64,000 nucleotides of DNA, from assembly GCA_010909165.1 (NCBI GenBank), contig MU008177.1, positions 62,001 to 126,000 on the forward strand, read 5' to 3'. The stretch is from Anthoceros angustus (taxonomy: Eukaryota; Plantae; Anthocerotophyta). Positions 1 through 64,000 of this stretch are shown one piece after another (positions within the stretch are counted from its first letter, which is position 1; each line of letters starts with the position of its first letter). Position numbers and translations under genes: made by a program. The notes beneath the pieces are model-generated. The model was not told where the DNA came from and searched no databases. It saw nothing but the letters and a program-made list of their open reading frames with translations.

Positions 1-405
1 AATGGTGAGAGGAAGCGCAGAAGGAGGCGGAGGAGGGTCGAGGCGCGGAGAACGCCACGACCGCCGAGGCCGGCAACACCAAGCCGGGCGAGGCTCGTGA
101 AGGCGGCGCGGAGGCGGAAGCCGGGCTAAGGTCGATCGATCACCGACGTGATCGAACCGTGGAGGGAGACGGGGTAGCCGCTGCAACTCAAGGCCGAACA
201 GTGGCATGAGCAGCAAGAGCCGTGAAGAAGAAATGGAGGCCAAGACCCGGAAATAGGGGACCTGTGGTGCAACTGCAGAAGGAGGAGCGCAAGAGCCGGA
301 AGGCAAGAAGACACCGAGCCGCAACTCCAAGACGCGGAGCAACACGGGATTCTCAACGGGAGAATCCAAGACTTCGAGCAGGAGATAGAGCGTCTCCAGC
401 TTCGC

Positions 406-1194
406 TTGAAGACGGAGGAGAATAGGCGGCGATCCAAGGAGTTGGACGTCGCCAGGCTGAAGAAGGAGCTGGAGGAAGCTAGGAGCCGGGCGGAGATACC
501 GGCCCGCCTGGAGAAGGAAGTGGCGACTGCAAGGATGAACGGAGGGACGAGAGCTCGGAGGAGGAGCAGAGGTCGCTTGTCCGATTATGGAGGCGAGGGG
601 AGCGAAGCCCATGGCCAAACCGTGGAGCTACAACGACGGAGGAGGAGCAAGCAGCAAAGGCCGCAGGAGGTGTTTGAGGCCGCCTTGGCGGCATCAAGGA
701 GTCCGCCCGGCCTGGGCTGGCAAGCCCGGCAAGGAGACGATCCAAAGAAGCCGACAACACGCCCAACTGCCGAGCACCTCTGGAGGAGGGAGTACCGGGT
801 GCTCCGGGCCCATGTGGAGGAGGCAATTCAACAAGTCGATTCGGACTTTGCCTACTACCACGGAGCTCCTCAAGGCCTGGAGGCCTTGCGCCACCAGTGG
901 ACGGACTTCCACGGTCAAGGAGGAGCGAGGGAGGAAGGCCCCGAGATAGACACGCCACGGGACCTTAGGAGCGCTTATTTGATGACGACAGCAGAAAAGC
1001 GAGGGGAGCATGGAGGAGCAGGACGCAGGAAGGCCGCTACCGAGGTAAGCACCACACCTCAAAGACGGAAGGAAGGGAGGAGGGCCCCGGGAGGCCGAGA
1101 AGGGCGATCCGGAAACCCGAACTACGGAGGGCTCTGCAGAGCCATTGATAAGTCCAATGGGGCGAGGCATGAGTCCGGACTTTGTCCTGACTGA
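406..1194 (+). other. GC-rich orphan ORF with coiled-coil-like N-terminus, probably a transposable-element remnant
   Basis: 262-codon ORF (KELDVARLKKELEEARSRAE...) in a GC-rich, R/E/G-biased tract followed by a minisatellite. No domain recognised; no introns seen. Confidence 0.2.
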
Positions 1195-1200
1195 AAGGCT

Positions 1201-1460
1201 GACCCCGAGGTCCGGACTGAAGAAGACCGGACCACGAGGTCGAGATTGGACCCCGAGGTCCGGACCACGAGGTCCGGACTCGAGGTCCGGACTCGAGGTC
1301 CGACTCAGAGACCGGACCTGAGGTCCGGACTCAGAGACCTGAGAGGTCCTGACCTAAGAAGACCGGACGAGGTCCGGACTGAAGAAGACCGACCTGATCC
1401 GGACTCAGAGAAGACTGACCTAGAGGTCCGACTGAGTCGAGATTGGACCCCGAGGTCCGA
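1201..1460. repeat. Degenerate minisatellite built on the core CGAGGTCCGGAC(T)
   Basis: Roughly ten variants of gaggtccg(g)ac, interleaved with recurring linkers gaagaagaccg, cagagacc and tcgagattggacccc. Confidence 0.85.
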
Positions 1461-2517
1461 GTGGAGCAGAAGGAGCCACCAACCACCAAATCGTAACCAT
1501 CTCTTAGAGGGCCCACGACAAGGGCCCACCACGAGACAAGAGAGATGGGAGGAGGACTTGGTGGTGACCTGTCGCCGTCCGTAGCTCACCGACAGAGTCC
1601 CGGGAGGTAGGGGCCCGCCTCGCGGATCATCCGATTGGGTGCAGCTTGTCGTGGCTAGGGCTTAGCCGCCAAGGCGGAATCAGAGCAACCCCCACCACCG
1701 ACGGCGAGATAGGCGGAATAAGGAAATAGTAGGCGGCCGATGGGGCGCACCAGCCGCCATCACCTGTAATAGGTGTAATAAAGACGCCGACCTTGGGCGA
1801 GTATAAGAGGGCCGAGGTCGCCTAGTAAAGTATCTTTCTTGGTGTTGATGCGCTTTCTCGCAGCCCTTGTGCGCTTCTGCTAACGTGAGTCCCGAGTCAT
1901 CGAAAGGTGCCCTGGGAGATCGATCAAGGTCCCGTGACGGACCCCAACGTGTGGTGGTGTGTGAAGAGCGATCAAGGACCCTTGCTCGCCCGAGCACCTC
2001 CGGAGGAGGCGGAGGAGGCGGAGGAGGTCCGGACCCGGGAGGTGTAGAGCCGGACGAGAAGCCCGGCAGAGCGACGAGGAGGTCCGACCGCAGCCACCCG
2101 CGATTTTCTCCAAGGACGATGAGTGTAGTGTGAATGGTGAGAGGAACGGACTAGAGGAACAAGTGACAAACTTGAATGATACAGACGCGAACGGGTCCTT
2201 AAACGTTTGGCCACGCGCCCGTCCTAACGCTTGAGTGCAGGTAGTTAGTCATAAAACGATGAATGTGTGTGTTGAGTCTGAAACGGGTACTACGTGAGGT
2301 GAGAAACAATTGAAACATGGCAAACGGAGCCTATCATTCTCTAGGAAACGGAACCCCTTACTACAACGACACGGGATTGTGCGCACCCGGCTGACCGTCA
2401 GCGAAAGTCGCGCCACAACCATCTTCACATACATACATCCAGGCTCCAACACTTTTCAACCTCAACTTCCAATCTCTGAATAAAGGTTAGGATTCCCCTA
2501 GCATATACGCAGACTAT

Positions 2518-2711
2518 CACTACTAGAAAAGGGGTGGTATTGTCACAGCTTATATCACGGTTTATGCAGCCTATTATGACGGTGCTACGCATCTTGTCAC
2601 ACTTTTGGTATAATGGTGGAGGAATGGTAACCAAACCTCTTGGTGTTGCAATCGCTTATTACGGAACTACGTGAATGCGTGTCACGAACTATGACCGTAT
2701 GAGTGTGACAA
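2518..2711 (+). mobile_element. CACTA (En/Spm) transposon terminus: TIR plus subterminal repeats, repeated in all 19 units
   Basis: CACTACTAGAAAA matches the CACTA TIR pattern. It is followed by TTGTCACA(C) at 2540 and 2594, GTGTCACG at 2679, inverted GTGTGACAA at 2703, and a TAT(C/G/T)ACGG/TATGACCG series, as expected for CACTA subterminal arrays. No opposite TIR (TTTTCTAGTAGTG) or transposase seen. Confidence 0.75.
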
Positions 2712-3307
2712 TTGAAGAATTATAACACTTTGTGTGCACGGGCCCGGGCGACATCGGACTCCATAACCATGGTTAACAATGCCTTTCAATTTTCCATTGT
2801 GGCTCAGAGAGACAATCTTGTGCTAGCCAGCTTGGATCTTTGGAACAAGTATTGTATTTTGTTTTTATGAATGCATGAGAGCACCCGCCAAAGAAAACAA
2901 AAATCAACGATGATGTTTGCAAAGGAATGAAAAAAGCCAACAATGATGTCCCTAAAGGAGTACTCAATCTAAGAAGAAAAGAAAAGGTGATGTATAGGTG
3001 TTATAGGTATTCCTAATCCTATCATTTTATTCAGTATGAGGAATTTTATACTCAACGCATTTTGTGATCGGCATCAAGTTTCGACCTTACGCTTTATTCT
3101 ATTCTTTTCATATTCATATCATGTCATGTACGTGAAAGAAATTGGGTTTATATTACATCCCTTTTGCCACTCGAGTTTGGATCTTAGTTCTCGAGATAAA
3201 TCCATCATTTAATACTATATATGTGTTTCCTTGGCTACATACTATTCAACTACTTTTTGACTTGAGAAGTAACAACCATCCGGTTTGTTTGTAACTTGAG
3301 TTCAAAG

Positions 3308-3470
3308 ATGACGACCCATACTCATCGCTAGTTTTTATTGCTTTGGCAATGGGTGCCATGATGGTGGATGGCAAGAATTTTGTTGAGCTCCAAGCGCGTG
3401 GGCACTAATAGTCATATTCACTCGGATGTCCAATACACTACGAGCAATACACCAACCTCCACTATCTCGA
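3308..3470 (+). pseudogene. Exon A: orphan signal-peptide exon paralogous to exon 1 of the EG45-like gene (in 16 units plus a terminal remnant)
   Basis: Encodes ...LVFIALAMGAMMVDG-KNFVELQAHVGTNSHIHSDVQYTTSNTPTSTIS, then a GTATGT donor. Aligns with exon 1 of B (FIALTMVVVILGVSG...HVRTFNHIESNVLYS, then GTATGT). ATG frame is ambiguous because of a variable patch and a T-run. Confidence 0.55.
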
Positions 3471-3623
3471 GTATGTATGAGATTTTTATGTTTGATTGTT
3501 GTTGGACAAGTTTTCTTGTTGCAATGTTGACTAAAAGTGGAAGTATATGTGTGAATTCTATAATTTTGTTTTTACATCATTTATCATTTTCTTTTTGATC
3601 TTTTTGAGCCAAGTGATTTCAAA

Positions 3624-4241
3624 ATGGAAAAAAAATCATTCTACTATATACCTTTTATTGCTTTGACAATGGTTGTTGTTATACTAGAGTGAGTGGTCAT
3701 TCAACTCTTGCGGAGGACATGTTAGAACGTTTAACCATATTGAGTCAAATGTGTTATACTCAGACAATATTTCATCTTCTCAAGTATGTACCGGTTGATA
3801 GTAGATCGCTGCATGATATTTTCTTAGAGCACACTTTTGGATAGATATGTGAAATGCATTTTCTCTGAATTAGGAAATAATTTTGACAAGTAAGAACTTA
3901 GTTTATCTATGTGGAATGCAGTGAGTTGTTTCCTCAACAACAAGCACAATATCTCAAAGTGGATCCCGCTTGACAAATAACAAGTGGAGTTTGGGCGAGG
4001 GGAGCAATGATTTGTGGGATAGTGGGAAGAATTGTGATGTAACCTTCGCTATGTGCATCGATATCGACACCATCACATGTAAGAGAGCACCAATAGATAT
4101 TCCTATTGCGTATCTATTAGTAGTAGGGGATCCGGCATTCCTTTTCAAGGAGAAGGAGTAGTGCTCGCAAGATGCATGGCAAGTCGTGTTTGGCGATCTG
4201 TGACTACAACAATTCACCTAGATCCATGTATATCCAGATAA
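3624..4241 (+). CDS. Gene B copy 1: secreted EG45-like / DPBB (expansin-related) protein, two exons
   Basis: Cross-copy consensus: MEKKSFYYIPFIALTMVVVILGVSG-HSTLRGGHVRTFNHIESNVLYS... | intron GTATGT 3784 to TGCAG 3921 | SCFLNNKHNISVDPxGQITSGVWAVGSNDLWDSGKNCDVTFAMC...IDTITCKRAPIDIPIADLLVVGDPGIPFQGEGVVLSQDAWQVVFGDxDYNNSPRSMYIQQ*. Motifs parallel EG45-like proteins (SEGLWDNGAAC, CK..TIDVKVVD, LSxDAF). Frameshifted as assembled. Confidence 0.6.
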
Positions 4242-6198
4242 TTTCATGGAGCTGGTAGCAACGCTTAGTAGCATGTGCATAAAGGATGGAATGTTTTCCT
4301 CATTGTAGTCACGTTGTTTTAAAATTTTACCAAAAAGCTTATGCTCCTTGTCTTGATAAAACCAAGAATATGGAGACTTTACGAAGAAAAGGAGATGGAA
4401 ATCCCATTTGCCCCGAGAAAAAGGAGGAAAGACCAAGCCAAGGGGACTAACCCTCACGACCGCTCATCTCGAAACTAACTACATACATGAAGAATTTCGT
4501 GGTTAGAGATATGAGAAGGCCTACCTACCAGGTAAGAGGCGCCGCATCCCGATTGCCGTCCTATACACGCCGTTACAGCGCCCTCTATATGGCGATGGAC
4601 ACCGTTTCCCAAGAAAGCCACAAGACAAGAAAAGGGGAGATCAACCCCATTATTCTTGCGATTGTGGTAAGCCTTGCACAGTCAAGGTGAAGTGGAAGGT
4701 TGCTGCTGGAGGCGGGCCCTGGGCAATGGAGGTAGGGATGTGGAGCCCTGCCCTGTGTGCCGTGGCTTGGGGCCATGAGGCCCCATCATGGTCCGAAGGT
4801 GGTTGCTATCCACGGAGAGTTAGCACACGCTTGTGGTATGAAACTTCCTTGTGGTTGCAATGTGCACAAACCGCAAATGACGGCGACCACCGACTTGTGG
4901 AATGCGGATGCGGATGAATGTTCCTGCTCTTGTCCCCTCGGCTCTGTTCACATGGAGTCGGCCGGACCTGACCCTCACACATCATCTACTACGGCTTGTG
5001 CCAAGCACCATCTTCACATACATAAATCCGTGCTCCAACACTTTTCAACCTCAACTTCCAATCTCTAAATAAAGGTTAGGATTCCCCTAGCATATACGCA
5101 GACTATCACTACTAGAAAAGGGGTGGTATTGTCACGCTTATATCACGGTTTATGCATTTATTATGACGGTGCTACGCATCTTGTCACACTTTTATATAAT
5201 GGTGGAGGAATGGTAACCAACCTCTTGGTGTTACCTTGCTTATTACGGAACTACGTGAATGCGTGTCACGAACTATGACCGTATGAGTGTGACAATTGAA
5301 GAATTATAACACTTTGTGTGCACGGGCCCGGGCGACATCGACTCCATAACCATGGTTAACAATGCCTTTCAATTTTCCATTGTGGCTCGGGAGACAATCT
5401 TGTGCTAGCCAAGCCTGATCGGAACAAGTATTGTATTTTGTTTTTATGAATGCATGAGAGCACCCGCCAAAGAAAACAAAAATCAACGATGATGTTTGCA
5501 AAGGAATGAAAAAAGCCAACAATGATGTCCCTAAAGGAGTACTCAATCTAAGAAGAAAAGAAAAGGTGATGTATAGGTGTTATAGGTATTCTAATCCTAT
5601 CATTTTATTCAGATGAGGAATTGCGTTTATACTCAACGATTTTGTGATCGGCATCAAGTTTCGACCTTACGCTTTTATTCTATTCTTTTCATATTCATAT
5701 CATGTCATGTACGTGTGAAAGAAATTGGGTTTATATTACATCCCTTTTGCTTGTCGAGTTTGGATCTTAGTTCTAGATAAATCCATCATTTAATACTATA
5801 TATGTGTTTTGGCTACATACTATTCAACTACTTTTTGGACTTGAGAAGTAACAACCATCCGTTTGTTTGTAACTTGAGTTCAAAGATGACGACCATACTC
5901 TCGCTAGTTTTTATTGCTTTGGCAATGGGTGCCATGATGGTGGATGGCAAGAATTTTGTTGAGCTCCAAGCGCGCGTGGGCACTAATAGTCATATTCACT
6001 CGGATGTCCAATACACTACGAGCAATACACCAACCTCCACTATCTCGAGTATGTATGATTTTTATGTTTGATTGTTGTTGGACAAGTTTTCTTGTTGCAA
6101 TGTTGACTAAAAGTGGAAGTATATGTGTGAATTCTATAATTTTGTTTTTACATCATTTTATCATTTTCTTTTGATCTTTTGAGCCAAGTGATTTCAAA

Positions 6199-6824
6199 AT
6201 GGAAAAAAAAATCATTCTACTATATACCTTTTATTGCTTTGACAATGGTTGTTGTTATACTAGGAGTGAGTGGTCATTCAACTCTTCGCGGAGGACATGT
6301 TAGAACGCTTAACCATATTGAGTCAAATGTGTTATACTCTACAATACGTTTCTTCTCTCAAGTATGTACCCGGGTTGATAGTAGATCGCTGCATGATATT
6401 TTTCTTAGAGCACACTTTGGATAGATATGTGAAATGCATTTTCTTCCGTGAATTAGGAAATAATTTTTGACAAGTAAGAACTTAGTTTATCTATGTGGGT
6501 CAGTGTGAGTTGTTTCCTCAACAACAAGCACAATATCTCGGTGGATCCTACGGACAAATAACAAGTGGAGTTTGGGCGAGGGAGCAATGATTTGTGGGAT
6601 AGTGGGAAGAATTGTGATGTAACCTTCGCTATGTGCGATCCCGATATCGACACCATCACATGTAAGAGAGCACCAATAGATATTCCTATTGCGGATCTAT
6701 TAGTAGTAGGGGATCCGGCATTCCTTTTCAAGGAGAAGGAGTAGTGCTCGCAAGATGCATGGTGTCGTGTTTGGCGATTCGAGACTACAACAATTCACCT
6801 AGATCCATGTATATCCAGCAGTAA
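6199..6824 (+). CDS. Gene B copy 2 (EG45-like DPBB), frameshifted as assembled
   Basis: Same ATG, donor, acceptor region and stop context as copy 1. Confidence 0.55.
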
Positions 6825-8793
6825 TTTCATGGAGCTGGTAGCAACGCTAGTAGCATGTGCATAAAGGATGGAATGTTTCCTCATTGTAGTCACGTTGTTT
6901 TAAAATTTTTACCAAAAGCTTATGCTCCTTGTCTTGATAAAACCAAGAATATGGAGACTTCTGAAAGAAAAGGAGATGGGAAATCCCATTTGCCCCGAGA
7001 AAAGGAGGAAAGACCAAGCCAAGGGGGACTAACCCTCACGACCGCTCATCTCGAAACTAACTACATACAGCGCGAAGAATTTCGTGGTTAGAGATATGAG
7101 AAGGCCTACCTACCACAGGGGCCGAAGGCGCCGCATCCCCAGTGCTTGCCGCCGTCCTATACACCGCGTTCGCCAACGCCCTCTATATGGCGATGGACAC
7201 CCGTTTCCCGAAGAAAGCCACAGTACAAGAAAGGGGGAGATCAACCCCATTATTCTTGCGATTGTGGTAAGCCTTGGCACAGTCAAGGTGAAGTGGAAGG
7301 TTGCTGCTGGGCGGGCCTGGGCAATGGAGGTAGGGATGGAGCCCCGCCGTGGCTTGGGGCCATGAGGCCCCATCATGGTCCAAGGTGGTTGCTATCCACG
7401 GAGAGTTAGCACACGCTTGTGGTATGAAACTTCCTTGTGGTTGCAATGTGCACAAACCGCAAATGACGACCACCGACTTGTGGAATGCGGATGCAGGATG
7501 AATGTTCCGGGCTCTTGTCCCTCGGCTCTCCCATTTACATGGAGAGTCTTGGCCGGACACGACCTCACATCATCTACTACGGCTTGTGCCAAGCACCATC
7601 TTCACATACATAAATCCAGGCTCCAACACTTTTCAACCTCAACTTCCAATCTCTAAATAAAGGTTAGGATTCCCCTAGCATATCGCAGACTATCACTACT
7701 AGAAAAGGGGTGGTATTGTCACACTTATATCACGGTTTATGCAGCCTATTATGACGGTGCTACGATCTTGTCACACTTTTGGTATAATGGTGGAGGAATG
7801 GTAACCAAACCTCTTGGTGTTGCAATCGCTTATTACGGAACTACGTGAATGCGTGTCACGAACTATGACCGTATGAGTGTGACAATTGAAGAATTATAAC
7901 ACTTTGTGTGCACGGGCCCGGGCCCGACATCGACTCCATAACCATGGTTAACAATGCCTTTCAATTTTCCATTGTGGCTCGGAGAGACAATCTTGTGCTA
8001 GCCGTGCTTCGGATCGGAACAAGTATTGTATTTTGTTTTTATGAATGCATGAGAGCACCCGCCAAAGAAAACAAAAATCAACGATGATGTTTGCAAAGGA
8101 ATGAAAAAGCCAACAATGATGTCCCTAAAGGAGTACTCAATCTAAGAAGAAAAGAAAAGGTGATGTATAGGTGTTATAGGTATTCCTATCATTTTATTCA
8201 GATGAGGAATTGCGTTTATACTCAACGCATTTTGTGATCGGCATCAAGTTTCACCTTACGCTTTTATTCTATTCTTTTCATATTCATATCATGTCATGTA
8301 TGCGTGTGAAAGAAATTGGGTTTATATTACATCCCTTTTGCCTTTTAGTTTGGATCTTAGTTCTAGATAAATCCATCATTTAATACTATATATGTGTTTC
8401 CTTGGCTACATACTATTCAACTACTTTTGGACTTGAGAAGTAACAACCATCCGTTTGTTTGTAACTTGAGTTCAAAGATGACGACCCATACTCTCGCTAG
8501 TTTTTATTGCTTTGGCAATGGGTGCCATGATGGTGGATGGCAAGAATTTTGTTGAGCTCCAAGCGCACGTGGGCACTAATAGTCATATTCACTCGGATGT
8601 CCAATACACTACGAGCAATACACCAACCTCCACTATCTCGAGTATGTATGAGATTTTTATGTTTGATTGTTGTTGGACAAGTTTTCTTGTTGCAATGTTG
8701 ACTAAAAGTGGAAGTATATGTGTGAATTCTATAATTTTGTTTTTTACATCATTTATCATTTTCTTTTGATCTTTTGAGCCAAGTGATTTCAAA

Positions 8794-9413
8794 ATGGAAA
8801 AAAAAATCATTCTACTATATACCTTTTATTGCTTTGACAATGGTTGTTGTTATACTAGGAGTGAGTGGTCATTCAACTCTTCGGAGGACATGTTAGAACG
8901 TTTAACCATATTGAGTCAAATGTGTTATACTCAAAATACAATAATTCATCTTCTCTCAAGTATGTACCGGGTTGATAGTAGATCGCTGCATGATATTTTC
9001 TTAGAGCACACTTTGGATAGATATGTGAAATGCATTTTCTTCGTGAATTAGGAAATAATTTTTGACAAGTAAGAACTTAGTTTATCTATGTGGAATGCGT
9101 GAGTTGTTTCCTCAACAACAAGCACAATATCTCTCTGGATCCCTGGACAAATAACAAGTGGAGTTTGGGCGAGGGAGCAATGATTTGTGGGATAGTGGGA
9201 AGAATTGTGATGTAACCTTCAGCCCTTGCATTCGATATACACCATCACATGTAAGAGAGCACCAATAGATATTCCTATTGCAGATCTATTAGTAGTAGGG
9301 GATCCCGATTCCTTTTCAAGGAGAAGGAGTAGTGCTCTCGCAAGATGCATGGCAAGTCGTGTTTGGCGATTGACTACAACAATTCACCTAGATCCATGTA
9401 TATCCAGCAGTAA
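8794..9413 (+). CDS. Gene B copy 3 (EG45-like DPBB), frameshifted as assembled
   Basis: Same structure as copy 1. Confidence 0.55.
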
Positions 9414-11366
9414 TTTCATGGAGTATGGCAACGCTAGTAGCATGTGCATAAAGGATGGAATGTTTTCCTCATTGTAGTCACGTTGCTTTAAAATTTTACC
9501 AAAAAGCTTATGCTCCTTGTCTTGATAAAACCAAACATGGAGACTTTACGAAGAAAAAGGAGATGGGAAATCCCATTTGCCCCGAGAAAAAGGAGGAAAG
9601 ACCAAGCCAAGGGGACTAACCCTCACGACCGCTCATCTCGAAACTAACTACATACAAGAATTTCGTGGTTAGAGATATGAGAAGGCCTACCTACCAGGGT
9701 CAAGACGCGCATCCCGGCTTGCCGCCGTCCTATACACTGCGTTAACGCCTCTATATGGCGATGGACACCTGCTTCCAAGAAAGCCACAAGACAAGAAAAG
9801 GGGAGATCAACCCCATTATTCTGCGATTGTGGTAAGCCTTGGCACAGTCAAGGTGAAGTGGAAGGTTGCTGGGCGGGCGGGCCTGGGCAATGGAGGTAGG
9901 GATGTGGAGCCCTGCCCAAAGCCCGTGGCTTGGGGCCATGAGGCCCCATCATGGTCCGAAGGTGGTTGCTATCCACGGAGAGTTAGCACACGCTTGTGGT
10001 ATGAAACTTCCTTGTGGTTGCAATGTGCACAAACCGCAAATGACGACCAGCACTTGTGGAATGCGGATGCAGGATGAATGTTCCTGCTCTTGTCCCTCGG
10101 CTCGCCCCCATTTACATGAGCCTGGCCGAGACCGACCTCACATCATCTACTACGGCTTGTGCCAAGCACCATCTTCACATACATAAATCCAGCTCCAACA
10201 CTTTTCAACCTCAACTTCCAATCTCTAAATAAAGGTTAGGATTCCCCTAGCATATACGCAGACTATCACTACTAGAAAAGGGGTGGTATTGTCACTTATA
10301 TCACGGTTTATGCAGCCTATTATGACGGTGCTACGATCTTGTCACACTTTTGGTATAATGGTGGAGGAATGGTAACCAAACCTCTTGGTGTTGCATTATT
10401 ACGGAACTACGTGAATGCGTGTCACGAACTATGACCGTATGAGTGTGACAATTGAAGAATTATAACACTTTGTGTGCACGGGCCCGGCCCCGACATCGGA
10501 CTCCATAACCATGGTTAACGATGCCTTTCAATTTTCCATTGTGGCTCGGGAGACAATCTTGTGCTAGCCAAAGCTTCGGATCGGAACAAGTATTGTATTT
10601 TGTTTTTATGAATGCATGAGAGCACCCGCCAAAGAAAACAAAAATCAACGATGATGTTTGCAAAGGAATGAAAAAAATAACAATGATGTCCCTAAAGGAG
10701 TACTCAATCTAAGAAGAAAAGAAAAGGTGATGTATAGGTGTTATAGGTATTCCTAATCCTATCATTTTATTCAGATGAGGAATTGCGTTTATACTCAACG
10801 ATTTTGTGATCGGCATCAAGTTTCGTATACGCTTTATTCTATTCTTTTCATATTCATATCATGTCATGTACGTGTGAAAGAAATTGGGTTTATATTACAT
10901 CCCTTTTGCCACCGCCGAGTTTGGATCTTAGTTCTCGAGATAAATCCATCATTTAATACTATATATGTGTTTCCTTGGCTACATACTATTCAACTACTTT
11001 TTGGACTTGAGAAGTAACAACCATCCGGTTTGTTTGTAACTTGAGTTCAAAGATGACGACCCATACTCTGCTAGTTTTATTGCTTTGGCAATGGGTGCCA
11101 TGATGGTGGATGGCAAGAATTTTGTTGAGCTCCAAGCTTGCGTGGCACTAATAGTCATATTCACTCGGATGTCCAATACACTACGAGCAATACACCAACC
11201 TCCACTATCTCGAGTATGTATGAGATTTTTATGTTTGATTGTTGTTGGACAAGTTTTCTTGTTGCAATGTTGACTAAAAGTGGAAGTATATGTGTGAATT
11301 CTATAATTTTGTTTTTTACATCATTTATCATTTTCTTTTTGATCTTTTGAGCCAAGTGATTTCAAA

Positions 11367-11990
11367 ATGGAAAAAAAATCATTCTACTATATACCTTTTT
11401 ATTGCTTTGACAATGGTTGTTGTTATACTAGGAGTGAGTGGTCATTCAACTCTTCGCGGAGGACATGTTAGAACGTTTAACCATATTGAGTCAAATGTGT
11501 TATACTCGGCAAGAATACTGATTTCATCTTCTCTCAAGTATGTACGGGTTGATAGTAGATCGCTGCATGATATTTTTCTTAGAGCACACTTTGGATAGAT
11601 ATGTGAAATGCATTTTCTTCCGTGAATTAGGAAATAATTTTGACAAGTAAGAACTTAGTTTATCTATGTGGAATGCAGAGTTGTTTCCTCAACAACAAGC
11701 ACAATATCTCGATGGATCCCTTGGACAAATAACAAGTGGAGTTTGGGCGAGGGAGCAATGATTGTGGGATAGTGGGAAGAATTGTGATGTAACCTTCGCT
11801 ATGTGCATTCGATATCGACACCATCACATGTAAGAGAGCACCAATAGATATTCCTATTGCATCTATTAGTAGTAGGGGATCCCGGCATTCCTTTTCAAGG
11901 AGAAGGAGTAGTGCTCTCGCAAGATGCATGGCAAGTGTTTGGCGATTCGGACTACAACAATTCACCTAGATCCATGTATATCCAGCGTAA
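11367..11990 (+). CDS. Gene B copy 4 (EG45-like DPBB), frameshifted as assembled
   Basis: Same structure. Retains in-frame GGGGATCCCGGC and GATTCGGACTAC patches. Confidence 0.55.
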
Positions 11991-12110
11991 TTTCATGGAG
12001 CTGGTAGCAACGCTAGTAGCATGTGCATAAAGGATGGAATGTTTTCCTCATTGTAGTCACGTTGCTTTAAAATTTTACCAAAAAGCTTATGCTCCTTGTC
12101 TTGATAAAAC

Positions 12111-13267
12111 CAAGAATACTGTTCATCTTCTCTCAAGTATGTACCGGGTTGATAGTAGATCGCTACCGCATGATATTTTTCTTAGAGCACACTTTGGATA
12201 GATATGTGAAATGCATTTTCTTCGTGAATTAGGAAATAATTTTGACAAGTAAGAACTTAGTTTATCTATGTGGAATGCAGAGTTGTTTCCTCAACAACAA
12301 GCACAATATCTCGGATCCCGCTGGACAAATAACAAGTGGAGTTTGGGCGAGGGAGCAATGATTTGTGGGATAGTGGGAAGAATTGTGATGTAACCTTCCC
12401 GATCTGACACCATCACATGTAAGAGAGCACCAATAGATATTCCTATTGCATCTATTAGTAGGGGATCCCGGCATTCCTTTTCAAGGAGAAGGAGTAGTGC
12501 TCGCAAGATGCATAAAGTGTGTTTGGCGATTACACAACAATTCACCTAGATCCATGTATATCCAGCAGTAATTTCATGGAGCTGCAACGCTAGTAGCATG
12601 TGCATAAAGGATGGAATGTTTTCCTCATTGTAGTCACGTTGCTTTAAAATTTTACCAAAAAGCTTATGCTCCTTGTCTTGATAAAACCAAAGAATACTGT
12701 TCATCTTCTCTCAAGTATGTACCGGGTTGATAGTAGATCGCTACCGCATGATATTTTTCTTAGAGCACACTTTGGATAGATATGTGAAATGCATTTTCTT
12801 CGTGAATTAGGAAATAATTTTGACAAGTAAGAACTTAGTTTATCTATGTGGAATGCAGAGTTGTTTCCTCAACAACAAGCACAATATCTCGGATCCCGCT
12901 GGACAAATAACAAGTGGAGTTTGGAAGAGGGAGCAATGATTTGTGGGATAGTGGGAAGAATTGTGATGTAACCTTCCCGATCTGACACCATCACATGTAA
13001 GAGAGCACCAATAGATATTCCTATTGCATCTATTAGTAGGGGATCCCGGCATTCCTTTTCAAGGAGAAGGAGTAGTGCTCGCAAGATGCATGGCAAGTGT
13101 GTTTGGCGATTACACAACAATTCACCTAGATCCATGTATATCCAGCAGTAATTTCATGGAGCTGCAACGCTAGTAGCATGTGCATAAAGGATGGAATGTT
13201 TTCCTCATTGTAGTCACGTTGCTTTAAAATTTTACCAAAAAGCTTATGCTCCTTGTCTTGATAAAAC
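12111..13267 (+). pseudogene. Two extra ~578-bp partial copies of gene B (end of exon 1, intron, exon 2)
   Basis: Junctions at CAAGAATA (12111) and CAAAGAATA (12689). No ATG or signal peptide in these copies. Confidence 0.8.
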
Positions 13268-15094
13268 CAAGAATATGGAGACTTTACGAAGAAAAAGGAG
13301 ATGGGAAATCCCATTTGCCCCGAGAAAAAGGAGGAAAGACCAAGCCAAGGGGACTAACCCTCACGACCGCTCATCTCGAAACTAACTACATATTAAGAAT
13401 TTCGTGGTTAGAGATATGAGAAGGCCTACCTACCGAGGGGCCGAACGCGCATCCCGTTGCCTTGCGTCCACCGCTCGCCAACGCCTCTATATGGCGATGG
13501 ACACCTGCTTTCAAGAAAGCCACGACAAGAAAAGGAGATCAACCCCATTATTCTTGCGATTGTGGTAAGCCTTGCACAGTCAAGGTGAAGTGGAAGGTTG
13601 CTGCTGAGGCGGGGGCGGGCTGGGCAATGGAGGTAGGGATGTGGAGCCCCGCCAGCCGTGGCTTGGGGCCATGAGGCCCCATCATGGTCCGGTGGTTGGT
13701 TGCTATCCACGGAGAGTTAGCACACGCTTGTGGTATGAAACTTCCTTGTGGTTGCAATGTGCACAAACCGCAAATGACGACGACCATCGACTTGTGGAAT
13801 GCGGATGCGGATGAATGTTCCTGCTCTTGTCCCTCGGCTCTGCCCCCATTTACATGAGCGGTCTTGTGGGACCACCTGCATCATCACTACGGCAAGCACC
13901 ATCTTCACATACATACATCCAGGCTCCAACACTTTTCAACCTCAACTTCCAATCTCTAAATAAAGGTTAGGATTCCCCTAGCATATACGCACTATCACTA
14001 CTAGAAAAAGGGGTGGTATTGTCACACTTATATCACGGTTTATGCAGCCTATTATGACGGTGCTACGATCTTGTCACACTTTTGGTATAATGGTGGAGGA
14101 ATGGTAACCAAACCTCTTGGTGTTGCAGCTATTACGGAACTACGTGAATGCGTGTCACGAACTATGACCGTATGAGTGTGACAATTGAAGAATTATAACA
14201 CTTTGTGTGCACGGGCCCGGCCCGACATCGGACTCCATAACCATGGTTAACAATGCCTTTCAATTTTCCATTGTGGCTCGGAGAGACAATCTTGTGCTAG
14301 CCAGCTCGGATGCCGGAACAAGTATTGTATTTTGTTTTTATGAATGCATGAGAGCACCCGCCAAAGAAAACAAAAATCAACGATGATGTTTGCAAAGGAA
14401 TGAAAAAGCCAACAATGATGTCCCTAAAGGAGTACTCAATCTAAGAAGAAAAGAAAAGGTGATGTATAGGTGTTATAGGTATTCCTAATCCTATCATTTT
14501 ATTCAGATGAGGAATTGCGTTTATACTCAACGCATTTTGTGATCGGCATCAAGTTTCGACCTTACAGCTTTATTCTATTCTTTTCATATTCATATCATGT
14601 CATGTATGAGAAAGAAATTGGGTTTATATTACATCCCTTTGCCACCGTCGAGTTTGGATCTTAGTTCTCGAGATAAATCCATCATTTAATACTATATATG
14701 TGTTTCCTTGGCTACATACTATTCAACTACTTTTGACTTGAAGTAACAACCATCCGTTTGTTTGTAACTTGAGTTCAAAGATGACGACCCATACTCTTGC
14801 TAGTTTTTATTGCTTTGGCAATGGGTGCCATGATGGTGGATGGCAAGAATTTTGTTGAGCTCCAAGCGCACGGGCACTAATAGTCATATTCACCCTGATG
14901 TCCAATACACTACGAGCAATACACCAACCTCCACTATCTCGAGTATGTATGAGATTTTTATGTTTGATTGTTGTTGGACAAGTTTTCTTGTTGCAATGTT
15001 GACTAAAAGTGGAAGTATATGTGTGAATTCTATAATTTTGTTTTTACATCATTTATCATTTTCTTTTTGATCTTTTGAGCCAAGTGATTTCAAA

Positions 15095-15725
15095 ATGGAA
15101 AAAAAAATCATTCTACTATATACCTTTTTATTGCTTTGACAATGGTTGTTGTTATACTAGGAGTGAGTGGTCATTCAACTCTTCGCGGAGGACATGTTAG
15201 AACGTTTAACCATATTGAGTCAAATGTGTTATACTCGGCAAGAATACGCTTCATCTTCTCTCAAGTATGTACCCGGGTTGATAGTAGATCGCTACGCATG
15301 ATATTTTTCTTAGAGCACACTTTGGATAGATATGTGAAATGCATTTTCTTCCTCGTGAATTAGGAAATAATTTTGACAAGTAAGAACTTAGTTTATCTAT
15401 GTGGAATGCAGGTTGTTTCCTCAACAACAAGCACAATATCTCGGTGGATCCTGGACAAATAACAAGTGGAGTTTGGGCGGTAGGGAGCAATGATTTGTGG
15501 GATAGTGGGAAGAATTGTGATGTAACCTTCATATGTGCAAATTATATCGACACCATCACATGTAAGAGAGCACCAATAGATATTCCTATTGCGGATCTAT
15601 TAGTAGTAGGGGATCCGGCATTCCTTTTCAAGGAGAAGGAGTAGTGCTCTCGCAAGATGCATGGCAAGTCGTGTTTGGCGATTCACCACAACAATTCACC
15701 TAGATCCATGTATATCCAGCAGTAA
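15095..15725 (+). CDS. Gene B copy 5 (EG45-like DPBB), frameshifted as assembled
   Basis: ORF 15399-15644 shows SCFLNNK...LWDSGKNC...TCKRAPIDIPIADL in one frame. Confidence 0.55.
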
Positions 15726-17674
15726 TTTCATGGAGCTGGTAGCAACGCTAGTAGCATGTGCATAAAGGATGGAATGTTTCCTCATTGTAGTCACGTTGCT
15801 TTAAAATTTTACCAAAAGCTTATGCTCCTTGTCTTGATAAAACCAAACATGGAGACTTTACGAAGAAAAGGAGATGGAAATCCCATTTGCCCGAGAAAAA
15901 AGGAGGAAAGACCAAGCCAAGGGGACTAACCTCACGACCGCTCATCTCGAAACTAACTACATACAAGAATTTCGTGGTTAGAGATATGAGAAGGCCTACT
16001 CTACCACAGTCAAGGCCGCATCCCGGCTTGCCGCCGTCCTATACACGCTCGCCAACGCCTCTATATGGCGATGGACACCTGCTTCAAGAAAGCCACGACA
16101 AGAAAGGGGAGATCAACCCCATTATTCTTGCGATTGTGGTAAGCCTTGCACAGTCAAGGTGAAGTGGAAGGTTGCCTGAGGCGGGCGGCCTGGGCAATGG
16201 AGGTAGGGATGTGGAGCCCCGCCCAGTGGCTTGGGGCCATGAGGCCCCATCATGGTCCGAAGGTGGTTGCTATCCACGGAGAGTTAGCACACGCTTGTGG
16301 TATGAAACTTCCTTGTGGTTGCAATGTGCACAAACTGCAAATGACGACGACCATCGACTTGTGGAATGCGGATGCAGGATGAATGTTCCGGGCTCTTGTC
16401 CCTCGGCTCTGCCCCCCCATTTACATGCATGAGTCTTGCGGACATGTACCTCACATCATCTACTACGGCTTGTGCCAAGCACCATCTTCACATACATAAA
16501 TCCAGCTCCAACACTTTTCAACCTCAACTTCCAATCTCTAAATAAAGGTTAGGATTCCCCTAGCATATACGCAGACTATCACTACTAGAAAGGGGTGGTA
16601 TTGTCACGCCATATCACGGTTTATGCAGCCTATTATGACGGTATACGCATCTTGTCACACTTTTGGTATAATGGTGGAGGAATGGTAACCAACCTCTTGG
16701 TGTAATCGCTTATTACGGAACTACGTGAATGCGCACACTAACTATGACCGTATGAGTGTGACAATTGAAGAATTATAACACTTTGTGTGCACGGGCCCGA
16801 CAATCGACTCCATAACCATGGTTAACAATGCCTTTCAATTTTCCATTGTGGCTCGGAGACAATCTTGTGCTAGCCAGCTCGGATGCCGAACAAGTATTGT
16901 ATTTTGTTTTTATGAATGCATGAGAGCACCCGCCAAAGAAAACAAAAATCAACGATGATGTTTGCAAAGGAATGAAAAAAGCCAACAATGATGTCCCTAA
17001 AGGAGTACTCAATCTAAGAAGAAAAGAAAAGGTGATGTATAGGTGTTATAGGTATTCCTAATCCTATCATTTTATTCAGATGAGGAATTGCGCTTTTATA
17101 CTCAACGCATTTTGTGATCGGCATCAAGTTTCGACCTTACGCTTTTATTCTATTCTTTTCATATTCATATCATGTCATGTATACGTGTGAAAGAAATTGG
17201 GTTTATATTACATCCCTTTGCCACCGCTCGAGTTTGGATCTTAGTTCTAGATAAATCCATCATTTAATACTATATATGTGTTTCCTTGGCTACATACTAT
17301 TCAACTACTTTTTGGACTTGAGAAGTAACAACCATCCGTTTGTTTGTAACTTGAGTTCAAAGATGACGACCCATACTCTGCTAGTTTTATTGCTTTGGCA
17401 ATGGGTGCCATGATGGTGGATGGCAAGAATTTTGTTGAGCTCCAAGCGCATAGGCACTAATAGTCATATTCACTCGGATGTCCAATACACTACGAGCAAT
17501 ACACCAACCTCCACTATCTCGAGTATGTATGAGATTTTTATGTTTGATTGTTGTTGGACAAGTTTTCTTGTTGCAATGTTGACTAAAAGTGGAAGTATAT
17601 GTGTGAATTCTATAATTTTGTTTTTTACATCATTTATCATTTTCTTTTGATCTTTTGAGCCAAGTGATTTCAAA

Positions 17675-18299
17675 ATGGAAAAAAAAATCATTCTACTATA
17701 TACCTTTTATTGCTTTGACAATGGTTGTTGTTATACTAGAGTGAGTGGTCATTCAACTCTTGCTGGAGGACATGTTAGAACGCGTTTAACCATATTGAGT
17801 CAAATGTGTTATACTCAAAGACAATCTGTTTCATCTTCTCTCAAGTATGTACCGGGTTGATAGTAGATCGCGCTGCATGATATTTTTCTTAGAGCACACT
17901 TTGGATAGATATGTGAAATGCATTTTCTTCCGTGAATTAGGAAATAATTTTGACAAGTAAGAACTTAGTTTATCTATGTGGAATGCGTGAGTTGTTTCCT
18001 CAACAACAAGCACAATATCTCGGATCCTTGGACAAATAACAAGTGGAGTTTGGGCGTAGGGAGCAATGATTTGTGGGATAGTGGGAAGAATTGTGATGTA
18101 ACCTTCGCTATGTGCGCCCCGACACGACACCATCACATGTAAGAGAGCACCAATAGATATTCCTATTGCAGATCTATTAGTAGTAGGGGATCCCGCATTC
18201 CTTTTCAAGGAGAAGGAGTAGTGCTCTCGCAAGATGCATGGCAAGTCGTGTTTGGCGATTCGAGACAACAATTCACCTAGATCCATGTATCCAGCGTAA
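17675..18299 (+). CDS. Gene B copy 6 (EG45-like DPBB), frameshifted as assembled
   Basis: Same structure as copy 1. Confidence 0.55.
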
Positions 18300-19588
18300 T
18301 TTCATGGAGCTGGTAGCAACGCTAGTAGCATGTGCATAAAGGATGGAATGTTTTCCTCATTGTAGTCACGTTGCTTTAAAATTTTACCAAAAGCTTATGC
18401 TCCTTGTCTTGATAAAACCAAGAACATGGAGACTTTCGAAGAAAAGGAGATGGAAATCCCATTTGCCCGAGAAAAGGAGGAAAGACCAAGCCAAGGGGAC
18501 TAACCTCACCGGCCAGCTCATCTCGAAACTAACTACATACAGCCAGAAGAATTTCGTGGTTAGAGATATGAGAAGGCCTACCTACCACGAGGGCCGAAGA
18601 CGCCGCATCCCTGCTTGCCGCCGTCCTATACACCGCGCTCGCCCTCTATGGCGATGGACACCCGCTTCAAGAAAGCCACGGTGAAAGGGAGATCAACCCC
18701 ATTATTCTTGCGATTGTGGTAAGCCTTGGCACAGTCAAGGTGAAGTGGAAGGTTGCCTGGAGGCGGGCGGGCCTGGGCAATGGAGGTAGGGATGTGGAGC
18801 CCCCCGGGGCCGTAGCTTGGGGCCATGAGGCCCCATCATGGTCCGAAGGTGGTTGCTATCCACGGAGAGTTAGCACACGCTTGTGGTATGAAACTTCCTT
18901 GTGGTTGCAATGTGCACAAACCGCAAATGACGACGCCAGCGACTTGTGGAATGCGGATGCGGGATGAATGTTCCTGCTCTTGTCCCCTCGGCTCCGCCCC
19001 ATTTACATGAGCGGTCTTGGCCGGACCTGACCTCACATCATCTACTACGGCTTGTGCCAAGCACATCATCTACTACGGCATGCCAAGCACCATCTTCACA
19101 TACATAAATCCAGGCTCCAACACTTTTCAACCTCAACTTCCAATCTCTAAATAAAGGTTAGGATTCCCCTAGCATATCGCAGACTATCACTACTAGAAAA
19201 GGGTGGTATTGTCACGACTTATATCACGGTTTATGCAGCCTATTATGACGGTGCTACGCATCTTGTCACACTTTTGGTATAATGGTGGAGGAATGGTAAC
19301 CAAACCTCTTGGTGTTGCAATCGCTTATTACGGAACTACGTGAATGCGTGTCACGAACTATGACCGTATGAGTGTGACAATTGAAGAATTATAACACTTT
19401 GTGTGCACGGGCCCGGGCACGACACTGGACTCATAACCATGGTTAACAATGCCTTTCAATTTTCCATTGTGGCTCGGAGAGACAATCTTGTGCTAGCCGA
19501 GCCTTACGGATGTGGAACAAGTATTGTATTTTGTTTTTTACATCATTTTATCATTTTCTTTTGATCTTTTGAGCCAAGTGATTTCAAA

Positions 19589-20211
19589 ATGGAAAAAAAA
19601 TCATTCTACTATATACCTTTTATTGCTTTGACAATGGTTGTTGTTATACTAGGAGTGAGTGGTCATTCAACTCTTGAGGACATGTTAGAGCGTTTAACCA
19701 TATTGAGTCAAATGTGTTATACTCAAATATCTGCTTCATCTTCTCTCAAGTATGTACCGGGTTGATAGTAGATCGCGCTGCATGATATTTTTCTTAGAGC
19801 ACACTTTGGATAGATATGTGAAATGCATTTTCTTTTGAATTAGGAAATAATTTTGACAAGTAAGAACTTAGTTTATCTATGTGGAATCACGGTAGTTGTT
19901 TCCTCAACAACAAGCACAATATCTCGGTGGATCCTTTGGACAAATAACAAGTGGAGTTTGGGCGGTAGGGAGCAATGATTTGTGGATAGTGGGAAGAATT
20001 GTGATGTAACCTTCGCTATGTGCGGTCATATCGACACCATCACATGTAAGAGGCACCAATAGATATTCCTATTGCGGATCTATTAGTAGTAGGGGATCCG
20101 GCATTCCTTTTCAAGGAGAAGGAGTAGTGCTCTCGCAAGATGCATGGCAATTTGTGTTTGGCGATTCGAGACTACAACAATTCACCTAGATCCATGTATA
20201 TCCAGCAGTAA
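19589..20211 (+). CDS. Gene B copy 7 (EG45-like DPBB); unit lacks exon A
   Basis: Same gene structure. About 700 bp of upstream sequence is deleted at the 19528-19540 junction. Confidence 0.55.
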
Positions 20212-22156
20212 TTTCATGGAGCTGGTAGCAACGCTAGTAGCATGTGCATAAAGGATGGAATGTTTTCCTCATTGTAGTCACGTTGCTTTAAAATTTTACC
20301 AAAAGCTTATGCTCCTTGTCTTGATAAAACCAAGAATAACATGGAGACTTTACGAAAGAAAAGGAGATGGGAAATCCCATTTGCCCGAGAAAAAGGAGGA
20401 AAGACCAAGCCAAGGGGACTAACCCTCACGACCGCTCATCTCGAAACTAACTACATCTGAAGAATTTCGTGGTTAGAGATATGAGAAGGCCTACCTACAC
20501 AGGGCGAAGACGCCGCATCCCTGCTTGCCGCCGTCCTATACACGCGTTCGCCAACGCCTCTATATGGCGATGGACACCCGTTTCCCACGGTGCAAGAAAA
20601 GGGGAGATCAACCCCATTATTCTTGCGATTGTGGTAAGCCTTGGCACAGTCAAGGTGAAGTGGAAGGTTGCTGCTGAGGCGGGCGGGCCTGGGCAATGGA
20701 GGTAGGGATGTGGAGCCCCGGCCGTGGCTTGGGGCCATGAGGCCCCATCATGGTCCGGTGGTTGCTATCCACGGAGAGTTAGCACACGCTTGTGGTATGA
20801 AACTTCCTTGTGGTTGCAATGTGCACAAACCGCAAATGACGACCAGCGACTTGTGGAATGCGGATGCAGGATGAATGTTCCGGGCTCTTGTCCCTCGGCT
20901 CTACATTTACATGAGCCGGTCTTGGCCGGACCTGACCTCACATCATCTACTAACATGCCAAGCACCATCTTCACATACATAAATCCAGGCTCCAACACTT
21001 TTCAACCTCAACTTCCAATCTCTAAATAAAGGTTAGGATTCCCCTAGCATATCGCAGACTATCACTACTAGAAAAGGGTGGTATTGTCACTTATATCACG
21101 GTTTATGCAGCCTATTATGACGGTGCTACGCATCTTGTCACACTTTTGGTATAATGGTGGAGGAATGGTAACCAAACCTCTTGGTGTTGCCTTTGCAACT
21201 ACGGAACTACGTGAATGTCACGAACTATGACCGTATGAGTGTGACAATTGAAGAATTATAACACTTTGTGTGCACGGGCCCGACATCGACTCCATAACCA
21301 TGGTTAACAATGCCTTTCAATTTTCCATTGTGGCTCGGAGAGACAATCTTGTGCTAGCCGAGCCGGATCTTTGGAACAAGTATTGTATTTTGTTTTTATG
21401 AATGCATGAGAGCACCCGCAAAGAAAACAAAAATCAACGATGATGTTTGCAAAGGAATGAAAAAGCCAACAATGATGTCCCTAAAGGAGTACTCAATCTA
21501 AGAAGAAAAGAAAAGGTGATGTATAGGTGTTATAGGTATTCCTAATCCTATCATTTTATTCAGATGAGGAATTGCGTTTATACTCAACGCATTTTGTGAT
21601 CGGCATCAAGTTTCGACCTTACAGTTTTATTCTATTCTTTTCATATTCATATCATGTCATGTAATGAAAGAAATTGGGTTTATATTACATCCCTTTGCCT
21701 ATCGAGTTTGGATCTTAGTTCTCGAGATAAATCCATCATTTAATACTATATATGTGTTTCCTTGGCTACATACTATTCAACTACTTTTTGGACTTGAGAA
21801 GTAACAACCATCCGGTTTGTTTGTAACTTGAGTTCAAAGATGACGACCCATACTCTCGCTAGTTTTTATTGCTTTGGCAATGGGTGCCATGATGGTGGAT
21901 GGCAAGAATTTTGTTGAGCTCCAAGCGCCGTGGGCACTAATAGTCATATTCACTCGGATGTCCAATACACTACGAGCAATACACCAACCTCCACTATCTC
22001 GAGTATGTATGAGATTTTTATGTTTGATTGTTGTTGGACAAGTTTTCTTGTTGCAATGTTGACTAAAAGTGGAAGTATATGTGTGAATTCTATAATTTTG
22101 TTTTTTACATCATTTTATCATTTTCTTTTTGATCTTTTGAGCCAAGTGATTTCAAA

Positions 22157-22786
22157 ATGGAAAAAAAAAATCATTCTACTATATACCTTTTATTGCTTTG
22201 ACAATGGTTGTTGTTATACTAGGAGTGAGTGGTCATTCAACTCTTCGCGGAGGACATGTTAGAACGTTTAACCATATTGAGTCAAATGTGTTATACTCAG
22301 CAGCAATACTGGCTTCATCTTCTCTCAAGTATGTACCGGGTTGATAGTAGATCGCTGCATGATATTTTTCTTAGAGCACACTTTGGATAGATATGTGAAA
22401 TGCATTTTCTTGAGAATTAGGAAATAATTTTGACAAGTAAGAACTTAGTTTATCTATGTGGAATGCACGTGAGTTGTTTCCTCAACAACAAGCACAATAT
22501 CTCGATGGATCCTGGACAAATAACAAGTGGAGTTTGGGCGGTGGGGAGCAATGATTTGTGGGATAGTGGGAAGAATTGTGATGTAACCTTCGCTATGTGC
22601 AATCGATATCGACACCATCACATGTAAGAGAGCACCAATAGATATTCCTGTGCGGATCTATTAGTAGTAGGGGATCCCGCATTCCTTTTCAAGGAGAAGG
22701 AGTAGTGCTCTCGCAAGATGCATGGCGTATGTTTGGCGATTCGAGACTACAACAATTCACCTAGATCCATGTATATCCAGCAGTAA
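22157..22786 (+). CDS. Gene B copy 8 (EG45-like DPBB), frameshifted as assembled
   Basis: ORF 22430-22627 covers SCFLNNK...LWDSGKNCDVTFAMC. Confidence 0.55.
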
Positions 22787-24750
22787 TTTCATGGAGCTGG
22801 TAGCAACGCTAGTAGCATGTGCATAAAGGATGGAATGTTTTCCTCATTGTAGTCACGTTGCTTTAAAATTTTTACCAAAAAGCTTATGCTCCTTGTCTTG
22901 ATAAAACCAAGAACATGGAGACTTTACGAAAGAAAAGGAGATGGGAAATCCCATTTGCCCGAGAAAAAGGAGGAAAGACCAAGCCAAGGGGACTAACCTC
23001 ACGACCGCTCATCTCGAAACTAACTACATACACAAGAATTTCGTGGTTAGAGATATGAGAAGGCCTACCTATCAAGACGCCAGCGCATCCCGGTGCTTGC
23101 CGCCGTCCTATACACGCGTTAATACGCCTCTATATGGCGATGGACACCCGTTTCAAGAAAGCCACAAGACAAGAAAAGGGGAGATCAACCCCATTATTCT
23201 GCGATTGTGGTAAGCCTTGCACAGTCAAGGTGAAGTGGAAGGTTGCTGCGGGCGGTGGGCGGCCCGCAATGGAGGTAGGGATGTGGAGCCTGGGGCCGTG
23301 GCTTAAGCCATGAGGCCCCATCATGGTCCGAAGGTGGTTGCTATCCACGGAGAGTTAGCACACGCTTGTGGTATGAAACTTCCTTGTGGTTGCAATGTGC
23401 ACAAACCGCAAATGACGGCGACCACCGACTTGTGGAATGCGGATGCGGATGAATGTTCCTGCTCTTGTCCCCTCGGCTCTGCCCCATTTACATGGAGTCT
23501 TTAGGACCGTACCCTCACATCATCTACTACGGCTTGCCAAGCACCATCTTCACATACATAAATCCAGCTCCAACACTTTTCAACCTCAACTTCCAATCTC
23601 TAAATAAAGGTTAGGATTCCCCTAGCATATACGCAGACTATCACTACTAGAAAAAGGGGTGGTATTGTCACGACTTATATCACGGTTTATGCAGCCTATT
23701 ATGACGGTGCTACGATCTTGTCACACTTTTGGTATAATGGTGGAGGAATGGTAACCAAACCTCTTGGTGTTGCACTGCTTATTACGGAACTACGTGAATG
23801 CGTGTCACGAACTATGACCGTATGAGTGTGACAATTGAAGAATTATAACACTTTGTGTGCACGGGCCTGGGCCTGACACTGGACTCCATAACCATGGTTA
23901 ACAATGCCTTTCAATTTTCCATTGTGGCTCAGGAGAGACAATCTTGTGCTAGCCAGGCTTCTGGATGCTGGAACAAGTATTGTATTTTGTTTTTATGAAT
24001 GCATGAGAGCACCCGCCAAAGAAAACAAAAATCAACGATGATGTTTGCAAAGGAATGAAAAAGCCAACAATGATGTCCCTAAAGGAGTACTCAATCTAAG
24101 AAGAAAAGAAAAGGTGATGTATAGGTGTTATAGGTATTCCTAATCCTATCATTTTATTCAGATGAGGAATTGCGTTTATACTCAACGATTTTGTGATCGG
24201 CATCAAGTTTCGACCTTACGCTTTATTCTATTCTTTTCATATTCATATCATGTCATGTACGTGTGAAAGAAATTGGGTTTATATTACATCCCTTTTGCCC
24301 ATCGAGTTTGGATCTTAGTTCTAGATAAATCCATCATTTAATACTATATATGTGTTTCCTTGGCTACATACTATTCAACTACTTTTGACTTGAGAAGTAA
24401 CAACCATCTGGTTTGTTTGTAACTTGAGTTCAAAGATGACGACCCATACTCTACATAGTTTTTATTGCTTTGGCAATGGGTGCCATGATGGTGGATGGCA
24501 AGAATTTTGTTGAGCTCCAAGCGCACGTGCACTAATAGTCATATTCACTCGGATGTCCAATACCCTTTAGCAATACACCAACCTCCACTATCTCGAGTAT
24601 GTATGAGATTTTTTGTGTTTGATTGTTGTTGGACAAGTTTTCTTGTTGCAATGTTGACTAAAAGTGGAAGTATATGTGTGAATTCTATAATTTTGTTTTT
24701 TACATCATTTATCATTTTCTTTTTGATCTTTTGAGCCAAGTGATTTCAAA

Positions 24751-25367
24751 ATGGAAAAAAAAATCATTCTACTATATACCTTTTATTGCTTTGACAATGG
24801 TTGTTGTTATACTAGGAGTGAGTGGTCATTCAACTCTTCATGGAGGACATGTTAGAACGCTTAACCATATTGAGTCAAATGTGTTATATAAAGACAATGT
24901 TTCATCTTCTCTCAAGTATGTACCGGGTTGATAGTAGATCAGCTGATATTTTCTTAGAGCACACTTTGGATAGATATGTGAAATGCATTTTCTTCGTGAA
25001 TTAGGAAATAATTTTTGACAAGTAAGAACTTAGTTTATCTATGTGGAATGCGGTGAGTTGTTTCCTCAACAACAAGCACAATATCTCGGTGGATCCCGCT
25101 GGACAAATAACAAGTGGAGTTTGGTGAGGGAGCAATGATTTGTGGGATAGTGGGAAGAATTGTGATGTAACCTTCGCTATATGCGATCTTCGACACCATC
25201 ACATGTAAGAGAGCACCAATAGATATTCCTATTGCGGATCTATTAGTAGTAGGGGATCGGCATTCCTTTTCAAGGAGAAGGAGTAGTGCTCGCAAGATGC
25301 ATGGCAAGTGTGTTTGGCGATTCGGGACTACAACAATTCACCTAGATCCATGTATATCCAGCAGTAA
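24751..25367 (+). CDS. Gene B copy 9 (EG45-like DPBB), frameshifted as assembled
   Basis: Same structure as copy 1. Confidence 0.55.
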
Positions 25368-25411
25368 TTTCATGGAGCTGGTATAGCTAAATACGTGCAT
25401 AAAGGATGGAA

Positions 25412-25717
25412 TGTTTTCCTCAACAAACACAATATCTCGGTGGATCCCGCTGGACAAATAACAAGTGGAGTTTGGGCGGTGAGCAATGATTTAATGGGAT
25501 AGTGGGAAGAATTGTGATGTAACCTTCGCTATGTGCATCGATATCGACACCATCACATGTAAGAGAGCACCAATAGATATTCCTATTGCGGATCTATTAG
25601 TAGTAGGGGATCCGGCATTCCTTTTCAAGGAGAAGGAGTAGTGCTCGCAAGATGCATGGCAAGTGTGTTTGGCGATTCGACTACAACAATTCACCTAGAT
25701 CCATGTATATCCAGTAA
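25412..25717 (+). pseudogene. Extra copy of gene B exon 2 (~354-bp tandem duplication)
   Basis: Junction TGTTTTCCTCA at 25412-25422 joins 3' flank back to the exon 2 start. Confidence 0.8.
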
Positions 25718-27637
25718 TTTCATGGAGCTGGTAGCAACGCTAGTAGCATGTGCATAAAGGATGGAATGTTTCCTCATTGTAGTCACGTTGCTTTAAAATT
25801 TTTACCAAAAAGCTTATGCTCCTTGTCTTGATAAAACCAGAACATGGAGACTTTACGAAGAAAAGGAGATGGGAAATCCCATTTGCCCGAAAAAAAAGGA
25901 GGAAAGACCAAGCCAAGGGGACTAACCCTCACGACTCATCTCAAACTAACTACATACAAGAATTTTGGTTAGAGATATGAGAAGGCCTACCTACCACATG
26001 AGGCGCGCATCCCCAGTGCTTGCCGTCCTATACGCGTTCGAACGCCTCTATGGCGATGGACACCCGTTTCAAGAAAGCCACAAAGAAAAGGGGAGATCAA
26101 CCCCATTATTCTTGCGATTGTGGTAAGCCTTACGGGTCAAGGTGAAGTGGAAGGTTGCCGGGCGAGGCGGGCACAGGCAATGGAGGTAGGGATGTGGAGC
26201 CTGCCCCGGGCCGGCAGCCATGAGGCCCCATCATGGTCCAAGGTGGTTGCTATCCACGGAGAGTTAGCACACGCTTGTGGTATGAAACTTCCTTGTGGTT
26301 GCAATGTGCACAAACCGCAAATGACGGCGACCACCGACTTGTGGAATGCGGATGCGGGATGAATGTTCCGGGCTCTTGTCCCTCGGCTCTCCCCCATTTA
26401 CATGGCCAGACCTGACCTCACATCATCTACTACGGCTTGTGCTGCACCATCTTCACATACATACATCCAGCTCCAACACTTTTCAACCTCAACTTCCAAT
26501 CTCTAAATAAAGGTTAGGATTCCCCTAGCATATATGAGACTATCACTACTAGAAAAGGGTGGTATTGTCACCTTATATCACGGTTTATGCAGCCTATTAT
26601 GACGTTACGCATCTTGTCACACTTTTGGTATAATGGTGGAGGAATGGTAACCAAACCTCTTGGTGTTGCGCTTATTACGGAACTACGTGAATGCGTGTCA
26701 CGAACTATATGTATGAGTGTGACAATTGAAGAATTATAACACTTTGTGTGCACGGGCCCGGGCGACCGGACTCCATAACCATGGTTAACAATGCCTTTCA
26801 ATTTTCCATTGTGGCTCGGGAGAGACAATCTTGTGCTTGTGCTTCGGATCTTTGGAACAAGTATTGTATTTTGTTTTATGAATGCATGAGAGCACCCGCC
26901 AAAGAAAACAAAAAATCGCGATGATGTTTGCAAAGGAATGAAAAAGCCAACAATGATGTCCCTAAAGGAGTACTCAATCTAAGAAGAAAAGAAAAGGTGA
27001 TGTATAGGTGTTATAGGTATTCCTAATCCTATCATTTTATTCAGATGAGGAATGCGTTTATACTCAACGCATTTTGTGATCGCATCAAGTTTCGACCTTA
27101 CGGTTTATTCTATTCTTTTCATATTCATATCATGTCATGTATGCGTGTGAAAGAAATTGGGTTTATATTACATCCCTTTTGCCACCGAGTTTGGATCTTA
27201 GTTCTCGAGATAAATCCATCATTTAATACTATATATGTGTTTCCTTGGCTACATACTATTCAACTACTTTTGGACTTGAGAAGTAACAACCATCCGGTTT
27301 GTTTGTAACTTGAGTTCAAAGATGACGACCCATACTCTCGCTAGTTTTTATTGCTTTGGCAATGGGTGCCATGATGGTGGATGGCAAGAATTTTGTTGAG
27401 CTCCAAGCGCACGTGGGCACTAATAGTCATATTCACTCGGATGTCCAATACACTACGAGCAATACACCAACCTCCACTATCTCGAGTATGTATGAGATTT
27501 TTATGTTTGATTGTTGTTGGACAAGTTTTCTTGTTGCAATGTTGACTAAAAGTGGAAGTATATGTGTGAATTCTATAATTTTGTTTTTTACATCATTTAT
27601 CATTTTCTTTTGATCTTTTGAGCCAAGTGATTTCAAA

Positions 27638-28254
27638 ATGGAAAAAAAAAATCATTCTACTATATACCTTTTTATTGCTTTGACAATGGTTGTTGTTATA
27701 CTAGGAGTGAGTGGTCATTCAACTCTTGGAGGACATGTTAGAACGTTTAACCATATTGAGTCAAATGTGTTATACTCGGCAGCAATACAGTTCATCTTCT
27801 CTCAAGTATGTACCCGGTTGATAGTAGATCGCTGCATGATATTTTCTTAGAGCACACTTTGGATAGATATGTGAAATGCATTTTCTTCGTGAATTAGGAA
27901 ATAATTTTTGACAAGTAAGAACTTAGTTTATCTATGGAATGCGGTAGTTGTTTCCTCAACAACAAGCACAATATCTCGGTGGATCCTGGACAAATAACAA
28001 GTGGAGTTTGGGCGTAGGGAGCAATGATTTGTGGGATAGTGGGAAGAATTGTGATGTAACCTTCGCTATGCGGTCGATATCGACACCATCACATGTAAGA
28101 GAGCACCAATAGATATTCCTATTGCGGATCTATTAGTAGTAGGATCCGCATTCCTTTTCAAGGAGAAGGAGTAGTGCTCTCAAGATGCATGGCAAGTGTG
28201 TTTGGCGATTGAGACTACAACAATTCACCTAGATCCATGTATATCCAGCGGTAA
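27638..28254 (+). CDS. Gene B copy 10 (EG45-like DPBB), frameshifted as assembled
   Basis: Same structure as copy 1. Confidence 0.55.
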
Positions 28255-30198
28255 TTTCATGGAGCTGGTAGCAACGCTAGTAGCATGTGCATAAAGGATG
28301 GAATGTTTTCCTCATTGTAGTCACGTTGCTTTAAAATTTTTACCAAAAAGCTTATGCTCCTTGTCTTGATAAAACCCGGTATGGAGACTTTACGAAAGAA
28401 AAGGAGATGGGAAATCCCATTTGCCCGAGAAAAAAGGAGGAAAGACCAAGCCAAGGGGACTAACCCTCACGACCGCTCATCTCGAAACTAACTACATACA
28501 AGAATTTCGTGGTTAGAGATATGAGAAGGCCTACCTACCGAGGGCGGCGCGCAGATCCCCGTCCTATACACCGCGTTCCGCCCTCTATATGGCGATGGAC
28601 ACCGTTTCAAGAAAGCCACGGTACAAGAAAAGGGGAGATCAACCCCATTATTCTTGCGATTGTGGTAAGCCTTGGCACAGTCAAGGTGAAGTGGAAGGTT
28701 GCTGCTGGAGGCGGGCGGCCTGGGCAATGGAGGTAGGGATGTGGAGCCCTGCCCGGGCGTGGCTTGGGGCCATGAGGCCCCATCATGGTCCGAAGGTGGT
28801 TGCTATCCACGGAGAGTTAGCACGCTTGTGGTATGAAACTTCCTTGTGGTTGCAATGTGCACAAACCGCAAATGACGACGACCACGACTTGTGGAATGCG
28901 GATGCAGGGATGAATGTTCCGGGCTCTTGTCCCTCGGCTCTCCCCATTTACATGAGCGGTCTTGGCCGGACCTGACCTCACATCATCTACTACGGCTTGT
29001 GCCAAGCACCATCTTCACATACATAAATCCAGCTCCAACACTTTTCAACCTCAACTTCCAATCTCTAAATAAAGGTTAGGATTCCCCTAGCATATCGCAG
29101 ACTATCACTACTAGAAAAGGGTGGTATTGTCGCGACTTATATCACGGTTTATGCAGCCTATTATGGCGGTACTCGCATCTTGTCACACTTTTGGTATAAT
29201 GGTGGAGGAATGGTAACCAACCTCTTGGTGTTGCTTTTTGGAACTACGTGAATGCGTGTCACGAACTATGACCGTATGAGTGTGACAATTGAAGAATTAT
29301 AACACTTTGTGTGCACGGGCCCGGGCACCCGACTCCATAACCATGGTTAACAATGCCTTTCAATTTTCCATTGTGGCTCGGAGAGACAATCTTGTGCTAG
29401 CCAGCTTGGATCTTTGGAACAAGTATTGTATTTTGTTTTTATGAATGCATGAGAGCACCCGCCAAAGAAAACAAAAATCAGCGATGATGTTTGCAAAGGA
29501 ATGAAAAAGCCAACAATGATGTCCCTAAAGGAGTACTCAATCTAAGAAGAAAAGAAAAGGTGATGTATAGGTGTTATAGGTATTCCTAATCCTATCATTT
29601 TATTCGTATGAGGTGCGTTTATACTCAACGATTTTGTGATCGGCATCAAGTTTCGACCTTACAGTTTATTCTATTCTTTTCATATTCATATCATGTCATG
29701 TACGTGTGAAAGAAATTGGGTTTATATTACATCCCTTTTGCCTTTGCCGAGTTTGGATCTTAGTTCTCGAGATAAATCCATCATTTAATACTATATATGT
29801 GTTTCCTTGGCTACATACTATTCAACTACTTTTGGACTTGAGAAGTAACAACCATGGTTTGTTTGTAACTTGAGTTCAAAGATGACGACCCATACTCTCT
29901 GCTAGTTTTATTGCTTTGGCAATGGGTGCCATGATGGTGGATGGCAAGAATTTTGTTGAGCTCCAAGCGCACGTGGGCACTAATAGTCATATTCACTCGG
30001 ATGTCCAATACACTACGAGCAATACACCAACCTCCACTATCTCGAGTATGTATGAGATTTTTATGTTTGATTGTTGTTGGACAAGTTTTCTTGTTGCAAT
30101 GTTGACTAAAAGTGGAAGTATATGTGTGAATTCTATAATTTTGTTTTTACATCATTTTATCATTTTCTTTTTGATCTTTTGAGCCAAGTGATTTCAAA

Positions 30199-30819
30199 AT
30201 GGAAAAAAAAATCATTCTACTATATACCTTTTTATTGCTTTGACAATGGTTGTTGTTATACTAGGAGTGAGTGGTCATTCAACTCTTCATGGAGGACATG
30301 TTAGAACGTTTAACCATATTGAGTCAAATGTGTTATACTCGGCAATACTGTTCATCTTCTCTCAAGTATGTACCGGGTTGATAGTAGATCGCTGCATGAT
30401 ATTTTTCTTAGAGCACACTTTGGATAGATATGTGAAATGCATTTTCTTCTGAATTAGGAAATAATTTTTGACAAGTAAGAACTTAGTTTATCTATGTGGA
30501 ATGCGTGAGTTGTTTCCTCAACAACAAGCACAATATCTCGGTGGATCCGCTGGACAAATAACAAGTGGAGTTTGGGCGGTAGGGAGCAATGATTGTGGGA
30601 TAGTGGGAAGAATTGTGATGTAACCTTCGCTATGCGCACGATATCGACACCATCACATGTAAGAGAGCACCAATAGATATTCCTATTGCGATCTATTAGT
30701 AGTAGGGGATCCGGCATTCCTTTTCAAGGAGAAGGAGTAGTGCTCGCAAGATGCATGGCAAGTCGTGTTTGGCGATTGGACTACAACAATTCACCTAGAT
30801 CCATGTATATCCAGCGTAA
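30199..30819 (+). CDS. Gene B copy 11 (EG45-like DPBB), frameshifted as assembled
   Basis: Same structure as copy 1. Confidence 0.55.
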
Positions 30820-32792
30820 TTTCATGGAGCTGGTAGCAACGCTAGTAGCATGTGCATAAAGGATGGAATGTTTTCCTCATTGTAGTCACGTTGCTTTAAA
30901 ATTTTACCAAAAGCTTATGCTCCTTGTCTTGATAAAACCGGTAACATGGAGACTTCTGAAAGAAAAGGAGATGGGAAATCCCATTTGCCCCGAGAAAAGG
31001 AGGAAAGACCAAGCCAAGGGGACTAACCCTCACGACCGCTCATCTCGAAACTAACTACATACTACAAGAATTTCGTGGTTAGAGATATGAAGGCCTACCT
31101 ACCAGGGGCCGAAGACGCATCCCGGTGCTTGCCGTCCTATACACGCGTTCGCCAACGCGCCTCTATATGGCGATGGACACCCGTTTCAAGAAAGCCACAA
31201 GACAAGAAAAGGGGAGATCAACCCCATTATTCTTGCGATTGTGGTAAGCCTTGGCACAGTCAAGGTGAAGTGGAAGGTTGCCTTTGGAGGCGGGGCGGGC
31301 TGGGCAATGGAGGTAGGGATGTGGAGCCACCGCCGTGGCTTAGGGCCATGAGGCCCCATCATGGTCCGAAGGTGGTTGCTATCCACGGGAGAGCTAGCAC
31401 ACGCTTGTGGTATGAAACTTCCTTGTGGTTGCAATGTGCACAAACTGCAAATGACAACGACCACTGACTTGTGGAATGCGGATGCAAGATGAATGTTCCC
31501 GGGCTCTTGTCCCCTTGGCTCTCTGCCCCCATTTACATGAGCCGGTGCTGACCGGACACAGCCTCACATCATCTACTACGGCTTGTGCCAAGCACCATCT
31601 TCACATACATAAATCCAGCTCCAACACTTTTCAACCTCAACTTCCAATCTCTAAATAAAGGTTAGGATTCCCCTAGCATATCTACTATCACTACTAGAAA
31701 AGGGTGGTATTGTCACACTTATATCACGGTTTATGCAGCCTATTATGACGGTGCTACGATCTTGTCACACTTTTGGTATAATGGTGGAGGAATGGTAGCA
31801 AACCTCTTGGTGTTGCACCGCTTATTACGGAACTACGTGAATGCGTGTCACGAACTATGACCGTATGAGTGTGACAATTGAAGAATTATAACACTTTGTG
31901 TGCACGGGCCCGGGCCCGATCGACTCCATAACCATGGTTAACAATGCCTTTCAATTTTCCATTGTGGCTCGGAGAGACAATCTTGTGCTAGCTGTGCTTC
32001 GATCTTTGGAACAAGTATTGTATTTTGTTTTTATGAATGCATGAGAGCACCCGCCAAAGAAAACAAAAATCAACGATGATGTTTGCAAAGGAATGAAAAA
32101 AGCCAACAATGATGTCCCTAAAGGAGTACTCAATCTAAGAAGAAAAGAAAAGGTGATGTATAGGTGTTATAGGTATTCCTAATCCTATCATTTTATTCAG
32201 ATGAGGAATTGCGTTTATACTCAACGCATTTTGTGATCGGCATCAAGTTTCGACCTTACGCTTTTATTCTATTCTTTTCATATTCATATCATGTCATGTA
32301 CGTGTGAAAGAAATTGGGTTTATATTACATCCCTTTTGCCATCGAGTTTGGATCTTAGTTCTCGAGATAAATCCATCATTTAATACTATATATGTGTTTC
32401 CTTGGCTACATACTATTCAACTACTTTTGGACTTGAGAAGTAACAACCATCCGGTTTGTTTGTAACTTGAGTTCAAAGATGACGACCCATACTCACTAGT
32501 TTTTATTGCTTTGGCAATGGGTGCCATGATGGTGGATGGCAAGAATTTTGTTGAGCTCCAAGCGCACGTGGGCACTAATAGTCATATTCACTCGGATGTC
32601 CAATACACTACGAGCAATACACCAACCTCCACTATCTCGAGTATGTATGAGATTTTTATGTTTGATTGTTGTTGGACAAGTTTTCTTGTTGCAATGTTGA
32701 CTAAAAGTGGAAGTATATGTGTGAATTCTATAATTTTGTTTTTTACATCATTTATCATTTTCTTTTGATCTTTTGAGCCAAGTGATTTCAAA

Positions 32793-33433
32793 ATGGAAAA
32801 AAAATCATTCTACTATATACCTTTTATTGCTTTGACAATGGTTGTTGTTATACTAGGAGTGAGTGGTCATTCAACTCTTGGAGGACATGTTAGAACGCGT
32901 TTAACCATATTGAGTCAAATGTGTTATACTCAACGCATTTTGTGATCGGCATCAAGTTTCATCTTCTCTCAAGTATGTACCGGTTGATAGTAGATCGCGC
33001 TGCATGATATTTTCTTAGAGCACACTTTGGATAGATATGTGAAATGCATTTTCTTCCTGTGAATTAGGAAATAATTTTGACAAGTAAGAACTTAGTTTAT
33101 CTATGTGGAATGCAGAGTTGTTTCCTCAACAACAAGCACAATATCTCGGTGGATCCATGGACAAATAACAAGTGGAGTTTGGGCGGTAGGGAGCAATGAT
33201 TTGTGGGATAGTGGGAAGAATTGTGATGTAACCTTCGCTATGTGCGATCGATATCGACACCATCACATGTAAGAGAGCACCAATAGATATTCCTATTGCG
33301 ATCTATTAGTAGTAGGGGATCCCGGCATTCCTTTTCAAGGAGAAGGAGTAGTGCTCTCGCAAGATGCATGGCAAAATGTGTTTGGCGATTCGACTACAAC
33401 AATTCACCTAGATCCATGTATATCCAGCAGTAA
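32793..33433 (+). CDS. Gene B copy 12 (EG45-like DPBB); exon 1 carries a patch copied from elsewhere in the unit
   Basis: Same structure. 32924-32960 equals 32215-32251. Confidence 0.5.
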
Positions 33434-35392
33434 TTTCATGGAGCTGGTAGCAACGCTAGTAGCAACGCTAGTAGCATGTGCATAAAGGATGGAATGTTTC
33501 CTCATTGTAGTCACGTTGCTTTAAAATTTTTACCAAAAAGCTTATGCTCCTTGTCTTGATAAAACCAAGAATATGGAGACTTTACGAAAGAAAAGGAGAT
33601 GGAAATCCCATTTGCCCGAGAAAAAGGAGGAAAGACCAAGCCAAGGGGACTAACCCTCACGACCGCTCATCTCGAAACTAACTACATACATGTGAAGAAT
33701 TTCGTGGTTAGAGATATGAGAAGGCCTACCTACCACGAGGGGCCGAGGCGATCCCTGCTTGCCGTCCTATACACTAGCGCCTCTATATGGCGATGGACAC
33801 CGTTTCAAGAAAGCCACAAGACAAGAAAGGGGAGATCAACCCCATTATTCTTGCGATTGTGGTAAGCCTTGGCAGTCAAGGTGAAGTGGAAGGTTGCCGG
33901 AGGCGGGCGGGCTGGGCAATGGAGGTAGGGATGTGGAGCCCGCCGTGGCTTGGGGCCATGAGGCCCCATCATGGTCCGGTGGTTGCTATCCACGGGAGAG
34001 TTAGCACACGCTTGTGGTATGAAACTTCCTTGTGGTTGCAATGTGCACAAGCGCAAATGACGACGACCACGACTTGTGGAATGCGGATGCGGATGAATGT
34101 TCCGGGCTCTTGTCCCTCGGCTCTCTGCCCCCATTTACATGGCCGTCTTGGCCGGACCTGACCTCACATCATCTACTACGGCTTGTGCCAAGCACCATCT
34201 TCACATACATAAATCCAGCTCCAACACTTTTCAACCTCAACTTCCAATCTCTAAATAAAGGTTAGGATTCCCCTAGCATATCGCACTATCACTACTAGAA
34301 AAGGGTGGTATTGTCACACTTATATCACAGTTTATGCAGCCTATTATGACGGTGCTACGATCTTGTCACACTTTTGGTATAATGGTGGAGGAATGGTAAC
34401 CAAACCTCTTGGTGTTGCCGCTTATTACGGAACTACGTGAATGCGTGTCACGAACTATGACCGTATGAGTGTGACAATTGAAGAATTATAACACTTTGTG
34501 TGCACGGGCCCGGGCGACCGACTCCATAACCATGGTTAACAATGCCTTTCAATTTTCCATTGTGGCTCGAGAGACAATCTTGTGCTAGCCAGCTTGGATC
34601 TTGGAACAAGTATTGTATTTTGTTTTTTATGAATGCATGAGAGCACCCGCCAAAGAAAACAAAAATCAACGATGATGTTTGCAAAGGAATGAAAAAAGCC
34701 AACAATGATGTCCCTAAAGGAGTACTCAATCTAAGAAGAAAAGAAAAGGTGATGTATAGGTGTTATAGGTATTCCTAATCCTATCATTTTATTCAGATGA
34801 GGAATTGCGTTTATACTCAACGATTTTGTGATCGGCATCAAGTTTCGACCTTACGGTTTATTCTATTCTTTTCATATTCATATCATGTCATGTATGCGTG
34901 TGAAAGAAATTGGGTTTATATTACATCCCTTTTGCTGTCGAGTTTGGATCTTAGTTCTCGAGATAAATCCATCATTTAATACTATATATGTGTTTCCTTG
35001 GCTACATACTATTCAACTACTTTTTGGACTTGAGAAGTAACAACCATCCGGTTTGTTTGTAACTTGAGTTCAAAGATGACGACCCATACTCTCGCTAGTT
35101 TTTATTGCTTTGGCAATGGGTGCCATGATGGTGGATGGCAAGAATTTTGTTGAGCTCCAAGCGCACGTGGGCACTAATAGTCATATTCACTCGGATGTCC
35201 AATACACTACGAGCAATACACCAACCTCCACTATCTCGAGTATGTATGAGATTTTTATGTTTGATTGTTGTTGGACAAGTTTTCTTGTTGCAATGTTGAC
35301 TAAAAGTGGAAGTATATGTGTGAATTCTATAATTTTGTTTTTTACATCATTTTATCATTTTCTTTTGATCTTTTGAGCCAAGTGATTTCAAA

Positions 35393-36016
35393 ATGGAAAA
35401 AAAATCATTCTACTATATACCTTTTATTGCTTTGACAATGGTTGTTGTTATACTAGGAGTGAGTGGTCATTCAACTCTTCATGAGGACATGTTAGAACGC
35501 GTTTAACCATATTGAGTCAAATGTGTTATACTCCGCGACAATACAATTTCATCTTCTCTCAAGTATGTACCGGTTGATAGTAGATCGCTGCATGATATTT
35601 TCTTAGAGCACACTTTGGATAGATATGTGAAATGCATTTTCTTCCGTGAATTAGGAAATAATTTTTGACAAGTAAGAACTTAGTTTATCTATGTGGAATG
35701 CAGAGTTGTTTCCTCAACAACAAGCACAATATCTCGTGGATCCCGCTGGACAAATAACAAGTGGAGTTTGGGCGGTAGGGAGCAATGATTTGGATAGTGG
35801 GAAGAATTGTGATGTAACCTTCGCTATGTGCGGTCGATCGACACCATCACATGTAAGAGAGCACCAATAGATATTCCTATTGCGATCTATTAGTAGTAGG
35901 GGATCCCGGCATTCCTTTTCAAGGAGAAGGAGTAGTGCTCTCGCAAGATGCATGGCAAAATTGTGTTTGGCGATTCAGACTACAACAATTCACCTAGATC
36001 CATGTATATCCGGTAA
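35393..36016 (+). CDS. Gene B copy 13 (EG45-like DPBB), frameshifted as assembled
   Basis: Same structure as copy 1. Confidence 0.55.
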
Positions 36017-36169
36017 TTTCATGGAGCTGGTAGCAACGCTAGTAGCATGTGCATAAAGGATGGAATGTTTTCCTCATTGTAGTCACGTTGCTTTAAAATT
36101 TTACCAAAAAGCTTATGCTCCTTGTCTTGATAAAACCAAGAACATGGAGACTTTACGAAAGAAAAGGAG

Positions 36170-36843
36170 ATGGAAATCCCATTTGCCCGAGAAAAAGGAG
36201 GAAAGACCAAGCCAAGGGGACTAACCCTCACGACCGCTCATCTCAAACTAACTACATACGTGAAGAATTTCGTGGTTAGAGATATGAGAAGGCCTACCTA
36301 CCAGAAGGCGCGCATCCCGGCTTGCCGCCGTCCTATACACGCGTCGCCAACGCCTCTATATGGCGATGGACACCCGTTTCAAGAAAGCCACAGTAGAAAA
36401 GGGGAGATCAACCCCATTATTCTTGCGATTGTGGTAAGCCTTGGCAGTCAAGGTGAAGTGGAAGGTTGCTTCTGGAGGCGGGCGGGCTGGGCAATGGAGG
36501 TAGGGATGTGGAGCCCCGCCCAGTGCGTGGCTTGGGGCCATGAGGCCCCATCATGGTCCGAAGGTGGTTGCTATCCACGGAGAGTTAGCACACGCTTGTG
36601 GTATGAAACTTCCTTGTGGTTGCAATGTGCACAAAGCGCAAATGACGACGACCACCGACTTGTGGAATGCGGATGCGTGATGAATGTTCCTGCTCTTGTC
36701 CCTCGGCTCCTCCCCCATTTACATGAGCCGGTCTTGACACGACCTCACATCATCTACTACGGCTTGTGCCAAGCACCATCTTCACATACATACATCCAGC
36801 TCCAACACTTTTCAACCTCAACTTCCAATCTCTAAATAAAGGT
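36170..36843 (+). other. Segment C (example from unit 13): GC-rich coding-like sequence of unknown identity, present in every unit
   Basis: Longest ORFs of the array map here (221 aa at 36170-36835, 174 aa at 42603-43127). Recurring peptides NFVVRDMRRPTY, GEINPIILAIVVSL and KVVAIHGELAHACGMKLPCGC. No family recognised. Confidence 0.25.
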
Positions 36844-37966
36844 TAGGATTCCCCTAGCATATCGCACTATCACTACTAGAAAAGGGTGGTATTGTCACTT
36901 ATATCACGGTTTATGCAGCCTATTATGACGGTGCTCGCATCTTGTCACACTTTTGGTATAATGGTGGAGGAATGGTAACCAACCTCTTGGTGTTGCAGCC
37001 TTTATTACGGAACTACGTGAATGCGTGTCACGAACTATGACCGTATGAGTGTGACAATTGAAGAATTATAACACTTTGTGTGCACGGCCCGGGCCGATCG
37101 ACTCCATAACCATGGTTAACAATGCCTTTCAATTTTCCATTGTGGCTCGAGAGACAATCTTGTGCTAGCAGCTTCGGATCTTGGAACAAGTATTGTATTT
37201 TGTTTTTATGAATGCATGAGAGCACCCGCCAAAGAAAACAAAAATCAACGATGATGTTTGCAAAGGAATGAAAAAGCCAACAATGATGTCCCTAAAGGAG
37301 TACTCAATCTAAGAAGAAAAGAAAAGGTGATGTATAGGTGTTATAGGTATTCCTAATCCTATCATTTTATTCAGATGAGGAATTGCGTTTATACTCAACG
37401 CATTTTGTGATCGGCATCAAGTTTCGACCTTACGGTTTTATTCTATTCTTTTCATATTCATATCATGTCATGTACGTGTGAAAGAAATTGGGTTTATATT
37501 ACATCCCTTTTGCCTTTATCGAGTTTGGATCTTAGTTCTCGAGATAAATCCATCATTTAATACTATATATGTGTTTCCTTGGCTACATACTATTCAACTA
37601 CTTTTGGACTTGAGAAGTAACAACCATCCGGTTTGTTTGTAACTTGAGTTCAAAGATGACGACCATACTCTCTAGTTTTTATTGCTTTGGCAATGGGTGC
37701 CATGATGGTGGATGGCAAGAATTTTGTTGAGCTCCAAGCGCCGTGGGCACTAATAGTCATATTCACTCGGATGTCCAATACACTACGAGCAATACACCAA
37801 CCTCCACTATCTCGAGTATGTATGAGATTTTTATGTTTGATTGTTGTTGGACAAGTTTTCTTGTTGCAATGTTGACTAAAAGTGGAAGTATATGTGTGAA
37901 TTCTATAATTTTGTTTTTACATCATTTATCATTTTCTTTTGATCTTTTGAGCCAAGTGATTTCAAA

Positions 37967-38585
37967 ATGGAAAAAAAATCATTCTACTATATACCTTTTA
38001 TTGCTTTGACAATGGTTGTTGTTATACTAGGAGTGAGTGGTCATTCAACTCTTCATGGAGGACATGTTAGAACGTTTAACCATATTGAGTCAAATGTGTT
38101 ATACTCCGGCAGTCTTTCATCTTCTCTCAAGTATGTACCGGGTTGATAGTAGATCGCTGCATGATATTTTTCTTAGAGCACACTTTGGATAGATATGTGA
38201 AATGCATTTTCTTCGTGAATTAGGAAATAATTTTGACAAGTAAGAACTTAGTTTATCTATGTGGAATGCAGTAGTTGTTTCCTCAACAACAAGCACAATA
38301 TCTCGTGGATCCCCGGACAAATAACAAGTGGAGTTTGGGCGGTGGGAGCAATGATTTGTGGGATAGTGGGAAGAATTGTGATGTAACCTTCGCTATGTGC
38401 GATCGATATCGACACCATCACATGTAAGAGAGCACCAATAGATATTCCTATTGCGGATCTATTAGTAGTAGGGGATCCGGCATTCCTTTTCAAGGAGAAG
38501 GAGTAGTGCTCTCGCAAGATGCATGGCAAGTGTTTGGCGATTCGGACTACAACAATTCACCTAGATCCATGTATATCCAGCGTAA
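37967..38585 (+). CDS. Gene B copy 14 (EG45-like DPBB); exon 1 open, exon 2 frameshifted as assembled
   Basis: Exon 1 reads MEKKSFYYIPFIALTMVVVILGVSGHSTLHGGHVRTFNHIESNVLYSGSL... without a break. Confidence 0.55.
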
Positions 38586-41500
38586 TTTCATGGAGCTGGT
38601 AGCAACGCTAGTAGCATGTGCATAAAGGATGGAATGTTTCCTCATTGTAGTCACGTTGCTTTAAAATTTTACCAAAAGCTTATGCTCCTTGTCTTGATAA
38701 AACCCGGTAACATGGAGACTTTACGAAAGAAAAGGAGATGGAAATCCCATTTGCCCGAGAAAAGGAGGAAAGACCAAGCCAAGGGGACTAACCCTCACGA
38801 CCGCTCATCTCGAAACTAACTACATCTGACAAGAATTTCGTGGTTAGAGATATGAGAAGGCCTACCTACCATAGAAGGCGCGCATCCCGGTGCTTGCCGT
38901 CCTATACACGCGTTATCGCGCCCTCTATATGGCGATGGACACCGTTTCGAAAGCCACAAGACAAGAAAAGGAGATCAACCCCATTATTCTTGCGATTGTG
39001 GTAAGCCTTGCAGTCAAGGTGAAGTGGAAGGTTCTTCTTTGGGCGGGCGGGCTGGGCAATGGAGGTAGGGATGTGGAGCCTGCCCGAGGTGTGGCTTGGG
39101 GCCATGAGGCCCCATCATGGTCGAAGGTGGTTGCTATCCACGGAGAGTTAGCACACGCTTGTGGTATGAAACTTCCTTGTGGTTGCAATGTGCACAACCG
39201 CAAATGACGACCAACGACTTGTGGAATGCGGATGCGGATGAATGTTCCGGGCTCTTGTCCCTCGGCTCTACCCCATTTACATGGAGTCTTGGCCGGACCT
39301 GACCTCACATCATCTACTACGGCTTGTGCCAAGCACCATCTTCACATACATACATCCAGGCTCCAACACTTTTCAACCTCAACTTCCAATCTCTAAATAA
39401 AGGTTAGGATTCCCCTAGCATATCTGGACTATCACTACTAGAAAAGGGGTGGTATTGTCACGACTTATATCACGGTTTATGCAGCCTATTATGATTTCGC
39501 ATCTTGTCACACTTTTGGTATAATGGTGGAGGAATGGTAACCAACCTCTTGGTGTTGCCGCTTATTACGGAACTACGTGAATGCGTGTCACGAACTATGG
39601 CCGTATGAGTGTGACAATTGAAGAATTATAACACTTTGTGTGCACGGGCCCGGGCGACCTTTGGACTCCATAACCATGGTTAACAATGCCTTTCAATTTT
39701 CCATTGTGGCTCGGAGAGACAATCTTGTGCTAGCAGCCGGATCGGAACAAGTATTGTATTTTATTTTTATGAATGCATGAGAGCACCCGCCAAAGAAAAC
39801 AAAAATCAACGATGATGTTTGCAAAGGAATGAAAAAGCCAACAATGATGTCCCTAAAGGAGTACTCAATCTAAGAAGAAAGAAAAGGAGATGGGAAATCC
39901 CATTTGCCCGAGAAAAGGAGGAAAGACCAAGCCAAGGGGACTAACCTCACGACCGCTCATCTCGAAACTAACTACATACAAGAATTTCGTGGTTAGAGAT
40001 ATGAGAAGGCCTACCTACCAGGGGCAAGACGCCATCCCGGCTTGCCGTCCCCATACGGCCAACGCCTCTATATGATGGACACCCGCTTCTCAAGAAAGCC
40101 ACGACAAGAAAAGGAGATCAACCCCATTATTCTTGCGATTGTGGTAAGCCTTGCACAGTCAAGGTGAAGTGGAAGGTTGCCGGAGGCGGGCGGGCCTGGG
40201 CAATGGAGGTAGGGATGTGGAGCCCCGCCGTGGCTTGGGGCCATGAGGCCCCATCATGGTCAAGGTGGTTGCTATCCACGGAGAGTTAGCACACGCTTGT
40301 GGTATGAAACTTCCTTGTGGTTGCAATGTGCACAAATGACGACGACCATCGACTTGTGGAATGCGGATGCGGATGAATGTTCCGGGCTCTTGTCCCTCGG
40401 CTCTCTGCCCCCATTTACATGAGCGTGGCACGACGACCTCACATCATCTACTACGGCTTGTGCCAAGCACCATCTTCACATACATACATCCAGGCTCCAA
40501 CACTTTTCAACCTCAACTTCCAATCTCTAAATAAAGGTTAGGATTCCCCTAGCATATATGGACTATCACTACTAGAAAAAGGGGTGGTATTGTCACGCCT
40601 TATATCACGGTTTATGCAGCCTATTATGCGCGATCTTGTCACACTTTTGGTATAATGGTGGAGGAATGGTAACCAACCTCTTGGTGTTGCAATCGCTTAT
40701 TACGGAACTACGTGAATGCGTGTCACGAACTATGACCGTATGAGTGTGACAATTGAAGAATTATAACACTTTGTGTGCACGGGCCCGGGCCCCGAAATCG
40801 GACTCCATAACCATGGTTAACAATGCCTTTCAATTTTCCATTGTGGCTCAGAGACAATCTTGTGCTAGCCAGCTTGGATGCGGAACAAGTATTGTATTTT
40901 GTTTTTATGAATGCATGAGAGCACCCGCCAAAGAAAACAAAAATCAACGATGATGTTTGCAAAGGAATGAAAAAGCCAACAATGATGTCCCTAAAGGAGT
41001 ACTCAATCTAAGAAGAAAAGAAAAGGTGATGTATAGGTGTTATAGGTATTCCTAATCCTATCATTTTATTCAGATGAGGAATTGCGTTTATACTCAACGC
41101 ATTTTGTGATCGGCATCAAGTTTCGACCTTACGGTTTTATTCTATTCTTTTCATATTCATATCATGTCATATGCGTGTGAAAGAAATTGGGTTTATATTA
41201 CATCCCTTTTGCCCTTTATCGAGTTTGGATCTTAGTTCTCGAGATAAATCCATCATTTAATACTATATATGTGTTTCCTTGGCTACATACTATTCAACTA
41301 CTTTTGGACTTGAGAAGTAACAACCATCCGGTTTGTTTGTAACTTGAGTTCAAAGATGACGACCCATACTCTCGCTAGTTTTTATTGCTTTGGCAATGGG
41401 TGCCATGATGGTGGATGGCAAGAATTTTGTTGAGCTCCAAGCGCGTGGGCACTAATAGTCATATTCACTCGGATGTCCAATACACTACGAGCAATACACC

Positions 41501-41669
41501 AACCTCCACTATCTCGAGTATGTATGAGATTTTTATGTTTGATTGTTGTTGGACAAGTTTTCTTGTTGCAATGTTGACTAAAAGTGGAAGTATATGTGTG
41601 AATTCTATAATTTTGTTTTTACATCATTTATCATTTTCTTTTTGATCTTTTGAGCCAAGTGATTTCAAA

Positions 41670-42297
41670 ATGGAAAAAAAAATCATTCTACTATATACCT
41701 TTTATTGCTTTGACAATGGTTGTTGTTATACTAGGGTGAGTGGTCATTCAACTCTTGCGGAGGACATGTTAGAACGTTTAACCATATTGAGTCAAATGTG
41801 TTATACTCAAGAATGATACGTTCATCTTCTCTCAAGTATGTACCGGGTTGATAGTAGATCGCTTGCATGATATTTTCTTAGAGCACACTTTGGATAGATA
41901 TGTGAAATGCATTTTCTTACGTGAATTAGGAAATAATTTTTGACAAGTAAGAACTTAGTTTATCTATGTGGAATGCGAGTTGTTTCCTCAACAACAAGCA
42001 CAATATCTCGGTGGATCCCTGGACAAATAACAAGTGGAGTTTGGGCGGTAGGGAGCAATGATTTGTGGGATAGTGGGAAGAATTGTGATGTAACCTTCGC
42101 TATGCGATCCACGATATCGACACCATCACATGTAAGAGAGCACCAATAGATATTCCTATTGCGGATCTATTAGTAGTAGGGGATCCGGCATTCCTTTTCA
42201 AGGAGAAGGAGTAGTGCTCTCGCAAGATGCATGGCAAGTCGTGTTTGGCGATTGAGACTACAACAATTCACCTAGATCCATGTATATCCAGCAGTAA
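41670..42297 (+). CDS. Gene B copy 15 (EG45-like DPBB), frameshifted as assembled
   Basis: Same structure as copy 1. Confidence 0.55.
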
Positions 42298-44249
42298 TTT
42301 CATGGAGCTGGTAGCAACGCTAGTAGCATGTGCATAAAGGATGGAATGTTTTCCTCATTGTAGTCACGTTGCTTTAAAATTTTACCAAAAAGCTTATGCT
42401 CCTTGTCTTGATAAAACCGGTAACATGGAGACTTTCTGAAGAAAAGGAGATGGGAAATCCCATTTGCCCGAGAAAAGGAGGAAAGACCAAGCCAAGGGGA
42501 CTAACCCTCACGACCGCTCATCTCGAAACTAACTACATACAGCAAGAATTTCGTGGTTAGAGATATGAGAAGGCCTACCTACCAGGGGCGAGGCGCATCC
42601 CGGTGCTTGCCGTCCTATACACGCGTTCGCCAACGCCCTCTATATGGCGATGGACACCGTTTCAAGAAAGCCACAAGACAAGAAAAGGGGAGATCAACCC
42701 CATTATTCTTGCGATTGTGGTAAGCCTTGGCAGTCAAGGTGAAGTGGAAGGTTGCTGCTGGAGGCGGGCGGGCTGGGCAATGGAGGTAGGGATGTGGAGC
42801 CCCGCCGTGGCTTGGGGCCATGAGGCCCCATCATGGTCCGAAGGTGGTTGCTATCCACGGAGAGTTAGCACACGCTTGTGGTATGAAACTTCCTTGTGGT
42901 TGCAATGTGCACAAACCGCAAATGACGGCGACCAGACTTGTGGAATGCGGATGCAGGATGAATGTTCCGGGCTCTTGTCCCTCGGCTCCCCCCCCCATTT
43001 ACATGAGCGGTCTTGGCCGGACACCTCACATCATCTACTACGGCTTGTGCCAAGCACCATCTTCACATACATACATCCAGCTCCAACACTTTTCAACCTC
43101 AACTTCCAATCTCTAAATAAAGGTTAGGATTCCCCTAGCATATCGCAGACTATCACTACTAGAAAAGGGTGGTATTGTCACACTTATATCACGGTTTATG
43201 CAGCCTATTATGGCTTTACGCATCTTGTCACACTTTTGGTATAATGGTGGAGGAATGGTAACCAACCTCTTGGTGTTGCGCTTATTACGGAACTACGTGA
43301 ATGCGTGTCACGAACTATGACCGTATGAGTGTGACAATTGAAGAATTATAACACTTTGTGTGCACGGGCCCGGGCGACCAGACTCCATAACCATGGTTAA
43401 CAATGCCTTTCAATTTTCCATTGTGGCTCGGGAGACAATCTTGTGCTAGCCAGCTTGGATCTTTGGAACAAGTATTGTATTTTGTTTTTATGAATGCATG
43501 AGAGCACCCGCCAAAGAAAACAAAAATCAACGATGATGTTTGCAAAGGAATGAAAAAAGCCAACAATGATGTCCCTAAAGGAGTACTCAATCTAAGAAGA
43601 AAAGAAAAGGTGATGTATAGGTGTTATAGGTATTCCTAATCCTATCATTTTATTCAGATGAGGAATTGCGTTTATACTCAACGCATTTTGTGATCGGCAT
43701 CAAGTTTCGACCTTACGCTTTTATTCTATTCTTTTCATATTCATATCATGTCATGTACGTGTGAAAGAAATTGGGTTTATATTACATCCCTTTTGCCCTC
43801 GAGTTTGGATCTTAGTTCTCGAGATAAATCCATCATTTAATACTATATATGTGTTTCCTTGGCTACATACTATTCAACTACTTTTTGGACTTGAGAAGTA
43901 ACAACCATCCGTTTGTTTGTAACTTGAGTTCAAAGATGACGACCCATACTCTCGCTAGTTTTTATTGCTTTGGCAATGGGTGCCATGATGGTGGATGGCA
44001 AGAATTTTGTTGAGCTCAAGCGCGCGTGGGCACTAATAGTCATATTCACTCGGATGTCCAATACACTACGAGCAATACACCAACCTCCACTATCTCGAGT
44101 ATGTATGAGATTTTTATGTTTGATTGTTGTTGGACAAGTTTTCTTGTTGCAATGTTGACTAAAAGTGGAAGTATATGTGTGAATTCTATAATTTTGTTTT
44201 TACATCATTTATCATTTTCTTTTGATCTTTTGAGCCAAGTGATTTCAAA

Positions 44250-44871
44250 ATGGAAAAAAAATCATTCTACTATATACCTTTTTATTGCTTTGACAATGGT
44301 TGTTGTTATACTAGGGTGAGTGGTCATTCAACTCTTCGCGGAGGACATGTTAGAACGCGTTTAACCATATTGAGTCAAATGTGTTATACTCAGAATACTG
44401 CTTTCATCTTCTCTCAAGTATGTACCGGGTTGATAGTAGATCGCTACTGCATGATATTTTCTTAGAGCACACTTTGGATAGATATGTGAAATGCATTTTC
44501 TTCGTGAATTAGGAAATAATTTTGACAAGTAAGAACTTAGTTTATCTATGTGGAATGCGAGTTGTTTCCTCAACAACAAGCACAATATCTCGGTGGATCC
44601 CGCTGGACAAATAACAAGTGGAGTTTGGGCGGTAGGGAGCAATGATTTGTGGGATAGTGGGAAGAATTGTGATGTAACCTTCGCTATGCCGATATCGACA
44701 CCATCACATGTAAGAGAGCACCAATAGATATTCCTATTGCGGATCTATTAGTAGTAGGGGATCCGCATTCCTTTTCAAGGAGAAGGAGTAGTGCTCTCGC
44801 AAGATGCATGGCAAGTCGTGTTTGGCGATTGAGACTACAACAATTCACCTAGATCCATGTATATCCAGTAA
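44250..44871 (+). CDS. Gene B copy 16 (EG45-like DPBB), frameshifted as assembled
   Basis: Same structure as copy 1. Confidence 0.55.
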
Positions 44872-46814
44872 TTTCATGGAGCTGGTAGCAACGCTAGTAG
44901 CATGTGCATAAAGGATGGAATGTTTTCCTCATTGTAGTCACGTTGCTTTAAAATTTTACCAAAAAGCTTATGCTCCTTGTCTTGATAAAACCGAACATGG
45001 AGACTTTACGAAGAAAAGGAGATGGGAAATCCCATTTGCCCCGAGAAAAAGGAGGAAAGACCAAGCCAAGGGGACTAACCCTCACGACCGCTCATCTCGA
45101 AACTAACTACATACAGAAGAATTTCGTGGTTAGAGATATGAGAAGGCCTACCTACCAGGGCCGACGCATCCCGATGCTTGCCGCCGTCCTATACACTGCG
45201 TTCAACGCCTCTATATGGCGATGGACACCGTTTCAAGAAAGCCACAGACAAGAAAAGGGAGATCAACCCCATTATTCTTGCGATTGTGGTAAGCCTTGGC
45301 ACAGTCAAGGTGAAGTGGAAGGTTGCTGCTGGGCGGGCGGGCAATGGAGGTAGGGATGTGGAGCCCCGCCGTGGCTTGGGGCCATGAGGCCCCATCATGG
45401 TCCGGTGGTTGCTATCCACGGAGAGTTAGCACACGCTTGTGGTATGAAACTTCCTTGTGGTTGCAATGTGCACAAACCGCAAATGACGACGACCACGACT
45501 TGTGGAATGCGGATGCGGGATGAATGTTCCGGGCTCTTGTCCCTCGGCTCTGCCCCCATTTACATGAGGTCTTGGCCGGACCTGACCTCACATCATCTAC
45601 TACGGCTTGTGCCAAGCACCATCTTCACATACATAAATCCAGCTCCAACACTTTTCAACCTCAACTTCCAATCTCTAAATAAAGGTTAGGATTCCCCTAG
45701 CATATCGCAGACTATCACTACTAGAAAAAGGGGTGGTATTGTCACACTTATATCACGGTTTATGCAGCCTATTATGACGGTGCTACGCATCTTGTCACAC
45801 TTTTGGTATAATGGTGGAGGAATGGTAACCAAACCTCTTGGTGTTGCGCTTATTACGGAACTACGTGAATGCGTGTCACGAACTATGACCGTATGAGTGT
45901 GACAATTGAAGAATTATAACACTTTGTGTGCACGGGCCCGGGCCCGACCGACTCCATAACCATGGTTAACAATGCCTTTCAATTTTCCATTGTGGCTCGG
46001 AGAGACAATCTTGTGCTAGCCAGCTCGGATCGGAACAAGTATTGTATTTTGTTTTTATGAATGCATGAGAGCACCCGCCAAAGAAAACAAAAATCAACGA
46101 TGATGTTTGCAAAGGAATGAAAAAGCCAACAATGATGTCCCTAAAGGAGTACTCAATCTAAGAAGAAAAGAAAAGGTGATGTATAGGTGTTATAGGTATT
46201 CCTAATCCTATCATTTTATTCAGATGAGGAATTGCGTTTATACTCAACGCATTTTGTGATCGGCATCAAGTTTCGACCTTACGCTTTATTCTATTCTTTT
46301 CATATTCATATCATGTCATGTATGCGTGTGAAAGAAATTGGGTTTATATTACATCCCTTTGCCATCGAGTTTGGATCTTAGTTCTAGATAAATCCATCAT
46401 TTAATACTATATATGTGTTTCCTTGGCTACATACTATTCAACTACTTTTGGACTTGAGAAGTAACAACCATCCGTTTGTTTGTAACTTGAGTTCAAAGAT
46501 GACGACCCATACTCTCGCTAGTTTTTATTGCTTTGGCAATGGGTGCCATGATGGTGGATGGCAAGAATTTTGTTGAGCTCCAAGCGCACGTGGGCACTAA
46601 TAGTCATATTCACTCGGATGTCCAATACACTACGAGCAATACACCAACCTCCACTATCTCGAGTATGTATGAGATTTTTATGTTTGATTGTTGTTGGACA
46701 AGTTTTCTTGTTGCAATGTTGACTAAAAGTGGAAGTATATGTGTGAATTCTATAATTTTGTTTTTACATCATTTATCATTTTCTTTTTGATCTTTTGAGC
46801 CAAGTGATTTCAAA

Positions 46815-47435
46815 ATGGAAAAAAAATCATTCTACTATATACCTTTTATTGCTTTGACAATGGTTGTTGTTATACTAGGAGTGAGTGGTCATTCAACTCT
46901 TCGGAGGACATGTTAGAACGTTTAACCATATTGAGTCAAATGTGTTATACTCGGCGTAATACGTTTCATCTTCTCTCAAGTATGTACCGGGTTGATAGTA
47001 GATCATGTTGCATGATATTTTTCTTAGAGCACACTTTGGATAGATATGTGAAATGCATTTTCTTACGTGAATTAGGAAATAATTTTGACAAGTAAGAACT
47101 TAGTTTATCTATGTGGAATGCAGGCGTAGTTGTTTCCTCAACAACAAGCACAATATCTCGGTGGATCCTGGACAAATAACAAGTGGAGTTTGGGCGGTAG
47201 GGAGCAATGATTTGTGGGATAGTGGGAAGAATTGTGATGTAACCTTCGCTATGCGGTGATATCGACACCATCACATGTAAGAGAGCACCAATAGATATTC
47301 CTATTGCGGATCTATTAGTAGTAGGATCCCATTCCTTTTCAAGGAGAAGGAGTAGTGCTCTATAAGATGCATGGCAAGTCGTGTTTGGCGATTCGAGACT
47401 ACAACAATTCACCTAGATCCATGTATATCCAGTAA
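46815..47435 (+). CDS. Gene B copy 17 (EG45-like DPBB), frameshifted as assembled
   Basis: Same structure as copy 1. Confidence 0.55.
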
Positions 47436-48819
47436 TTTCATGGAGCTGGTAGCAACGCTAGTAGCATGTGCATAAAGGATGGAATGTTTCCTCATTGTAG
47501 TCACGTTGCTTTAAAATTTTTACCAAAAAGCTTATGCTCCTTGTCTTGATAAAACCAGTAACATGGAGACTTTACGAAAGAAAAGGAGATGGGAAATCCC
47601 ATTTGCCCCAAGAAAAAAAGGAGGAAAGACCAAGCCAAGGGGGACTAACCCTCACGACCGCTCATCTCGAAACTAACTACATACAGCGCGAAGAATTTCG
47701 TGGTTAGAGATATGAGAAGGCCTACCTACCACAGGGACGCGCATCCCAGTGCTTGCCGTCCTATACACGCGTTCGCGCCTCTATATGGCGATGGACACCC
47801 GTTTCAAGAAAGCCACAGACAAGAAAGGGAGATCAACCCCATTATTCTTGCGATTGTGGTAAGCCTTGGCACAGTCAAGGTGAAGTGGAAGGTTGCTGCG
47901 GAGGCGGGGGGCTGGGCAATGGAGGTAGGGATGTGGAGCCCCGCCGTGGCTTGGGGCCATGAGGCCCCATCATGGTCCGAAGGTGGTTGCTATCCACGGA
48001 GAGTTAGCACACGCTTGTGGTATGAAACTTCCTTGTGGTTGCAATGTGCACAAAGCGCAAATGGCGACCAGCGACTTGTGGAATGCGGATGCGGGATGAA
48101 TGTTCCGGGCTCTTGTCCCTCGGCTCTGCCCCCATTTACATGAGCCGGTCTTGGGACACACCTCACATCATCTACTACGGCTTGTGCCAAGCACCATCTT
48201 CACATACATACATCCAGCTCCAACACTTTTCAACCTCAACTTCCAATCTCTAAATAAAGGTTAGGATTCCCCTAGCATATACGCAGACTATCACTACTAG
48301 AAAGGGTGGTATTGTCACACTTATATCACAGTTTATGCAGCCTATTATGGCGGTGCTACGCATCTTGTCACACTTTTGGTATAATGGTGGAGGAATGGTA
48401 ACCAACCTCTTGGTGTTGCAATCGCTTATTACGAACTACGTGAATGCGTGTCACGAACTATGACCGTATGAGTGTGACAATTGAAGAATTATAACACTTT
48501 GTGTGCACGGGCCCGACCTGGACTCCATAACCATGGTTAACAATGCCTTTCAATTTTCCATTGTGGCTCAGAGAGACAATCTTGCTAGCTTACGGATCTT
48601 TGGAACAAGTATTGTATTTTGTTTTTATGAATGCATGAGAGCACCCGCCAAAGAAAACAAAAATCAACGATGATGTTTGCAAAGGAATGAAAAAAGCCAA
48701 CAATGATGTCCCTAAAGGAGTACTCAATCTAAGAAGAAAAGAAAAGGTGATGTATAGGTGTTATAGGTATTCCTAATCCTATCATTTTATTCGTATGAGG
48801 AATTGCGTATGAGGAATTG

Positions 48820-48927
48820 CAAGAATTTTGTTGAACTCCAAGCGCACGTGGGCAGTAATAGTCATATTCACTCGGATGTCCAATACACTACGAGCAATAC
48901 ACCAACCTCCACTATCTCGAGTATGTA
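48820..48927 (+). pseudogene. Terminal, slightly diverged remnant of exon A
   Basis: KNFVELQAHVGSNSHIHSDVQY...TIS followed by GTATGTA. Carries gaActcc and ggcaGtaat, where array copies read gaGctc and gcaCtaat. Confidence 0.75.
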
Positions 48928-49812
48928 AGACTCGAAAGAGTTTTTTTTGAAACAGATGTGTGAAGTAGCTCCACTGTCTAAATTCCAGGAGGGATCACAT
49001 TCTTGTTACCTCTTGCAGGTGTGGAAGGAAATGATGATTCTCCTATGAAAGTGTGTTGTACAAGATTAAATGGTCTTGAAGAGGATCCTCGGCCTCGTCC
49101 TCTTCCTCTAGCTCTTCTTGTATACATTACCTGCTGCTTGCTCGATCGGGAGTCATGACGCCGACTTGACTCCTCCTGTATCAATGCTCCAATCAACTCA
49201 GTGATACTTATGTCCAAGCTATCTTCTAAGTCGTACTTGCCCATATTCTTCTTAACAGCCCTCAAAACAACATTTTTAGTTGTTACAAATGATCTGTAGG
49301 AGGGTGGTAAGGAGGATAATAGAGCAACAAAACAATTTAATTCAATTTCCATTTTGTCCTCGTTGCTACCCATCACCAGACTTCCAAATACCTTGCGCGA
49401 TCCAACTCGGGTGCTATTAAATCTTGTAACAAGTAAAGAGCATTCTTGTGTCTTCTGGACCACTCGACCCCGTTAGGTTGTTGATATCGCTCCTCCAACA
49501 AAACACTGAGTTCCTCAGCCCAAAGATTGTCCCAAATATACTTCCTTGCCAGTTTAATTGCACTCCGCAGCTCTCGATATCGAGGAAACCCATTCCAAGT
49601 AGCCAAGCGACGCCACTTTGCCCAATGTTTGTCCATTGTTTTATCAAACGGGATGTACCGTCTTGCCATACAATCCTTCCCCAAACTCAAATGCCCGCAA
49701 CACCTAAGCTAACACCAGGAATCAACTTGGCTTTTGTTCCGATCGAAATTCTAATGTACCACAAGTTTGTTCCCGATGTAAGCTCAGTTTGTTCAACCAA
49801 CTGGTGAACGCG

Positions 49813-49826
49813 TGGCTCTGATACCA
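49813..49826 (-). promoter_or_regulatory. Primer-binding site complementary to initiator tRNA-Met
   Basis: Plus-strand TGGCTCTGATACCA is TGGTATCAGAGCCA on minus, 3 nt inside the LTR end. Confidence 0.92.
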
Positions 49827-49829
49827 AAA

Positions 49830-50024
49830 TGTAAACAAGTCCCATCACGAGGAGTTTTAATAACTACTATAAACTGCACTAGAACTAAACCACAGTTTCA
49901 CTTACACCTCTCCCACATCCCTTCGGCATGCCTGCCTACTCACACCTTGTTCTAAAGGAACTACGACCCTTCGGTATGCCTGCCTTCTCATGTGCCTGAT
50001 CCCAACCCGTCGTCATCGGTTACA
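49830..50024 (-). mobile_element. Probable 5' LTR (~195 bp)
   Basis: Bounded by TGTAA...TTACA inverted termini next to the PBS. Contains a 24-bp direct repeat at 49919-49942 and 49967-49990. Outer boundary inferred from the termini only. Confidence 0.65.
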
Positions 50025-50050
50025 ACTGATCCCTTTACTGTCAGAGGCAA

Positions 50051-51374
50051 GGTGAGGGATAGCTATTCTATGGTGTTCTTGATGTCTTCCAGGAACAGCT
50101 GACTCCTTGGCACCTGTAAGGCGAGCAATGACAAAATAAGAATAGAGGTTAGACATAATTTATGGGTTACAATGGCTGGCTTACAGGCGTAGGAGATCTT
50201 ACTCTCCTTCTCAGCTGGTGGTGTCTCTTCTAACATCTTCATTGAATGGATTGTAATTGATTGCTTCTTCAGACGACGAGGATAGCTCCACCACTGTAGG
50301 AAAATGGACACTTTGGCTGGACATAGAGTGTTGTTGAGACATTGCCATATACTGTGCAGGGGGCCTTCTTTGGTTTTCAGCAGCTGAAGCTAATGTCTGC
50401 ATGCTCCTCATAGCCCCAGAGGCGGCAGACCTGGACATTTCCATCTCTTCATCGTCGCTGGACAAAGAGTTCTCAGTTATTTCATCTTAAGTGGATGTTC
50501 TTGCTGCAGGGGCTGCAAGCCTATTGTACATTGACGCCTTCTCCACTTCCGAGGTCATTGTCACAACACTTGCCACAAAGATGAGATGCGGGCGCCTCTT
50601 CAATGCATCCTGCGCGGTGGATGGCATGGCTGCAGCGCACCAAGATTGATTGACACAAGAACGGCGAGAATGAGAGGATTACCCTAGCGATTGAGGTGCT
50701 GCGACCTGGTAGCGCAAGCGAGCCAGGTGAGGATAGCTATTCTATGGTGTTCTTGATGTCTTCCAGAACAACACTGCACCAAGGCGAGCAATGACAAAAT
50801 AAGAATAGAGGTTAGACATAATTTATGGGTTACAATGGCTTACAGCGAGGAGATCTTACTCTCTTCTCTTGGTGGTGTCTCTTCTAACATCTTCATTGAA
50901 TGGATTGTAATTGATTGCTTCTTGAATTTGAGAGGATAGCTCCACCACCGTAGGAAAATGGACACTTCGGACATAGAGTGTTGTTGAGACATTGCCATAT
51001 ACTGCGCGGGGGCCTTCTTTGGTTTTCAGCAGCTGAAGCTAATGTCTGCATGCTCCTCATAGCCCCAGAGGCGGCAGACCTGGACATTTCCATCTCTTCA
51101 TCGTCGCTGGACAAAGAGTTCTCAGTTATTTCATCTTAAGTGGATGTTCTTGCTGCAGGGGCTGCAAGCCTATTGTACATTGACGCCTTCTCCACTTCCG
51201 AGGTCATTGTCACAACACTTGCCACAGCATGAGATGCGGGCGCCTGCCCCTCTTCAACAGATCCTGCATCATGGATGGCATGGCCTGCAGGCGCACCAAG
51301 ATTGATTGACACAAGAACAGATGCGAGAATGAGAGGATTACCCCAGCGATTGGAGGTGCTGCGACCTGGTAGCG
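50051..51374. repeat. Tandem duplication of a ~660-bp segment holding fragments of an unidentified minus-strand ORF
   Basis: 50051-50714 repeats at 50726-51374. Both encode SSDDEEMEMSRSAASGAMRSMQTLASAAENQRRPP (ORFs 50211-50465 and 50893-51114). Confidence 0.9.
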
Positions 51375-52484
51375 ATGTGGCGATGGCCGGGGCCCCAGCC
51401 AAACGATGCGTGCGGCGCGTTGATGGTCTGCGGCGTTGCAGTGCTCGAGGCGCCATGGCCTTGAGCTTGCATTCTCAATGTCTTTTTTGGTCTTCCCTTT
51501 TCAGTTTCGATTGGTGATGGTTGAGGATGTAGATGGTGGGGGGGGGGGAGGCGGCATCATGGCAGTTATGGGCATTTATCAGGATGCCCGCGTGCATCAC
51601 ATGGGCCGTATTTGGCACATGGATGGTATATTCCGTCTTAATGATATGCCCTTAGTAATCCCATATATATATCATTTTCCTTTATTAATTTAGCTGCTTT
51701 ATTTTAGCCCACTAGTTTAAGTTCAGCTTTCTTTTGAGCAACATATTTTCTTTCCTAATAGGAATTGCGTAGCTAGATTAGGCTTGTTTTCTAGCCATTT
51801 TTCTCCCTTACTTCATAGTGAATGGGAGTGATAAAATACTTTATTAATTAGGGCACTATTCATTAGGGCACCTAGAAATCCCTAGAATTAAACATTATTT
51901 AATTCTAAGGGCTAGAAGTAGTTACTTTTATTTAGTTATTGGTTATATTGGTTACAACCACCTATAACCATCTCTACTTTGTAAACACTTGTACTTTCTA
52001 TCATTTTATGCAATGATACAAATATATTGGAGCAAGTGTGTGATTTTCATCTAGCTTGCTCTGAATGTACCATGGACAAACTGAAGACCGGCCTCCCCGA
52101 GACATTGTTGATGATCATGTTGAATAAGCTGGTAAGGAACACTTTACGATTTCTAGTATTATGGCAGGGGTACCCTTTGTCTGAAGCTACTTAGGAACCA
52201 GTGGACCACCTTACCAACGCTCCACATCTCCTTCGATAATATATGCAAACTCATGGACTTCGGGACGAAGTCCTTGTACCAGTAGTTATCACGAGATTAT
52301 GGAATTAGTGAGTATTAATAAATAGCAAGGATAAGGGTAGCCGTAGACAGCTGTATTCTGGAGAGCGGCATGCGCGCCTTATGTGCTGAAGAGTCATCCG
52401 CTTACTAAGTGTTCCGTATTAAGTATGTATTTTCTTATAAATAGGGGGAACCCGTGAGGATAGGCAAGCGGTTTGATACCTGCT

Positions 52485-53040
52485 TCAATGAATAAGCTGG
52501 AGAATAATCTTCTTGTAGCCTTCCAACCTAGGTATTAGATCTGCCTTCGACAAGCAACCCACACCAGGAACAGGAATTTGCAAGGCATTGACTTGCGAAA
52601 GCAATGTGTCAAACTTGACCTAGAAAGATGCCTCAAAATCTTTAGCTCATGAGCTTGCCGAATCAAGATCATGTTGCAATTTTCTAATGATCACATCGTG
52701 ACTATTAAATCTCTTATCTATAAGATCATCCATTATGGAATTGACCTCATCCTCCTCGTCCTCCTGGGCCTCCTCATCCCCCTTGTCTTCCAAATCCCAT
52801 GCCAAAGATTGGTACTTAGCCAAAAGAGACTCATATTTTTCCCTTAAAGAAATATTCTCCGCCTCAATATTATGTACTCTAGTCTATAATATAGATACCC
52901 GGTTGTCTTCATATTTATCCTCAATACTACGTAATCTAGTCTCCAATATTGATACCCTGTTTTCTACATATTTAACTATATTAGGCTTAGCGATAATAGA
53001 AGCCATAACCTCCAGTAAAGTAACCGCAACCTCCTCCACA
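52485..53040 (-). pseudogene. Decayed coiled-coil/acidic ORF, likely a TE accessory gene relic
   Basis: One frame reads VEEVAVTLLEVMASIIAKPNIVKYVENRVSILETRLRSIEDKYEDNRVSIL*TRVHNIEAENISLREKYESLLAKYQSLAWDLEDKGDEEAQEDEEDE...SS*AKDFEASF*VKFDTLLSQ..., with three in-frame stops and a 57-nt internal repeat. Confidence 0.55.
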
Positions 53041-53713
53041 CCACCCACCACAGCCACCGCACAAAAAACCCTAAATTATGTCCTCGTCGCGACCTCCTCC
53101 ACACCAGCAATGGCCCCGGCGCACCAAAGTCTTGGCGACCCCACCGCAGCAACCTCACCCCATGCTCACCACAACATCAACTCCAACACCCAACGCCCCA
53201 TGTCCACTGTGGCAGCAACCCCAACATCCAACACCCCATGCCAACCACGTCATCAACCCCAACATTGAATACCCCATGCCTCATGCAATATCAGCCCCAC
53301 ACCCCATGCTCAACGCGACAGAGCCCACCACAAAGCAAGCCCTCAACCCCTGGGACACGCCCCACCGCTGACCACAGACCGGCCGCACCGCGCTCTTCAG
53401 TCCGCACTCCGCACTCCTAAAGGTATCCTAAGCACAAAGAAGGGGAATCCATACTGATCAAAGAAGGGGAATCAAGTCTTCCATATTGCACATGCTTTGT
53501 GAGAAAATTATTGAGATTTATGTTGTTGGTTATTGAAAAAAAAAATTTAATACGATGTGAAAAAAATGCTAAGAATTGTAGCTCCATGAAGAAACGTGGT
53601 AAGGGGTCTATCATAAAAGTCAATCTTGCAACTAATTTTGAGAAAAACTCCAATCATATGAGAAATCAAAATGAAAGGGAAGACCCTTAATTGAGTCTTA
53701 CAACATCTCTAAA

Positions 53714-54139
53714 TTACTGTTGTGCATATATGGATTTAGAAGAATTGCTATAATCTAAATCTCCAAACATAGCTTGCCATGCGTCTTGCGGCAGGACCAC
53801 TCCTTTCCCCTAGACGAGAATGTCAGTATTTGGCACAACTAGTAGATCCACATGTTATTTGTCCAATTGGATGCAATGGCCAACGTTATGGTTGTTGAAG
53901 AAACAACTACTACCTGCATCCCACATAATAGACAATTTCACACCAACACTTCATGGTCTAACTCTAATGATCTTATTCTTTATCTAAAAAATCAACATAC
54001 AAGATGCTAGGTTGGAATCGGCATTCGATTTACCGCAGCAAAACAATAGCTTTGGGCAAACAATGAGGAGTAGATGACTACCATGAAGCGAGGCTACTGG
54101 TCATTATCAGGATAACAAAAAAATAAAGAAAAATTTCAT
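53714..54139 (-). pseudogene. Diverged, inverted paralog of the EG45-like gene B with an internal deletion
   Basis: Minus strand: ATG at 54139 (MKFFFIF..., frameshifted), donor GTATGT at 54000, acceptor GATGCAG at 53914, exon 2 SSCFFNNHNV...GKGVVLPQDAWQAMFGDLDYSNSSKSIYAQQ*, with TAA at 53714. The LWDSGKNC...IADL block is missing. Confidence 0.8.
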
Positions 54140-56871
54140 ATCCCTTATATAATACTCATGATTTATGGGTGTAGAAAAATAGCGGAAACCCCCTTGTCAT
54201 TTAGGGGTTAACGTCCTAAAAAAATTGTAATTCATTGATCATCTATTATAGTCCTAAAAATTTATTATAAGAATAATATTGTCATACGCTTTTATGGGTA
54301 GCCCTTGTATCATTACCTATGTGATATCTCAGACATTTATTTCTACTAAAATTATTAAATGTTTGAGAATACTTAGATTTTAATAGAGGACCACCTCTTA
54401 CTTGAGGTGGAGAAGGAGGTGGAGGTGGGGTGCGGGATTAGGTTGATCTACCAAAGATAGTGGTCTTCACGTAATAAGCAAAGTGAGGTGTAGGAGCGCT
54501 ACCTTCACGCAGGTCAGAGGATGAGTCAAGGCTTAGCTAGATTGGGGGCAGCTTGGGAACAGTACAGAAGGCAATCAGCAGATGAGTTCCTTAGCTGCTA
54601 TACTGGTTTTCTATAATGTGGGCACCTTTGGGAACCACATTGTCAAGTGGGAGCCTCAGGCAACCAACTTGATTTCACCTGTTCGCGGTCTGAGGCTATT
54701 TATGCGTCCCTTTGCCCGTGTTCCTTGGCCAAGGCCAGGAACTTTGCAGTTTTTTTGGCCAAAGGCCAAGGACTAATTTTGCTGCTGCAGTTGAGTAATC
54801 CTGCAGGTTAGACTGGCCAGCATGCAGCTATGCGGCCATTGCGCGATAGCCACCTTCCCTTTCAGCACCTTAAGTGGTGACCAAAGGGAATGAAGCAAAC
54901 TCACGGCGAACACCAGGCGTTTTCCGGCACGGCTATGTGCCCACCGCCAATCGCCTGCTCCTCTCGCCGGCTTCTTCTGCTCTGAATACGCTATGGGCAT
55001 GTTCTATGGAAGGTCACGAGGCGAGGGCAATCGCACACGAAGCCTCGGATGCCACCAAAACCAAGCGGTGCATGGGGCTGAACCCCACGATGGCCTAACC
55101 CATGGAGGTTCAAATTTGGGTTTAGAGCATCTTTAGAATCCGCCATCTTGAAGCCATCTTCCCGATTGGAATGGTATGGCGGCGATTTTGTTTCGTGGCC
55201 TAATGGAAGCCCTTATTCGATAACTTTGTTTCTTGGCCCAATGCAAAGCCCTCACTCGGCTACATTATATCAACCTAGGGTGTAGCGCAAAAATTCAGAG
55301 AAAACACAACCAAAGTAGTTGGATGAAAAGACTCAAAATGAATTAATTTAGGGGTTAATAGATAAACAATGAATCTCGTTGACATATAGTCCACCCCTAA
55401 TTGGGACTAGTTTGGAGTGCCTTTAGAGTTCATTAAGGAGGTGTCCCGATTACATAATCCTTATTTAAAAATAATAAAATAATATAAATTTTAAAAATAA
55501 AGAAAAATTTCATATCCCTTATATAATACTCATGATTTATGGGTGTAGAAAAATAGCGGAAACCCCTTGTCATTTAGGGGTTAACGTCCTAAAAATTGTA
55601 ATTCATTGATCATCTATTATAGTCCTAAAATTATTATAAGAATAATATTGTCATACGCTTTTATGGGTAGCCTTGTATCATTATTATGTGATATCTCGAC
55701 ATTTATTTCTACTAAAATTATTAAATGTTTGAGAATACTTAGATTTTAATAGAGGACCACCTCTTACTTGAGGTGGAGAAGGAGGTGGAGGTGGGGTGCG
55801 GGATTAGGTTGATCTACCAAAGATAGTGGTCTTCACGTAATAAGCAGGCGGTAGAGGTGTAGGAGCAGCTACCTTCACGCAGGGCCGTAGGATGAGCTGA
55901 AGGCTTAGCTAGATTGGGGGCAGCTTGGGAACAGTACAGAAGGCAATCAGCAGATGAGTTCCTTAGCTGCTATACTGGTTTTCTATAATGTGGGCACCTT
56001 TGGGAACCACATTGTCAAGTGGGAGCCTCAGGCAACCAACTTGATTTCACTGTCATGTCCGAGGCTATTTATGCGCCCTTTGCGTGTTCCTTGGCCAAGG
56101 CTGTGAACTTTGCGTTTTTGGCCAAAGGCCAAGGACTAATTTTGCCGCAGCTTGAGTAATCCCGCAGTTAGATCACAAGATGCGCCTATGTGCCATTATG
56201 TGATAGCCACCTTCCCTTCAAGACCTTAAGTGGTGACCAAAGGGAATGAAGCAAACTCACGGCGAACACCGGGCGCTTCCGCCGACTATGTGCCCACCGC
56301 CAATCGCCGCTCCTCTCGCCGGCTCGCCTCACGCTATGGGCATGTTCTATGGAAGGTCACGAGGCGAGGGCAATCGCACACGAAGCCTCGGATGCCCACG
56401 GCTACACCAAAAACCAAGCGGTGCATGGGGCTGAACCCCACGATGGCCTAACCCATGGAGGTTCAGCTTGGGTTTAGAGCATCTTTAGGAATCCGCCATC
56501 TTGAAGCCATCTTCCTGATTGGAATGGTATGGCGGCGATTTTGTTTCGTGGCCTAATGGAAGCCCTTATTCGGTGCAACAACTTTGTTTCTTGGCCCAAT
56601 GCAAAGCCCTCACTCGGGGCTACATTATATCAACCTAGGGTGTAGCGCAAAAATTCACAGAGAAAACACAACCAAAGTAGTTGGATGAAAAGACTCAAAA
56701 TGAATTAATTTAGGGGTTAATAGATAAACAATGAATCTCAGTGCCGACATATAGTCCACCCCCCTAATTGGGACTAGTTTGGAGTGCCTTTAGAGTTCCC
56801 ATTAAGGGAGGTGTCCCGATTACATAATCCTTATTTAAAAATAATAAAAATAATATAAATTTTAAAAATAA
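54120..56871. repeat. Tandem duplication of a ~1.37-kb segment covering the start codon and upstream region of the inverted EG45-like paralog
   Basis: 54120-55493 repeats at 55494-56871, with AAAATAAA at the junctions. Copies differ mainly by small indels. Confidence 0.9.
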
Positions 56872-57415
56872 AAATACTAAAAAACAATTTAAAATTTGAT
56901 TGATAAGTTTCACTAAAAATAACTTTTACCTTTTTCCTATATAGTTGCTTGAAAGCTAGGACTCTCTCTAAGCAGCATTAAAAAACCTGTACCTATCATA
57001 AAGGAAAAAGCTTAGCTTAAGAGTTCAATCACACCTAAAAGTCTATTAATTTTTTTCCTTTTTTTAAATTTTAGTGAAAAAATTAAAAATCCCACTTAGG
57101 GAGGTGAAACTAACATGAATGTATGTTTTAAAATGTCTCAATTGCCATTTAGGAAAAAATCCTATTTTTTATACTATAAACTAAAGGGAGTAGGATGAGA
57201 GGTCCCATTTAGAGAGGAATCCCATTTATGGAGTTCCCAATTAGGGGGGCCGACTGTACATATGTGAGCAGTCCGTCCTATTGCGGCCGTTTTATGATGG
57301 AGTAACGCGTAACTTATTCTAGAAAAACATCACATGGGCTCTCATCAATGAAGGCAGACGGAAACAACGCACTCGGGGTTGCCGTTCCCGTGACTTCGAA
57401 GCAAGGGGCTGATTG

Positions 57416-58631
57416 TCACAGGCCGTCCAGCACTGGCTCCAGAGGACTCATATTCGGAAATTGAGACGGCATGTGTCTCCGGTTCAGAGAGGGTGCCCAA
57501 TCAGCGTTCTTGAGAACTTTGAGCACCTCCTCGACCACAACAGCGCTCCCCTCAGCACTCAGGTGCACACCGTCGCTGCATAAACAGAGGCGCCGCTTAG
57601 TCAAGTTCTAAGGCCTTGGAAACAGTAGGTGCCGGGCGCCGTCAATCTCTCACCTCACGATGCACGTGTTCTCCCAGTTGTGCTTTCGCTGTATCGCAGT
57701 GTGGAGGTCTACGATTCCTACGTCAGGAAACTCGGCTGCTATTTCCTTACACGCCTCTGCGTAAGCTTTGGTACCCTCTAAGGACTTCCCCGGCGGTGGA
57801 ATCGCCCAGAGACTGTCTGCGAAGAGCTGCCTGCACGGGAAGAAACCTCATAAGAGCTGTTCGAGTTCAGATTGAATCAAACCAGAGCCGGAAGGCTTGC
57901 AAGTGACCGTAACCTCAGATGCGATTCCATTAGCGCCACATTCACTGGAGCGCAGGTTATCAGTATCACACGGGTTGTCTCAGATAGGCCCTGAAGAGCC
58001 CACATCATTCAAATCGGGAGGCGTCCAGAAGACCAGTGCTGTCACACTGCACTTGAGAGGTGACAAAATGCTGTGAAATGCTACCTTGATGTGAGCTGTG
58101 ATCTTTCTCATGTTCTCCTTGTATTCGGCAAGTGGAACATGAGGGCAAGTAATGTCTTTGGTGAGCAAAGCCGAATCGTTGCCACCCAGCAAAACAATCA
58201 CCAATGCAGGTTGAACGGCAGACTCCTGCAATGGACAAAGTACGTAGGAACTGTCGATATCCATGGATTGCCCAGTTTCAGGCTCACGAACTGGGCTGGA
58301 AGTGGAAATGGTCTGACATACTACTTACCTTTGGGAAAACCCGATCCAACACAGCCAAAGCCTGCCGGGAATTCCATCCAGAATATCCTCTGAGCAAAAA
58401 ATCCGCCTGCGTGCAACTTCAAGAGGAGCTGAAGTCATTCGCACAAGAGAAATCCAAGCAATCCAAACCATCCATCCAAGCAATCCAAGCAATCCAAGCA
58501 TGAGGAGTGCAGGTTTTAACCTTTCGTGAATACAAGTCGTTGAGAACAGAGCCCCAGCCTAGTTTTTTGTAACTGTATTGCACAAGCGAGGAGCCAAAGA
58601 GCACAAAAACAGGCCTCTCGAAGCCCACCAT
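57416..58631 (-). CDS. GDSL/SGNH-hydrolase esterase (IAH1/CPRD49-like), 6 exons, 247 aa
   Basis: Exons 58631-58521, 58406-58329, 58225-58085, 57990-57914, 57830-57654 and 57575-57416 join in frame with GT-AG introns. Blocks FVLFGSS, RGYSGWNSR, LGGNDS and DGVHLS. Confidence 0.93.
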
Positions 58632-58860
58632 GCTGCCTTGTGTGACGAGGTGCCCAATTGCCTATTTAGCCAGCCTTCACAGACGACGGACTCCTATTGC
58701 CGGGGCCAACCGGTACATTCCCCCTTATCCACAGAGGGATGCATGATGCAAGCTCACGTCTTTACAAATGGTTCTCCTCTTCTTTAGGAGAAAGAATCCT
58801 TCTCCCCTGTACTTTAAATATATACCTGCCCATGGATAAAGCATAAAGTTATGTTGCCAG

Positions 58861-59826
58861 CTACGTCTCACTACCCAGAACATGGACTGCAGGCCCACAA
58901 CAAAGCCAATCGTCCGAATAATCTCCAAGCTTTTGGCGTCGTCTCTCTGCCACCAGCTCACGTGATTCTGAACAGATAGTCCGCGACTCGCGTGTAACGG
59001 GTCTGTCAGCGACCACGAATTTCTGGCCTTCTCGTTGGCGCTCATGAAACCCCGCCCAAACTGAGAAACAACAGCAAACATCTGGCCTCAGACGAGCAAG
59101 ATTAAGCAGTTCCGTCATGCCCTATGCCTCTCATGCAGAATAGACGTGCCTGCAAAATGATGTAACACGATTGATGCCGCAACAGTGACGTTGAGAGATG
59201 CCGTGCCGGCACCATACTGTGGGATATAGACAAAAAAGTCACACACCTCCATCTCTTTGGCGGACAGCCCGCTCCCCTGCAAAAAGCAAGCATACAGTCA
59301 CACTGCACATGGACCCTATCCAAGTAAAAGCACTCGCGCCAGAAAATCACACCAAGTACAGCAACTCGTGCAACAGAAACACACCTCGTTGCCGACGACA
59401 AACGCAGTGTTGCGCTTGAAAGGGTGGGATTGCACTGCAAGAGCACCATCAGCGATCTCCACTCCGCATATGTCACACTCCTGCTCCTGAATCATAGATC
59501 CCACACGGTAGCTCGGGTAAATTCCCCTGCACCCAAACACCGCAAACTTCACAGCCCCAGCCACGTATACTAGCGTCACCAACCTTCAAGAAAAGCACGG
59601 CGGCAGAAAGGTTATGGAAGTGACGGAACCCTATGTGCACCGTGGCTCCATGGCTCCCGAATGCATTATAGTCCTTCTTCCCAACCAGAATAATCTCAGT
59701 GACCCCAAAAGCTGTGGCGCTGCGTGCCAATGTTCCTATGTTATGCCGCTTTGCAACATTGTGCACGACCACATAGCACTTGGGCCCGCCACATGCGGGC
59801 TCCTCCCCTGCATCCCTCTCTTCCAT
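58861..59826 (-). CDS. SpoU/TrmH-family (SPOUT) tRNA/rRNA methyltransferase, 4 exons
   Basis: Exons 59826-59584, 59486-59385, 59276-59150 and 59060-58861. Motifs HNVAKRHNIGTLARSATAFG, FVVGNEGSG and IPQYGAGTASLNVTVAASI. Intron 3 is GC-AG. Confidence 0.92.
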
Positions 59827-60172
59827 AACGCACCTCTTGAAGGTGCTGAACCCCCTTCAAGTACCACAACCCCACAGCACCCCTACCCCCGGCCAAACAA
59901 TTTCCTTGGATCCTTCACCACCGGCAAAAGCTCATCCTTAGCAGATCCTGTGAAGCTCAATCCCCAGCAGCTGCTACACGTCCTGAAACCTGAACAACAA
60001 CAGCTTAATCCCAACCTGTCTTCAAGTCTCCCTAATTTCCGACCTGCAATCCAGAATTCTTCTCTTTTCAGCCGAACAAATCCAGCTCCCCTGCCTGAAC
60101 CACGGGGCAGGTGACTACAACATCCCCAGAGATGGTCCGTGCCACATGGGCGTCAACGTCTCGCAGGTGTCA

Positions 60173-60184
60173 TAGGGTTTAGGG
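60173..60184 (-). promoter_or_regulatory. Telo-box-like motif (CCCTAAACCCTA) upstream of the SpoU gene
   Basis: TAGGGTTTAGGG about 350 bp upstream of the ATG. Telo-boxes are known near plant translation and ribosome-biogenesis genes; short motif, could be chance. Confidence 0.35.
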
Positions 60185-61117
60185 CTCCAAGCTTCCGATA
60201 CCGTCCGGCACGCCCTTCACGCCCCGTTCGGTCCCGTCCCGTTCCGTGCCGTTCTACGGTCACGCGCGCTCAGGCTTTTGAACAATTGTAGAAAATGGAT
60301 AAACCATATCACGGGACGATTTGACTTCCGGTCCCGCAGTAGCGCCGGGTTCCGCCAGGGGGTTTCGCCGCCCGCAGCCCCCGTCGGGCCGCAGCAGCAT
60401 CCTGGCGGGAGAGGGAGGGAAAGCAGCTGGGGCAGCACCACCGCCGAACGAGCCCAGCCCTCCTCCTTCCTCGAAGCTGCTGGCGGCGAGTGCGTGTTTC
60501 GCAGCGCGGGTGGGCCGACCGCGTGCAAACTGGTTCGCTTCCGCAGGAGTCGTCTCGGCCTGGAAACTTCGTGTATTGCCCTCATTTTACAGGATCGTGG
60601 TTTCCCTCACCGGCAGCTTTCACCTTTCGGTTGACGCGGATCTGTAGTGGGAGCATTTGCAGGGCAGGAAATGAGCTGAATTCGGTGAGAATGAATGTTC
60701 CCGGGATGTGCATTGCATGTTGTGCTCTCATCTGGAGGGAACAGGAGATGCTGTTGCAGGGGCAGGGCTTGGAATTGGTGGCTTGCTGACATTGGTTCTT
60801 CCTTTTCAGCTTGGTGCTGACGTGTGGATCATAATTCGCTGGGAATCGTTCTTCCTCAGCTGGGCTCCCAGAGGCGAAGTGTAGCGTCCGCGGTACGATT
60901 TCTTAGCATCCGCCGTGATGGCACGTCGACTGTTGCCATGCCTTTCACTGATGGAGGCAGCTAACTCTGCGTAACGCGGTGTTTCAGTTTTGGGAAAATG
61001 CGAAGGGCCGGGAAGCTGAGTCGACAGGTGTACGCATTTTAGCTTCTGATTTGTGTGGCTACACAATTCGGAGCACAAGTGAGTTCTTGACAGCTCAGGA
61101 GATCTCTCGGAACTGAG

Positions 61118-63916
61118 ATGGGGAAAGGCCAACCAACTGGACCTACCGGTGCCATATTAGGGATCCCAAGCCCGTCCCGCTCCACAGATGTCAACCCAGG
61201 TGGACAACGGAAGTCTAGGATTGAGGAGAACAGAAGCTGTCAAGACATTCTGTTTTTGATTGTGTTTGGGGCTTTCTGGGTGGGAATGATCATTAACAGC
61301 AGCTATGGAATCAATAAGGGAGATCCGAGGAGGTAAGAGATTTCTGGTCAGGTTGAGTTACTGGGTTGAAGTGACTGAAGGCTCGTCGCTGACAGGGCTC
61401 ATGGTTTTGGTTTTTTCCAGATTGGTGTATGGCTTAGACTATAAGGGGAATGTCTGTGGCGACAGCAAGGCTCACCCCAACTTGAAAGATTATAAGGTCC
61501 GGTACTGGATGAATCCAAACCAGGTGTACGATGCAGGAGACCTTGACAATCCGTTCAAGCTTGTGGATGCAAGAAGCATTTGTCTAGGAGGCTGCCCTAC
61601 ACCAGCCAGCAATGGGACCCTGAGTTGGGTTTGTGATTATCCAGAAGGGTCCATTAGTAGTTTGTCAACGGGAGACTGGCAGGCTAGGAATTATGACTAC
61701 TATAACTTGCTGACACCAGAACAGCAGTCTTCTTCCCTCAACCTCACTGGGCCGTGCTACCCAGTGCTGTTCTCAAGCAAGAATTGTAAGCAAAGTTCTT
61801 TTTTTGGTTATTCCTGTCGGTCCTTGTGCCTGAAAGCTGAAGAACGTGTCTGACTAAAATGTAGTATTCTGTTCGGGACAAGCCCTTGTCTACGGCAACA
61901 AACTCAACTGCTGATCAGTGGGAACTTGTACCAGTATTTTGGAGCTGCCAGCTATCGAGTAGTCCGTCAGATGCTGCAATCCAGACATGGAAAGGACTTG
62001 GCGGTGTCACAATAAATACCGGAAACTTTATCTCTGAGGCAGTGAATAAGGCTTTGACCGGTTCCACTGCTGTTGCCAAGGTAGATTCATCGACAAAAGA
62101 TCAGCGGTGTTCATCTTCCGTGTCACTGCATTTCCATTATCGAAACGTTTGATTTTCCTTGAGTTCTATCAGGGTTTAGCAAGTCTAACCATTGGTTTGT
62201 CTTCTCTCGTTGCAGAGATACGTCGCAGACCTCGGCAATGCTTGGCCAGTACTGGTAGTGTGTGGTGTGATCGCCCCGTTTCTGCTCTCTGTGGCTTGGC
62301 TGCTCTTAATTCGGTACTTTGTGGGAGTGGTGGCCTGGGTAACAATCGCTCTCTTCAATATCCTGATGATTATCGTCACGGTCTTCTTCTACATCAAAGG
62401 TTCTGCCTTGTTCTTCCATCTGAGAGTCGCTGTTGTACTTACTGCATTTGAATTTGGGAGAGGGGGGAGGGTGCGGGGTTCCTATGACAGGGACACTAAA
62501 TCGTATTTTGGGTTGTACAGCTGGATGGATCGGTCACGACGCAGTTTCTGCAGTAATAGGGAGTAATGCAGCCGACGCTCTGCCATTAGACGCCTCCTCA
62601 ACGGTAGCTAGCCTGTACATCTGGCAGATTTTGGCCGTTGCTCTATTGTACAGCACCTTAACTGTTCTGCAAACTCACTGTTGTGCAGGAGCAGAAGCAC
62701 TTGAAGATTGTTGCCGTCATAATGACTATTATCACTGTGCTAACAATTTTGATCACAATCGTCCTCATCAGGCGACTTGTTATTGCCATAGCTGTCATTA
62801 AGGTAAGCAGATGGTGAAGTTAAGTAGCAGCAGATGAAAAGCACCTATGCGCTAGCGTAGTGACTCTTACGAATGCATGCATGTGTGCAGGTTGCAGCCA
62901 AGTCTCTTGGAGCTATCCCCACTCTCACCATCTACCCAATCATTCCTTTCGTCGGAACTTTTGTGTTTGGCATTTACTGGGTGGTAGCTGCTCTGTACCT
63001 CTTCAGTGCTGGGACTGTTCGGCAGAACAGTTGCAATGGCGGCTGCCAGGCCTACAGCCTGGCCACGGGGACTCTCAGCAGTGAAGGATGTTGCGGATAC
63101 GAAATTCACTACGCCAAGAACATAGGATGGGCAATTTTCTACCACATATTTGGTTTTTTCTGGACCGTCCAGTTCATCATCGCATGCTCTCTCACCACCA
63201 TTGCTGGAGCAGTCGCTGCCTACTACTGGTCTCGGGGGGAGATCTCGGTTAGTCATCCAGTTCCCAGCAATCCCAGATTTTCCAGTTCCTGATTGGTCTG
63301 TCCTTTTCTCATCTCTGTCGTCTTAATGACTGCAGATTATCTCCGACTTCCCCTTACTGAAGTCTGCAAAGCGGGTGCTCCGTTACAGCCTGGGATCCAT
63401 GGCTCTGGGTTCCCTTGTGGTTGCTATAATAGAAATGATCCGCTTCATCCTGGAATGGATCCGCACCAAGCTCAAAGCATTAGAGGCAGCTCCTGGGGGT
63501 TGCTGCATCACCGTACTGTGCTGCTGCGCTCAGTGTTGTCTCGGCTGCATCGAGTGGACCGTAAAGTTCATCAACCGCAATGCTTACGTTGTGGTAAGAT
63601 AACAATGCAACCACCCCCCACATCATTCACGGCGCATGTCGTGTACTTTAAACGCCAACTAACTCATCCGTGTCCGTGACGGCTGCAGATTGCCGTGACC
63701 GGAACCGGCTTTTGCCGTGCTGCTGGCAGGGCCACCTCCTTGATCATCAGCAACATCCTCCGAGTGGGGGTAGTTAACGTGATCGGCGATGTCATGCTCT
63801 TCATCGGCAAGATCACCGTGAGCCTTGCTGCAGCCGTGTTCGCCTTCCTCATGCTGGATCAGCACCGGTTCAAGTCCGGCAGCAACAAAGTGTCGTCCCC
63901 TCTCTTCCCCGTCCTG
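61118..63916 (+). CDS. CTL1: Choline transporter-like protein (CTL/SLC44 family), 3' end beyond the window
   Basis: Exons 61118-61332, 61421-61785, 61935-62080, 62216-62399, 62521-62603, 62689-62802, 62891-63247, 63336-63593 and 63689-63916 join in frame with GT-AG introns. Hallmarks RSCQDILFL, YGLDYKGNVCG, RYSLGSMALGS and FINRNAY. Confidence 0.93.
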
Positions 63917-64000
63917 GTGACCACTCCTTCCTTGCTTTTCCTGCTCCGCTCAGGATTATGATCCAGGTTGTTTTCCTTATGAGTTAACCCTAAACCTCGC

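What the first reader, a model, noticed from the sequence alone, without database searches (positions are those of the whole stretch)
2418..48927. 46-kb tandem array in which a secreted EG45-like/DPBB gene is amplified together with one CACTA transposon end
Seen: 19 CACTA ends and 17 near-complete copies of a two-exon, signal-peptide gene hidden by frameshifts, at ~2.58-kb period. Known: Pack-CACTA elements capture host exons and CACTA ends can seed tandem arrays; EG45-like/PNP proteins are apoplastic DPBB proteins that usually occur in small families. Inference: transposon-linked mass amplification of a divergent apoplastic protein gene, either as a dosage module (defence, symbiosis or wall biology) or as a silenced satellite. 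An ORF-only annotation would miss it entirely.
Basis: partly seen in the sequence, partly recalled or inferred. Interest (0 to 1): 0.82.

Follow-up and report, generated by a model that had tools for sequence, protein, structure and literature searches.

The report
Methylated CACTA-end tandem array, orphan gene
A plant (liverwort-like) genome holds about 18 head-to-tail copies of a 2.58-kb unit that joins one transposon end to a small secreted-protein gene of unknown family; the array is real, the "DPBB/EG45" label has no tool support, and most of the frameshifts look like sequencing errors at methylated cytosines.

Summary
Window 2418-48927 is a head-to-tail array with a 2.56-2.61-kb period. 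It has 19 CACTACTAGAAA termini, 16 full and 1 partial exon-1 copies, 17 copies of a duplicated exon 1, and 20 exon-2 copies.

The CACTA end is credible. It matches the En/Spm terminus at 12 of 13 bases, and four TTGTCACAC subterminal motifs lie in the first 190 bp and nowhere else in the unit.

The gene looks like a real coding family. A diverged inverted paralog at 53711-53950 is alike only from the exon-2 acceptor to the stop codon, and changes there favour third codon positions (dN/dS about 0.11).

The DPBB/EG45 identity found no support in Pfam, PDB profiles, three word searches or one exhaustive search of 1.84 billion proteins. I call it an orphan.

The "decay" is suspect:
- Small indels are as frequent as substitutions.
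- Changes hit CG and CHG cytosines about five times more often than CHH or A/T.
- About half of the CG/CHG-bearing 12-bp windows carry five or more alleles.
- Columns away from these contexts differ by only 0.69%.

My best reading is a young, CG/CHG-methylated, probably silent array whose frameshifts are largely long-read consensus errors.

Earlier follow-ups on this genome reported the same error pattern in other tandem gene arrays (PLATZ-, TFIIB- and ELF1-like), on other DNA. This family was not among them.

The parts
2418..48927 (+). Head-to-tail array: 99 bp of a unit tail, 18 units (four with large internal rearrangements), and a last partial unit that ends at the exon-1 donor site
5107..7693 (+). 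Representative unit (U2, 2587 bp)
5107..5300 (+). CACTA-type 5' terminus CACTACTAGAAAA. Four TTGTCACAC-type subterminal motifs (three direct, one inverted) lie within 190 bp and nowhere else in the unit
5889..6052 (+). Exon 1: ATG, a signal-peptide-like hydrophobic core and about 30 further codons, ending at a GTATGT donor. A TATATATG box lies about 90 bp upstream
   Evidence: signal peptide judged by inspection only
6195..6365 (+). Exon 1b: diverged tandem duplicate of exon 1, 320 bp downstream, with its own ATG, hydrophobic core and GTATGT donor
   Evidence: (D1)
6503..6824 (+). Exon 2 (about 105 codons in the frame supported by the paralog), from the acceptor region to the TAA after ...MYIQQ. 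It is broken at about 10 CG/CHG hot spots in every copy
6830..7693 (+). G+C-rich unit tail (up to 57% GC, 12-14 CpG per 200 bp). No Pfam match. It holds a second, degenerate end-like motif CA[CAG][GT]ACAAGAAA[AG] at 7221-7233
12115..13991 (+). Unit 4 structural variant: unit positions about 1237-1845 (exon-2 region) present three times
25059..25776 (+). Unit 9 structural variant: 355-bp internal tandem duplication over exon 2
53711..53950 (-). Diverged inverted paralog of exon 2 (74-78% DNA identity in two blocks, about 41 codons shorter, with stops or shifts)

Best explanation
A 2.58-kb segment was amplified head to tail to about 18 copies. Each unit holds the 5' end of a CACTA (En/Spm-type) element with its subterminal motifs. 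About 780 bp inside that end lies a small gene: a signal peptide, a duplicated first exon and one large second exon. The likely mechanism is an initial duplication followed by unequal sister-chromatid exchange or replication slippage (inferred). The gene belongs to a lineage-restricted family with no detectable relatives. Comparison with a diverged paralog 5 kb away shows that the family evolved as coding sequence. The copies are young or homogenised, differing by about 0.7% outside error-prone contexts. The array is most likely methylated at CG and CHG and transcriptionally silent (inferred). Most small indels and clustered changes that break the reading frames are consensus errors of long-read (nanopore-type) sequencing at methylated cytosines and homopolymers, left uncorrected because short reads cannot be placed in a repeat (inferred). 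Whether any copy is intact cannot be read from this assembly.
For: Array and counts.
CACTA end: 12 of 13 bases match the En/Spm terminus (the reference terminus is from my own knowledge). Four subterminal motifs lie in the first 190 bp and none in the other 2.39 kb.
Coding history: paralog homology starts about 12 nt before the exon-2 acceptor and ends 3 nt after the stop. Over 30 codons, 22 differences fall 5/4/13 by codon position, giving dN 0.155 and dS 1.46.
Error signature:
- 891 indel events against 906 substitutions.
- Rates are 7-8 times higher within 2 nt of CG/CHG.
- Change per cell is 16.0% at CG and 17.2% at CHG, against 3.5% at CHH and 3.4% at A/T.
- At consensus CG cells, 212 indels against 71 deamination-type changes.
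- 52% of CG/CHG-bearing 12-bp windows have 5 or more alleles, while 57% of the other windows are invariant.
- Hot-column distances between units are flat at 11-26% (mostly 11-20%), with no neighbour effect.
- Cold columns differ by 0.69%.
Reads: the only DNA run holding the stretch contains 23% of its 31-mers. Its contigs lie only on the CG-poor part of the unit. They differ from the window at homopolymers and CG sites.
Copy number: contig depth scales with the number of units sharing each word, mostly 8-11 per copy with one value at 4.3.
Literature and earlier notes: methylation-related nanopore errors are documented (PMC12506013, PMC12392509). Earlier follow-ups saw the same pattern elsewhere in this genome; these are leads and do not count as independent evidence.
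Against: The sequencing platform of the assembly and of run X1 is not on record, so 'nanopore error' is inferred from the error spectrum alone. Some hot-spot alleles are shared by runs of neighbouring units (for example an extra G in units 11-18). Two recent internal duplicates in unit 4 share nearly all of their hot-spot alleles. Allele-specific 31-mers of unit 17 are present in X1. Part of the hot-spot variation is therefore real or systematic. Methylation was not measured. No RNA data of known kind were available, so silence is unproven. The consensus still carries an in-frame TAG in one candidate frame.
Confidence: 0.6

Rival explanations
1. One reading: the amplified gene is a divergent EG45-like/PNP double-psi beta-barrel protein, amplified as a dosage module for wall, defence or symbiosis functions.
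For: By eye only (my memory of PNP-A and barwin, not a tool result)...LGVGSNDLWDSGKNC...C... and ...GVVLSQDAWQVVFGD...Y... resemble the 'LW-NG-AC' and 'DLS-DAF--I' motifs of DPBB proteins. The size, signal peptide and four cysteines fit. In the paralog, the length from MWDAGSSC to the stop is close to that of small DPBB proteins.
Against: No PF03330 match, or any other significant Pfam match, on 13 stop-free pieces at E up to 10. No PDB match with profiles of either half. No relative in three word searches or in the exhaustive profile search, whose two hits were spurious repeat proteins. The motif-bearing stretch lies in a segment of about 41 codons that the paralog lacks and that looks like an internal duplication. 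No transcript evidence.
Confidence: 0.25
2. The frameshifts are real. The array is an older dead satellite of pseudogenes in which methylated CG/CHG sites are true mutation hot spots.
For: Some hot-spot alleles are shared by adjacent units and by recent internal duplicates. Contig depth in X1 tracks the window's allele multiplicities. Hot and cold distance matrices correlate weakly (Mantel r 0.41, p 0.026).
Against: Deamination produces transitions, yet indels outnumber TG/CA changes 3 to 1 at CG cells. Changes spread to flanking bases, and up to 18 alleles occur per 12-bp window. The distances are star-like with no neighbour effect. 77% of the stretch's 31-mers are absent from the only DNA run. 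Cold columns differ by only 0.69%.
Confidence: 0.2
3. Assembly expansion: only 1-3 real copies were inflated by the assembler.
For: Error-rich repeat regions are where assemblers fail. No read spans the array in the data available.
Against: Four units carry distinct large rearrangements. Shared substitutions at cold columns distinguish units. Contig depth of about 120-170 for words present in 14-17 units, against 6.8-32 for rarer alleles, fits about 15-20 copies at 8-11 per copy. The single-copy depth itself was not measured.
Confidence: 0.05
4. The protein's C-terminal half is a beta-gamma-crystallin / inhibitor-I36-type Greek-key motif rather than a DPBB.
For: Language-model feature search of the 41-residue C-part: 27 of the 60 hits are clusters carrying PF00030/PF03995, best score 0.91. 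By eye the F-x-G ... [WY]-N-[DN]-x-x-x-S-x-x-[IV] pattern fits.
Against: Recognition was 2230, below the tool's 2300 mark, and shared features were 139-159, below 170. No Crystall or I36 hit in Pfam or PDB. The phenylalanine and glutamine of F-Q-G are not kept in the paralog.
Confidence: 0.08
5. There is no gene: the 'exons' are non-coding internal transposon sequence that happens to contain ORF pieces.
For: No homolog anywhere, no intact copy, no transcript, and AF2 pLDDT 37.7 on the best piece.
Against: Paralog conservation is confined to acceptor-to-stop, with third-position bias and a shared stop codon. Exon 1 is duplicated with ATG, hydrophobic core and GT donor all kept. A contig from another locus carries a closely related exon-1 start in an open frame.
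Confidence: 0.15

Closest known systems
Tandem repeats and satellites derived from CACTA elements (e.g. the major Chenopodium satellite from the CACTA-like element Jozin, PMC7320549; CACTA structural diversity, PMC8978399)
   Same: Part of a CACTA element serves as, or lies within, the monomer of a head-to-tail array.
   Different: The monomer here is 2.58 kb, far longer than classic 40-400-bp satellites. It contains the element's terminus with its subterminal motifs plus a whole small gene. Only about 18 copies are seen at one locus.
Pack-type gene capture by DNA transposons (Pack-MULE, Pack-CACTA; from my own knowledge)
   Same: A non-transposase, host-like gene segment lies just inside a CACTA end and points inward.
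   Different: No second end, target-site duplication or donor locus was found. The nearby paralog is only 74-78% identical and is not the donor. Amplification was tandem, not by transposition.
Gene-bearing macrosatellites and young tandem gene arrays reported by this scan elsewhere in the same genome (PLATZ-like 5.2 kb, TFIIB-like 2.55 kb, ELF1-like 2.56 kb; notes s1-278028, s1-270530, s1-262041)
   Same: Kilobase-scale units, each with a very divergent small gene, near-identical copies, frame breaks at methylated sites and no transcript found. Two of them have almost the same period as this array.
   Different: The cargo gene differs. A transposon end in the unit is shown only here.
EG45-like / PNP / expansin domain-1 proteins (Pfam PF03330 DPBB_1)
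   Same: Small secreted cysteine-containing protein. Two short motifs look alike by eye.
   Different: No statistical similarity in any search, and the fold was not obtainable.

Membership tests
DPBB_1 / EG45-like (PF03330) | Significant match to the family HMM | tested here: not met
   13 stop-free pieces covering exon 1, exon 1b, both halves of exon 2 and the paralog gave no DPBB hit at E up to 10. The pieces are short (31-95 aa), so sensitivity is limited.
DPBB_1 / EG45-like (PF03330) | Detectable homology to any known expansin, PNP, barwin or kiwellin protein or structure | tested here: not met
   PDB profile searches, word searches and the exhaustive search of 1.84 billion representatives found no true relative.
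DPBB_1 / EG45-like (PF03330) | Double-psi beta-barrel fold | tested here: inconclusive
   The AF2 model of the longest stop-free piece has mean pLDDT 37.7 and is unusable. A full-length in-frame sequence cannot be taken from the window.
CACTA (En/Spm, CMC) transposon | CACTA... terminal sequence | tested here: met
   CACTACTAGAAAA starts every unit. It matches the maize En/Spm terminus at 12 of 13 bases (reference from my own knowledge). 30 sites against 2.25 expected.
CACTA (En/Spm, CMC) transposon | Subterminal short repeats in direct and inverted orientation near the end | tested here: met
   TTGTCACAC-type motif at unit positions 22, 75 and 158 (direct) and 183 (inverted), and none in the remaining 2.39 kb.
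CACTA (En/Spm, CMC) transposon | Inverted partner terminus and 3-bp target-site duplication | tested here: not met
   No minus-strand match to the terminus with up to 2 mismatches anywhere in the 64 kb. Without a complete element a target-site duplication cannot be assessed.
CACTA (En/Spm, CMC) transposon | Transposase (TnpD/TnpA-type) gene | tested here: not met
   No transposase family in the unit ORFs or flank ORFs. This is expected for a non-autonomous fragment.
Tandem repeat / macrosatellite | Head-to-tail units of constant period, with copy number supported by reads | tested here: inconclusive
   The structure is met. Read support comes only from short contigs whose depth scales with unit multiplicity. 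There was no spanning read and no single-copy calibration.
Beta-gamma-crystallin / inhibitor I36 | Match to PF00030 or PF03995 | tested here: not met
   Only a sub-threshold language-model lead. No match in Pfam or PDB.

The most novel reading that the evidence does not exclude
This genome repeatedly builds 2.5-2.6-kb gene-bearing tandem arrays: this one plus the TFIIB-like and ELF1-like arrays noted by the scan. They might share one amplification mechanism tied to a CACTA end, in which the terminus acts as a recurrent initiation or recombination point and carries different small genes into methylated macrosatellites. In that case the orphan secreted-protein gene here would be intact in most copies once sequencing errors are removed.
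Probability: 0.12. Interest if true: 0.7.

Novelty: new member of a known kind. Interest (0 to 1): 0.4.

Why it matters
This is a clean example of a transposon end and a lineage-specific secreted-protein gene co-amplified as one kilobase-scale tandem unit in an early-diverging land plant. If other arrays of nearly the same period in this genome share the same end, it would point to a common amplification route. It also carries a practical warning. In this assembly, repeat copies look decayed because errors pile up at CG and CHG, the two maintenance-methylation contexts. Pseudogene calls, repeat ages and dN/dS values taken from such regions would be wrong. The same error pattern can be read as an indirect methylation map.

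Tried and rejected
- Pfam on 13 gene pieces and 16 other ORFs of the unit and flanks: only SpoU_methylase and Choline_transpo in the right-hand single-copy genes.
- Rfam on the window: nothing.
- Word searches with the exon-2 N-part, a C-part alignment and exon 1: nothing.
- Exhaustive profile search: two spurious DPWANSKWSVGQ-repeat proteins.
- PDB profiles: chance hits only, to ribosomal L42 and a designed trefoil.
- Atlas feature search: phage hypothetical proteins for the 86-aa piece, nothing for the 54-aa piece, and a weak crystallin/I36 lead for the C-part.
- AF2 on the best piece: pLDDT 37.7, so no fold search was run.
- One composite profile of the whole domain: failed, because MAFFT stacked the C-part pieces onto the N-part and no copy bridges them in a single frame.
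- RNA evidence: the one possible RNA run laid nothing.
- Copy number against a single-copy region: not obtainable within 6 kb of the array edge and a single read-laying run.
- Scan-note look-ups by sequence: blank.
Full report
**Observation.** I aligned unit U2 (5107-7693) against the window by BLAST. It tiles 2418-48927 head to tail on the + strand. The exact word CACTACTAGAAA occurs 19 times, mostly 2562-2608 bp apart. Four spacings differ because of structural variants:
- Unit 4 (3729 bp) carries unit positions about 1237-1845 three times.
- Unit 7 (1875 bp) lacks positions 340-1033.
- Unit 9 (2902 bp) has a 355-bp internal duplication, which Tandem Repeats Finder also reported.
- Unit 15 (1134 bp) lacks positions 466-1856.

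The En/Spm-type 13-mer matches 30 sites with up to 2 mismatches, all on the + strand and all in the array, against 2.25 expected. Exon 1 is present 16 times in full and once in part. A duplicated exon 1b is present 17 times, and the exon-2 region 20 times. The array starts at unit phase 2489 and ends at phase 949, which is exactly the exon-1 donor site. It therefore has no transposon-like outer boundaries.

**Unit anatomy.**
- Positions 1-190 hold the terminus CACTACTAGAAAA. It matches the maize En/Spm terminus at 12 of 13 bases; the reference terminus is from my own knowledge.
- The same stretch holds four copies of a TTGTCACAC-type motif, three direct and one inverted. The motif is absent from the other 2.39 kb. 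This is the usual layout of a CACTA subterminal region.
- No inverted partner end exists in the 64 kb, and no transposase was found.
- A TATATATG box lies at consensus position 696, and exon 1 begins with ATG at 788. Exon 1 encodes a hydrophobic N-terminus that looks like a signal peptide by inspection, and it ends at a GTATGT donor near 951.
- A diverged duplicate of exon 1 sits 320 bp downstream, with its own ATG, hydrophobic core and donor.
- Exon 2 runs from about 1408 to a TAA at 1724-1726.
- The last 860 bp are G+C-rich, have no Pfam match, and contain a second, degenerate end-like motif near position 2100.

**Is it a gene?** A diverged inverted paralog lies at 53711-53950. Its DNA similarity to the unit (74-78%) is confined to consensus 1394-1469 and 1635-1729. 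That span starts about 12 nt before the exon-2 acceptor and ends 3 nt after the stop codon. The intron and the 3' flank have diverged beyond recognition.

In the frame that ends ...MYIQQ-stop in both loci, 30 comparable codons differ at 22 bases, distributed 5/4/13 by codon position. This gives dN 0.155, dS 1.46 and a ratio of 0.11. The sample is small (chi-square p about 0.04), but it points to past purifying selection on this frame.

The paralog lacks about 41 codons that the array copies have. That extra stretch resembles the stretch before it, so it may be an internal duplication. A contig in run X1 matches exon 1 but continues into unrelated upstream sequence, and it has an open start of the same kind. 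Further family members therefore probably exist elsewhere in the genome.

**What protein?** The DPBB/EG45 label rests on two short motifs that also look similar to me by eye. That judgement comes from memory and is not a test. Every tool test was negative:
- Pfam gave no DPBB or other credible hit on 13 stop-free pieces at E up to 10.
- PDB profile searches of both halves gave only chance hits.
- Three word searches of 5.8 billion proteins found nothing.
- The exhaustive profile search of 1.84 billion representatives returned only two spurious repeat proteins.
- AlphaFold on the longest piece gave pLDDT 37.7.
- A language-model search of the C-terminal 41 residues pointed weakly to beta-gamma-crystallin/I36 clusters, below the tool's reliability marks. 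Pfam and PDB did not back this.

I therefore call it an orphan small secreted protein. DPBB remains an untested possibility, at about 25%.

**The frameshifts.** Against the unit consensus there are 891 small indel events and 906 substitutions. That ratio is far from normal sequence divergence. The differences are concentrated in particular contexts:
- The 24% of columns within 2 nt of a CG or CHG hold about 70% of all substitutions, deletions and insertions, a rate ratio of 7-8.
- By cytosine context, the change rate per cell is 16.0% at CG and 17.2% at CHG, against 3.5% at CHH and 3.4% at A/T.
- At consensus CG cells, 212 indels stand against 71 deamination-type TG/CA changes.
- Homopolymers of 4 or more bases are a second, weaker hot context.
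- 52% of CG/CHG-bearing 12-bp windows have five or more alleles among 18 units, while 57% of the other windows are invariant.
- Hot-column distances between units are flat, with no neighbour effect.
- Cold columns, which are 53% of the unit, differ pairwise by only 0.69%.

Deamination of methylcytosine cannot make this spectrum. Consensus errors of nanopore-type reads at methylated bases and homopolymers can, and such errors are documented (PMC12506013, PMC12392509).

The only DNA run that holds the stretch contains just 23% of its 31-mers. Its contigs lie only on the CG-poor part of the unit. They differ from the window at homopolymers and CG sites.

There is evidence on the other side. Some hot-spot alleles are shared by neighbouring units and by the recent duplicates inside unit 4. 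Allele-specific words of unit 17 do occur in the run. The platforms of the assembly and of the run are not on record. I put about 65-70% on most of the small indels being artefacts. Earlier follow-ups on other arrays of this genome reached the same reading; I treat that as agreement and not as independent proof.

**Copy number.** Contigs identical to the window have depths that scale with how many units share their words. The ratio is mostly 8-11 per unit copy, with one value at 4.3, and one rare-allele contig has depth 6.8. Together with four distinct structural variants, this argues against an assembly expansion of 1-3 copies. The single-copy depth was not measured, so the figure is not proven.

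**Mechanism (inferred).** A segment spanning a CACTA 5' end and the adjacent inward-facing gene was first duplicated and then expanded by unequal exchange or slippage. The low divergence at cold columns means the array is recent or continually homogenised. The CG plus CHG specificity of the errors implies maintenance methylation, which would mean a heterochromatic and probably silent block. No RNA contig was laid, but the one candidate RNA run is of uncertain kind. Capture of the gene by the transposon (Pack-CACTA) is possible but unsupported, since no second end, target-site duplication or donor gene was found.

**Verdict.** This is a new member of a known kind: a transposon-linked, gene-bearing tandem array or macrosatellite. 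Its cargo is an orphan gene, and most of its apparent decay is likely technical. The scan has already described sibling arrays in this genome on other DNA, two with almost the same period. The one lead with real upside is whether all of these arrays share the CACTA end.

Noticed in passing
window 53711-53950 (-): Diverged inverted paralog of exon 2, about 41 codons shorter, with an in-frame stop and a frame change. Its similarity stops at the acceptor and at the stop codon. No exon 1 was found next to it.
   Followed up: yes
run X1, contig 6, laid on window 46479-46546: A 129-nt contig (depth 45) matches exon 1 over 72 nt with 4 edits and then runs into 57 nt unlike the window. It carries an open start of the same signal-peptide type and matches no unit in the window, so another family member probably lies elsewhere in the genome.
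   Followed up: partly
window 1-2000: The left flank is 61% G+C with strong A-over-T skew (0.33). It has long overlapping ORFs (e.g. 406-1194, 262 aa, coiled-coil-like) with no Pfam match. Probably a transposon remnant; not identified.
   Followed up: partly
window 48978-49690 (-): The ORFs just right of the array (161 and 105 aa) look like retrotransposon gag by eye but gave no Pfam hit. The array's right end is not at an integer unit phase, so this may be an insertion or a deletion edge.
   Followed up: partly
window 59473-59826 (-) and 61305-63292 (+): Single-copy genes: a SpoU-type RNA methylase exon (E 2e-8) and a choline-transporter-like gene (E 3e-25). They would serve as depth and error-rate controls for the array.
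   Followed up: partly
unit position about 2100, e.g. window 7221-7233, 13521-13533, 40100-40112: A second end-like motif CA[CAG][GT]ACAAGAAA[AG] (followed by GGGG in the consensus) lies about 480 bp before each true terminus, in the same orientation and without subterminal motifs. It may be a remnant of an older terminus.
   Followed up: partly
other pieces of the same genome (notes s1-270530, s1-262041): Two other gene-bearing arrays reported by the scan have periods of 2.55 and 2.56 kb, almost the same as the 2.58 kb here. Whether they share the CACTA end or any sequence could not be checked.
   Followed up: no
P0001, P0002: The only hits of the exhaustive search are proteins made of DPWANSKWSVGQLKMIRGPT repeats, matching the short DPWTNNKWSLG stretch. 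They look like translated repeat DNA and are not relatives.
   Followed up: yes
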